A DNA stretch of 64,000 nucleotides from Blastocladiella emersonii ATCC 22665. Lineage: Eukaryota; Fungi; Blastocladiomycota. Positions within the stretch are counted from its first letter, which is position 1; every line of letters begins with the position of its first letter. This document shows positions 1 through 64,000 of the stretch, one piece after another. The stretch is taken from contig JANHCV010000014.1 of NCBI GenBank assembly GCA_025594325.1, positions 124,001-188,000 on the forward strand, written 5' to 3'. The notes beneath the pieces were generated by a model. The model ran no database searches, was not told where the DNA came from, and saw only the letters and a list, made by a program, of their open reading frames with translations. The position numbers and the translations under genes are program-made.

Positions 1-1064
1 ACGTTGTCCCGACCGACAAGGAATTATCTTGCTTGACCTGTCAAGGGCTCTCGGCACTCCGAATCGCGGTATACGCGGCTCGCCAAGGCAACATCGACCT
101 TTTCACCAGATTTGTGGCCCTCATTTCCTCCCATGCACCAGATCTCATCACGATGAAGGCTCGCAGCTTCTTTTGGTGGTTCCTCTCCCGTGAGATACAA
201 GAGTTTGTGCACGAACTAGACTTGGAGAGACCCGAACTGTGGGACATGACGTTCATCTCGTTCGCTAACCATTTGTTCACTGTTGCCGTCGCCAAGTGGA
301 ACCTCGAGTTGATTCGCTACATCCGCGATTCTCTGCTTGGTGTCGATCCGCAGTCGCTCGCCCACGCCTTTGGACCAAATTACTTGGCATCGCTGGCGCT
401 GAGTCGCATTCCGTGCAACGAGGGTGTGTCCGCGGCCGAACTGTTACTGACGCTTGACTATCTTATCGATTCGCTCAAGCGGGGTCCGCTGACCACTCCG
501 CTGGGCAAGCACTTCGCGGCGCTGCTGAGCGCCTTTGAGACCCCGGAGCTGCTCTTCCACGCCGCTCGCCGCCTTCCTGAACGCATTTCACAAGACCTCA
601 CCGACGACGATCGTGCACAATCGACAAGTTTATCGCCGTGGACGATTTGGACGCGCTGGTCAATTTTCAGCTCTCAACAACCTTGCGTGGGGGTACATTC
701 TGCTTATGGGCTTCAGCCAGGATGGGGGCACTGGAACGGGAGCGCTCTCGACCTACGTTGCGAACTGCCTTGGCATCGATCTCGCATGCGCGTTCTTGCA
801 AGGTGAGTAAGCTTGGCCTATCGATTACTGACGCTGCTCACCATTCTCACTACATTCGCTCCGCTTGCGTTCTGGGCGTTGGTCCCTGATGGCGCGCTTG
901 ATGGCGTCAAGGACGCGTCCTGGATTGCGGCTATGCTTGCCAAGCACCAGCGCGAGTCGCCAGAGGTGACGGCTCTTGCTATTGAAAAGGAGCTCCGCCG
1001 CGTCGAGCCGCTGGCGACCAAGTCGCCCGAGTTCCTTGCCGTGGCCAAGGGCGGGTCTCAGTAA
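1..1064 (+). pseudogene. 3' part of a family-1 (F-box-like, C-terminal W.L.P.GALDG motif) gene, frameshifted; 5' end lies outside the window
   Basis: Protein-like text switches frame near 615 and 665 (...DLTDDDR / TIDKFIAVDDLDALVNF / SALNNLAWGYILLMG...). There is a GTGAGT donor at 803 with no clear acceptor. The last segment FWALVPDGALDGVKDASW matches the C-termini of the genes at 5607 and 8095. Confidence 0.55.
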
Positions 1065-1242
1065 TTTGACGTGCTCGTCTCGCGCATGTCTAGCGGCTTC
1101 TTCCTTGTCGTTTCGTTGTGTGACATATAAATTGTTTGTCTGGATGTCCGTCTGTCTCGCTGCGAAGGTGATATCTCTCAGCCCTCACCCTGGCGCACAT
1201 TCTCAAGCTTGCGTCCCATCAAAATGAACAAGCAAAGAACGT

Positions 1243-2157
1243 CTATGTCATCTTGTGGACCTCGCTGGCCGAGTACCCGAGCTCGCGCAGCATGCCGCGC
1301 AGGGGACCCTGCGTGCCGTATTCGCGGCCGCGGTCACCCGCGATGGTGCGGATCATGCCGTCCGGACCGCACACGGCGACGAGCCCGCGGCCGGGCGCAG
1401 GCATCGACTCGCGGAGCACGTCGCCCGACAGCTGGCGGCGGCCGGGCACTAGGTACGTGACGCGGAGGCGGTCCGGGTGCGCGGCGGCGAGGGCGTCGAG
1501 GCGGTCGCGGCCGAGCATCGCGTCGTGGTCCGTCGCGAGGTACAGGAGCGAGAACTTTGGCCACGCCTGCGCCGCCGCAGTCGCCGGCGAGGCGGGCGAC
1601 TCGAGCGCGGCCTCGAGGATCTGCAGGAACGGCGTGACGCCAGACCCACCCGCGATCATGCCGAGCGTCGCGGGTTCCGATGAAGCGGCGAAGCCGGCGT
1701 CGGAAGGCGAAGGCAGCACCCAGTCGTGCAGCGGGCCGCACAGCTCAATCTCGTCACCAGGCTGGCGGCGGTGCATCCACTTGGACGTCTCGCCGACCGG
1801 GTACCGCTTCACAAGGACCTGTGCGGTCGCGCTGCCTGCTTCAGAAGCACGGTCGATGCCGACGGGCGTGTAGGAGCGGGCGACAATCAGGTCGGCGTTC
1901 TTGACGTCAAAGTGGAACGGCACGGGGCACGCTGCGACGCGGCGCGCGAGCGACGAGGGCAGGCCGAGGGTGAGCGTGCGCGTGGTGGAGCCCGTTGGGT
2001 CGTTCTTGAGGACGGTGACGGGTCCGTACGCCGTGGGCGACGGATCGGGCCGCCGGTACGGTGCCGAGAGATACCACGCGGCGCCCGTCGCGGTCGCGGC
2101 TGCAGTTGCGGCTGCCCATGGCCGAGCGCGCAGCGTTGCGAGAAGTGATGTATGCAT
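1243..2157 (-). CDS. NADH-cytochrome b5 reductase-like flavoprotein (MCR1/CYC2-like, probable mitochondrial targeting), 304 aa
   Basis: FAD motif RSYTPV, GETSKWMH, NAD(H) motif IAGGSGVTPFLQ and VCGPDGM are present. ATG at 2157 gives an Arg/Ala-rich presequence followed by a hydrophobic stretch. Confidence 0.85.
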   Translation of the reverse strand: MHTSLLATLRARPWAAATAAATATGAAWYLSAPYRRPDPSPTAYGPVTVLKNDPTGSTTRTLTLGLPSSLARRVAACPVPFHFDVKNADLIVARSYTPVGIDRASEAGSATAQVLVKRYPVGETSKWMHRRQPGDEIELCGPLHDWVLPSPSDAGFAASSEPATLGMIAGGSGVTPFLQILEAALESPASPATAAAQAWPKFSLLYLATDHDAMLGRDRLDALAAAHPDRLRVTYLVPGRRQLSGDVLRESMPAPGRGLVAVCGPDGMIRTIAGDRGREYGTQGPLRGMLRELGYSASEVHKMT

Positions 2158-2316
2158 GGCAGTGGTTGTGGTGATACGTGGTGGGGTTGGGGGGATAAGC
2201 GATGGCGGGCGGAGACATCGCGGAGACACTTTTTTTCGCCTTGTTGTGGCGGCGCTCACATGATATCGCGACGCGTCGCTTTTGAACACACACAAGCATT
2301 GTTTACACAGAGAGAT

Positions 2317-5139
2317 CTAGAAGTCGAGCTCGTCGAGCCGCTGCTTGAGGCGGCGGTACACGCGGCTGTAGCTGTTGGACGTGTACATTACCGTCGGCCG
2401 ATCGGCGGCGGGTACGGGGGTGCGCTCGCCTGAGTCGCCCTCGAGCGGCTTGGCCTGAGGCACCAGCTGAATGTCCGGGTCGACGAGCGTCGCCGTGCTC
2501 GGGGTGGGCGAGCTCATGAGCGAGGCCGACGACGAGTCCGCCACGTCAGTCGCACATGATGCGGCAGCAGCGAGCGGGACCAGCCCGAACGGCGTCACCA
2601 CGGAGCGCTGGTCCGCGTCGACGAGCAGCACGGCGTGCGACGGGAACGGCAGCGGCGACGTCGGGTCGGCGCCGTGCGGGTACTCGACGAGCGCGAACAC
2701 GGTCGGCCGCGTCAGGTCGAACCGCGAGACGCTGTGCCGCTTGGCCTGCTCGGCTGGGTCGGCGCAGTCAATGAACGCAGTCGCGTCGGGGCCCACGGCG
2801 AAATCGGTCCGACCCACCGTCTCCTCCTCGTCCATGGCGGCGCGGCGCCGCGTGCGCGCGGGCGGCTCGATGAGCGCGTTCGAGTACAGCTGCGGCAGCA
2901 CCGTCGAGTACATGGACGGCAGGCGGCTGAGCCCGAGCGCGACGAGCAGCACGAACAGGCCCGCCGAGGCGAGCAGCTCCCACACGGCGATGCGCACGAC
3001 GCGCGTCGAATACAGCTGCTGGCCGTCGGGGTCCATCCAGGTCGGGTACGCCGCGCTGCCCTCGGCCGCGAGCCCACCCGAGTTGATGCTGTCGACGCGC
3101 GCCTGGCCCCACCCGGCGCGCGAGTCCGTGGCGTCGTCGCTCGCCAGCAGCTGCGTCAGCGACGCGAGCCCGAGCCACGGGTGCGGCACCTTGGTCGGCG
3201 CGGAATCGTCAGGAGCGTCACCACGACGAGCGGCGGCAGCAGCGGAGGCACGCTGCACGACCTCGGGGTCCATGCACCGCACGTCGAGCGGCCGCTCCTG
3301 CGGCTCGTCCTGGACTGCGACCACGAAATCGCCGGGCCGCGACACGGCCTGGAGCCCGCCGTCATCCTCGCCAAACCGCTTGTCAAAGGCGGGCAGCGGG
3401 TTCACGTACGTGGTCATCCTGGTGCGACATACCTGCGCACCGCTCAGGAACGACACGGGCAGCTCGCGCAGCGCCGCAGGCGTCGCCACGGTGCGGTTCG
3501 TGTACGACGAGGCCGCGCCCGACAGCCAGATGGTGCAGTGGTCGGGCTTGCGTGCGCGAGCCCGCGCCCTGGCTGGCAGGTCGCGCAGCCACCCGAGCGG
3601 ATCGTCGCTCGCGCCCGTGACGACCTTGGCGTCCGTGTCGTTGCGCAGCGTGATGCGCGGCGGCACCGCGTCGTAGTCGAAGAAGAAGGCGCCCGTGCCC
3701 GAGTACGTCTCGTTGCACGCGAACCGGAAGCTCGACACGGCGACGTGTGTCGTGTTGTACACGGGAATCGCAGCGCCGGCATCCGTGCGGTTTTCCCGCG
3801 GGACGGCGGCGCGCGCGAGCAGGTTGGCGTGGTCCGACGCCGTGACGAGCGACGTGAGCTTGTCGGCGGGCGGGTTCTCGGTCATCATGGACCCGAACGT
3901 GAGGAACTCGGTCTCGCCGCGCCTCAGCAGGTCCGAGTCGACGGCGAAGAAGGTGGCGACCGTCGACCCGGTCACGGTGCTGGTCTGGATCTGCGCCGTC
4001 TCGTCGGCGTAGTAGACGCCCACGCGCGTCGACAGCGTCTTGTTCTGCCCGAGCGCGTAGTACCGGTCGGTCGCGACCTCGGTCGTGTTGGGCGTGTTGA
4101 CGTATTTCTCGAGCCACGCGCGCACCTCGTCCGGCGTGAGCCCGCACTGCTGCTCGTACCCGGCGAGCGTCGGGCCGAGGCTGGTGACGCCGACGTGCGA
4201 CGCACGCGACGACAACGTTGCGGCTCCGTTGCCCATGTCGGGTGACTGCTGCTGTCGACTCGACTGGCCCGCGCCGAGACCCATGACGGTCCACAGCCCG
4301 CTCGGTCCAGAGGAAGAGACGGGGCGGACGAGGCCCGACGACTGCGCCGACCGCGTGAGCGGGATCGGCAGCGCGGCCAGCATGAACACGAACCCGTCGG
4401 GCCGCGCCTCGTCAAGCGTGAGCAGGCCAAACGTGACGATGCGCTGCTGGTACCCGAACACGGTGGGCTGGCGCGCGCTCGCGCTCTCCATGAGCACGAC
4501 GCCCGGCGGCGAGTCGGCTGGCGGGTCGTAGGTCAGCGGGGCCGGGTCGACACCGTTGGTGAGCGGCTCGGACCCGTTGGGCGGCGGCGGCGGGGCCACG
4601 TCGCCGCACCGGCCGGGAATACGCGCGGCGGCCACGTCCACGTCCGACAGCGTGCCGAACACGCGGAACCACGCGCCCGTAGAGCTCGGGTACTTGCTGC
4701 GGACAAGCGGGGCGAGCACCTGGTTGACGGCGTGGCGGAAGATGGGGACGCCAAACTCGGCCGAGGGCAGGTACTGGCGGCGCAGCGTGTTGGTCGGGCG
4801 GACCCAGACGACCTCGATCTCGCGCGAGCGCACGTAGGTCGCAAACAGCGTCGACACGGCGAAATCGGTGGCGAGCCCCGACAGCGAGAGCAGGAACAGC
4901 GCGAGCGCGAGCAGGACGCGGCGGCGACGGCCGTGGCGGAGCGCATTGCGTCTCACGAACGCCAGCAGCGACTTGACCGTGTCGATGAGCGAGATGCGGG
5001 TCGCCACCCCGAAGCCTGGGCGCGACGCAAACACGGCAAAGTAGACGAAGCGCGACACGACTGCGACGACGAGCAGTCGCGTGGCCGTCTGCCACAGCGC
5101 AAACTCGGCAACTCCGACGAGGACTTCATTCGCTTCCAT
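2317..5139 (-). CDS. Hypothetical 940 aa membrane protein (N-terminal TM helices, large luminal domain, one C-terminal TM)
   Basis: Uninterrupted ATG ORF with strong GC3 bias. Hydrophobic segments occur near the N-terminus and at WELLASAGLFVLLVALGL. I recognise no family. Confidence 0.7.
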   Translation of the reverse strand: MEANEVLVGVAEFALWQTATRLLVVAVVSRFVYFAVFASRPGFGVATRISLIDTVKSLLAFVRRNALRHGRRRRVLLALALFLLSLSGLATDFAVSTLFATYVRSREIEVVWVRPTNTLRRQYLPSAEFGVPIFRHAVNQVLAPLVRSKYPSSTGAWFRVFGTLSDVDVAAARIPGRCGDVAPPPPPNGSEPLTNGVDPAPLTYDPPADSPPGVVLMESASARQPTVFGYQQRIVTFGLLTLDEARPDGFVFMLAALPIPLTRSAQSSGLVRPVSSSGPSGLWTVMGLGAGQSSRQQQSPDMGNGAATLSSRASHVGVTSLGPTLAGYEQQCGLTPDEVRAWLEKYVNTPNTTEVATDRYYALGQNKTLSTRVGVYYADETAQIQTSTVTGSTVATFFAVDSDLLRRGETEFLTFGSMMTENPPADKLTSLVTASDHANLLARAAVPRENRTDAGAAIPVYNTTHVAVSSFRFACNETYSGTGAFFFDYDAVPPRITLRNDTDAKVVTGASDDPLGWLRDLPARARARARKPDHCTIWLSGAASSYTNRTVATPAALRELPVSFLSGAQVCRTRMTTYVNPLPAFDKRFGEDDGGLQAVSRPGDFVVAVQDEPQERPLDVRCMDPEVVQRASAAAAARRGDAPDDSAPTKVPHPWLGLASLTQLLASDDATDSRAGWGQARVDSINSGGLAAEGSAAYPTWMDPDGQQLYSTRVVRIAVWELLASAGLFVLLVALGLSRLPSMYSTVLPQLYSNALIEPPARTRRRAAMDEEETVGRTDFAVGPDATAFIDCADPAEQAKRHSVSRFDLTRPTVFALVEYPHGADPTSPLPFPSHAVLLVDADQRSVVTPFGLVPLAAAASCATDVADSSSASLMSSPTPSTATLVDPDIQLVPQAKPLEGDSGERTPVPAADRPTVMYTSNSYSRVYRRLKQRLDELDF

Positions 5140-5606
5140 GGCGCTCTTGCTTGACAGGGATCGGGATCAGCGGGCCTTCCGTACACGGCGGCCGCTGCGC
5201 CACTTTGCTGAGAGCTTGATCACATGATCGCGGTGCGATGCCGGAGCGCGACCTTCTCGTTCGCAGCGAGGGCGACTGGTTGGTGGACGTGAGGGCGCAG
5301 CAACCAATGCACAAACGCCTTGTCAGCAGTGCAACGAGGCAGCCGGTCAGGACGACGCTATCGGGCCCTGCGATGGTTCGGCTTGCTGGAAGCATGCGGC
5401 CAAGTTTGACGAGTACAAATGCATGGGATTGACATTTACGCCTGTGTTGGAGCAAGAGTAGGCTGCGAGGACCAAGTCGCGAGCGCGTCGGAAAGCGCGA
5501 GACATCAAGTGATGGCCAAAGCGTGCCGAGCAGCGCGCCACTTAGGCGCGAGCGAACATATCCCTCCTGTCCTCTCCTCCCGACCTCAACCTCACATGCT
5601 AAACTA

Positions 5607-7860
5607 ATGGATCGTCCAGACAACTCGATGCAACGACCTCAAGGCTCAATCTTGCTCCTTCCCCATGAGCTTCTTGCGACCGCGTTGCAGCTCGTGGAAC
5701 CCCGGTCCGCTGTATGCGGGGCTTCTCACGCGCTCGCCAACCTCGCCCGCGATCCTTGTGTCGGAGCGATTTGGATGAGCCGGGTCCTGCGGAACGGCAC
5801 ATCTCCCGTGCTTTGGCAAAGCTATGCGCAACTCGATGTTCTGTACTGCACGGACCTCGGCGCCTACTTTGAGCAGCGCTATATCGCCTCCACCTTGGAA
5901 GACACGACGCAGGCTGTTTGCGCTCCGGCGTTTGACGAGGCGTCCTTTCTTGCGGCTGCCTTTGACTTGATTTCGCGACGGGCTCATCACACTCTTGTCG
6001 CTCATCCTGGCCACGACAGCGACTTTTTTCTCGTGCAACTTTTATCCAGCCGAGCTTTCCGTAAAGATCCCGGTAGTCCCTCCGCATTTACCTGCACACC
6101 TGCCGCGTCCATGCTCCAGCTCCTCGTTCTCGCGTCGCTTCGCGACGAATCCGAAGCTTTGTTCCAGATGCTCGCCTCGGTCTCATCCAACCATCCAAGT
6201 CTGCTTACAACTCGGGTCCAGCCATCGGTATGGGCGTTTTTGACTGCCCAAGCAAAGGACTCGCTATTGATGTTGGATCTCGACGATTTCGACGTAACCG
6301 GTTGGACCCCTGTGGATGCCCTCGGGTATCTCGCCATGTTCCGTTGGGACGCCAACCTAGTCGACTTGTTGCGCCAACCGCCGTTCAACCTTGACACGAC
6401 CAGGCCGGGCAGGGCGTTTAGTAATCGTTGGGTCAGCAACCAACTCTTAACTGGTCTGCGCTCAGCGACCTCGCGCCCAAGCTCGGGTGTAATCAACTTA
6501 CTTGACCTTCACTTTTCACTGAGCTGGTCGGCTGGCTTTACAGATCCCCAAAACCTTGCTTTCGTGCTCCGCCTTGCCGAGTTTCATTCCCCCGAGCCGC
6601 TTGCCCACGTTGTGGTCAATTACTATGACCGCCTGAACCTTGAAGGCCACGACAGCGCAGTGCTCGCTATTGTGCTGGAACGTGTTTCGCATTGGCCTTC
6701 AACGGAGACTGTCGCGACTGCCCTCGTCACCCTCTGGCGCCGCGGGCTAATTAACAAATTTGGGTGGGGGAGAATTCTCGAGATCGACCTCGCCCGATGC
6801 CAGGGTCGCGCTACTGGACTCTTCACGGATTCTATCGTTGCGGAGCTCGGCGATAGTTTCAAGCAAGTGTTGACGAATGGTCCGGCATATTTAACCGTGT
6901 CGTCTACTATTTTGATCCAACCCGCCTAACCGTCATTGATACAATGTAGCATTCCTTGAGGCCTGGAAAGCGACCCGGTCCCATCCCCAATCGCCCCAGC
7001 TTGTTCTTCGCTACGCGCATTCTGTTGCTCGCAACGAGACCGAGATTTTGTCGATCTCGTTCCACTGCGCATGTATGCTTGCAGTCGTCCTCAATAATTC
7101 TGAAGGAGGGCCGGACCCTTTGTCCGTGGCCTCGGCCCTCGTAGGCGCGGACCTGCAAGCGCCCGATCTTATTGACATGTTTCGCGTTGTGAACATGGTC
7201 ATGCGATTTCCCGTGCGCCGAGTCGACGCGCAACAACTGCTCTCACTATCTCCCCTGTTCATCGCAATCTTGCAAAATCCCCACACTTTGCCGCATGCCT
7301 TGGATACCATGGAAATGCTCAAGTCCGCTCACCACGTACTGGACATCATGGTGTCAGCGCAACTTCAGCCGTCCCTCGTCCGGCGCACGATGCAAGTAGA
7401 TGGCGATCTGACGTTGACTTGCGACTGCTGCGACCTCACCGCCCAGCGCGCGTGGTTCAGCTCAATCGAGCACCTGCTCCAGCTTCCTGCTTGCAACCCG
7501 TGGACGCGGCTGCTTCCCTCTCTGTTGGCCTCCGTCCTTGCTCTCTTCCAGGATCCCGACGGTTTGTCCTCGCTCCCCGGCTACGAAACCAACAACCCGT
7601 GCGCGTTCGCAGAGCGGTACCCGTTTCGCCGCCTGCTCACCCTTCTCGTTGCTGCGGACGTTGACGGCTTCCTCTTATACTACGAGGACGATCGTGCTGG
7701 CATCCCGCTTGAACTCTGGCGGCTTATTCCAAATGGCGCACTCGATGCCGCTCGCGATGCGGACTGGATCCGTGAGACTGAAATGGCAGTCGCAGCAAAC
7801 GCGGCCGTCCTCGCCGAGCTGCATCGGTGCGCGCCCGCATTCGCTGCGCAGCGCGACTAG
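5607..7860 (+). CDS. Family-1 F-box-like protein, join(5607..6879,6950..7860), 727 aa, apparently intact
   Basis: N-terminal LLLPHELLATALQLVEPRSAV resembles an F-box. A 70 nt intron (GTCCGG..CTAAC..TGTAG, phase 1) restores the frame and sits at the same position as the intron in the paralog at 8095. Confidence 0.7.
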
Positions 7861-8094
7861 TGCCGGCGAGGACTTGTTTGTGTTCTTGAATTCTTGTTTG
7901 TCTCACGTTGAATATATGCCGCGATTTTGTTGTGAGGCTGATGCCGACCTTCGAGCCGCTGCCGCGACGCGACGCGACGTAGGAGAGGAAATCGGCGCGA
8001 CGCGCCCATCAGGTGATGCTCGCTTGACACGTTGCGGTCGACGTTTTTTCCGCGCGAACGCACCGTCCGCTCTCCCTCGATCCCGCACTCGCTC

Positions 8095-10334
8095 ATGCAA
8101 AACCAATGGATACCCCAAAATGACTTGTCGCAACTGTCCCTAAACGAGCACAAGGCTCCTCCGCGCGAGTCAATCTCGCCGGAGGCTCTCCCACACGAAC
8201 TGTTTGCTGCCGTCCTCCAGCTCGCCGTCCCGCGGCACGTCGTGTGCACGTCCTCGAGCACGCTACGCGATGCCGCTGGCGATCCATGCGCGCTTGCCTC
8301 ATGGATCTGCCGGGTGCTTCGGACTGGGACCCCGCCCGCGCTCGGCCAACTCTACGTGAACAAAGTCGGACCCGCTGCCACCGACCTCGGCGCCTATTTC
8401 GAGCAGCGCGCCATCGCCATCAAATTGGGTCACACGCCGCAGACTGCCAATGGATCCGCTTTTGACGAATCGTCCGTCACTCCTTGAAGCTGCTTTCGAC
8501 CTGGTCGCGCCTCGCGCATACAGATTCTTGGCCATGCACAAGGCCAATGTCAAGTATTTCTCCAGTAAGCTTCCTGACAATTCAATCGCGTTCAGCCTCA
8601 CGCCCATCGCTTCGATGATCCAACTTATGATGTTCGCTACTTCTTGCGACGAACGGAAGGCCCTACTCCAGATGCTGACCCGGGCCGCTGCCAATCGTCC
8701 AACTTTGCTCGCCGGGAAACTCGAGCCGGGTAAATGGGCATGCTTTACTGCCGAATTGGCACGCCTGTTGGAGGTCCCTCCAAGTCAACTCCTCCCGAGC
8801 TTCGACTTGAGTCTCATGGGGATGCTTGGATTCGTCGCCCTGTTCCGCTGGAACGCCGACCTCGTTGATCTATTGCGCCAGCCGCCTTTCTCCCTCGACA
8901 TGTCCTCGATGGATGGCCTTCTCGGTTTGCAGTCGATCAGCAACCGCCTGATTTGCCAGCTTGCTCTCTTCCCCGCTACTTGCCTGTTCTCGAGCATCAT
9001 TCGCCTGCTCGATCGCCATTTTGATCACACTTGGCCTGTCAGTCATCCGACGGCTAGCCACGGCGGCTTTCTGTCCTGTATCGCTGCGTTCCACTCTACC
9101 GAGCCGCTCGTACACGTCTTGAACAAGTATGCCGACCGTTATGGCACCGTAGATGAGGGTCGTGTCCTTTTCGCGGTCGGAAAAAATCGTTACACGTTGG
9201 CCCTCGAACGAAGCTACAGCGACCGCACTCCTTGCAATTGACCGACATGTCAAGTTCGCCACGCCAATGTGGGCAAAGATTCTTGAGATTGACCTCATTA
9301 GCAACCGGGACCACTCTCATGGGATCTTTGTCGACGCAGTAATCGCAAAACTTGGCGAGCAGTTCGAATCCGTGGTACAGATCGGTGCGGAGAGCGTTGT
9401 CACCAACCAGGTGCGCACCCCGCCAAGCGCGACTAATCCGAGCAATCGTGCACGTGTAGCATTGATGCAGACGTGGATTCGGGGCGAGGCCCATCCGCAA
9501 TCGGCCCAGTTTGTCCTGAGCTACCCTCATGGCCGCACGCGCAATGAGCGTGAGTTTGGTAAAGTGACCCACTACTATGGCTGCGCGATTTGGAAGTCAC
9601 TTGCCAGTTCGATCGCCCCTACGCCTAGTCCTGTGGCATCCGTCTTCCTGGGGGTGGACCTCGAAGCGCCCGATCTCATGGACGTGTTCCTCCTTGCCAA
9701 CCGGCTTCTCACTAATCCTGTCGAGGTGGATCAGTTGCTTCCACTCCTCCCTCTCGTCGTGGCGGTCCTCAACCGCCCCGAGTGCTTTGCCTCAGCCGTT
9801 CGCATGATGAGCGCACTCAAGACCGCGGACAAGATTCTCCACGTCATGGTCATGGCGCAGCTCAACCGGACCTCGGGTCGTCGCGCGATCCAGGTGAACG
9901 GAGCCGCCATCACCTGCGACTGCTGCGATCTCGCAACCCAGACTGCGTGGTTCGGTCCGCTCGCCCATTTGGCTTGGCACCCTGCCTGCAAGCCGTGGAC
10001 CAAGTCTCTTCCGTCGCTCTTCGCAACCGTGATTGTCCTCCTCAAACGCCCCAAAGAGTCCATCGCGCTTCCCGGGTGGGAGGTGAACAGTAGCGCGTGC
10101 GCGCTTGCAGTGCGGTCCCCAACGTTCCGCCTGCTCGCGATACTTGTCTACGCCGACCTCGATGGCATCCTTGCTCACTTTGAAGACGATCGCAGCGCGA
10201 TTTCGCTAATGCTCTGGAACCTAATTCCCGGCGGTGCACTGGATGGCGTTCGGGACATCGAGTGGCTTCGCGCGACTGAGCGCGTCGTGGCGGGCAACGA
10301 GCTCCGTCGCTGCACACCCGCGGCTTTCGCGTAG
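8095..10334 (+). pseudogene. Family-1 F-box-like paralog with two frameshifts
   Basis: Collinear with 5607-7860 along its length (TDLGAYFEQR, LFRWNADLVDLLRQPPF, TCDCCDL, LW.LIP.GALD). Lesions are a 4 bp duplication CGTC-CGTC at 8471-8478 and one extra base at GGAAAAAA (about 9179-9186). An in-frame 75 nt intron spans 9385-9459. Confidence 0.75.
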
Positions 10335-10638
10335 CTGTGCCTACGACACTCTACCATACATATAATTCATTGTGTGCAGCTGACGAGGAACGAGAGTGAG
10401 ATCCCGACGCGTCGGCCAGACGCGAGACGCGTCGTGGGACACTCAGTGCGTCACACGGTCCCGCGCACGCGCAAACGGCGTGATCTGAGGCGGCTTTTCG
10501 CTCCGCGCAGTCGACGCTTTCGACGCGCCGCGATCGCACCGCCGTGATCGCGCCGCTCTCCTCCTCTCCCTCTCCCCTCTCCCGTCCCCCGCTGAACGAA
10601 CGGCACTGCACTTGCTGCATCGCCACCCCAACTCCGCC

Positions 10639-13600
10639 ATGTCGCGGGTCCGTCCACTCCCCATGCATCAACACCCTTGCGCGCGCGCACCATGAACTGA
10701 CTGGCGCGGATCGCGACAAGCAGGACATTCGCAGCTTCTTTGCCCGGATCCCCAAGAACCCGGGGTCGACGCCGGCTCCTGCGCCGGGCGCCGCGTCGTC
10801 CTCGAGCGCGACGCCGGCGGCTGAAGAGGTATGCGTCACACCGGACGCGACCCGTCACTTCGTTCGCGCGCTCACGCTGTCCCGCTCGCTCGACACGTGT
10901 AGCCCAAGCGCAAGCGCGCGCCGCGCCCGCGCGTCGTGTCGTCGGATGACGATGACGACGACTTTCTGCCGACCGCGAAACCCACGCCGCCACCGCGGCT
11001 CAATAAGACGACGTACGCGCGCGCACGCGTTGCCGCCTTTCCCCTCGACTCACTTCTCCCCCGACCGTGTAGCCCGCCTGCGGCCAAGAAGGCACGCACC
11101 GCCGCCACCTCATCGGCCGCCGTGAAGCCCGTCTCGGCGTCGAGCTACTTTGCGTCGGTCCCGACCAAGAAGCCCGCGGGCAAGTCGGCTTCAGCTTCGT
11201 CAAGCGCTGCCACGTCGCCCGTCGTCGGCAAGCCGGCGGCCGAGGTCGTCACGATCGACGACGACGAGATGGACGTGGACGACGCGTCGTCGACGGCCGC
11301 GGTCGTTGGCGCGCCGAGCTCCGCTCCTGCTGCACCCGCACCCGCTAAGCCAGCCGCTGCCGCTAAGACTGCGCCCACATCCTCCTCGCCCGCGACCGAC
11401 CGCCCGCGCCGCAGCACGCGCAGCGCGACGGTCACGCCGACCCCGCGCACGCTCGCCGCGACATCCTCCTCCTCCGACTCGGACACGGACGGGAGCGAGT
11501 TTGCCGGCGACGACGACAAGGGTGCGGCTGCCGAGGACGACGAGGACGACGACGAGGACGCGTACGCCGAGGAGGAGGAGGAGGAGCCCGTCAAGCCCGC
11601 GCCGAAGCGCGCGCGCGTCTCCGCCGCTGCCGCCAAGAAGGCGGCTGCCGCGGCGGCCGCCCCGCTCATCATCACGCCGAACCCGCCCAAGGCGCGTGCC
11701 GTTAAGAAGGAGGAGCCCGAGGCGCCGCCCGCGGTCAAGAAGGAGCCTGCCCGCAAGACGCCCGTTAAGGCCAAGGCCAAGGTCAAGGCCGAGGTCGTCG
11801 ACGACGACGAGGACGGCGAGAGCGAGGAGGAGATGGCGGTCGGGCGCAAGAAGAAGCCCGCGGCGGCCAAGGCCAAGCCCGCCGCCGCCGCTGCTGCCGT
11901 CAAGACCGAGGAAGGCGGCGGCGAGGGCGAGAAGCCCATGTCCAACTACCAAAAATTCCTCAAGCGCAAGGCCGAGCAGACGGGCCCCAAGGCGCCCGGG
12001 TCCAAGGAGATCCCCGTGGGCCAGCCCAACTGCCTGCACGGGCTCACGTTCGTGACGTCGGGCGACCCCGAGTCGCAGACGCGCGCCGAGCTCGAGGCGC
12101 TGATCAAGCGGTATGGCGGGCGCGTGACGGGCAGCGTTTCGGGCAAGACCGACTACCTGGTGGTCGGCGACAACGCGGGCGAGTCCAAGTCGGCCAAGGC
12201 GCGCGAGCTCGGGACCAATATCACGGACGAGGACGGCGTGCTCGACCTGATCCGCACCCGCGGCGCGGTCTCGGAGGCCGCCATGGAGAAGACCAAGACC
12301 AAGGCGCAGGTGCAGCGCGAGGCCAAGCTGGCGGCCATCGACGAGGCGCAGGCCGAGCGCGGCGACGCCACGGCGCTGTGGACCGACAAGTACAAGCCGA
12401 CCAAGGCGTCCGAGATTGTCGGCAACAAGTCGCACCTCGACAAGCTGCTCAAGTGGCTCAAGGGGTTCGAGGCGGCGCGCAAGGGCAAGTTCCGGTTCAC
12501 GGGCGAGCAGAACTTTACGCACTACCGCGCGGCGCTGCTCAGCGGGCCGCCGGGCGTCGGCAAGACGACCAGCGCGCACGTGGTGGCGCGCGAGGCCGGG
12601 TACCACGTCATCGAGTTCAACGCGTCGGACATGCGCAGCAAGAAGTCGCTCGACGAGGTGGCGGCGCAGCTCCTGCACAACCGCACGCTGTTCGGGTACT
12701 CTGCGGCGCAGATGGGCGCGGGCGGCGACGCGGGGAAACCGCACGTGGTGGTCATGGACGAGGTGGACGGCATGTCGACGTCGGACCGCGGCGGGCTCGC
12801 CGAGCTCGCGGTGCTGCTGCGCAAGTCGCGGGTGCCCGTGATCTGCATCTGCAACGACCGGTCGAACCCGAAGCTGCGCACGCTCGCGGGATTGTGCCTC
12901 GACCTCAAGTACCGCAAGCCCGAGGTCGGCAACGTGCGCACGCGGCTGCTCACCATCTGCCAGCGCGAGGGCCTGCAGGCGCCGCCGGCGGCGCTCGACG
13001 CGCTCATCGAGTCGACGCAGTGCGACATTCGGCAGACGATCCACCTGCTGTCGACGTACCGGCTCAAGGCGATGCAGATGGGCTACGACGCGGCGCGCGC
13101 GCTCGGCGCGGCCAGCGAAAAGGACGTGGCGGTCGGCATCTTTGACGCGACGCGGTGCCTGCTGCAGCCCGGGTCGGTCAAGCGGGCGACGGTCGGGCAG
13201 CTCATGGAGCACTATTTCGCCGACTTTGACATGGTGCCGCTCATGATGCAGGAGAACTACGTCAAGTCCCGTCCCGCGGCGGACCCGGTCGAGGCGATTG
13301 CGCGGCTCGCGGACGCGGCGAGTGACATGGCGACGGGCGACGTGATCAACACGGTGGTGCGCACGCAGCAGCAGTGGACGCTGCTCAACGCGCACGGCAT
13401 CTTCTCGACGGTCGCCCCCGCGTTCGCGGTGGCGGGCGGCGACACGGCGGGCGGGTCGGCGGGCATGTACGGGTTCACGTCGGCGCTCGGCAACATGTCC
13501 AAGGCGGCCAAGGGGCAGCGCGTCCTCGCGGCGCTCGACCACCGCGTGTCGCGCGCGTTCGCCGGCGCGAGCGCGGGCCGTACGGGTGCGCGGCTCGACT

Positions 13601-13948
13601 ACCTCCCCGCCCTCACGCGGATCCTGTACCACGGGTTCCAGGGCGGCGACCACGAGCCGGTCATGGCGACCATGGACGCGTACTACCTCGGGCGCGACGA
13701 CTTTGACGAGCTGCTCGGGATGCGCGTCGGGGCCGAGTCGGGCGAGGCGCTGCTCAAGGCGGTGCCGCCCAAGGTCAAGGCCGCGTTCACGCGCGCGTAC
13801 AATGCGCGCGACCACCCAGTGCTCACGGTCGCGGTGCCCGGCGGCAAGCGCGGGCGCGGTGCTGCGTCGGCGGGTGCAACGGAGGAGGGCGAGCCCGACG
13901 TGGACGGGTACGAGGCGGCGGACCACGGAGAAGGCGACGAGGCCGAGG

Positions 13949-13979
<31 letters not shown>

Positions 13980-14073
13980 GGACCCCGAGGCGCTCCGCGC
14001 GGCGCTCGCCAAGCAGGCCAAGGCCAAGGGCGGCGCGGGCGCCAAGGGCAAGGGGCGCGGGCGAGGCAAGTAG
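10639..14073 (+). CDS. RFC1: Replication factor C subunit 1, join(10639..10647,10724..10828,10903..11012,11073..14073), about 1074 aa
   Basis: MSR-DIRSFF start after splicing, BRCT domain (GGRVTGSVSGKTDYLVVG), LWTDKYKP, Walker A GPPGVGKT, Walker B MDEVDGMS, ICICND. Three canonical introns keep the frame. Confidence 0.96.
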
Positions 14074-14427
14074 CAGTAGTTGTCGAGCGAGTGAATAGTG
14101 AGCGAGTTTTGTTCGCGTGGGTGTGGGGCGTGGGGTGGCACAGCAGGCGCTGCGGCTTCCGGCTGCGCCCATCGGCGCGGCGTGTGTTCCCGTCCGATCG
14201 CGGTCGCTGCGGCGCACGTGCGGCGCGACGGCCGTGGCGGGGCGCCTCAGCCCGTTGTTCTCATTCCCCGAGACATCGCCTCAGCTATCATCCATCTCTC
14301 ACCGTCCCAACTGATCCCGCGTCAGTCTCGGCCCCCACAAGGCCGCCCACCACTGCATGCATTCGCCCGCCTGAGGCCTCGTCTCTCGCCTCCCGCTACC
14401 ATCGTTCGAGCGAGCCCGCTACCGCTC

Positions 14428-16944
14428 ATGGCGCCCACCGACGTCGCCGCCAACGGCCACGCGGCCGCCGCGCCTGCACCCGCACCCGCGCCGCCACCTG
14501 CCCCTGCCTCTTCTGCCGCGGTTGCCCAGCCGCCATCACAGCAGCAGCAGGCGGATCGCTCGCGCAAACGCGTCCGCACCATCTCCGACGCCGCCATGGA
14601 GCACCGCGCGCCGCCGCCCGCGCTCCGGACCGCTGCCAACGCGCCGCCCGTGCCCGCCATCCCCGCCGCGATTGCTGCTGTGCACCCGCACGCGACGACG
14701 ACGACGATGCGCGGGGTCCCGCTGCCATACCCTCCACCGTCTGTCGCTTCAGTCCCACAACAACCGCTGGCTGCTGCACCAGTACCGCAACCGCACCCAG
14801 CAGCAGCAACGCCGGCACCAAAACCCGCCGCCGCCGCCGCCGTGCCACCACCACCGCCACCCGCTGCCGCAGCGCACACCGGCCCCGCGTGGTTCGCGCC
14901 GGAACGCCCGCCGCCCGCCGACTGGTCGCCGACCGTCCTGATCCCACTCCCCTTCTCGCCCGCGCTCGTGTCGTCGTCGCGCACACTAGCGTCGGCGTCG
15001 CGCGCGCTGGCCGCCGCGACCGCGACGAGCCACCACCACCTCCCGCCGCAGAACCACCTCGACTGCCTGCACCTGCGCGTGTGCGGGTACGCCGCGGCGT
15101 CGCACGCGTCGGCCGCCGCGACGACAACGGGCGGGACCGTCCCCTCGGCGCTGCGCGTCGCGGCGCGCGTCGAGCTCGTGTCGCTCCTCCCGCGCAGCGT
15201 GTGCGCCGCGCTGCACGCGCACGGGGTCCTGCCCGCGATCCAGTTCGATATCCTGGGCAGTGTTCCGCCGGGCGAGCGCCCGCGGCCGCGCGTGCCGAGC
15301 CGGATCCCGCTTGTCGAGGAGATGAAGCACCTGCGCAAGTCCGCGTTTATCCCGCTCGCGTGCATCGTGCCCGGCGGCGAGCCGTGGGAGCTCCACCTCA
15401 AGGTGAACGCGACGGGCCACCAGCTCGACGGGTACCTCGTCCCGACGGCGCGCATGCACGCGATCCTCGAGGAGGCCGGGCTCGCGCTCCTCCGCGCGCG
15501 CAGGCTGCCGCTCGTGCTCGACCTCGACGATACCGTCGTCCGCGTCGCGCTCACGCCCGGCGATCTTGCGGCGGCGACCTCGGCGCAGGCGCAGGCGCAG
15601 GCGGCACCGCCGCCGGGTACCGCGCCACCGCCGCGGCCCAACGACCCACGCGCACACCGGCTGCCGTGCGGGAAACACGTGCTCGTGGCGTCGGACGCGC
15701 CGCGGTTCCTCGACTGGGCCCGCGACAAGTTCGAGGTGTCCGTGTGCTCGCTCGGCGAGCAGCTGTACGTCGGCCAGGTGTGCGCGCTGCTCGACCCTCC
15801 CGCCCCACCCTCTCCCTCCTCCCCACCACCCCCACCGCGCATCCCCGGCCCGCGGTTCTCGGCGCGGCAAGAGTACAACTGGGTGTCCAAGTACGGCCAG
15901 GACCGCGCCGCCGTGCTGCGCAAGCCCGTCAAGTCGCTCGCCGCCATGTACCCGTTCGCGGCGCCGCACCCGTGGCACCCCGAGGGCGCGGTCGTCGCGG
16001 TCCCGCCCGTCGTCGGCGAGGTCCGCAACTGGGACGCCGAGCTCAACGTGCACGACGGGGATGTCGAGATGGCCGACGTTTCAGCGGTGCCCGGTGCGGC
16101 GGAAAGGACGGGGAGCGCGGATAGCGCGTCGTCATCGTCCGGGTCGAGTTCCGCGTCGTCGCTTCCTTCAGCAGCGGCAGGACAACGGCGCCGCGCGTCC
16201 GTCGCCTCAGCGCACCAGCACCAGCACCAGCACCAGCACCGTTCCTCCCTCGCGCCGCCGCCGCCCGCCGTCGGGTGGGAAGTCGTGATCCGCTCCCCGT
16301 GCGCGCCCGAACTCCGCACCGTGTCGGCGGTCCTGCGCACGCTGACGTCGCGCGCGGCGCGCGGGTTCGCGCTGCCGCTGATCCTCGAGGACCAGTACCG
16401 CCCGTGGCCCGCGAGCCACCACGACAACATCATCCTCGTCGACCGCACACGGGTCGATTCCGCGTCCACCCCCGCGGCGGGACCGTGGGACGTGTCCCTG
16501 TTCCCCGTCGTCGCCTCCCTCCTCGACCGCGTCCACGCGGGCTACTTCCGCAAGCTCGACGACTGGCACCGCCAGTGCGACGCGCTGCTGCGCGCGGTCG
16601 CGGGGCACGCGGGCGTGTTGCCGGTCGGCGCCGCGGTGCCCGTCCCGCCGCCGCCGTCGGTCGTCATGTGCTACAAGCAGCTGCTCAAGGAGGTGGTGCG
16701 CAGCCAGATCGCCATGGGGACCGCGTTCACGGTGCCCGGGTTCTGGGACGGCGGCGCGCCGCCGCCGGTTCCGGTGCCCGTGGTGCCCGTACAGCAGCAG
16801 GCGATGCAGATGCAGGTGGCGGCGAACGGGTTACCCCCGCTCCCGCCGCTCCCGCCCGCGCCGGCGCCTGTCGTCGTGCATCGGCAGCAGCAGCGCGAGG
16901 GAGAGGAGGAGCAGCAGCAGCAGCAGGCGGTTGCGTCGAGATAG
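14428..16944 (+). CDS. FCP1/SCP-like HAD phosphatase resembling plant CPL1/CPL2 RNA Pol II CTD phosphatases, 838 aa
   Basis: Motifs LPLVLDLDDTVV (DxDxT), KFEVSVCSLGEQLYVGQVCALLDP and LILEDQYRPW. The upstream block KSAFIPL..GEPWELHL resembles my recollection of the CPL1/2 N-terminal block. Confidence 0.7.
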   Translation: MAPTDVAANGHAAAAPAPAPAPPPAPASSAAVAQPPSQQQQADRSRKRVRTISDAAMEHRAPPPALRTAANAPPVPAIPAAIAAVHPHATTTTMRGVPLPYPPPSVASVPQQPLAAAPVPQPHPAAATPAPKPAAAAAVPPPPPPAAAAHTGPAWFAPERPPPADWSPTVLIPLPFSPALVSSSRTLASASRALAAATATSHHHLPPQNHLDCLHLRVCGYAAASHASAAATTTGGTVPSALRVAARVELVSLLPRSVCAALHAHGVLPAIQFDILGSVPPGERPRPRVPSRIPLVEEMKHLRKSAFIPLACIVPGGEPWELHLKVNATGHQLDGYLVPTARMHAILEEAGLALLRARRLPLVLDLDDTVVRVALTPGDLAAATSAQAQAQAAPPPGTAPPPRPNDPRAHRLPCGKHVLVASDAPRFLDWARDKFEVSVCSLGEQLYVGQVCALLDPPAPPSPSSPPPPPRIPGPRFSARQEYNWVSKYGQDRAAVLRKPVKSLAAMYPFAAPHPWHPEGAVVAVPPVVGEVRNWDAELNVHDGDVEMADVSAVPGAAERTGSADSASSSSGSSSASSLPSAAAGQRRRASVASAHQHQHQHQHRSSLAPPPPAVGWEVVIRSPCAPELRTVSAVLRTLTSRAARGFALPLILEDQYRPWPASHHDNIILVDRTRVDSASTPAAGPWDVSLFPVVASLLDRVHAGYFRKLDDWHRQCDALLRAVAGHAGVLPVGAAVPVPPPPSVVMCYKQLLKEVVRSQIAMGTAFTVPGFWDGGAPPPVPVPVVPVQQQAMQMQVAANGLPPLPPLPPAPAPVVVHRQQQREGEEEQQQQQAVASR

Positions 16945-17024
16945 CACTTAATACACACGCACGCACGCATATGGATCAAAACCGGGTCGAGTCTATTAAT
17001 TAGGTGATCTATGATCTAGCTGGG

Positions 17025-17969
17025 TCAGGCGAGCGACGCGTCGCGGACGAGCCGCGCGCCCGACGCCGAGTGGTGCATGGACGCGAGCGCGATGCCCGAC
17101 TCGCCGTTGGCGTCGGACCCGCCCCGGACCATCGACATCATCATCAGCGGCGGCGCGGCGTCGCCCTGGGTCTTGGCGTACTGGTCGGCGAGGTACACGG
17201 CGTCGGGGAGACTGAGCTCGCGGCCCTCCGTCCACCGGTCGCGCGCGGCGAGGAGCACCTTGACGGCGCCAAACGCCACGACGAACAGCAGCGGGACGCC
17301 CGGGTACGCGAACTTGGCGACCTTGGACTGCGGGTCGAGGAACGCGTACACCCACTCGTCGGCGATGGCGTGGTACAGGTGCGCCCAGCCCGTGTACAGG
17401 GCGATGCAGACGAAGATGGGCGCGAGCGCCCACGCGCGGACGTGCATGGTCCCGCACACGGCGTCGGCGAGGATCATGACCAGGCTGACGCCGTGCATCG
17501 ACGCCGAGACCGTGCGGCCCGCGGCGCTCGTCGACTTGGTGAAGCTGTCGCGCAGCAGCAGCCAGTACACGATGGTCACGATAAAGTGCGCGACCACGTT
17601 GTAGGAGAACAGGAACGCGTGCACGACCGCGACGCCGCGCGGGACCACGTACACGGGGCGCGACGGGATCCACCGTGCGGCGCGCCACGACAGGTACAGG
17701 GTCAGGGAGAGGTAGCCCGTGAGCGAGATAAAGCTCAGGTGCGTCAGGTAGAAGAAGAAGCCAAAGTCCTGCACGGTCCCGTCGTGTTTGATGAACCACC
17801 GCGCCATGCCCAGGGTCAGGATCGCGGCGCAGAAGACGAGCGAGACGCAGCGTTGGGCGAGCAGGTACCGCGCGCTCACGGTCCGCGAGCCCAGCGCGCA
17901 ATGCGGGTACGTCAGGCCCGCCGTGATGCGCGTGCCGAGCGAGGAGAGCGCGGTGCCGATGCGGCCCAT
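17025..17969 (-). CDS. FAR-17a/AIG1-like (rolling-stone-like) multi-pass membrane protein, 314 aa
   Basis: About six TM segments with FFYLTHLSF (Thr), SMHGVSL (His) and WVYAFLD motifs. Confidence 0.7.
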   Translation of the reverse strand: MGRIGTALSSLGTRITAGLTYPHCALGSRTVSARYLLAQRCVSLVFCAAILTLGMARWFIKHDGTVQDFGFFFYLTHLSFISLTGYLSLTLYLSWRAARWIPSRPVYVVPRGVAVVHAFLFSYNVVAHFIVTIVYWLLLRDSFTKSTSAAGRTVSASMHGVSLVMILADAVCGTMHVRAWALAPIFVCIALYTGWAHLYHAIADEWVYAFLDPQSKVAKFAYPGVPLLFVVAFGAVKVLLAARDRWTEGRELSLPDAVYLADQYAKTQGDAAPPLMMMSMVRGGSDANGESGIALASMHHSASGARLVRDASLA

Positions 17970-18695
17970 GGTTGGTGTCGATGCGTTGCTGTGCGGTTAC
18001 TTGCGAGGATGAGGGAGAGAGCGTCGTTGCATGTGCTTCGTTCTATTCTTCTACTGTCCCGAGTCAAGGGCAGGCGGGAGGGAGAGAGCACCAGGTCGCG
18101 CGATGCGACGCGCTGCGGTAGCCCGCCCGTTTCCCATCGCCACCGCTCCGTCGCCGCCGCCGCCGACCGCCGCCCGCCGCCCGCCGCCCTCCCCCTGTCG
18201 CGCGATTGGAACGGCACCGCTCTAACCGATGCCCTACGGCCCACGCGGGCGCCGATTTCGACGTATACATACCGCCCGCCACGGATGCTTACGAATGGCC
18301 CGAGCTTAAGGACCAGACGCGTGCCGGCGCGGCCGCGGACGCGTCCCTGCGGTGCGAGACACGCGACGCCGTCACATGATAACGCGACGCGTCTCGCGCC
18401 CGCCCTCTCGCTTGCTCGCTGCCCCTTGCGGCGTTGACCTGAGTGACAGGTTTTTCCGCAAGCGTGAGTCGATGAGCGGACGAACGTGAAACGAAGCGTG
18501 CACCCAGGGACCGTGCCGCGCTGCCCCGCGCGCACACCGGCTCGCGTGCGAGTCCCAGGGGCTCCGCCGCCCGTTTCGAGTCAAGTGCGTCGCCCCGCCG
18601 CCGCCACAAGGACAAGCGGCCGCCGCGGGGGGTATAAAGGCGGTGGGCCGCCCGCGCCGCGGCTCTCGCTCCCACACCATCCGCACATCAACACC

Positions 18696-19376
18696 ATGTC
18701 GTCCGCTCCCGAGGTCACCGTCGCCCCCGTCGCTGCCGCTGCCCCGGCCCCGGCCGCTGTCGCCGCGACGACGACCACGACCACGACCACGACCACCAAG
18801 CCCGCCAAGGCCGCCGACCTCGTCCGCGACAAGGACGTCAAGCACCTGTGCTGCGGGTGCATGGAGATCCGCCGCGGCGTGATCACGCTGCTCGTGGTGT
18901 CGATCGTGATGAACGCGCTGGCCGCGATCCTGATGCTCGTGGCCCTGTCGTTCGCCAAGAGCTCGGCGCGCGCCGCGCACGAGACCACCTCGTCCTTCAC
19001 GTTCCGGTCGTCCAACGGCACCGTGCAGACGCTGCCCGACCACTCGGACGACGCCCTCAACGCCATCGTCGACACGGCCGTCACCATCATCTACGTCGCC
19101 CTCGGCGTCACGGCCGTCCAGATCCTGTTCACGGCGTGGGGCCTCTCGACCGTCATCCAGCGCAAGGTCGCCAACTTCAAGACCTTCACTATCATCAACA
19201 TCGTGCTCCTCATCGTCTCGGCCGCCGTCACGCTGTTTTCGGGCAACTTCTCGAGTATCCTCAGTATCGCGCTCCAGGCCTACTTTGCCTACGTCTTCTT
19301 CTCGTACGTCGACACCATGCGCGCCGAGAAGGAGGCCCTCAAGGAGATCGAGCTCAAGGCCACGAGCAACGCGTAA
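18696..19376 (+). CDS. LAPTM-like tetraspan membrane protein, copy 1 (226 aa)
   Basis: ADLVRDKDVKHLCCGCMEIRRGV, four TM helices, C-terminal YFAYVFFSYVDTMRAEKEAL. TATA-like GTATAAA lies at about 18632. Confidence 0.8.
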   Translation: MSSAPEVTVAPVAAAAPAPAAVAATTTTTTTTTTKPAKAADLVRDKDVKHLCCGCMEIRRGVITLLVVSIVMNALAAILMLVALSFAKSSARAAHETTSSFTFRSSNGTVQTLPDHSDDALNAIVDTAVTIIYVALGVTAVQILFTAWGLSTVIQRKVANFKTFTIINIVLLIVSAAVTLFSGNFSSILSIALQAYFAYVFFSYVDTMRAEKEALKEIELKATSNA

Positions 19377-19755
19377 CCGTGCGAGTTGGTGGAGGGATAG
19401 AGTGTGCATACATATAGACGGCAGTTTTGTTTGATCCACCAGATCTGTCTCCCCAGGGTCGCGCCGCGAGCCCGCTCGAGTCACTACGGCGATGTTCGCC
19501 CGAGATTCACCTGATGGTTCGCATCCAGACCATTCCATCGGGCCAGCATGGTCCAGCATCGTGAAACCTCATGTCCGCATCGCGAGAGAGGTCCCTGTAC
19601 GCTTGATTTCTTGCTGGGCGAGCACCCTCCCCGCGCCACGCAGGCACCACGCCTGTTTCGAGTTGACCGGGTGCGCGCCGCGCCGCCGCCACTGCAAAAC
19701 TCGTGGCCGCCGCGCCTTCTTCTCTCTCTCCCTCAGCATCAACTAGCACTTAATC

Positions 19756-20430
19756 ATGTCATCAACTACGCCCGTCGCCGAAATCACCGCTGTCGCCCCC
19801 GCTGCCGCAGCGCCAGCCGCACCGACCACCACGCGCCCGCGCAAGATCAAGTCATCCGACCTGGTCCGCGACAAGGACGTCAAGCACCAGTGCTGCGGGT
19901 GCATGGAGATCCGCCGCGGTGTGCTCGCGCTGCAGATCACCTCGATCGTGCTGTGTGTGATCCAGGTCGGTATCCTCCTCGTCGGCCTCGCCATGGCCAA
20001 GGTCGCCTCGGCCATCACGCGGGACTCGACCATCTGGACCACGCCCGACGGCTCCGTGCAGACGACGATGCCCGGCGCCGGCATGCCGCACGGCGGCGGC
20101 GGCGGCGAGACGGTCAACGCGGTCGTCGACATGGCCGTCACCATCATCTACATCGTGTGCGGGATCACGCTCGCGCAGGCCGTCGTCACGGTCTGGGGTA
20201 TCGTCAGCGTCGTGAACCGCAACGTCGCGCACTTCAAAGTCTTTGCTATCATCAACGTGGTCGTGCTCGTCGTCAACGCGGCGGCCACGGTCTTCGCGGG
20301 CGGGTGGCCGTACCTCGCGATCCTCCTCCTCGACGCGTACTTTGCCTACGTCTACTTCCAGTACGTCGACACGATGCGCGCGGAGAAGGAGGCGCTTGAG
20401 GCGCTCGGGATCAAGGGGAACGCTGTGTAG
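19756..20430 (+). CDS. LAPTM-like tetraspan membrane protein, copy 2 (224 aa)
   Basis: Same DLVRDKDVKHQCCGCMEIRRGV and YVDTMRAEKEAL blocks; four TM. Confidence 0.8.
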   Translation: MSSTTPVAEITAVAPAAAAPAAPTTTRPRKIKSSDLVRDKDVKHQCCGCMEIRRGVLALQITSIVLCVIQVGILLVGLAMAKVASAITRDSTIWTTPDGSVQTTMPGAGMPHGGGGGETVNAVVDMAVTIIYIVCGITLAQAVVTVWGIVSVVNRNVAHFKVFAIINVVVLVVNAAATVFAGGWPYLAILLLDAYFAYVYFQYVDTMRAEKEALEALGIKGNAV

Positions 20431-20735
20431 TTGTGGTGAGGAAGCGAGACGTAGATAAATAGACGCGGAACACAGTTCAATGCAACCAGTTGGCGAGCGA
20501 TGGAACCATTCAGCGCGCGCGGCACTTCAGGAAACGGGGAGATTGCGAGCTCGGTCCAGAACGAGCGAGATCGTTTGATATTGCGCGACGTTCGTGACCC
20601 CCGCTCAGCCAGCGCGCGTCTCGAACTCGCGCAATGTCAAGCGAGCTCACACGATCTCGACAGCCGACGCCGGCCGACATCGTTCAACCACGCGTGGCAC
20701 GCAGCACGCGAAAGTGAGGCTTGCCTTGATCAGAT

Positions 20736-20768
20736 GCGAGACATCACATGATTGATCGACGCGTCGCG
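20736..20768 (+). promoter_or_regulatory. Recurrent intergenic motif TCACATGAT-N(2-4)-(C)GACGCGTC
   Basis: Near-identical copies at 20736-20768, 21919-21952 and 28786-28806 (reverse). Variants at 2256-2278 and 18372-18393; core only at 5220-5228. All lie upstream of a predicted gene start. Confidence 0.55.
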
Positions 20769-21251
20769 GCTCGGCGCCGCCGCAGCGCGCTTCGCACTCC
20801 CTTGTCCTTCAACGCCCGTTGACTCACGGCTGTCGCGTCTCTTCAATGGACCTGCGCGCGTCCGTCGCGTTTGCCGCGCCCCGACGCCAGTGCTGCATGC
20901 GAGCCGCATGGGGCGCTTACGTGACGCGCCCCGGGCCTCGCTGGCGAAGCGATGCATAAAATGTGCAAGGTTAGCCTCGCGCCGTATCACACAGGTCGAT
21001 CAACAAGTGTTTGTTGCAACGGAGGCGACAGGGCATGTGAAGTGCGGCACGCGCCCCGCCCAGGGAGTGCGCCCGCGTCTCAGCATCGGTCCGCTGTCTA
21101 ACTTCCAGGTGATCCGCCCGCTTCTAGAAAACACTCGCTGCCTTGTCCTCGCCGCCACAATCCGAACAGGCTCGCGCAAAAGTATCAATCTGGGACCGGT
21201 CGCCTCGCGTTTCTCGCCCCGCGTCACGTCAACCAACAAAGCACTTGTACC

Positions 21252-21788
21252 ATGTCAACTACTCCCAAGCCCACCACGTCGACGTCGGCGCGTGCCGCCA
21301 AGCACGTCAAGTCTGCCGACCTCGTCCGCGACAAGAACGTCAAGCGCCTGTGCTGCGGGTGCATGGAGATCCGCCGCGGCGTGATCGCGCTGCTCGTCCT
21401 CACGCTCGTGTTCGGCGCCATCCTTGCGGCTCTCACGTTCGCCGACGGGCCGTATTTCCTGCGTGTGCGCGACGAGTTGGGCTCCAACACGCCCAAGTTC
21501 TACATTCACGCCACAATCATGGTCGTCCAGCTCGTGCTCGCCGTGTGGGGTCTCTTCGCCGTCCTGATGCGCGAGGTCGGCCAGTACAAGATCTTCGCCA
21601 TCGCTAACATTGTGCTCGTCGTCATCGGCGTTGTCGACACGATCGTCTTTGGCGACTGGTCAAATGCGGCTGGCGTCGCGTCTTTCGAGCTTATCCTGAC
21701 CAGTATCATCAATGGCTACTTCGCTTACGTCTTCTACTCGTACATTGCCACGATGCGCGCCGAGAAGGAGGCGCTAGAGGCGATTTAG
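21252..21788 (+). CDS. LAPTM-like tetraspan membrane protein, copy 3 (178 aa, short loop)
   Basis: ADLVRDKNVKRLCCGCMEIRRGV ... YFAYVFYSYIATMRAEKEAL. Confidence 0.8.
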   Translation: MSTTPKPTTSTSARAAKHVKSADLVRDKNVKRLCCGCMEIRRGVIALLVLTLVFGAILAALTFADGPYFLRVRDELGSNTPKFYIHATIMVVQLVLAVWGLFAVLMREVGQYKIFAIANIVLVVIGVVDTIVFGDWSNAAGVASFELILTSIINGYFAYVFYSYIATMRAEKEALEAI

Positions 21789-22302
21789 GTCTCGAGTAAC
21801 GCGTGACCTTGTTGTTATGTCGGTCGAGATGAATGACGGAGAATCAATGATATACCAGCAGTTTCATTCTAAATTCTCCGTCGGGGCCGTGATGGCGCGA
21901 ACTTGAGTCTTGAGCGCCGCGAGACAATCACATGATTGATTGACGCGTCGCGTTTCGCGTGTCCAAGCTGTCAGCGAACGCGCAGGTCAGACCTGAGCGC
22001 GCGCATCGCGCCTTGTCCCTCGCTCGCAACGCCAGGTCATGCAACTTCTGTGTTCAGGGCAGCGCTTCGATTCATGCAGCTCGCTCGCACGCACAGCGGG
22101 AAAACGCGGGTCCGCGTGCATAACGGTGGCCGCGCAGAGAGTGCACCGCGCGGGCTGCGCGCCGCCACCGCCACAGCAGAGAGCGTCGCCTCACGACTCG
22201 GCTCGACTCGCACAGCAAAAGGTACAAAAAGGATCGCGGCGCTCCCGCGGACTCTCGCTCTCCGTACCTCCCTCGCCCTTCACGTACACGCAACGTTACG
22301 CC

Positions 22303-22989
22303 ATGTCGTCCTCAAACCCGACTACCGAGCCCGCTGCCGCCGCGCTGCCCGTGCCCGACTCGACCTCGGCGGCGCCTGCGCCTGCTGCTACCTCCGAGAC
22401 GGCCACGTCGGCGACCGAGACGACGGCATCCCGTGCGGCTGCTCCGCCCACCGCCGCCAAGTCGGCCGACCTGGTCCGCGACAAGGACGTCAAGCACCAG
22501 TGCTGCGGGTGCATGGAGATCCGGCGCGGCGTGACGGCACTGCTCATCATCGACATTGTGCTCAACATCCTCAGCGCCATGATGATGCTCGCGGCCGTGT
22601 CCATGGCCAAGTTCGCGCTCGCGGCCGCCAAGAAGCAGGGCCGCACGATCGCGGGCAACGAGCCCGACGCCGAGGCGGCGCTCGAGGCGGCGTACCCGCT
22701 CCTGTACGTGGCCGCGGCGCTGGCGGCTGTCGGCGCGGCGTTTGCGATCTGGGGCCTCGTCAGCGTGCGCGGGCGCAAGGTCCGCAACTTCAAGATCTTC
22801 GCGACCATCAACGTGCTCCTGGTCATCGTCGACGCTATCATGCTGCCGTTCAACCTGTCGTCCGGGAGCGTGATTGTGGTCGTCGCCAAGGGGTACTTTG
22901 CCTACGTCTTCTTCTCGTACGTCGACACGATGCGCGCCGAGAAGGAGGCGATCAAGGAGCTCGAGCTCAAGGCTGCGAGCAGTGCCTGA
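22303..22989 (+). CDS. LAPTM-like tetraspan membrane protein, copy 4 (228 aa)
   Basis: ADLVRDKDVKHQCCGCMEIRRGV ... YFAYVFFSYVDTMRAEKEAI. Confidence 0.8.
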   Translation: MSSSNPTTEPAAAALPVPDSTSAAPAPAATSETATSATETTASRAAAPPTAAKSADLVRDKDVKHQCCGCMEIRRGVTALLIIDIVLNILSAMMMLAAVSMAKFALAAAKKQGRTIAGNEPDAEAALEAAYPLLYVAAALAAVGAAFAIWGLVSVRGRKVRNFKIFATINVLLVIVDAIMLPFNLSSGSVIVVVAKGYFAYVFFSYVDTMRAEKEAIKELELKAASSA

Positions 22990-23754
22990 GGGTGATGAAG
23001 TCTGTTCGCGCGAGTTGATGAGCGTAATCAAGACGGTTCTTGTTTTTTTTTTGTATCAGTGATCAGTGGGAGCAACGACGTAAGTTCGACGTGCTTGACG
23101 CAGGCGAAGAAGACACGTCTCCTGTTCACCTTCGACTATGCTATGCAACGCGAGCGTCGGATCCTAGGAGCTTGACGGCGCAGTCACCGTGCCCTTGACG
23201 TGAACAAAATCGGCGGGGCCACCAAGTAAGCCGAACGCAAGGCCGGTCAGGGATGGAGTGCCCGCAGCGACGCGTCGAGCGCGTGGCGTTCATTTCGCCC
23301 AGTCGCGCCACACCAGGTCCTCGCTCTTCCCGCCGCCCATGCATCGAGAACCGCCAACATGGAACTATGAAATAACTTGATGCAACCGTCTGAACAGCAT
23401 GTCGGGCAACCGTTGAGACTCGCTGCTGAGCGTCGCGCAAAACTTCTCGCGGGGCCGCTCCTCGCCTCCCGCGTTTCGCCGTTGCCGCGTATCTCACATT
23501 GTTCGCGACATCTCTGCTATTATGTCGATTCGGCGAATGGAGCGCCTTACTCGCGTTACGCATCCTGGGCTGGACAGCTCTGCGCGAGGCGATGTCGTTG
23601 ACCGCCCACCCGCGATAAGAGTCCCACGCCGCTCGCACGGAAGCTCTGCTCCACGACTCGTCCTGAGACAGCTGCGACTGCTCCTATCGTAGTAGCCGTG
23701 CCCAACAACTTCTCCATAACATAGGCAGGCGCCTTCCTCGCCTCACGCCCGCAG

Positions 23755-24795
23755 TTCACGGTACTGTTCGACGCCATGCACGGCGTGACCGGGCCCTACG
23801 GCAAGGCCATCTTTGTGGATGCGCTCGGCCTGCCCGCGACCTCGGTCATGAACGCGGTCCCGCTGCCCGATTTCGGGGGCGGCCACCCGGACCCGAACCT
23901 GACGTACGCGCACGAGCTCGTCGACCGCGTTGCCGCCGAGAACATCGACTTTGCCGCGGCCAGCGACGGCGACGGCGACCGCAACATGATCATTGGCCGC
24001 AACGGCACGTTCGTCAACCCGTCCGACTCGGTCGCCGTCATCGCGCACTGGGCCGAGCGCGCCATCCCCTACTTCCGCCGCACCGGTGTCAAGGGCGTCG
24101 CACGCAGCATGCCGACGAGCCAGGCGCTCGACCGCGTCGCGGCGGCCCGCGGGCTCACGTGCTACGAGGTGCCGACCGGGTGGAAGTTCTTTGGGAACCT
24201 CATGGACGCGGGCCGACTCAGCATCTGCGGCGAGGAGTCGTTCGGCACGGGGTCCGACCACATTCGCGAAAAGGACGGCCTGTGGGCGATCGTCGCCTGG
24301 CTCAGCATCCTCGCGGCCGCGGCCAACGCCGGGTGGGCCGACGTGTCGCTGCAGGCGGTCCTCGACGACTTTTACGCGTCGTTTGGCCGCAACTACTTTT
24401 CGCGCTACGACTACGAGGAGGTGGACGCGGCGGGCGCTGCCGCCATGGTCGACGCCCTGCGCGCGCGGTGGTGCTCGCCCTCTGCCGTCGGCACCGCCGT
24501 GGGGCCGTACACGATCGCCAAGTCGGGCGATTTCGCGTACACGGACCCCGTTGACGGCAGCGTGTCGACCAAGCAGGGCGTGTTCGCCGTGTTCGCCGAC
24601 GGGTCGCGCGTCGTGTTCCGCCTCTCGGGCACCGGGTCGCAGGGCGCCACGGTCCGCATGTACGTCGAGGCGTACGACGCGAACAAGACCAAGCTCGACC
24701 CGCAGGTCGCCCTCAAGCCGCTCATCGACGCGGCGCTCGGCGTCGCTGAGCTCGAGAAGTACACGGGCCGCAAGGAGCCGACCGTCATCACTTGA
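23755..24795 (+). pseudogene. PGM: 5'-truncated phosphoglucomutase (C-terminal ~345 aa only)
   Basis: [11 protein letters not shown], metal loop [34 protein letters not shown] and EPTVIT are present. Homology starts exactly at a splice acceptor (CTCACGCCCGCAG, ending 23754). I found no ASHNP phosphoserine exon between 22990 and 23754. Confidence 0.8.
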
Positions 24796-25553
24796 GCGAG
24801 CTCGAGTGGGCGGGTGTGAGGGGGGAGCGCGTCGCGCAGCAGTTTGGTCGTTCATACATCTCATCGTTCTCTCGTGTCACAGCTGTTCCCCGCGCTCTGC
24901 AGAGTTTCGCATGGCGACGCCCGCGCGCTGCATGCGCGCGTGCAAGCAGAGCAGCCGAGTGAGGGCCGGACCGCTCACATCTCATCGCTTCGGCTCACCG
25001 CCGTTGCTCGCCTGCTCGCCCGCCGGTCAGTCGACCGCCGTGCCGCGGGCACTTGATGTTCAACGCGCGAGATCGAGACCGAGTCTTGCGAGACCGTACT
25101 CTGTATCGTCATTCAACTCGCTCGCGCAACGAATGCACGCAGCAGTACATCAGACGGGCATCTGAGCAGCGTTTTCGGATCGCTCGCATCTACCCGACGT
25201 GTCTCGCGCAACATAAACCTCAACGCGGATCCGCTGACAGGCCTTCCAGAGTGCTCACTGACCATGTGGGTGGACAGCGACCTCGACGCGACTGAGCACC
25301 CGCTGGGATCCGCCTCGGCGGTTGCTCGCCACTGTGGCCGCCGTCGTGGTCACTCCCGCTCCTGTCGGGCGCGACACCCAAGGACGGCAGCCAGCGATGG
25401 CCCAAGGAGATCGCAGGAAGGATGGGGACGGATCGACGAACGCGCGCGGTCGCGTGGGTCAGGCTTGCGCCGATCAGTGACTCCCATCACTTTGGGGACG
25501 CGCCGCTCATATAAGGCGCCGCTGCCCCCCGAATGTAACACGCAATCGAAACC

Positions 25554-28212
25554 ATGAAACCATTTACTAGACGGCGACGGACCCGCTCCCTCGACTCTTC
25601 CCGCGCCGCTCGGACTGGGCGACCTCCCCGCCGAGCTCTCGTCCAACATCCTCATGCTCGCCACGCCGCGGTCGGCCGTTGCGGCCGCCACTCGCGACTT
25701 TGCCGAGCTCGTCGGCAAGCAGTGGGTGCAGTGGATCTGGCGCTTGACTTGCTTGACCGCCGTGTCCGGGCCCAACGGTGGCGGCGGTGCTTTTGGCAAC
25801 ACGCTCTCAATCCACAACTCGATGCCGCTTACGCCGTACCTGCGTCATCGCGCTCGTGCCGCGGCGGCCGACGCCGAGTCTCGTATCGTCGATCGCGGAT
25901 TCTGGCTTCACGGTCCTGACGTGTTTAATGCGCCGATGCTCGCCCGCCTCTTCGAGCGCGTTGCGCCTTGCCTTCCCGACGACCTGACGACCGCCGACAT
26001 GTCCGAGTGGCCGCTCACTCTGCTCGCTGGCGGCGGCGACGGCAACGACTTTGTGCCCACCCTCTCGCACGTCAAAAACTTCTACCTGCCGTACCAGCTC
26101 GCGCTCTACGTTACTGCGACTGGCAACGGCGCCTGTCTGATCCTTACGCTCGATTTTTTGGCTTCCGACAAGCGCTTCCTTCAGCACAGTCTCCAAGTGG
26201 CCGACTGGGCGCCGCTCGATCTCGAATGGCGCGACGGCGTTACCCAAGCTTACCTCAGCCACCGCGTCGACGTCGATACCACCGATGACGAGGGCGGCGA
26301 CACCGATATCAACGAGATTGCTTCGAGTCGGAGCACGAGCGCGCGCGCATGACCATCGTCGAGGTCCTCGCGCTTGCGTGTCTCAAGTGGTGGCGCCCCA
26401 ACATGCTCTCGATCGTCACCGATACCAAGTACGGCTTCAACGTGGGCCAGTTTCGACGCAAATTGTTTCATGGTGGCCTCTTCAAGCTCATGTCGGCGTC
26501 GTGCGACCAATCGCTTCCCTTCGACCGCATCATCTCGACGCTCAAGTGGTTCCTCGTGGACTCGGACGAGCACGACACCAAGCGGACCTTCTCGGTTGCG
26601 CTCGTGCTTTGCGGCAAGTGCGGCGGACCCGTGCTCTTGGAGCTGTTCGACAAGTTTGACAAGCGGATTTACGAGCATGACGAGATCCACTTCGATCACT
26701 TGCGCGCCATCACCCACTATGTGCTGCAGGACCGCGGCACCAGCATCGACCAGATTCTCGAGACCGGCGAGATCGAGGGCCACGGGTCGACGCTTATCTG
26801 GCTCGCCGACCTTGGCCTGATCGACAACAGCACGGCTCCGCATCTACTCGTGCTCCTCCTCTTCACAGATCCGGCCGGCGCTCGGGACTTTGCTAGTGCG
26901 AGCTGCTTTTCGCAGTACAAGGCCGAGCTGCTTGCCTTTGGTACGTCTTCTCTGTATCGACGTAAAGCTCGTACGACGGGGACTAACTCATTGCGCATTT
27001 TCCTCCTCCTCAACTTATTCTAGTGGCGTGTGCCGTGCTCGGGCTCAGCTTCAGTGGCGGCGGCAACACGGCCTTTGCCCTCGGCGAGGACTCGCTCGAC
27101 GTGTACGACTACTGGCACTGGGCTGCGCCGACCAAGTCTTCCTTGCTTCTGTCGCGACTCGACGAGATTATCCGGCTCGCGCTTTCCCTCGAATTCGACC
27201 CATGCCTCGTGCTCGCGCAGTCGGACTGCCTCGCTACACTCAACGACATTGGGATCCTCAACGACGTGCTGCTGTTCATCGACGCGCACACGGACACGTT
27301 CCGTGCCTACGGGAGCGACCTGCACCTCCTGCTGCTGGAGCGCGTCGACGAGTCGTGTGCGCCCACCTTTGCGCGGCTCGTCGTGGCCTTGCTGTGCGAC
27401 AACTTGACGTTCGAGTACGCGCTCGACACGCTGCCTCGCGAACACCGCGGGCGCAGGCAGCATCACGTCGCCTCGCTCCGACTTTGGCCTCCTCTTCTCG
27501 CCGGCTGCTCGCGCCGCACCTCATTGCTGGACCGTCGAAGCATTTATGGCGAGTCTCCCGTGCCGCTTTCACACGCCAGCCTTGCTCGCCGCGTCTCCCG
27601 CCATCCCGACTGCGGGCTTTTCTCGCGTCATCACCCCGCGCGCAATCCCTGCTGCGGTGACGAACGTGGCACCCGCCGACCTCCCGGACCCGGCGTGGAA
27701 GCCGTGGCAGTGCGCGATCCGCGTCGCGCTGACCAAGATTCCCAACACGCTGACGCGCGCCGCGATCCAGGCCGAGCTTCGCGGCACCGTGTTCTCGAGC
27801 GAGTCGCTGATCATGGCCGACTTTCTTTGCCGCGGCGAGCTCTTGACTGGTGTGCGCGGCCCCCGGGTCCGACGTCGCGTGGATCATCGACGGGCTACAC
27901 CGGACCAACCCGGAGGTTCTCGTCCGCAACCTCGCGCAGCTGCGCGCGTCGAGCCCACGCAACGTCTGGCGAATCCTTCCGCCTGGCGCGCTCGAGGGCG
28001 TTTGGTCGCCGACAGAGGTTCTTGACGCCGTGCGCGTGATCATCGACAACTCGCGCTTCGGCGAGGTCCAGTGCGACGAGTGGATGACAGAAGTCGCGGA
28101 CGCGATCGGTGATCTCACCCACAATCCCGAGCTCATCGAGCTGCTGCGTGCCGAATACGAGCTGCGCGGCATTCCGACTTTGTTCCAAGGGATGATCGCA
28201 CCTGCTGCTTGA
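25554..28212 (+). pseudogene. Divergent family-1 F-box-like gene with about 4 frameshifts and one intron (26941-27023)
   Basis: ATATAAG at 25509 and AAACCATG at 25554. Removing one A gives MNHLLD..LGDLPAELSSNILMLATPRSAV. Frame changes occur near 26345, 27445 and 27860. The intron is GTACGT..ACTAAC..TAG, and the C-terminus contains VWRILPPGALEGV. Confidence 0.6.
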
Positions 28213-28551
28213 TGGGTTTGATGGTTGTTGTTGTGATTTGTTGATTTTGCTTTCCTCGATGCATTTCGCTCTTTCTGCGTCACCGCTCTCCCTCCTTGTC
28301 CTGACCCTGATCGCATGTACATGTAACGACATTTCTCCGGGAGGCTCAACGTCCGCACGGTTACAGGAGCGTATTTGAGGGATAGTTGCCGCTGCCTTTA
28401 ATGAGCGGTTTGGGCTACGGGTCACTGCCAAGCTCAGTAGCATTAAATGTGCAATCACAAACAGTGGCCGCATGCATGACGGCTATCATCGTTGGCGGGG
28501 CGAGCCACGCATCAGCGCGTTCGCCAAGTCAAGGCCGCAGCCAAACAGAAA

Positions 28552-28605
28552 CTTTTCAGCTAAAGCCTTTGCAAATGTAACGCAGGCTTCGCTTTAGCTG
28601 GAAAG
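28552..28605 (+). other. Stem-loop: 15 bp stem (one U-G pair) with a further partly paired interior
   Basis: CTTTTCAGCTAAAGC (28552-28566) pairs with GCTTTAGCTGGAAAG (28591-28605), in an AT-richer non-coding stretch. Confidence 0.6.
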
Positions 28606-28894
28606 CTTACGGCGGTGAGCACCGGGGCCTTTTCAGCGTTCTTATGCAGGCTGCGAATCGCAGGAACCTCGAACAGTCTCGTGTTCCTCTCTGTCGATCT
28701 TGCGCCGAGATCAGCTGTCAAGTGTAAACATCAACGTTGTGGTCTTTCGAAGAAACTGTCGAACGAGGACGGTGCAGCGCTGAGAGACGCGTCGATCAAT
28801 CATGTGGTTTCCGGGTGACCGGACCGGCCGGTTTGCCCCAGCTCAGCTCGTCAGTCGCGCTCAAAGACCCTGCCACTCTACCCCTCGACCCTCC

Positions 28895-29586
28895 ATGAAG
28901 CAGACAACGATGCCACCACGTGCAACTCGCTCGGCGGATGCAGCCGAACCGAAGACAGAGTCCGCCAAACAGTCGAAGCGGGAACGGCCACCGAAGCGAG
29001 CGCGGCCAGAGCACGCCAACGAGAAGCGTGCGTCTCAGGACACCCATTACCCCCTCGAAAGCCCCCCCCCACCGACAACTCCGAACTGTGTAGACAAACG
29101 CGTCAAGAAGAACCCGGTGCGCGCGTCGCCGTCGCCGATTGACATTTACGTGACGACGGACAAGACGACGCCGGTCCGCGCGTACCTCGCCCGCGCGCGC
29201 AAGATGCTCGACACGCAAGGGTACGCTGCTATACTCAACGCCCATCAACGGCACACCCACACCACCACGACGTGTTTAGAGAAAACTTTGTGGTGATCCA
29301 CGGCCTCGGCAAGGCGATTGAGCGGGCGGCGCTCGTCGCGACGATGCTGCAGGAGCAGTACCTGGGCGCGGCCACGCTCGAGGTGACGACGGACACGGTG
29401 CGGCTGGCGGACGAGCTCGACTACGAGAACGAGGACCTGGAGCCCGAGATGGACGTGCGGCAGTCGTCGGCGATCCATGTGCGGGTAGCCAAGAAGGCGA
29501 TCCTCAGCTCGGCGCTGCAGGGCGTGTCGGCAGCGGCGTCGCAGGCCGAGCGTGGGGCGGAGCAGCAGGTGAGTACGAAACCATGA
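28895..29586 (+). CDS. POP7: RNase P/MRP subunit Rpp20/Pop7 (Alba fold), join(28895..29027,29094..29220,29280..29586), left-arm copy
   Basis: KRVKKNP..DIYV..KT.VRAYLARARKML, VVIHGLGKAIERA, EVTTDTVRLADE, RQSSAIHVRV. Two canonical introns. Confidence 0.85.
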
Positions 29587-30568
29587 GCCGAAATACAGTG
29601 ATGCTCCTCGGAACCACATCCAGCTCGCGGCTCGACGATGAGACGCGACTCGACCACGGCTAGGGCGAGCGGAGGGGATGCCTGCCCTCCCATTCCCATG
29701 GCAGCGCGGCGAACCGTCGCACCAGACGCGTCTTGCGCAGGTGTTAGCCGCAGGGGGTCGACGCCGCGTCGTGCTGCGGCTGCGGTGCTAGCTGCGTTGT
29801 GACTCTGAGCACGTCGAGTCTTCACACCCGCGACATGACGTGGCGCACCGTTGCCTCGCGCACAGATTGTCGTCGCCCGCGTTGGGGTTCGTGCATCCTG
29901 CGGAATGGGCGGGATTCGCCCCAGATCCTGCGCTCAGGGCCAGATCAGGGCGTGGCGGCGAGTGGTCAGGGCTCGACTGGGCCCGGATTGCGCCCTGACG
30001 GCGCGCGCACACAGCGCTGGGGCCAGATTTGACGCGGATCGCGGCACGATGGGGGCGTGAGCAGTGCGCGAGCGAGTGTGTGAAGGTCGCAGGCCATGTC
30101 AGTCGCTCGCTCGCGCGCGCTGGTGCTACGGTCTCACGAGCGGATGCAGTGTAATGGGTGAGTGTATTCTGGCCCGCGGCCGTGCAAGCAATCTTGGCGC
30201 GATGAAGTGGGTTGCGGCGAGGTGGCAGAGGAGAGAGTGCGCGCCTGCGGGTCTTCATGGCCGCCAACGGTGGCTGTGGCCGCGCAGGATGGCCGCGGCC
30301 ATCGCCAAGTGCGGGCGTGTGGGCCCAATGGATGATGCGGCGGAAACCACACGCGCTAGCCGTCCGTGTGCTTGCGCGCGAGCGGCCGAGGTACTCGGTC
30401 AGCGACGGGGGTGAGTCCGGGGCGGGCTGCACGCGGCACGGGCGCAGGGCGATAATCGAGCGGGCGGCCGCGGTCGTGAACACGGCGGGCGAAGCGAGAA
30501 TCCGCCCGCCGCTGTAGCAAAAGAAGTGCGAGGAGCGAGGATGCGGTCGCGCAGGCGGTCCTTGGCGG

Positions 30569-33500
30569 GATGCGCCAGTGGAAGAAGGCGCGGGCGCGGG
30601 TCCACTTGAGCACGGCGCGCACCGCGCCCTTGGCCTTCATGCGCCAGGGCGCGTCGTGCGGGTCGGCGAACTTGAGCGGGGCCTGGTGGTAGGCGGGCAG
30701 CAGCGACTCCTGACGCGGCTGGTGCTGCGCCTGCAGCGCGGCGCGCGTCGCTGCGAGGTTCTCGTCGCCCGAGTCGTACTTCTTGGACGCAGCGTCGCCG
30801 GCTAATTTGCTGCCGCTATCCGCAGCAGCGGCGCCAGCATTCGCGGGCGCGACCTTGGACTTCCAGCGGCGGCAGCCGTCGTCGAGGCAGTCGATGGTGG
30901 CGAGCAGCTGGAGCTTGCGGAAGGTAATCTCGACCAGGCCCTTGGGCTCGAGGACGCCGCCGCGGGCGCTCGCGTCGGCGTACATCTTCATGCCGCCGCT
31001 CTGGTGGATCGACGGACCAAGAACGACCCGGGCGCCGCCGCGGAGCTCGCCGTGCGGGGCAATGTAGACGAACACGGGTCGCAGATAGGTGCGCAGCGCG
31101 TCGACAATGTAGCTGCCAAACTTGAGGATGGCGTCGAACATGTCGCGCTGGCCGCCCAAGAACCCGCGCCAGTTGGCGAAGATGAGCAGCGGGAGCCCCT
31201 CGTGGCCGAAGTCGCGGATCACCTGCGCCGTCCTGTACGAGGACGCGGGCGTCCACACGCCGGGCGGGTCGCCGACCATCTGCTCGGCCGATTCCGGGTT
31301 CGCCGGGGTCGGCGGGGATCACGGCCTCAACGGCGCGTCTTGACGGCGATCGCGCCGCGGGAACACCGCCGAGACGGCCGCGGCCAACCACCACCAATTC
31401 GCTCCACCCGTCCATGGTCTCCATGCACGATCCGAGGTCAAAAAAAAACCCGCCGACCCGCGCGCCCGTCTCGTCGCGCGACCAGCGCGCCGCCGTCAAC
31501 GAAACGAGCAGCGACCCAAACAGCGACGACAGGGCTGTGTCGGCGTCGGCGCCGTTGGCCTCGTCGTCCTCGGCGTTGGTCGCGAGCACCTCGACCGCGA
31601 CGTTGAGCACGTGCCACGGCTCGGTGCGGCCGAGCTTCTTGGCCTTGACCTGCCGGAACAGCACGAGGCTCGCGGGCAGGTGCTGCTGGAGCTTGGCGGC
31701 GTCGCGGACGGCGGCCATGATGCCGACACGGACGTGGCCGAGGTCGCCGCACTCGATCATGGCCGTGCGCATGTTGTTGTACGCGGACCCGCCGGCGGCG
31801 GCGGTCGATGCGTTGCCGATCCCGAGGTCGTCGGCAGGGAACTGGAAGTGCCACTCGACGAGCGGGCCGGGGACCGCGTCGAGTTGCTTGGCGGCGTGGG
31901 CGCGGTGGGTGTTGAAGCCGCGGCGCACGTACATGTCGAGGGCAATGAGGCGGTCGACGGCGGGCACGTCGTGCTCGTATAAGAGCGAGGGCAGGACGTC
32001 AAAAATCGAGAGGGGCAAGTTGATCAGGTTCATGGCCTCCTCGTGCACGGTGGGCGACGCCTCGGGCAGCGACGCGACGGCGCGCATCACGTCACAGAAC
32101 TGGCGGTACCGCTCGTCGAACCCGGGCAGCTGCATCGCGATCAGCAGCGCGCGGACGCGGAGCTGGACCGACTGGGCGCCCTTGGCCTTGGCGACTGACG
32201 ACGAGACGGCAGCGGCGCCGCCGAGCTCGGCGAGCTGGTAGAGCGCCGTGCACAGCTTCTGGACGTTGGCGGAGCAAGCGAGGACCGAGCGCTGGGCGGC
32301 GACGAGGTCGAGGACCGCGCCGATCGCCTCACCCTTCCACGCGGCGCGCGACCGCGAAAAGCACGTCCAGTAGAGCGTCTCGGGCTCCATGCGGGTGCGG
32401 AGCTCGAGCACCGTCTTCTCGGTGTGCACGGCGTCGCCGCCCGACATGAACGGCGACTCGGACGCGTGGAACCGGCGGATCAGGCGGTTGAGCTCGGCGA
32501 CGGCGTGCGCGTCAGCGCCCGCCTCGTACTTGTGGACGACCTCGAGGATTGGCGCAATGGCCGCCTGGTCGGGGACCGTGGCGAGGAGCGTGAGCGGCCC
32601 GGCGGCCAGGAACGGCGTGGCGTTGGTCGACGACGCGGGCGATACGAGGTCGAGCAGCTTGCCCTTGAGGTTGTGGGGCAACCGGTCGTGGTCACCGCCA
32701 AAGACCTGCGCCGCGTGGTGGTCCGGCAGCTCGGGGCGGTGGATTACGTCGAGGTACGCGGTCAGGAGCGACGCGAAGGCCTGCACCTGCTCGAACCCGT
32801 CAACGGCCTGGTTGAGCGCCTGCTGCAGGTCGAGGTGCCGCTGGTGGGCCTTGTTGGTCGTTGAGACGCAGGACGAGCAGGTCGCGGGCGGCGAGGGTCA
32901 CGGCAATGTTGTAGCGCACGCCGTCGAGGATGAAGGAGGTCGAGAACTGGTTCTTGATGCCGGCGAGCGTGGGCACCTGGCCCTTCTCGAGCGACTTGAG
33001 GAACTGAGCCTTCTGGTCCTCAGCGGCGAGGAAGGCCATGGTGGCGGTGCCCGTGACGACCGAGACCCAGCGATCGGGCCGCTCGGCCGTGAGTTTCTGC
33101 TGGATGCGGGCGTCGAGCCACTCGGTCGAGAAGTGGTTGTTGGCGAACTCGTCCGTCTCGAGCAGCATGATGAGGATTTCGGCGGTCGTGGGGAAGTCGC
33201 CGCGGATGCGCAGCTCCTTGAGCGCCGTGATCATGTTGCGGCGCGACGAGTGGCGGTCATAGCCATACGCGCACACGTGGCCAAACTGCGAGTCGGCACA
33301 CTCGTGCAGCCCGCCGTTGGCCAAGACGGAGAAGTAGCCCCACACGTCCGTCAACGACCGGAAGTTGAGCTCGACGGGGTGCCCGCCCGCCGAACGGCTT
33401 GAACCCGGCGTCCGGGTTCTCGGCCGTGATGCGGCACGCGATGACGCGGTCCGTCGGCGCCGGCTTGCGCTGGATCGTCAGCGACTGCGGGTGGTCGAAA

Positions 33501-34549
33501 TGGAAGTCGATCTCGGACGTGGTACGCGGCGGCAGCCTGTACAGCATACGCACGTGCGGGATGCGGTGCAGCGGGATGCCCATGGCGACCTGCAGCTGCG
33601 TCGCAGGGAGGTTGATGCCCGAGACCATCTCGGTGATCGGGTGCTTGACCTGCAGGTGCGGGTTGAACTCGAGGAAGTAGTACTTGTTGCTGGCCACGTC
33701 GTAGAGAAACTCGACGATGCCGGCGTTGACGTCGCCGACGAGCTTGGCGAGGCGGACGGCCGACACCTTCATGTCCTTGAAGATGGCCGGGTTGGCGATG
33801 GTGACGGGGGCCTCCTCGATGATCTTCTGGTGGCAGCGCTGGACCGAGCAGTCGCGGCCGAACAGCGAGATGGTGTTGCTGTACGCGTCGGCGAGGATCT
33901 GGACCTCGAGGTGGCGCGCGTTGGACGCCAGGCGCATGCGGAAGACGGGCGAGCCCTGCACCTCGGCGGCGACCTGCACAAACGCGGCGCGGAACTGCGA
34001 CGGGTCCGTGACCTTGCGGATGCCCTCGCCGCTGCCGCCCTTGGACTCCTTGATCTGCTCGGTTCGGGGGTGCGCGGGTGAGCGAGCTGGTCGATAACAC
34101 GTCTAAGCGACAGAATCAACATACCACAGGCGGATAGCCCACGCGGTCCAGCGACCTTAATGGCCTGCTCGACGTTGGTGACGCAGGCCTTGAGGTAGAG
34201 GTCCTCGGGGACGATGATCATGCCGTCGGCGTTGCGGGCGTTGGTGACGAGGCCGTCGCCGGACCAGCCCATGGTGGGGACGTTGGCGGACTGGGCGACG
34301 ATGGTGGAGGAGATCTTGCTGCCAAGGGTGCGCATGGCGTTGTCAGGCGGGCCGATGAAGACGATGCCCCTCTCGACGAGGCGGTCGGGCAGGTGCGGGT
34401 TCTCGGAGGCGTGGCCCCAGCCGGCCCGCACGGCGTCGACGCCGGCCGACTTGGCGAGCTCGACGATCAGGTCGATGTCGGCGTAGTACTAGTTGTTGTC
34501 GCTGAGGCCGCCGGGGACCAGGATGAAGTGCTCGTCCATGCGGATGCAC
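30569..34549 (-). pseudogene. ACC1: Acetyl-CoA carboxylase pseudogene, left-arm copy
   Basis: Mirror of 58260-62240. It has BC motifs (AGWGHASENP, RDCSVQR.HQK, ITAENPD), part of the central domain and CT C-lobe motifs (ANWRGF.GGQRDM, GELRGG), plus a stop, frameshifts and domain deletions. Confidence 0.92.
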
Positions 34550-35377
34550 CCAGCGCTGCCGAAGGGGCGAACAATGACGCCCTAGACGGTTCCGAAACGA
34601 TGCAGGGGGGTCGATGAGTCTCGCAGGCTCAAAGGCAGCGGCGTCCGAGCTGGGAAGCCGTGGCGCCGCTTTGAGCGGCATTACGGGCCCAACGACGACA
34701 AGGTTGGGAGCGTGGGTCATGAAGAGCGTACAGTTCGATCGAGGAAGCGAGTCTCGCTCGCGGCGAGTGTCAAGTACACGGCGTTCTCATTGAGCGCGCT
34801 GGTTCGTAGCGGCAGTCGGTCGACCCCAACTTGTGCGCGTCAAGTGTAAACCGATGCATCTCAGAAGTGACAGTATGCATGTTGCAGCAAGTTATGTGCT
34901 TCGTAGAATTCATGGGAGGAGCGTGGGGTGCCCGACTCGGGCGGCGAGGCGGCGATGTTGACGCGTCGTTCATGTTGACCGCCACATGTGCTCGCGTCGC
35001 TCCTTCGCGCTCGCGGCCGGATCGCGGCCGGATCACGGCCAAACTGGTGCCCAACAACCAATCCCTTTGTTGGCGACCATTTGCTGCGCACGGCGCCGCC
35101 CGCCTACTTTGCGCCGGCGGCCCCGCGCCCACCCCTCCGCTTCCTTTGCACAGCGGCCGCGGGCAACCACTCCATCCGACTGCCGCACGCTGTCCGCCTT
35201 GCCCAGCCCCTCAACCCGCTCGCTCGACACCGTAACCTTGCCCTGCCTCTCGCGCCGTTATCTCAACCCGGTCCCTCCTGTTCTTATGCTCTCGCTCGCG
35301 CCTTCACCGCCACTTTGGCCCGCCCCGCCGACCCTGACGCCGCCGTACGCGACGCTAGCTACGAGCAGCGCACTCGA

Positions 35378-35760
35378 ATGCCCGATGCAGCTCTCCTTGA
35401 GCTTGCCTCGGTCGTACTGGTACGCGGCTCTCCCCGCGCATGTACACATCGGGCAAGTTTGCTCACTCGCTGTCCTCAAAACTCGTGTGCTCGACCGCAG
35501 CACGGCGTTCCCAAGTCGCTCGGTGTGTTTTCGTCGCTCTCTCCTCTCGAGATCAAGTCTGACATGCGATCCGCTGTTCTTCGCGCTCAAGTAGGTGAAC
35601 CGCCAGGAACCCGATCAACTCGGCATGGCGACGACCTACAAGGTGCGTTCCCGCGTGCAAGCTCAAGTTCGTGTTGGCGGCACCGCAGCTGTCCGAGAAC
35701 CGCATGTCCGTCAAGCTGGCCACACGGTCGTCAAGGTGCTCACCCGGCGGCGCCGCTGCA
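35378..35760 (+). pseudogene. Small spliced gene relic of unknown family (left arm; mirror at 57049-57431)
   Basis: MPDAALLELASVVL, then intron 35420-35500 (GTACGC..CTCAC..CGCAG), then HGVPKSLGVF..DPLFFALK*VNRQEPDQLGMATTYKV with frame changes. Confidence 0.3.
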
Positions 35761-36885
35761 GCGACGAGCAAGAGGAGCGGTCGGTGTGTGCGCACGTGTG
35801 GATTACTCGATATACGGACTGTATGATGAATCACGCGACTTTCGCGGATTGAGAGCCATTTTAAGCGAGATAGGGGGTGAGATTGGGCCAAGAACGCTTC
35901 GGCCGTCATTCGCGCCCATATCGCGGCTCGCGTGGGCTGCCGTCGCGCGAGGATCACGCCCGGACCCCTCGGGCCCACTCGGGCCGCGATCCAAGGCCAG
36001 CAGCAGCGCGAGACGGGCGCGAAGCAGGCCCGGCAGTCAGGGTGGTTTCGCGGCTCACTCGCGGTGCCGTCGTGCACGCGCTGGGCCCGAATCACGGCCG
36101 GATCATGCTGCGATCGGCAAACATGAGCCGGTCACTCCAAGCCCAGCGGAGCGCCAGGCGCCGGCCGCGCGTGTCAGGCCCGGATCGCGGTGCTATCGTC
36201 TTCTTGCCTGGTCGCGACCCAGTCGCCCTTTCGCGGTCCAATTGCACCCCAAACCCGTTCCATCATTTTTCCGACGGACCTCTGAACGCGCAGGCAGACG
36301 CACTTCACTCTGCCGTTGTACGCTGCTCCACAAGGTCTGGCGCGGCCGCACGCGGGCGCTCAGGGCGCGTTGTGTTTCTGTTTTCCTGCTGGCGAGCAAG
36401 AGGGCATGGTGTCCGGCAGCTAACCAGCACGGTGCCCGACTCCCATTCCCTCACTCCCGATTATGGTGCCCGAATATTGTTGAGCAGCGCGGGTCACGGT
36501 TCGCTCGCCGTCCCGCGCAAACGCCACGCGGATCGCGCGCAGTCGTGTAGCTCCGCGGCATCACGCGCACGGCCCTCGTCGCCTTTACAAGAATCATAGC
36601 CCTGTCGGAGCTGTCCACGAAGCGCGTTGTTTCCGATTTTTTCGCCTAGTAGATCAGAGCAGGATCACGGTTGATCAGTCGCGATCACGGTGGCGGTCCG
36701 GCACGCCCGAGACGCGGGCGGCCTCCCTCGCTCGCCAACGGGTCGCCGCGCTCGCAGTGCTGCGCGAGCTCTCACTCCAGCTAGGCCGGCAGCAGTGCTC
36801 GATGGAAATTGAATGCATGGAGTGCGTTACGGAGCTGCATGAGTCAGAGTGGAGCTAAGGAGCTAGGGAGTGCGGCGGTGGGAAG

Positions 36886-37757
36886 AAAACGTGCTGTGCG
36901 ACTGACCATGAGGGAGGTGACGAAATCACGTTTTGAAGCCAGCCGTCATGCAGGCAGGCCGCGCTCCCGCGCACGTTTTTTTGCTCTGCCGCACTGAAGC
37001 TCACTCACCTCACACCCCCGGCTGACCGACGCGGCTGCTTGCTCGGCTGCAAGCTTGCAGGACGAGGTTCTTGGCACTCATCACTCGAGTTGCAGTCGGC
37101 GGCGGCGGCGAGCATCCGAGTCGTCCCGAGGGAGGCCGCCAACCGCGGTGAGGCCGGACAGAAAATAGAGTGACGTCGGCCGTGAGGCTGTGAGCTGTGA
37201 GCGATGGAAGAGTGCATGGAGTGGTCTGTCGGTCAGTGCGCCGCCCTGAGCACGAAGGTTTCAGCCTCCATCGCTGACCTCTCGGCGGGGAGCACGCCGA
37301 ACAACCTCAGGGACCATGAGGGACGATGGCCGTGGCCATGGGGGACGCCGTCCATAGCGGCCTCGGCCGCAGCAGCCTGGCCAGGGACCGCCGCCGGCCG
37401 GCGAACGTTTTCAAGCCGGCGGACGGAACGCTGCCTCGGTCCCTCGTGGGCAATCTAGGCGTGCCCACGAGTGCCGTGGTGAGAGGCTGGCCGCGCGTCG
37501 CGAGCCGTTGGAAAGCGTGTTGCGACGCGTCGCGCCCGTCGCGCACAACTGTCTCCCCGCGAGCGCCGCCACAAACGTGCGCGGTGGCAGCGCCCGAGGT
37601 TCGAGAAGGCCGGTGGGGCGCCGCCGGTCCGGTCCGCTGGGCCAATCGGAGCGGTTGCAGTGCGCCCTGTGGCGCAAGGTTTGCCGCAGCAAAAACGTTT
37701 TCTTGACCCCGCCACACGCATGACCCCCGGAGGCCCGCGAAGCCGAGGAAACGTTTT
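36886..37757 (+). promoter_or_regulatory. Cluster of (C)ACGTTTT sites upstream of PHO84, candidate Pho4-type elements (mirror 55052-55923)
   Basis: CACGTTTT at 36886 (reverse), 36927 and 36972; ACGTTTT at 37405, 37695 (within palindromic AAAACGTTTT) and 37751. Confidence 0.5.
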
Positions 37758-38051
37758 TTCGTCGCGGCCCTCGCCATCTCGCCCCATGCGTGCAAGAGCG
37801 AGTGCGGAGGAGCGGCTTGCCCGCACACAGAGAGGCAGCAATCACGGCCGACGTCACCTCGGCGGTCGGCGGTCGGCGGTCGGCGGCCGGCCCTCCTCGG
37901 CCTCGCCGCTGGCCGCGTACAAAAGGCCGGCGCTCCCCCCCGCCGACCCAGAGTCTCGTTAAACATCGTCAGCATACCCAAAAGGCTTCGGTCATCCTCC
38001 ACCGTCTCTCCGCCGTCCTCCCCGCCGAAACCCCACCGACGCATCAACACC

Positions 38052-39772
38052 ATGTCCGCTGCCGCCGACTTCTCGGCCATGGACAGCCAGAAGTTCAACC
38101 GCTTCCACCTGAAAACCATTTTGGTGAGCGGGGTGGGTTTTTATACGGACGCTCTAGATATCTTTATTATCAACCTCGCCATCCCGATGATCGCCTTCTC
38201 GTGGTTCTTCGTGCCCGGCGCGACCGAGCCGTCCAAGGCGTCGGCCATGCCGTCCATCGTGACCTCGCTCCTCAAGGCGTCGACCCAGGTCGGCACGCTG
38301 TGCGGCCAGCTCGTGTTCGGCTACCTCGGCGACAAGCTCGGCCGCAAGGCCACCTACGGTCTCGTCCTCGCCATCATGATCATCGCCTCGTTCAACACCT
38401 CGCTCGCCGCCGACACCAAGGGCTTCATCGGCATCGGCGGCATGCTCATCTTCTGGCGTCTCGTTCTCGGCGTCGGTATTGGCGGTGGTACGCTAACATT
38501 TCCCCTTTTCCGTGGTGTGGAAGCGAGCCTCCCCCATCTCCTTTCCAACTTGTATTAACAAAAAGACGCCCGAATTAAGACTACCCCATTTCTGCGGTTA
38601 TCGCGTCCGAGTTCGCGTCCGTTTCGACCCGCGGCCTCATGGTCGCCGCCGTCTTCTCGATGCAGGGCATGGGCATCCTCACGGGCTGCCTGTTCTCGAC
38701 GCTCCTCCTGCTGATCCTCAAGCCGACGCTCCAGCCCGTCGACAGCACGACCATCTACGTCTCCAACTTTGACAACGTGTGGCGCATCCTGTTCTTCATC
38801 GGTGTCCTGCCCGCCATCGCCGCCGTGTACTGGCGCCTGCAGGTCCCCGAGACGCCGCGTTTCTCGGCCGCCAAGGGCGACCACGACACGGCCATGAAGG
38901 ACCTGTCCAAGGTCATGCACGAGATCCAGGGCTCGAACGGCGGCGACATCTCGGTCGACCTCGAGGCGTCGCCCGCGTCCTCGTCCGAGCACCTCGCGCT
39001 GCCGACCACGGCCAACCAGCCCGGCTACCTCCAGGAGAAGTACACGCACATCACGTTTGGCCAGCTCTTCGGCAACTGGAAGAACGGCAAGGTCCTGTTT
39101 GCGTGCGCCATGGCGTGGTTCCTGCTCGACGTCGGCTTCTACGGCGTGCAGCTCAACCAGTCGGACATTCTCAAGTTCATCGGCTACGCCAAGGGCGCGA
39201 CGGCGTACGAGTACTTCCTCAACCAGTCGATCGGCAACCTCATCCTGTCGCTGTGCGGCACCGTGCCCGGCTATTTCTTCACCGTCGCCCTCATCGAGAA
39301 GATGGGCCGCATCAAGATCCAGCTCATGGGCTTCGGCATCCTCACGGCCATCTTCGTCGTGCTCACCATCTTCTACCACCAGATGAAGGGCACGATCTGG
39401 CTCGTCATTGCCTTCACGGCCGCCAACTTCTTCTTCAACTTTGGCCCCAACACCACCACGTTCATCCTGCCCGCCGAGATCTTCCCGACCAAGTACCGCT
39501 CGACGTGCCACGGTATCTCGGCGGCCACGGGCAAGGCCGGCGCTATCCTCGCCGCCTTCGGCTTCGACCAGATCAAGGGCAAGAACGGCGAGAACATGAC
39601 CACGGTGCTCGCCATCTTCACGGCGTGCATGATCGGCGGGTTCCTCGTCACCTTCTGGGTGCCCGAGACCAAGGGCAAGTCGCTCGAGGAGCTCGGCGAC
39701 GCCTTCTACCACCCCGATCTCGTCGCGCAGCACCCCGCGCCCATGGTCACGGAGAAGAAGAACAAGGAGTAG
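38052..39772 (+). CDS. PHO84: High-affinity H+/phosphate symporter (MFS, Pho84/PHT1 family), join(38052..38487,38580..39772), 542 aa, left-arm copy
   Basis: SGVGFYTDALDIF, GYLGDKLGRK, spliced GVGIGGDYPISAVIASEFA, VPETPRF, WFLLDVGFYG, FNFGPNTTTFILPAEIFPTKYRSTCHGISAATGKAGA, PETKGKSLEE. The intron is 92 nt, GTACGC..TAAG. Confidence 0.95.
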
Positions 39773-40246
39773 TGGACGTTGGCAACGGGGGTTTGGAGCA
39801 ACCCTTTTCACCAATGATGAAAGAAATGCTACCGGCGTGTAAAATTAGTACCTTCCTATACATCCATCCCATCATCCCAATGTGTGTCGCTCTCTGCTTG
39901 TGTTCTTTGCTGAAAGGCTCGCTTTCTCCTATCGTGCATCGTTTTCCATCGCGCATCGGCTTCCTGGACGCCAGTGCTGCGACGCACCGATGCATTTCAT
40001 GTTCAACGTGGCGTGAGACGAAGCGTGAGACGCGTTGCGAAAACACGTGTGCGCCGCGTGACGCTTCAGCCCTGCAATGATCAAGCGGCGAGCATCCCGT
40101 GCTCGCGATCCGCCCTGCGATCACCACACGGAAACAAATGGAAAATGCACTCTGCTACTTGTTGCAAACGCATCCGGGAGCTAGGAAAGCTTGATTGAAC
40201 GGCCGGCCGTTTCTTCGCGACGGGTTCGACACTTGTTGAGTTACTT

Positions 40247-41289
40247 GTGTGCGCGACCAAGGTCCAATCCTGCTGCTTTGGCGTCCCGATCGTGCCGTAC
40301 CGCAACGATCCCCTCCCGCCAGCGGTTTTCGCTCTCAACTTAACGGACGAGGACGCGTGCTTGGTACTTTGCGCGACCGCCCGGGAACCAGTGCTGGCGG
40401 CGGCGGCGGCGCGGACGCGACGAGTCCTTCCGATATCGCCGCGAAAAGCGCGGTCACGCTAGACCTAGACGCGGCGTGCCGGCCGGGAAACGCAGCCGAT
40501 TTCTGTGATCTGCCTCAGCGTGCGTGGTCCACTTCGAGCCGCAATACCTGCTGCACATGGCCGATCCGGATCGTCTGCGGTACGGGCGCGATACCAAGGA
40601 GACTGCCGCGTTCCTCGCCGAGGTCAAGGCGCTCGAGTCGTTTGAAGCTATTGATTGGTACCCTTCCCTTCGCCCGCCTCTATCCGAGCGAAATCTCACA
40701 CGCGTACGCGTCACCCAGTCAATTTCGCCATTCGCAAGCTAGCTCTGTGGCGGCCAGCTCTCGTCGCTTGACCCGGCTTCGGTCACATCGCTCCACGCAT
40801 CGCGTGACGAGAGCAGAGTGTCGACCGGTTCCTGCTGTCGTACCTCGACGCGCGGCGGTCCACGTCCGCCGCCGTCAACTTGGCCGTCGAGATCGCGCGC
40901 GGCTGAATCTGCTGCTGACGCTGGACCGCGGCGTGCAGGAGGTGGCCGCGCAGTCGCGACTCGTGTGCGACCTCTCGATGTCCAGTGACGAGCGAGCTCG
41001 AGCGGCTCGCCGACGACCTCGCCGCGCGCCGCGTCCTCGACCTGTGTGGCAGTCGCTCGTCGGCTCGACGCCGCCCGCGACCGCGGCCCCCGGCGGCGAG
41101 CCGCGCTGGATCTCGCTCCGCGACGTCGCGCAACCGCTCGCTAACCTCGAGTACGCCACTGACCACTCGTTCAAAATGTGGTTGAAGAACAAAGTAACAA
41201 GGGTCACGGATGAACCGGGGGTGAATGTATTCGTCGTTAGACACGCTTCCCATATTCGCGACCGTCAGTACCTGTCGTGCACCAGCTAG
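40247..41289 (+). pseudogene. Multi-frameshift gene relic of unknown family (left arm; mirror 51520-52562)
   Basis: Protein-like blocks in alternating frames: VHFEPQYLLHMADPDRLRYGRDTKETAAFLAEVKALE, SVDRFLLSYLDARRS, LNLLLTLDRGVQEV, ELERLADDLAARRVLDL, WISLRDVAQPLANLEY. Confidence 0.4.
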
Positions 41290-42008
41290 TACTTGGTCTG
41301 CTTGAGCTTCGACAACCCGAGGAGGATGGATGGTGGGCCGACCAGGACGCGAACGACGACAGACAGCTTGAGTCGAGCGTGGCCAACCGAGGCGGCAGGT
41401 TGATGACCACGGCGCCGGCGGCACGGTGCGGACGGGCGGACGAGCGGAGCGTGTACTGGTGGTTGCAGCGGAAGGCAAAGGGCCGCCGCCGAGCGACTCG
41501 ACGGTGCGGTACGACAGCACGACCTTGTCGGGTACACGCGCGCCGCGGGACCCTTGGTGGATCGAGCTCCGCAAGGGTGAGCGCGCGCGTGGACATGAGC
41601 GTGAGCGTGGGCGTGAGCGTGAGCGTGAGCGTGAGCGTGAGCGTGAGCGTGAGCGTGAGCGTGAGCGTAAGCGTGAGCGTAAGCGTGAGCGTAAGCGTGA
41701 GCGTAAGCGTGAGCGTAAGCGTGAGCGTAAGCGTGAGCGTAAGCGTGAGCGTAAGCGTGAGCGTAAGCGTGAGCGTAAGCGTGAGCGTAAGCGTGAGCGT
41801 AAGCGTGAGCGTAAGCGTGAGCGTAAGCGTGAGCGTAAGCGTGAGCGTAAGCGTGAGCGTAAGCGTGAGCGTAAGCGTGAGCGTAAGCGTGAGCGTAAGC
41901 GTGAGCGTAAGCGTGAGCGTAAGCGTGAGCGTAAGCGTGAGCGTAAGCGTTGGCTCTTCCTATCGCGACGAGAGTAAGTAGTGTCGCGCTCGCGACAGGG
42001 AACTTCAT
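41286..42008 (-). CDS. Candidate secreted protein: signal peptide + (YAHA)x24 + (HA)n + unique tail, 240 aa
   Basis: GCCATGA start, MKFPVASATLLTLVAIGRANA signal-like peptide with an A-x-A site, followed directly by the repeat; stop at 41286-41288. No homolog recognised. Confidence 0.45.
   Translation of the reverse strand: MKFPVASATLLTLVAIGRANAYAHAYAHAYAHAYAHAYAHAYAHAYAHAYAHAYAHAYAHAYAHAYAHAYAHAYAHAYAHAYAHAYAHAYAHAYAHAYAHAYAHAYAHAYAHAYAHAHAHAHAHAHAHAHAHAHAHAHVHARAHPCGARSTKGPAARVYPTRSCCRTAPSSRSAAALCLPLQPPVHAPLVRPSAPCRRRRGHQPAASVGHARLKLSVVVRVLVGPPSILLGLSKLKQTKY
41599..41950. repeat. Compound microsatellite: about 11x GCGTGA, then 23x GCGTAAGCGTGA plus one GCGTAA (352 bp)
   Basis: Read directly from the sequence; it abuts the inner end of the left arm. 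Confidence 0.98.
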
Positions 42009-42601
42009 GGCTGCCGCGGCGAATCCTGTTTCGCCCGTCCTGGAGCGCAATTGTATATGTTCTCGCCCCAAAAAAAAACTTATGGACTCCAGCGCAGCGT
42101 GCCAACGCACGCCATCAACAACCATCACGTCCGCATCACGCTTCAGATTCCTCCGCGGCGTGTGCCGCTCCTGCGAAACGTGCTGGTGCTCGACGAGAAC
42201 TCGATCCTAACTGCGCTTAAAATGAGTTGGACGACGGCGGAAATCTTTCGCATTGATGGCAGCAAGGGTGTTGTTGGTGACGCGCGCGACCCACGACCCG
42301 TACTTGGGTCGCAGTGGGATTGGATCGACCCGGACCTCCATGGCCGTCGCCGTCGACCCGCGCGATCATGTGGTTACGGCGCACGATACTGGCATGGAGT
42401 CAAGTCTCGAGCGCGAGGCTCATAACACGTGATGCTATCACTTTTTTCTCACGCCAGCCACCAGCGTGCGGCTCGCCTGATCAACTCGACGAGCCGAAGT
42501 TTTCAATTGCTAACTCTCATTCCGAAACGAAAACGCTATATTCAGAAATGCTCCCCAATCAGGTGTTCAACGATTGCTTGACTTGATGTGGGCATGTGCG
42601 C

Positions 42602-43807
42602 CTAGAGCCCTGCGTCACGCCACCACTGAGTGATCCGCTCGAACCCGATACTCTGCGCAAACTGCTGGGCGCAACAAACGTGGTTGCGACCAAGTTTAAG
42701 CGGCACACCAGAGTCGAGCCACCACCAGAGACACGCAAGCACTTCTTCCTCGTCTTCGCCTTGCTCCACGACCGACCAGCCAAGCGGGCACGCGAGCGCG
42801 TCGCGCGGGAAGTTGGCAAGGAACCAATCAAGGATCGCAATTCGATTCAGCTTGCTGGCATATCCGACCATGTAATGCCAGAAGTGTTTGAACGTCGTGG
42901 CATCGTTATCAGAGCTGTAGTTGTAGCCGTAGTTGCCCTTGTCATCACGAGATTGGATTGTATCAACTCCGTACTGATCAACGTTGTGTGCGAAGCTGCA
43001 CGGGCAATCTTGAGAGAAAATGTAACCGGAGGCGTTGTCATAGATCCATCCAATGAATTCAACGTCCTCGGCTTGAATTGCGTCGCAAACTCGCTTGACC
43101 CAGTCCGCTCGCCACATGGCGCTTTCAAAGCAGGGAAAGACGTCACTGAACTCGGCGAGCACCTTGGTGCTTCTGCATTGCAGCGCGGCAAAAGTCAATG
43201 CGAAACGGTACCCGTCGTCGGTCTCGTTTTCAACGTTCAGTTTGAGGAGACTTTTCAGGACCTCAATGTCCTCCCGCTCGATGGCATCGTAAAAGGTACG
43301 GTCGCGAACCTGGATGCGGCGCCCGATTTTCGCCCACCAATCAATGACTCGAGTGAAGCCTCCTCGCGCGGCGGCATCGATAGATTTGGACGTGAAATAG
43401 CCTGCAAGTTCGTCATCGAGAATCCACTTTCCCACGCTCCACGAGTAGTAGAGAAACGAACAGTCCGACTCGATCCACTGGCTCAAAAGATCGGGGCGAC
43501 TGCTGACACAGAGGAGCGCGAGGTGAAACCCAGCTTCGGCGTCCTCCTCCTTAAGCAGGTCTTGGCGATACTCGACAATGGCACGCCAGAGCGATTTGTC
43601 GCGTGTCTTGAAAATATTCCACATGCGCCAGTGAAGAGAAAATCGCAAGACGACGCGGCGCAGCTGCGAGAGACCAGCGGCGACGCGCAGGAGGGGAAGC
43701 GGGTCGGTATCGTGGGGGTCCATCAGGACGACGCGCTCAAGGATGTCCTCGATGAGCTCAGTAGGTAAACGTTGCATAATGTCTGATTTGACTATTTGGT
43801 GCTCCAT
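42602..43807 (-). CDS. F-box + ankyrin-like repeat protein (family 2), about 401 aa
   Basis: MQRLPTELIEDILERVV (F-box-like), SIDAAARGGFTRVIDWW, YASKLNRIAILDWF, C-terminal IGFERITQWWRDAG. Intronless, with visibly lower GC than the core genes. Confidence 0.7.
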   Translation of the reverse strand: MEHQIVKSDIMQRLPTELIEDILERVVLMDPHDTDPLPLLRVAAGLSQLRRVVLRFSLHWRMWNIFKTRDKSLWRAIVEYRQDLLKEEDAEAGFHLALLCVSSRPDLLSQWIESDCSFLYYSWSVGKWILDDELAGYFTSKSIDAAARGGFTRVIDWWAKIGRRIQVRDRTFYDAIEREDIEVLKSLLKLNVENETDDGYRFALTFAALQCRSTKVLAEFSDVFPCFESAMWRADWVKRVCDAIQAEDVEFIGWIYDNASGYIFSQDCPCSFAHNVDQYGVDTIQSRDDKGNYGYNYSSDNDATTFKHFWHYMVGYASKLNRIAILDWFLANFPRDALACPLGWSVVEQGEDEEEVLACLWWWLDSGVPLKLGRNHVCCAQQFAQSIGFERITQWWRDAGL

Positions 43808-44176
43808 GTTCACTGGTGTGCAGTCCGCGAGCGTCAAGACGCGTTCTGCTCGGGTCGACCCGGACGGCAAGGACCCACGCGGTGCGCTGTGTGGCGTCGT
43901 GTGGTGTGATCCACATGTGTTTTCCGAACGCGTCTCACGCCCGCGGAGGCTGGCACTTGCTAGTATCTCCCACCCATCACTCCGTTCTACACTTCATGGA
44001 GTTCTAACGCGCGACTTGCTTGTGGACGGCGAATACCCTCAACCGCGTCTCAGCGCAGTTTACGCGCACGCAGCGTTTGGCTGTTGTAAGGTCACAACAA
44101 TCAAGATTGGATTAGGGACAGACGCGAGCGCAATGCGAGCCGGTTGGCCACAAATAACAACTTTGCCAAAGCTGGC

Positions 44177-45332
44177 TCACTGCTGCTGCTCAAAGTACTC
44201 TGCTGCGAGGCCCGAGCTCCTCCACCACGCAATGACCTTGTCGAATCCCAGGTCCGCGGCATGGTCAATTGCGCGAGTGTTCACTGGGAGCGGGAGACCA
44301 GTCTGAATCCACCAAGTCAACCGCGCGACGGCGGCGTCGTCCTCGTCCTCGTCTGCAAACTCGCGTAAGTCGCCCCAAGTTTCGGGACAGGTGAAAAGAT
44401 CGCTGGGAAGTGTCTCGGCGAGCCATGCCAAGGTCTCGACTTGATTGTACATGCTTGCATACGCGATTGCGGTATTCGCAAGAGCTTCGTCATCGAGGTA
44501 GATGTCGTTGTCGTCGCCGTCAGAGTGGTCAAAAATCCAACCAAGAGATTTGGTGTTGCCGGCCCGAGCCAATCGTCTGGTCAAATCGAACCACTTGATG
44601 CTAGAACTGGACAACCAATCCTTGTCCGTCATCTCCTCAAACACATTGAGGCTTCCCGCCATGAGAGCCATGTCGCCAAGGTCGCGGAGGCTGTGTTTAT
44701 TGACAAAGTCGTACATAACGTCCTGCGCGAGCCAGTTTAGAGTGTCGAAATCGTCGTGCTTGATGGCAGCGTGAACCGCGCGAGTCGAAAAAACAGGCGC
44801 ATGGCCGGACGCCTTCCACCATTGGATCGCGTCGCTGTGTCCAGCGCATACGGCCTCGTTGATTGCGCGCTTTGAGAAGTATTCCGTGAACTTGTTCGAT
44901 TCGAGCCAGTCCAAAACGTGAGGATTGTTGTGTGCGGAGGCCTCGTCAACAAGCCAGGGCGGATCGCAATGGCAAGCGTTGGCGCAATTCCAATCGTCGA
45001 GTGCGGAGATATCGCCGGCAGCACATAAAACTGCAGCATAAAAGATTGAGTACCAACAACGGCCCTCGGAAGGATCGTATTTGCCGTGAGTTACAAGCGT
45101 CGGCTGGCGGAGCCAAATGAGGTCGTTGCAAAGGTCCGCGTCCATGGATTTCAATACTGCTTCAAGAAACCGTTCGTGGATAGACCACTTCATGGCGACC
45201 CGCCGAAGACGAAAGAGGCCGGGGGCGACGCACATGAGCTGGCGCGGGTCTGTCTCATGCGGCTCGCAAGAGCGCGAGCACAAGTATGTCCTCGATGATC
45301 GAGATCGGAAGGACCGGCAGATTACGTTGCAT
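44177..45332 (-). pseudogene. F-box + ankyrin-like repeat paralog (family 2) with one frameshift near 45270
   Basis: MQRNLPVLPISIIEDILVLAL then, in another frame, CEPHETDP (paralog: DPHDTDP). Also VDEASAHNNPHVLDWL, AINEAVCAGHSDAIQWWKASG and AIDHAADLGFDKVIAWWRSSG. Confidence 0.65.
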
Positions 45333-47067
45333 GGAGTGTCCTTGCCTTAGATACATGGTAGTCCAACTTGAGTGGTGCGCACCGGGAGAGAGCGAGCAGC
45401 GAGCTGGCGCGTTCGCGTCGCGTCCTCCAGCGGCGCACTTTGCTCAGGGTTGTGGCGCTAGTTGTGGCGTCGTGAACGACGCGCCGCGGTCCGTTCGGGC
45501 GCTCTGCCTCAACCTGCCGCAAACTCTCGATGAATCGGTCTATTGACACATCGCAACTTGCTGCAAAGTTACCTATCTTTGAGAGAGCCACGTTCAACCT
45601 CATCCCAATGTTGACCAGCACCGAGCTACCAGTGCGGACACTTGCACGCCGACGAGTGAGCGGGTCGCGCGCGCGCGCAACCCAAAGACATGCTTTTACA
45701 TGCTCGGTAGGCGCCATAGCACACACCGCCACTAACTGGGTAGATGACGTCGAGCACCTCATGTTGGCGTCTTCGTTGATCAGCAGCACGCCGACCCGAT
45801 ACCCAACCGGGCAACGGCCTGGTTGGCCGTGGTCGGCAGCGCGAGGTGCTCGGACGAGGACGCGGGCGACGCCTCGAGGTCGACCGAGATGTCGCCGCCG
45901 TTCGAGCCCTGGATCTCGTGCATGACCTTGGACAGGTCCTTCATGGCCGTGTCGTGGTCGCCCTTGGCGGCCGAGAAACGCGGCGTCTCGGGGACCTGCA
46001 GGCGCCAGTACACGGCGGCGATGGCGGGCAGGACACCGATGAAGAACAGGATGCGCCACACGTTGTCAAAGTTGGAGACGTAGATGGTCGTGCTGTCGAC
46101 GGGCTGGAGCGTCGGCTTGAGGATCAGCAGGAGGAGCGTCGAGAACAGGCAGCCCGTGAGGATGCCCATGCCCTGCATCGAGAAGACGGCGGCGACCATG
46201 AGGCCGCGGGTCGCAACGGACGCGAACTCGGACGCGATAACCGCAGAAATGGGGGACGCTCCATGACCCTGGTCTGCGAGAGCGTGGTGCCCGATGTTTT
46301 GATCTGGAGCATGCCGAGGGTCCAGCGGCGGGCGACGACGAGGTAGTCGGCAGCGGCGGACCCGTTTCGCTGCTGTGCTGAGAACGAGACGAGTGGGTAG
46401 GCTGGTCCTCGTGGTTGGGCCGAGGTGGCGGTGACGCCCTTGAGCGGGCGCCCCGTTACAGAGCGGCTGCATGACGAGGTTGTAGAAGGCGATGACCATG
46501 TCTGCGCGACGCGGTGAGGTGAGTCCGCTTCATCTGGTGGGAGTAAGCTGCGCGTAAATACCGGCGAGTACGGAGGAAGGTGGCTGGGTCTCGGCAGTTG
46601 CCGCGGGTCGGGTGGCGGAAGTTGATGCGGGTGCTCTCGATGTCGGCGCGCAGCTGCTTGTCGACGCTGGTGGTCGACGCGGCGGGAGCGGCTGGCGAGG
46701 CGGCGGCCGGCGCGGCCGGGGGCGCCCCGGCGGGCAGCATGTCGACGGCGAGGTTGATCATGTTGTTGTAGCGCGAGTGCGCGGCGATGAGCGCGTCCAG
46801 CGCCTTGGCGGCCTGGGCCTGCAGCTTGGGCGGGTGGGTGGCCGATGTGCCGTTGCCCTGGGACGGCGCGGGTTGCGCGGCGGCGTCGATGGCGGCCGAG
46901 CAGGCAGCGAACTGCTCAGCGAGTAGCTGGCGCAGCTCGGCGGCGCGTGCGCGTGCGGCGGGCACGGCCTGGGGGTCCTTGGCCGCGGTGCTGCATGTGC
47001 CGGGGAGCGCGGAGATGTCGCTGCAGAGCGCCGGCGAGATGGTGAAGGTGGTGGGGTTCGAGGCCAT
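45322..47067 (-). pseudogene. Disrupted gene with a possible PD-(D/E)xK nuclease-like segment, interrupted by a PHO84 fragment
   Basis: ATG at 47067 (MASNPTT.., Ala-rich). Then ADMVIAFYNLVMQPL, a frameshift, AADYLVVARRWTLGMLQIKTS, the insert, and CPVGYRVGVLLINED. The fold assignment is pattern-level only. Confidence 0.35.
45819..46254 (-). repeat. PHO84: Third, internal 436 bp copy of PHO84 exon 2
   Basis: Matches 53790-54225 (and the reverse complement of 38584-39019) except for one substitution at 46214 (ASVATRG vs ASVSTRG). Confidence 0.97.
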
Positions 47068-48247
47068 GCGGAAAACTACTTGAAGAAAATGTTGATGCCG
47101 ACAGAAGGAGGCGGGAGACAAGTAGTCAGGGATGTCTATTCCTGCCTTCGGCCCCGAACCCAAGACGGGGAGAGGGGAGAATGGATATTGTCCGTTGCAG
47201 CGAAAATGCGACACCCGCCGCTGACCCGCAGCCCAGTCCGCAGGCCACCTCCCCTTCACTCAACCCCTTCCCCTTCGCGCAGCCGCTCATGTAACCCCCT
47301 GCATTGAATTTATAAAATCTCAGAGAAGATGCCTCAATGATTAAATGAGTTGTTCGGCCCAGGCCGCGAGCTAAGGTCTCCCCTTGCTCAGCCCGCCAGC
47401 CCTCCCCCGCTTCCTGACCATGATTGTGAGTTTGTAAAAGCTACGCAGTCTTTCTCTCAGCTTGTAAATGTCGTTCGCGTGCCTCCTTGGCGGCGGAGGA
47501 ACGGTCGGCGGCCAGTCGCGCTAAACGCGTGCTTCTGACGGCGAGTGCGACTAGGAGCAGCTTTCGGAGGCGGGAGATGATTGCATGAAGTGTATTGGAC
47601 GTCAAATTATTTTTTTTTCTGCCCTAGGGAGACGTGAAAGGTCGTGGGAGGTGAGGACGACGACGGCGGGCAGCGGAGCGCTGCGAGGGGATCAGATAAG
47701 CCGGGCTGCGGACCGGGCTGCGGACTGCGGACTGGGGGCCGCAGTGTCGCACTTCGGCCGCAACCCGCAATAACAAAGCAGGGCGCGCCGCAGCGGGGTG
47801 CGGCGGCGCGGGAGCGAGGGATTGCGGGCGGCTCACGCGAGATCAGATGATTGATCACCGCGGTCGTGGCCACATGAACGACACGCAACACCAGGTACAA
47901 CTGCATCACCCAGACGTGGCGCTCATTGCCTCTAACCTCATGATCTGATCCCCCGTCGTCGTGTGGGCGGGTCGGGCTGGTGTTCAACGACCATCATCCA
48001 GACTGGCCATCGAGGCCAAGCTGTCGTCGCTTGCTGTATCTCGGTCTCCACCTCGGCAAGCTGTTGCGCAACTTCACCATGTCCATCATCGGGCAGCTCA
48101 AGCTCACCAAGGACGCACGCTGATCGGACTCGACGATCCTTTTGATTGCATCTCAGCTGACACGGTGAGTTTTCGCTGCGCGCGTCATCATCAAGTTCCC
48201 ATCGCGTGTCGTTCATGGCCGCCGTCCTGGCCAAGTCGCCCTTCGAG

Positions 48248-49996
48248 GTACCACTTCTCTCGTGCTGCTCAGTGCTGCCTTAATTGACCAAATCCCCACT
48301 CGCTGATCCGTGTAGCTAGCTTCTCCACGCGCGTCAGCTCAGCGCCATCACCCAACAAGCGGCGGCCGGCCGTGGTCGTGGGTTGTGGGTTGTGGTCGTG
48401 GCCATGGCTGGCGCGCATCTGCGTTGTGTTGCATCCGCGTCATGCTGCGGGCCCATGGCGGCCATTCGCTTGTTACGCATGATGGGAGCGTAACCCTCGG
48501 TACCCACTGCTTGGCAGGTGGTGGAAAAGGGTTATTCATGCTATGCTCGATGACCATAGTGGCTCTCGCATGTCCGGCGGGTGGTCGTGGCAGCTCTCAA
48601 ATTGGCGACCCAACCCTCGACAAGTGCAGGGCCGCCATCGTGATTGCGCATCAAGGTACTACGCCGTCCAAGCATCTCTTCATGGCCTGGAAACTCACGC
48701 TCCGCTGCCCGAACTAGTAGGTTCCGCAAGCCCTGGCGCGGCACGAGCTTGACTCGCTTTTGTCATCCACTTGACGCATCGTTTGCCGCGCGTTGCTGCC
48801 GGGCAACATCATCAGGTTCGAGTCGCGCCGGGCGCCGAGCGCAGCGCGCATGCACAGTCGTCTGGACCGCAGTAGCAGCGCCACGTCGACGCCAAGGGCG
48901 GCAAGTCGAGTCAACTCGACTCAAGTGGAGTCGTTCATCAAGGTACTCGTTCACTCATGCTCGAAACTCCTGCGATCGGACAACTCACGTTCGCTGATCC
49001 GTGTAGATGCTTGAGAACATGATCATCCGCGCCAGTCGGCAAGCTCAAGCTCGCTTGCTCAAGTCGTCATCATCGTGCAGCCGTGTCGTGGTGCCGGATC
49101 AGCAGCCACACTCGCTCAACCTGCTGCCTTGACACGCCGTCAAAGTACGCCCTGCCCTCCTGGCGGCACGTGATGGTGGAAGGTCGGCAAGCTATATCAT
49201 AGCGTCAAGGCGTCGAGCGACTGGCCGCGGTACGGCGGGTGGGTGACGACGTGGGTGGCGACGTCCTGCACCGCGAGACGGGGCGCGGCAGCGGCCGGCG
49301 AGCAAGCAATTCACGGTCGGTTGGCTTCTCGGCCACGGCCACGCGGCCATGGCAGCAAGGTACGCTTCTCCCAACTCGCTCTTGTCGTCGCGATTGGGCA
49401 AGGGCAACTTACACTCGCCGATCCGTGTAGATTCTCAAGAACGTCATCATCAACATCATCCGCGCCAGCCAGCTGCTGCTGCTGCTCGCCGCGTCGGGTC
49501 GAGTGGCGCTGCGGCCGTCCGCCTGACACGTTGTGGGACGATGCCCAGTACACACTGCTTCGAGCGAGAGGCCGAGCTCAGCAGGTGGTGGAACCCGCAC
49601 TACACTCTGTAGCGTTCCTCGCGCGTGTCAGGGCGGGTGGTCGTGGCGCGGTGCGGTGTGGTACGACGGATGACGCGGCGAACTGCGAACCGCGAGCCAC
49701 GAGCTGTCAAGGTACCGCTCGCTCGCAGTTGACCCGGTTACGACTACGGCGACAAGGGTACACTTCTCACAAATCGCTGCCGCCGTGATCGGGCACCAAC
49801 TCACACTCGCTGATCTGTGCCGTGTAGGTCCTCAAGATGAGATGATCAGCTTAAGCACCAGCTTATGTTTGTTGAGTGCTCAGATCCGGCTATGGCGTTG
49901 TGACACGCCGAGGTACCGCGCGTCTGTGACTGCTGACGATGACGACGTTGCGGTCCAACAACTCACTCACGCTTGTCCGTTACCCTGCTTGTGTAG
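48248..49996 (+). other. Decayed array of about six intron-like modules with related exon starts and no intact ORF
   Basis: Donor/acceptor pairs at 48248-48315, 48656-48720, 48943-49006, 49360-49430, 49758-49827 and 49913-49996. Donors are AG|GTAC-like; four end in variants of CACTCGCTGATCCGTGTAG. Confidence 0.55.
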
Positions 49997-52900
49997 AATC
50001 GTGTTTCGGCTCGCGGCGCGGTTCGAGTGCTTCTCCAAGTCCAGTACGTGCAGCTGCAGCAGGCCGAGATCGTGCGTCGGTCGCTCAGTTGCGAGGGCCG
50101 CGTCGTGTCGCGCCAAGCGCCAGCATTCATGATCCCAACGCGCGCTCTGCTCAAGGCTTGGCAGCGGCGGGTCTACCCTCTCATCGGCGACGGCAGCACC
50201 ATCAAAAAGGGTGCGTACGCTCATGGCTATGGCCCGGACACTCATGATCCACCGACGACTCACTCGCGCGCCAACTGTAGGCGGATCGGCAACACTCAAC
50301 AACTCGTGTCAGCATCAGCTTATGGTCAACAACATTCTCCTGATCGGTCATCGGCATCAAGGCCGTCGCAGCGTCCACTGTGGCCATGGCGTCGCTCATC
50401 CGCTCGTCGTTGTTGCAGGTACGCCCCAAGACGGCGCAGTAACGTGGTTGCCCGCCGTGGCCGCGACCGTCCCTCGCTTGCTCAAACGGCTGCGTGTAGT
50501 GTAGACGCCCTGGTGCAGAGCCGGCGTACCCGCCTGGCCCTAGCACCCCTCCCTCGGCACGCCCTTCTTTGCTGCGGGGAAACGAGCTCCTGCACCCTCG
50601 CTGTAAGCACCGCCCACACCTCCCCCACCATGCGCTTGTTCGCCGCGAACGCATGGCGCAGCGGGCCCGCTGTGTAGCGCGGTCAGGCAAAAGGGACCTC
50701 GGCCGTGCGGAGGAGCTAACGAAGGGCGGCGAACTGCGTGGCGGCGCAAGAGTACGTGGCTGTGCAACGGCCCATTGACAACCCTCTAGGCGTCCGGCGG
50801 TGGTGGGCGACCACCCCATCAACGTTTGCACAGCTTTCAGGAATGCGCCGCCCGCTCTGCACCGGCGGGGCACCCATGTGTTCAAGCCCAAGCGCGAGAC
50901 CTCGCAAACAGCAGCAGTGGCAGGTATAGCGCGGCACTGATGCCCACAACTCTTGACTGGTCCCCACCGCGTGCTCACCTCAAGAACCTCGCCTGCCGTG
51001 CATGTAGATCATCTCCTTTGATATCGCCATCCGCGCGTGCGTGCATGATCGTCGAGTCCAAGACCACGCGCGCACACAGCGACCTGTTCACCTGCTCGGG
51101 CCGCCGGCAGCTTCACGTTGCACAGCACCCAAGTCGGGCCAAGGTCATGGCCGTGCTTCTAGGCTCGATCAAGGTACCACGTCCTGACTTGTCTCTCGTC
51201 TCGGGTCAGAGGAGCTCACTCTCACTCTCACTCTCCGCGTAGCTCAATCCACCAAGGGTCCCGCGGCGCGCGTGTACCCAACAAAGTCGTGCTGTCGTAC
51301 TGCACCGTCAAGTCGCTCGGCGGCGGCCCTTTGCCTTCCGCTGCAACCACCAGTACACGCTCCGCTCGTCCGCCCGTCCGCACCGTGCCGCCGGCGCCGT
51401 GGTCATCAACCTGCCGCCTCGGTTGGCCACGCTCGACTCAAGCTGTCTGTCGTCGTTCGCGTCCTGGTCGGCCCACCATCCATCCTCCTCGGGTTGTCGA
51501 AGCTCAAGCAGACCAAGTACTAGCTGGTGCACGACAGGTACTGACGGTCGCGAATATGGGAAGCGTGTCTAACGACGAATACATTCACCCCCGGTTCATC
51601 CGTGACCCTTGTTACTTTGTTCTTCAACCACATTTTGAACGAGTGGTCAGTGGCGTACTCGAGGTTAGCGAGCGGTTGCGCGACGTCGCGGAGCGAGATC
51701 CAGCGCGGCTCGCCGCCGGGGGCCGCGGTCGCGGGCGGCGTCGAGCCGACGAGCGACTGCCACACAGGTCGAGGACGCGGCGCGCGGCGAGGTCGTCGGC
51801 GAGCCGCTCGAGCTCGCTCGTCACTGGACATCGAGAGGTCGCACACGAGTCGCGACTGCGCGGCCACCTCCTGCACGCCGCGGTCCAGCGTCAGCAGCAG
51901 ATTCAGCCGCGCGCGATCTCGACGGCCAAGTTGACGGCGGCGGACGTGGACCGCCGCGCGTCGAGGTACGACAGCAGGAACCGGTCGACACTCTGCTCTC
52001 GTCACGCGATGCGTGGAGCGATGTGACCGAAGCCGGGTCAAGCGACGAGAGCTGGCCGCCACAGAGCTAGCTTGCGAATGGCGAAATTGACTGGGTGACG
52101 CGTACGCGTGTGAGATTTCGCTCGGATAGAGGCGGGCGAAGGGAAGGGTACCAATCAATAGCTTCAAACGACTCGAGCGCCTTGACCTCGGCGAGGAACG
52201 CGGCAGTCTCCTTGGTATCGCGCCCGTACCGCAGACGATCCGGATCGGCCATGTGCAGCAGGTATTGCGGCTCGAAGTGGACCACGCACGCTGAGGCAGA
52301 TCACAGAAATCGGCTGCGTTTCCCGGCCGGCACGCCGCGTCTAGGTCTAGCGTGACCGCGCTTTTCGCGGCGATATCGGAAGGACTCGTCGCGTCCGCGC
52401 CGCCGCCGCCGCCAGCACTGGTTCCCGGGCGGTCGCGCAAAGTACCAAGCACGCGTCCTCGTCCGTTAAGTTGAGAGCGAAAACCGCTGGCGGGAGGGGA
52501 TCGTTGCGGTACGGCACGATCGGGACGCCAAAGCAGCAGGATTGGACCTTGGTCGCGCACACAAGTAACTCAACAAGTGTCGAACCCGTCGCGAAGAAAC
52601 GGCCGGCCGTTCAATCAAGCTTTCCTAGCTCCCGGATGCGTTTGCAACAAGTAGCAGAGTGCATTTTCCATTTGTTTCCGTGTGGTGATCGCAGGGCGGA
52701 TCGCGAGCACGGGATGCTCGCCGCTTGATCATTGCAGGGCTGAAGCGTCACGCGGCGCACACGTGTTTTCGCAACGCGTCTCACGCTTCGTCTCACGCCA
52801 CGTTGAACATGAAATGCATCGGTGCGTCGCAGCACTGGCGTCCAGGAAGCCGATGCGCGATGGAAAACGATGCACGATAGGAGAAAGCGAGCCTTTCAGC

Positions 52901-53036
52901 AAAGAACACAAGCAGAGAGCGACACACATTGGGATGATGGGATGGATGTATAGGAAGGTACTAATTTTACACGCCGGTAGCATTTCTTTCATCATTGGTG
53001 AAAAGGGTTGCTCCAAACCCCCGTTGCCAACGTCCA

Positions 53037-54757
53037 CTACTCCTTGTTCTTCTTCTCCGTGACCATGGGCGCGGGGTGCTGCGCGACGAGATCGGGGTGG
53101 TAGAAGGCGTCGCCGAGCTCCTCGAGCGACTTGCCCTTGGTCTCGGGCACCCAGAAGGTGACGAGGAACCCGCCGATCATGCACGCCGTGAAGATGGCGA
53201 GCACCGTGGTCATGTTCTCGCCGTTCTTGCCCTTGATCTGGTCGAAGCCGAAGGCGGCGAGGATAGCGCCGGCCTTGCCCGTGGCCGCCGAGATACCGTG
53301 GCACGTCGAGCGGTACTTGGTCGGGAAGATCTCGGCGGGCAGGATGAACGTGGTGGTGTTGGGGCCAAAGTTGAAGAAGAAGTTGGCGGCCGTGAAGGCA
53401 ATGACGAGCCAGATCGTGCCCTTCATCTGGTGGTAGAAGATGGTGAGCACGACGAAGATGGCCGTGAGGATGCCGAAGCCCATGAGCTGGATCTTGATGC
53501 GGCCCATCTTCTCGATGAGGGCGACGGTGAAGAAATAGCCGGGCACGGTGCCGCACAGCGACAGGATGAGGTTGCCGATCGACTGGTTGAGGAAGTACTC
53601 GTACGCCGTCGCGCCCTTGGCGTAGCCGATGAACTTGAGAATGTCCGACTGGTTGAGCTGCACGCCGTAGAAGCCGACGTCGAGCAGGAACCACGCCATG
53701 GCGCACGCAAACAGGACCTTGCCGTTCTTCCAGTTGCCGAAGAGCTGGCCAAACGTGATGTGCGTGTACTTCTCCTGGAGGTAGCCGGGCTGGTTGGCCG
53801 TGGTCGGCAGCGCGAGGTGCTCGGACGAGGACGCGGGCGACGCCTCGAGGTCGACCGAGATGTCGCCGCCGTTCGAGCCCTGGATCTCGTGCATGACCTT
53901 GGACAGGTCCTTCATGGCCGTGTCGTGGTCGCCCTTGGCGGCCGAGAAACGCGGCGTCTCGGGGACCTGCAGGCGCCAGTACACGGCGGCGATGGCGGGC
54001 AGGACACCGATGAAGAACAGGATGCGCCACACGTTGTCAAAGTTGGAGACGTAGATGGTCGTGCTGTCGACGGGCTGGAGCGTCGGCTTGAGGATCAGCA
54101 GGAGGAGCGTCGAGAACAGGCAGCCCGTGAGGATGCCCATGCCCTGCATCGAGAAGACGGCGGCGACCATGAGGCCGCGGGTCGAAACGGACGCGAACTC
54201 GGACGCGATAACCGCAGAAATGGGGTAGTCTTAATTCGGGCGTCTTTTTGTTAATACAAGTTGGAAAGGAGATGGGGGAGGCTCGCTTCCACACCACGGA
54301 AAAGGGGAAATGTTAGCGTACCACCGCCAATACCGACGCCGAGAACGAGACGCCAGAAGATGAGCATGCCGCCGATGCCGATGAAGCCCTTGGTGTCGGC
54401 GGCGAGCGAGGTGTTGAACGAGGCGATGATCATGATGGCGAGGACGAGACCGTAGGTGGCCTTGCGGCCGAGCTTGTCGCCGAGGTAGCCGAACACGAGC
54501 TGGCCGCACAGCGTGCCGACCTGGGTCGACGCCTTGAGGAGCGAGGTCACGATGGACGGCATGGCCGACGCCTTGGACGGCTCGGTCGCGCCGGGCACGA
54601 AGAACCACGAGAAGGCGATCATCGGGATGGCGAGGTTGATAATAAAGATATCTAGAGCGTCCGTATAAAAACCCACCCCGCTCACCAAAATGGTTTTCAG
54701 GTGGAAGCGGTTGAACTTCTGGCTGTCCATGGCCGAGAAGTCGGCGGCAGCGGACAT
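53037..54757 (-). CDS. PHO84: Pho84-family phosphate transporter, right-arm copy, complement(join(53037..54229,54322..54757))
   Basis: Translations identical to the left copy. Confidence 0.95.
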
Positions 54758-57700
54758 GGTGTTGATGCGTCGGTGGGGTTTCGGCGGGGAGGACGGCGGA
54801 GAGACGGTGGAGGATGACCGAAGCCTTTTGGGTATGCTGACGATGTTTAACGAGACTCTGGGTCGGCGGGGGGGAGCGCCGGCCTTTTGTACGCGGCCAG
54901 CGGCGAGGCCGAGGAGGGCCGGCCGCCGACCGCCGACCGCCGACCGCCGAGGTGACGTCGGCCGTGATTGCTGCCTCTCTGTGTGCGGGCAAGCCGCTCC
55001 TCCGCACTCGCTCTTGCACGCATGGGGCGAGATGGCGAGGGCCGCGACGAAAAAACGTTTCCTCGGCTTCGCGGGCCTCCGGGGGTCATGCGTGTGGCGG
55101 GGTCAAGAAAACGTTTTTGCTGCGGCAAACCTTGCGCCACAGGGCGCACTGCAACCGCTCCGATTGGCCCAGCGGACCGGACCGGCGGCGCCCCACCGGC
55201 CTTCTCGAACCTCGGGCGCTGCCACCGCGCACGTTTGTGGCGGCGCTCGCGGGGAGACAGTTGTGCGCGACGGGCGCGACGCGTCGCAACACGCTTTCCA
55301 ACGGCTCGCGACGCGCGGCCAGCCTCTCACCACGGCACTCGTGGGCACGCCTAGATTGCCCACGAGGGACCGAGGCAGCGTTCCGTCCGCCGGCTTGAAA
55401 ACGTTCGCCGGCCGGCGGCGGTCCCTGGCCAGGCTGCTGCGGCCGAGGCCGCTATGGACGGCGTCCCCCATGGCCACGGCCATCGTCCCTCATGGTCCCT
55501 GAGGTTGTTCGGCGTGCTCCCCGCCGAGAGGTCAGCGATGGAGGCTGAAACCTTCGTGCTCAGGGCGGCGCACTGACCGACAGACCACTCCATGCACTCT
55601 TCCATCGCTCACAGCTCACAGCCTCACGGCCGACGTCACTCTATTTTCTGTCCGGCCTCACCGCGGTTGGCGGCCTCCCTCGGGACGACTCGGATGCTCG
55701 CCGCCGCCGCCGACTGCAACTCGAGTGATGAGTGCCAAGAACCTCGTCCTGCAAGCTTGCAGCCGAGCAAGCAGCCGCGTCGGTCAGCCGGGGGTGTGAG
55801 GTGAGTGAGCTTCAGTGCGGCAGAGCAAAAAAACGTGCGCGGGAGCGCGGCCTGCCTGCATGACGGCTGGCTTCAAAACGTGATTTCGTCACCTCCCTCA
55901 TGGTCAGTCGCACAGCACGTTTTCTTCCCACCGCCGCACTCCCTAGCTCCTTAGCTCCACTCTGACTCATGCAGCTCCGTAACGCACTCCATGCATTCAA
56001 TTTCCATCGAGCACTGCTGCCGGCCTAGCTGGAGTGAGAGCTCGCGCAGCACTGCGAGCGCGGCGACCCGTTGGCGAGCGAGGGAGGCCGCCCGCGTCTC
56101 GGGCGTGCCGGACCGCCACCGTGATCGCGACTGATCAACCGTGATCCTGCTCTGATCTACTAGGCGAAAAAATCGGAAACAACGCGCTTCGTGGACAGCT
56201 CCGACAGGGCTATGATTCTTGTAAAGGCGACGAGGGCCGTGCGCGTGATGCCGCGGAGCTACACGACTGCGCGCGATCCGCGTGGCGTTTGCGCGGGACG
56301 GCGAGCGAACCGTGACCCGCGCTGCTCAACAATATTCGGGCACCATAATCGGGAGTGAGGGAATGGGAGTCGGGCACCGTGCTGGTTAGCTGCCGGACAC
56401 CATGCCCTCTTGCTCGCCAGCAGGAAAACAGAAACACAACGCGCCCTGAGCGCCCGCGTGCGGCCGCGCCAGACCTTGTGGAGCAGCGTACAACGGCAGA
56501 GTGAAGTGCGTCTGCCTGCGCGTTCAGAGGTCCGTCGGAAAAATGATGGAACGGGTTTGGGGTGCAATTGGACCGCGAAAGGGCGACTGGGTCGCGACCA
56601 GGCAAGAAGACGATAGCACCGCGATCCGGGCCTGACACGCGCGGCCGGCGCCTGGCGCTCCGCTGGGCTTGGAGTGACCGGCTCATGTTTGCCGATCGCA
56701 GCATGATCCGGCCGTGATTCGGGCCCAGCGCGTGCACGACGGCACCGCGAGTGAGCCGCGAAACCACCCTGACTGCCGGGCCTGCTTCGCGCCCGTCTCG
56801 CGCTGCTGCTGGCCTTGGATCGCGGCCCGAGTGGGCCCGAGGGGTCCGGGCGTGATCCTCGCGCGACGGCAGCCCACGCGAGCCGCGATATGGGCGCGAA
56901 TGACGGCCGAAGCGTTCTTGGCCCAATCTCACCCCCTATCTCGCTTAAAATGGCTCTCAATCCGCGAAAGTCGCGTGATTCATCATACAGTCCGTATATC
57001 GAGTAATCCACACGTGCGCACACACCGACCGCTCCTCTTGCTCGTCGCTGCAGCGGCGCCGCCGGGTGAGCACCTTGACGACCGTGTGGCCAGCTTGACG
57101 GACATGCGGTTCTCGGACAGCTGCGGTGCCGCCAACACGAACTTGAGCTTGCACGCGGGAACGCACCTTGTAGGTCGTCGCCATGCCGAGTTGATCGGGT
57201 TCCTGGCGGTTCACCTACTTGAGCGCGAAGAACAGCGGATCGCATGTCAGACTTGATCTCGAGAGGAGAGAGCGACGAAAACACACCGAGCGACTTGGGA
57301 ACGCCGTGCTGCGGTCGAGCACACGAGTTTTGAGGACAGCGAGTGAGCAAACTTGCCCGATGTGTACATGCGCGGGGAGAGCCGCGTACCAGTACGACCG
57401 AGGCAAGCTCAAGGAGAGCTGCATCGGGCATTCGAGTGCGCTGCTCGTAGCTAGCGTCGCGTACGGCGGCGTCAGGGTCGGCGGGGCGGGCCAAAGTGGC
57501 GGTGAAGGCGCGAGCGAGAGCATAAGAACAGGAGGGACCGGGTTGAGATAACGGCGCGAGAGGCAGGGCAAGGTTACGGTGTCGAGCGAGCGGGTTGAGG
57601 GGCTGGGCAAGGCGGACAGCGTGCGGCAGTCGGATGGAGTGGTTGCCCGCGGCCGCTGTGCAAAGGAAGCGGAGGGGTGGGCGCGGGGCCGCCGGCGCAA

Positions 57701-58259
57701 AGTAGGCGGGCGGCGCCGTGCGCAGCAAATGGTCGCCAACAAAGGGATTGGTTGTTGGGCACCAGTTTGGCCGTGATCCGGCCGCGATCCGGCCGCGAGC
57801 GCGAAGGAGCGACGCGAGCACATGTGGCGGTCAACATGAACGACGCGTCAACATCGCCGCCTCGCCGCCCGAGTCGGGCACCCCACGCTCCTCCCATGAA
57901 TTCTACGAAGCACATAACTTGCTGCAACATGCATACTGTCACTTCTGAGATGCATCGGTTTACACTTGACGCGCACAAGTTGGGGTCGACCGACTGCCGC
58001 TACGAACCAGCGCGCTCAATGAGAACGCCGTGTACTTGACACTCGCCGCGAGCGAGACTCGCTTCCTCGATCGAACTGTACGCTCTTCATGACCCACGCT
58101 CCCAACCTTGTCGTCGTTGGGCCCGTAATGCCGCTCAAAGCGGCGCCACGGCTTCCCAGCTCGGACGCCGCTGCCTTTGAGCCTGCGAGACTCATCGACC
58201 CCCCTGCATCGTTTCGGAACCGTCTAGGGCGTCATTGTTCGCCCCTTCGGCAGCGCTGG

Positions 58260-61200
58260 GTGCATCCGCATGGACGAGCACTTCATCCTGGTCCCCGGCG
58301 GCCTCAGCGACAACAACTAGTACTACGCCGACATCGACCTGATCGTCGAGCTCGCCAAGTCGGCCGGCGTCGACGCCGTGCGGGCCGGCTGGGGCCACGC
58401 CTCCGAGAACCCGCACCTGCCCGACCGCCTCGTCGAGAGGGGCATCGTCTTCATCGGCCCGCCTGACAACGCCATGCGCACCCTTGGCAGCAAGATCTCC
58501 TCCACCATCGTCGCCCAGTCCGCCAACGTCCCCACCATGGGCTGGTCCGGCGACGGCCTCGTCACCAACGCCCGCAACGCCGACGGCATGATCATCGTCC
58601 CCGAGGACCTCTACCTCAAGGCCTGCGTCACCAACGTCGAGCAGGCCATTAAGGTCGCTGGACCGCGTGGGCTATCCGCCTGTGGTATGTTGATTCTGTC
58701 GCTTAGACGTGTTATCGACCAGCTCGCTCACCCGCGCACCCCCGAACCGAGCAGATCAAGGAGTCCAAGGGCGGCAGCGGCGAGGGCATCCGCAAGGTCA
58801 CGGACCCGTCGCAGTTCCGCGCCGCGTTTGTGCAGGTCGCCGCCGAGGTGCAGGGCTCGCCCGTCTTCCGCATGCGCCTGGCGTCCAACGCGCGCCACCT
58901 CGAGGTCCAGATCCTCGCCGACGCGTACAGCAACACCATCTCGCTGTTCGGCCGCGACTGCTCGGTCCAGCGCTGCCACCAGAAGATCATCGAGGAGGCC
59001 CCCGTCACCATCGCCAACCCGGCCATCTTCAAGGACATGAAGGTGTCGGCCGTCCGCCTCGCCAAGCTCGTCGGCGACGTCAACGCCGGCATCGTCGAGT
59101 TTCTCTACGACGTGGCCAGCAACAAGTACTACTTCCTCGAGTTCAACCCGCACCTGCAGGTCAAGCACCCGATCACCGAGATGGTCTCGGGCATCAACCT
59201 CCCTGCGACGCAGCTGCAGGTCGCCATGGGCATCCCGCTGCACCGCATCCCGCACGTGCGTATGCTGTACAGGCTGCCGCCGCGTACCACGTCCGAGATC
59301 GACTTCCATTTCGACCACCCGCAGTCGCTGACGATCCAGCGCAAGCCGGCGCCGACGGACCGCGTCATCGCGTGCCGCATCACGGCCGAGAACCCGGACG
59401 CCGGGTTCAAGCCGTTCGGCGGGCGGGCACCCCGTCGAGCTCAACTTCCGGTCGTTGACGGACGTGTGGGGCTACTTCTCCGTCTTGGCCAACGGCGGGC
59501 TGCACGAGTGTGCCGACTCGCAGTTTGGCCACGTGTGCGCGTATGGCTATGACCGCCACTCGTCGCGCCGCAACATGATCACGGCGCTCAAGGAGCTGCG
59601 CATCCGCGGCGACTTCCCCACGACCGCCGAAATCCTCATCATGCTGCTCGAGACGGACGAGTTCGCCAACAACCACTTCTCGACCGAGTGGCTCGACGCC
59701 CGCATCCAGCAGAAACTCACGGCCGAGCGGCCCGATCGCTGGGTCTCGGTCGTCACGGGCACCGCCACCATGGCCTTCCTCGCCGCTGAGGACCAGAAGG
59801 CTCAGTTCCTCAAGTCGCTCGAGAAGGGCCAGGTGCCCACGCTCGCCGGCATCAAGAACCAGTTCTCGACCTCCTTCATCCTCGACGGCGTGCGCTACAA
59901 CATTGCCGTGACCCTCGCCGCCCGCGACCTGCTCGTCCTGCGTCTCAACGACCAACAAGGCCCACCAGCGGCACCTCGACCTGCAGCAGGCGCTCAACCA
60001 GGCCGTTGACGGGTTCGAGCAGGTGCAGGCCTTCGCGTCGCTCCTGACCGCGTACCTCGACGTAATCCACCGCCCCGAGCTGCCGGACCACCACGCGGCG
60101 CAGGTCTTTGGCGGTGACCACGACCGGTTGCCCCACAACCTCAAGGGCAAGCTGCTCGACCTCGTATCGCCCGCGTCGTCGACCAACGCCACGCCGTTCC
60201 TGGCCGCCGGGCCGCTCACGCTCCTCGCCACGGTCCCCGACCAGGCGGCCATTGCGCCAATCCTCGAGGTCGTCCACAAGTACGAGGCGGGCGCTGACGC
60301 GCACGCCGTCGCCGAGCTCAACCGCCTGATCCGCCGGTTCCACGCGTCCGAGTCGCCGTTCATGTCGGGCGGCGACGCCGTGCACACCGAGAAGACGGTG
60401 CTCGAGCTCCGCACCCGCATGGAGCCCGAGACGCTCTACTGGACGTGCTTTTCGCGGTCGCGCGCCGCGTGGAAGGGTGAGGCGATCGGCGCGGTCCTCG
60501 ACCTCGTCGCCGCCCAGCGCTCGGTCCTCGCTTGCTCCGCCAACGTCCAGAAGCTGTGCACGGCGCTCTACCAGCTCGCCGAGCTCGGCGGCGCCGCTGC
60601 CGTCTCGTCGTCAGTCGCCAAGGCCAAGGGCGCCCAGTCGGTCCAGCTCCGCGTCCGCGCGCTGCTGATCGCGATGCAGCTGCCCGGGTTCGACGAGCGG
60701 TACCGCCAGTTCTGTGACGTGATGCGCGCCGTCGCGTCGCTGCCCGAGGCGTCGCCCACCGTGCACGAGGAGGCCATGAACCTGATCAACTTGCCCCTCT
60801 CGATTTTTGACGTCCTGCCCTCGCTCTTATACGAGCACGACGTGCCCGCCGTCGACCGCCTCATTGCCCTCGACATGTACGTGCGCCGCGGCTTCAACAC
60901 CCACCGCGCCCACGCCGCCAAGCAACTCGACGCGGTCCCCGGCCCGCTCGTCGAGTGGCACTTCCAGTTCCCTGCCGACGACCTCGGGATCGGCAACGCA
61001 TCGACCGCCGCCGCCGGCGGGTCCGCGTACAACAACATGCGCACGGCCATGATCGAGTGCGGCGACCTCGGCCACGTCCGTGTCGGCATCATGGCCGCCG
61101 TCCGCGACGCCGCCAAGCTCCAGCAGCACCTGCCCGCGAGCCTCGTGCTGTTCCGGCAGGTCAAGGCCAAGAAGCTCGGCCGCACCGAGCCGTGGCACGT

Positions 61201-62240
61201 GCTCAACGTCGCGGTCGAGGTGCTCGCGACCAACGCCGAGGACGACGAGGCCAACGGCGCCGACGCCGACACAGCCCTGTCGTCGCTGTTTGGGTCGCTG
61301 CTCGTTTCGTTGACGGCGGCGCGCTGGTCGCGCGACGAGACGGGCGCGCGGGTCGGCGGGTTTTTTTTTGACCTCGGATCGTGCATGGAGACCATGGACG
61401 GGTGGAGCGAATTGGTGGTGGTTGGCCGCGGCCGTCTCGGCGGTGTTCCCGCGGCGCGATCGCCGTCAAGACGCGCCGTTGAGGCCGTGATCCCCGCCGA
61501 CCCCGGCGAACCCGGAATCGGCCGAGCAGATGGTCGGCGACCCGCCCGGCGTGTGGACGCCCGCGTCCTCGTACAGGACGGCGCAGGTGATCCGCGACTT
61601 CGGCCACGAGGGGCTCCCGCTGCTCATCTTCGCCAACTGGCGCGGGTTCTTGGGCGGCCAGCGCGACATGTTCGACGCCATCCTCAAGTTTGGCAGCTAC
61701 ATTGTCGACGCGCTGCGCACCTATCTGCGACCCGTGTTCGTCTACATTGCCCCGCACGGCGAGCTCCGCGGCGGCGCCCGGGTCGTTCTTGGTCCGTCGA
61801 TCCACCAGAGCGGCGGCATGAAGATGTACGCCGACGCGAGCGCCCGCGGCGGCGTCCTCGAGCCCAAGGGCCTGGTCGAGATTACCTTCCGCAAGCTCCA
61901 GCTGCTCGCCACCATCGACTGCCTCGACGACGGCTGCCGCCGCTGGAAGTCCAAGGTCGCGCCCGCGAATGCTGGCGCCGCTGCTGCGGATAGCGGCAGC
62001 AAATTAGCCGGCGACGCTGCGTCCAAGAAGTACGACTCGGGCGACGAGAACCTCGCAGCGACGCGCGCCGCGCTGCAGGCGCAGCACCAGCCGCGTCAGG
62101 AGTCGCTGCTGCCCGCCTACCACCAGGCCCCGCTCAAGTTCGCCGACCCGCACGACGCGCCCTGGCGCATGAAGGCCAAGGGCGCGGTGCGCGCCGTGCT
62201 CAAGTGGACCCGCGCCCGCGCCTTCTTCCACTGGCGCATC
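58260..62240 (+). pseudogene. ACC1: Acetyl-CoA carboxylase pseudogene, right-arm copy
   Basis: TAG at 58318-58320, retained intron 58685-58754, and frameshifts near 58655, 59425, 61455 and 61510. The biotinyl domain is absent at about 59950, the CT N-lobe is absent at about 61355, and both ends are truncated. Confidence 0.92.
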
Positions 62241-63222
62241 CCGCCAAGGACCGCCTGCGCGACCGCATCCTCGCTCCTCGCACTTCTTTTGCTACAGCGG
62301 CGGGCGGATTCTCGCTTCGCCCGCCGTGTTCACGACCGCGGCCGCCCGCTCGATTATCGCCCTGCGCCCGTGCCGCGTGCAGCCCGCCCCGGACTCACCC
62401 CCGTCGCTGACCGAGTACCTCGGCCGCTCGCGCGCAAGCACACGGACGGCTAGCGCGTGTGGTTTCCGCCGCATCATCCATTGGGCCCACACGCCCGCAC
62501 TTGGCGATGGCCGCGGCCATCCTGCGCGGCCACAGCCACCGTTGGCGGCCATGAAGACCCGCAGGCGCGCACTCTCTCCTCTGCCACCTCGCCGCAACCC
62601 ACTTCATCGCGCCAAGATTGCTTGCACGGCCGCGGGCCAGAATACACTCACCCATTACACTGCATCCGCTCGTGAGACCGTAGCACCAGCGCGCGCGAGC
62701 GAGCGACTGACATGGCCTGCGACCTTCACACACTCGCTCGCGCACTGCTCACGCCCCCATCGTGCCGCGATCCGCGTCAAATCTGGCCCCAGCGCTGTGT
62801 GCGCGCGCCGTCAGGGCGCAATCCGGGCCCAGTCGAGCCCTGACCACTCGCCGCCACGCCCTGATCTGGCCCTGAGCGCAGGATCTGGGGCGAATCCCGC
62901 CCATTCCGCAGGATGCACGAACCCCAACGCGGGCGACGACAATCTGTGCGCGAGGCAACGGTGCGCCACGTCATGTCGCGGGTGTGAAGACTCGACGTGC
63001 TCAGAGTCACAACGCAGCTAGCACCGCAGCCGCAGCACGACGCGGCGTCGACCCCCTGCGGCTAACACCTGCGCAAGACGCGTCTGGTGCGACGGTTCGC
63101 CGCGCTGCCATGGGAATGGGAGGGCAGGCATCCCCTCCGCTCGCCCTAGCCGTGGTCGAGTCGCGTCTCATCGTCGAGCCGCGAGCTGGATGTGGTTCCG
63201 AGGAGCATCACTGTATTTCGGC

Positions 63223-63915
63223 TCATGGTTTCGTACTCACCTGCTGCTCCGCCCCACGCTCGGCCTGCGACGCCGCTGCCGACACGCCCTGCAGCGCCGA
63301 GCTGAGGATCGCCTTCTTGGCTACCCGCACATGGATCGCCGACGACTGCCGCACGTCCATCTCGGGCTCCAGGTCCTCGTTCTCGTAGTCGAGCTCGTCC
63401 GCCAGCCGCACCGTGTCCGTCGTCACCTCGAGCGTGGCCGCGCCCAGGTACTGCTCCTGCAGCATCGTCGCGACGAGCGCCGCCCGCTCAATCGCCTTGC
63501 CGAGGCCGTGGATCACCACAAAGTTTTCTCTAAACACGTCGTGGTGGTGTGGGTGTGCCGTTGATGGGCGTTGAGTATAGCAGCGTACCCTTGCGTGTCG
63601 AGCATCTTGCGCGCGCGGGCGAGGTACGCGCGGACCGGCGTCGTCTTGTCCGTCGTCACGTAAATGTCAATCGGCGACGGCGACGCGCGCACCGGGTTCT
63701 TCTTGACGCGTTTGTCTACACAGTTCGGAGTTGTCGGTGGGGGGGGGGCTTTCGAGGGGGTAATGGGTGTCCTGAGACGCACGCTTCTCGTTGGCGTGCT
63801 CTGGCCGCGCTCGCTTCGGTGGCCGTTCCCGCTTCGACTGTTTGGCGGACTCTGTCTTCGGTTCGGCTGCATCCGCCGAGCGAGTTGCACGTGGTGGCAT
63901 CGTTGTCTGCTTCAT
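63223..63915 (-). CDS. POP7: Rpp20/Pop7, right-arm copy, complement(join(63223..63529,63589..63715,63783..63915))
   Basis: Mirror of 28895-29586. The 1 bp homopolymer difference falls inside intron 1, so the spliced frame is preserved. Confidence 0.85.
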
Positions 63916-64000
63916 GGAGGGTCGAGGGGTAGAGTGGCAGGGTCTTTGAGCGCGACTGACGAGCTGAGCTGGGGCAAACCGGCCGGTCCGGTCACCCGGA

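Follow-up and report, generated by a model that had tools for sequence, protein, structure and literature searches.

The window analysed in this study is a 64-kb stretch of DNA from the water-mould-like fungus Blastocladiella emersonii ATCC 22665. It contains two inverted copies of one gene-bearing segment, which were detected by a repeat search and by blastn of one arm against the reverse-complemented other arm. The left arm lies at 28810-41576 (+ strand), and the right arm, which is the reverse complement of the left, lies at 51232-64000 (− strand). The arms flank a single-copy spacer of approximately 9.66 kb (41577-51231), and the axis of the palindrome is 46404.5. The right arm extends to the last base of the window and leaves it there; the partner of the left arm's outer end would fall past 64000, so it is outside the window. 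The arm length of 12.8 kb is therefore a minimum.

Genes and relics in the arms and spacer

Each arm carries a gene for a PHO84-type phosphate:H+ symporter. The left copy (38052-39772, + strand) is made up of three exons (38052-38487, 38580-38953 and 39035-39772) and two introns (38488-38579 and 38954-39034). The right copy (53037-54757, − strand) is identical to the left (100% by tblastn). The reading frame is intact, with 542 codons when one intron is removed and 515 aa when two are removed. After removal of the 81-nt in-frame intron, the product matches the B. emersonii "High affinity phosphate transporter" (P0001) at all of its 515 aa (100% identity), and it shares 60-63% identity with phosphate transporters from Allomyces and Catenaria. 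From its sequence, the cargo gene is predicted to encode a full-length MFS protein of the PHS/PHO84 phosphate:H+ symporter kind. Approximately 1.1 kb upstream of PHO84, there are three CACGTTTT motifs (36886-36979), which are mirrored at 55830-55923; this motif occurs seven times in the window, as against 1.19 times expected. Because the motif cluster is mirrored, both PHO84 copies have the same upstream region, and the region common to them is 3.4 kb long.

A third, partial copy of PHO84 is present in the spacer. This 436-bp patch (45819-46254, − strand) comes from arm positions 38584-39019, with one mismatch, and contains nearly all of exon 2 and most of intron 2. Because intron 2 is largely retained, a cDNA origin of the patch is excluded. 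No decayed third PHO84 gene was found around it: tblastn matched the patch alone, and its flanks have no PHO84 homology. An orphan gene with a strong codon-position GC signal is located just upstream of the patch (46456-47067, − strand), and a family search with this gene gave no match.

The arms also contain POP7/Rpp20 (left copy, 28895-29586, + strand, PF12328, E value 2.4e-10; right copy, 63223-63915, − strand) and a truncated acetyl-CoA carboxylase (ACC1) relic (left, 30356-34640, − strand; right, 58169-62453, + strand). Biotin carboxylase, BT, central and C-terminal carboxyltransferase domains are each represented in the ACC1 relic by fragments; neither a biotin-carrier domain nor the N-terminal carboxyltransferase half was found in it. 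For the long reading frames at 34.6-38.0, 39.8-41.5 and 47-51 kb, there was neither a Pfam match nor a codon-position GC signal. No tRNA or Rfam gene was detected in the 64-kb window. POP7/Rpp20 and the ACC1 relic are the other recognisable contents of the arms, in agreement with the sequence-only reading of this DNA, which had named POP7 as the other arm gene and regarded the remainder as relics. The same reading had proposed that an intact PHO84 gene is doubled by the palindrome, and this proposal is borne out by the translation match and by tblastn.

Identity of the arms and decay at their inner edges

The blastn comparison of the arms gave a single alignment (left 28810-41581 versus right 64000-51227) of 12,774 columns, in which the identity is 99.92%, with eight mismatches and two gaps. 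These differences are distributed very unevenly. In the arm bodies (left 28810-41498, right 51311-64000), there is no substitution over 12,689 bp, and the sole difference is a homopolymer indel: a run of nine C residues at 29062-29070 in the left arm is a run of ten in the right arm. The indel is located inside POP7, in a candidate 66-nt intron or N-terminal extension. Nine of the ten differing columns fall within the innermost 78 columns, as compared with one in the other 12,689 (Fisher p 7e-20). Two identical 12.7-kb copies cannot have arisen by chance. The inverted duplication with an axis near 46404, a 9.7-kb spacer and arms of at least 12.8 kb, which the sequence-only reading had described, was recovered by repeat search and blastn, and the read data agree with it.

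At its inner edge (41499-41576, + strand), the left arm has diverged and is approximately 90% identical to positions 51310-51232 of the right arm (51232-51310, − strand). The differences comprise five transitions (four of them at CpG in the left copy), three other substitutions and one indel. At seven of the eight substituted sites, the right copy has A or T where the left copy has G or C. Immediately beyond these edges, hexamer arrays adjoin both arms. On the left, there is a hexamer/12-mer minisatellite (41577-41950, + strand), which consists of (GTGAGC)n followed by (GTGAGCGTAAGC)n; its counterpart on the right is a short (GAGAGT)3 array (51212-51236, − strand). Past the left minisatellite, a stretch at 41953-41985 (+ strand) is approximately 72% identical to the right side at about 51213-51180. 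This alignment was first spotted by eye and the statistical test was performed afterwards, position-constrained to the region beyond the hexamer arrays: the score was 10-11, versus 2.2-2.8 ± 1.5 for shuffled sequences, and it was reached by 0-1 of 2000 shuffles and by 2 of 3000 genomic 40-mers. Therefore, going inwards, identity falls from 100% to approximately 90% (78 bp), then to different hexamer arrays, then to approximately 72% (30-40 bp), and then to none. Neither blastn between the spacer halves nor unconstrained local alignment near the junctions gave a significant sign of an older inverted duplication within the spacer, and the position-constrained stretch just beyond the hexamer arrays is the only significant inverted homology there. 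The putative relic at 41953-41985 is, as we read the alignment, the last remnant of the original duplication.

Read depth across the palindrome

Word depth was taken from exact-match unitigs of three public read runs (X1, X2 and X3). All three runs are from one sample, which is probably the very one that was assembled. In X2, the deepest run, the depth was 147, 149 and 139 in the spacer (range 139-149), 276, 278, 279 and 279 in the arm (range 276-279) and 416 in the PHO84 patch. The ratio of spacer, arm and patch is thus 1:2:3 (spacer to arm, 1:1.9), as expected of a patch present in three copies. The order was the same in the other two runs, although the ratios were weaker (approximately 1:1.4:2.1 in X1 and 1:1.25:2.1 in X3). 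No variant contigs were found within arm positions 51663-54999 in X1 or X2. Therefore, the raw data likewise show identical arms in this region. A homogenised palindrome is characterised by many-kb inverted arms that are at least 99.9% identical, by a unique spacer and by the physical presence of both arms (spacer comparison and word depth), and all of these properties were observed here.

Discussion

Could the palindrome be a product of the assembly, that is, a fold-back or chimeric join, a mis-join of haplotypes, or polishing that made two slightly different copies identical? The arms (at least 12.8 kb) exceed the mean HiFi read of the B. emersonii assembly (10.5 kb; PMC9730499), and few reads would be able to span one. 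Moreover, the assembly was purged and Pilon-polished (PMC9730499), and all of the runs come from one sample. However, the word depth, which does not depend on the assembly, gives one copy of the spacer, two of the arm and three of the patch. The sequences of the left and right junctions differ, so both are present in the reads; a fold-back chimera would not yield a 9.66-kb gene-bearing spacer; and variant contigs are absent from the arm in X1 and X2. A fold-back or collapse artefact was dismissed because depth and the distinct junctions contradict it. The sequence-only reading had named depth as a check for a fold-back; in X2, the arm has twice the depth of the spacer, which argues against this kind of artefact. 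The artefact explanation is already largely refuted, and we regard it as highly improbable.

The locus is a genuine chromosomal palindrome of B. emersonii ATCC 22665, and its architecture, copy numbers, gene assignments and edge decay are shown by the data above. We propose that it is probably an old inverted segmental duplication whose arm bodies have been kept letter-identical by arm-to-arm gene conversion. According to this proposal, arms of at least 12.8 kb came to flank the 9.66-kb single-copy spacer long ago, and recombination between the arms would hold their bodies identical. Only the innermost 80-150 bp or so would escape correction and drift apart. A graded loss of identity is expected at this place because conversion needs homology on either side of a break and hence fails near the edge. 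Crossing-over between the arms may also flip the spacer. The doubled dosage of PHO84 would then be a by-product rather than the cause, and the passive outcome would be two identical and identically promoted PHO84 copies, two POP7 copies and a dead ACC1 fragment. The eroded inner edge favours an old duplication with arm-to-arm conversion over a brand-new one. The sequence-only reading had left the choice between "very recent" and "actively homogenised"; the second fits the eroded inner edge better. The evidence on age comprises approximately 120 bp at one edge of a locus from a single strain. In B. britannica, the matches are short partial contigs.

A young inverted duplication, formed by a template switch or by a fold-back after a break at a pre-existing imperfect inverted repeat, would copy the arm once and need no gene conversion. 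The seeding repeat would comprise approximately 80 bp plus the hexamer array, with its halves 9.7 kb apart. Such an event accounts for the lack of substitutions in 12,689 bp, it could leave the same edge, and the diverged stretch is located precisely at the junction, where the seeding repeat would sit. Furthermore, inverted copy-number variants are known to begin at inverted repeats (PMC4689423, PMC10766186). However, the graded decay, from 90% to 72% past the arrays, resembles the erosion of a longer homology rather than a discrete repeat, and the seeding repeat would itself require an older inverted duplication. In addition, patch and arms disagree at 1 of 436 bases, whereas the two arms disagree with each other at 0 of 12,689; had the arms diverged freely throughout the existence of the patch, this split would have a chance of approximately 0.03, a value that presupposes arms older than the patch. 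We therefore consider a young duplication rather unlikely, although it is the alternative to which we give the most weight. Less probable still is that the duplication arose or persisted because two phosphate importers were favoured under phosphate limitation, like SUL1 in sulfate-limited yeast. Both PHO84 copies are intact and have the same 3.4-kb upstream region with its three motifs, and the B. emersonii life cycle is reportedly under the control of phosphate supply (Gomes-Vieira 2018 and Bongiorno 2012, cited through PMC6085062). SUL1/ODIRA amplicons, however, are interstitial inverted triplications (2n+1 copies) with an inverted central copy; their junctions are at short interrupted inverted repeats, and an origin is always included (PMC4689423). 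The present architecture differs from this: the copy number in the window is two and not odd, the arm depth being twice and not three times that of the spacer, and what lies between the copies is 9.66 kb of unique DNA with genes in it, not a loop of tens of bases. An ODIRA amplicon was rejected because both the copy number and the type of junction are wrong. The arm also holds POP7 and the dead ACC1 fragment. The suggestion of the sequence-only reading, a PHO84 dosage amplicon selected by nutrient limitation as in the case of SUL1, is unsupported; an adaptive origin seems very unlikely to us.

The old, conversion-maintained duplication that we prefer can be set beside several known systems. 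Kilobase-scale, gene-bearing inverted arms around a unique spacer are also a feature of sex-chromosome palindromes (human Y P1-P8, primate X, and willow and poplar). The arms of these palindromes are more than 99.9% identical, and arm-to-arm gene conversion is held responsible. The B. emersonii locus is comparable in that its arm bodies are identical and its edge is eroded. In contrast to the sex-chromosome cases, the host is an early-diverging fungus and the cargo consists of housekeeping and nutrient genes, not reproductive ones. To our knowledge, no sex chromosome has been described in B. emersonii. In PMC7023750, the arm identity of sex-chromosome palindromes is attributed to gene conversion. 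The ODIRA SUL1 amplicons are similar to the B. emersonii locus in providing extra inverted copies of a nutrient-transporter locus, but in the present case the arm occurs twice, on either side of a unique spacer of 9.66 kb, and depth gives no third copy of it. Inverted segmental duplications that inverted repeats mediate, such as human DUP-TRP/INV-DUP events and related copy-number variants, resemble it as interstitial inverted duplications with an inner junction at an imperfect inverted repeat. These events are recent, disease-associated and have a triplicated core. By contrast, the B. emersonii locus showed no triplicated segment, and the pattern at its edge points to age.

In the model fungus B. 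emersonii, the gene for the high-affinity phosphate transporter is present as two identical copies and a third fragment of 436 bp, and this matters for knock-outs of PHO84 or POP7, for qPCR and for expression work in this strain. Palindromes or inverted repeats are not mentioned in the published B. emersonii genome paper, and the legend to its Fig. 1 presents only an asexual life cycle for this fungus. By analogy with the human Y chromosome, as it is thought to work, it is conceivable, if doubtful, that B. emersonii uses many autosomal gene-bearing palindromes, in which intrachromosomal conversion between arms would replace meiotic recombination and preserve pairs such as those of PHO84 and POP7. 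If this is true, the PHO84 locus, whose arm bodies are identical and whose edge has eroded, would be a clean case of conversion that substitutes for meiotic recombination. If B. emersonii palindromes in general were old duplications held identical by gene conversion, a phenomenon best known from sex chromosomes would also occur on the ordinary chromosomes of a fungus that diverged early and is apparently asexual.

Structure and read depth of the inverted duplication

A repeat search of the window returned an inverted pair in two pieces, a larger one (29062-41572 / 51237-63747) and an outer one (28810-29070 / 63740-64000). When the left region was aligned with the reverse-complemented right region by blastn, both pieces fused into one alignment of 12,774 columns with 99.92% identity. 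The axis lies at 46404.5 and the spacer (41577-51231) is about 9.66 kb. Thus, the large inverted duplication claimed by the sequence-only reading was borne out, with the axis and spacer values that it gave. Because the right arm (51232-64000) reaches the last base of the window, the arm length is a minimum. In the full listing of alignment differences, left-arm 28810-41498 and right-arm 64000-51311 differ solely by one base in a C run, which is C9 at 29062-29070 in the left arm and C10 in the right arm. The remaining differences (five transitions, three other substitutions and one indel) are all confined to the innermost 78 columns (left, 41499-41576; right, 51310-51232), beyond which the alignment ends. 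Nine of the ten differing columns therefore fall within 78 columns, versus one in 12,689 (Fisher p = 7e-20).

The published ATCC 22665 assembly (21 contigs, 34.27 Mb in total) was built by La Jolla Assembler from PacBio HiFi reads (mean length, 10.5 kb; about 186x), purged of duplicates and then Pilon-polished (PMC9730499). The strings "palindrom" and "inverted" are both absent from the text of that paper. Four public sequencing runs of one sample, probably the assembled one, contain the stretch. These were compared as assembled contigs with word depths over 49000-54999, an interval that includes the right-hand junction and the PHO84 copy of the right arm. In the deepest run (X2, exact-match unitigs), word depth was 147, 149 and 139 in the spacer, 276, 278, 279 and 279 in the arm, and 416 in a 436-bp PHO84 patch (1:1.9:2.9). 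The runs X1 (about 43, 61 and 92; 1:1.4:2.1) and X3 (about 7.4, 9.2 and 15.4; 1:1.25:2.1) gave the same ranking with weaker ratios, which may reflect short-read bias at the local G+C content, low depth or heterogeneity. X2 contained no variant contigs within 51663-54999. An arm depth of about half that of the flanks had been proposed as a sign of an assembly artefact; instead, each arm is at single-copy depth and the two together are at 2x. Since the two junctions differ in sequence, both are present in the reads. A fold-back chimera is contradicted by the 2x arm depth, the distinct junction sequences and the 9.66-kb gene-bearing spacer.

Contents of the arms and spacer

Gene content was judged by codon-position G+C and Pfam. 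PHO84, the arm gene for a phosphate:H+ symporter (38052-39772, plus strand; right copy 53037-54757, minus strand), is oriented toward the palindrome centre. With two introns spliced out (92 nt at 38488-38579 and an 81-nt in-frame GT..AG intron at 38954-39034), its product is 100% identical over 515 residues to P0001, a B. emersonii database protein named 'High affinity phosphate transporter'. Therefore, the window belongs to B. emersonii. The second intron (mirror, 53775-53855) has no stop codon, and its third-position G+C is as high as that of the exons; if retained, it would add 27 residues in a loop, which are absent from the database protein. At 53118-53151, X1-X3 contigs of other loci match about 30 nt of the PHO84 3' part and then diverge on both sides, which hints that the genome contains a related transporter gene at another locus. 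Upstream of PHO84, at a distance of about 1.1 kb, the motif CACGTTTT, which equals the yeast Pho4 UASp1-type site, occurs three times within 94 bp (36886-36979; mirror, 55830-55923); the window contains seven versus 1.19 expected. These three motifs lie in 3.4 kb of the arm without coding signal, and a further 1.7 kb also lacks coding signal.

The second arm gene is POP7/Rpp20 (28895-29586; PF12328, E = 2.4e-10). Our findings fit the proposal that no arm genes other than PHO84 and POP7 are intact, with the caveat that the C9/C10 run lies inside POP7, in either a candidate 66-nt GTGCGT..TAG intron or an N-terminal extension. If the run belongs to the extension, the right copy would carry a frameshift ahead of its Rpp20 domain. 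The difference could also be a homopolymer error. A truncated acetyl-CoA carboxylase (ACC1) relic (30356-34640, minus strand) keeps pieces of Biotin_carb_N, CPSase_L_D2, Biotin_carb_C, ACCA_BT, ACC_central (56-480) and Carboxyl_trans (308-488). Its biotin-carrier domain and the N-terminal carboxyltransferase half were undetected by Pfam, and its reading frame shifts repeatedly. Despite this, its third-position G+C is still 0.86-0.99: either the gene died recently, or its composition was kept by a process other than selection, such as biased gene conversion in the arms.

The spacer contains an orphan gene (46456-47067) and two reading frames of lower G+C, for one of which Pfam gave weak ankyrin matches. 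In about 3 kb of the spacer by the right junction, summed X2 depth is 2-6x single copy; relatives at least 95% identical are therefore present elsewhere in the genome, and the sequence belongs to a dispersed repeat family. Within 49000-51200, X2 depth peaks at about 900 (50600-50800), many variant contigs occur and Pfam gave no family. Searches of the window for tRNA genes and Rfam families were negative. In the left flank, four diverged units with 60-87% identity are arranged in tandem at 18802-22994, at a spacing of 1.04-1.46 kb.

The spacer also carries the PHO84 patch (45819-46254), which was copied from arm 38584-39019 and has a single mismatch to it. [quoted passage not shown] Its copy number was confirmed by the 3x word depth. 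It runs from 4 nt into exon 2 to 15 nt short of the intron 2 end. Because it contains intron 2 sequence, its source was genomic DNA, and a cDNA origin is ruled out. A decayed third PHO84 gene is likewise ruled out, since tblastn found no PHO84 homology on either side. Thus, the patch is an isolated insertion or conversion tract, and shows ectopic, homology-driven repair at the locus with PHO84 as donor.

Decay of identity at the inner edge and age of the duplication

At the inner edge, CpG sites of the left copy account for four of the five transitions, and seven of the eight substituted sites are G/C in the left copy and A/T in the right. Both arms terminate at GTGAG-type hexamer arrays. The right array is (GAGAGT)3, and the left (41577-41950) has grown to about 370 bp, with (GTGAGC)n followed by (GTGAGCGTAAGC)n, about 24 copies of GTGAGCGTAAGC. 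This minisatellite has long open frames on both strands (Tyr-Ala-His-Ala, Arg-Ser-Arg-Leu and Val-Ser repeats), for which neither a coding signal nor a family supports a gene. When the two halves of the spacer were compared without constraint on position, no homology was detected. Directly past both arrays, 30-40 nt align at about 72%, with a score of 10-11 versus 2.2-2.8 +/- 1.5 for shuffles; scores this high came up 0-1 times in 2000 shuffles and twice among 3000 random genomic 40-mers. It should be mentioned that the alignment was spotted by eye, so the test is post hoc, with the position fixed beforehand. From the arm body toward the spacer, identity thus falls from 100% to 90%, to about 72% and to none. 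At 51044-51319, right-spacer sequence in one contig of the low-depth run X3 (depth 5.5) continues into letters of the left-arm type at 51280 and 51285, and the contig has three further differences. It is either a word-graph chimera via a 33-nt stretch common to both edges or a conversion boundary that varies among DNA preparations.

We consider it probable that the duplication is old and that its body has been homogenised. Breaks in one arm would be repaired from the other arm, which would homogenise the body. Such repair would depend on homologous sequence to the left and right of a break and would seldom reach the last few tens of bases, so that the edge would drift. An eroded edge is what arm-to-arm repair leads one to expect, and we prefer the old, homogenised duplication for this reason. 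The patch differs from the arms at one of 436 bases and the arms from each other at 0 of 12,689 (p = about 0.03, provided that the arms are no younger than the patch), which adds weak support. As the chief alternative, the duplication would be young and would have started from an imperfect inverted repeat that already existed. This reading predicts the observed junction position; however, it needs further assumptions to explain the graded decay, and we regard it as rather unlikely. The distinction between the two readings disappears if the "young" event itself consisted of a long conversion of one older repeat by another. Hence, from the suggestion of a very recent or actively homogenised palindrome, the eroded edge favors homogenisation, and youth is retained only in the rival explanation.

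Gene dosage and rearrangement

The sequence-only reading also compared the locus with SUL1-type amplicons. The palindrome is real and PHO84 is doubled, but the SUL1-type architecture does not apply. The products of SUL1-type ODIRA are interstitial inverted triplications, in which the junctions lie at short interrupted inverted repeats and an origin is always present (PMC4689423). In contrast, the B. emersonii palindrome has two copies, and these are 9.66 kb apart. On these two defining features, an ODIRA amplicon was rejected. According to papers cited in PMC6085062, phosphate controls the B. emersonii life cycle; a dosage benefit from two PHO84 copies is therefore conceivable. The identical inverted 12.7-kb arms would be well suited to crossing-over with each other, by which the spacer would be inverted and no gene broken. 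Because the arms exceed the mean read length, at best the longest reads support the assembled spacer orientation. The patch adds further substrates, through which 7.97 kb could be deleted or 6.8 kb inverted.
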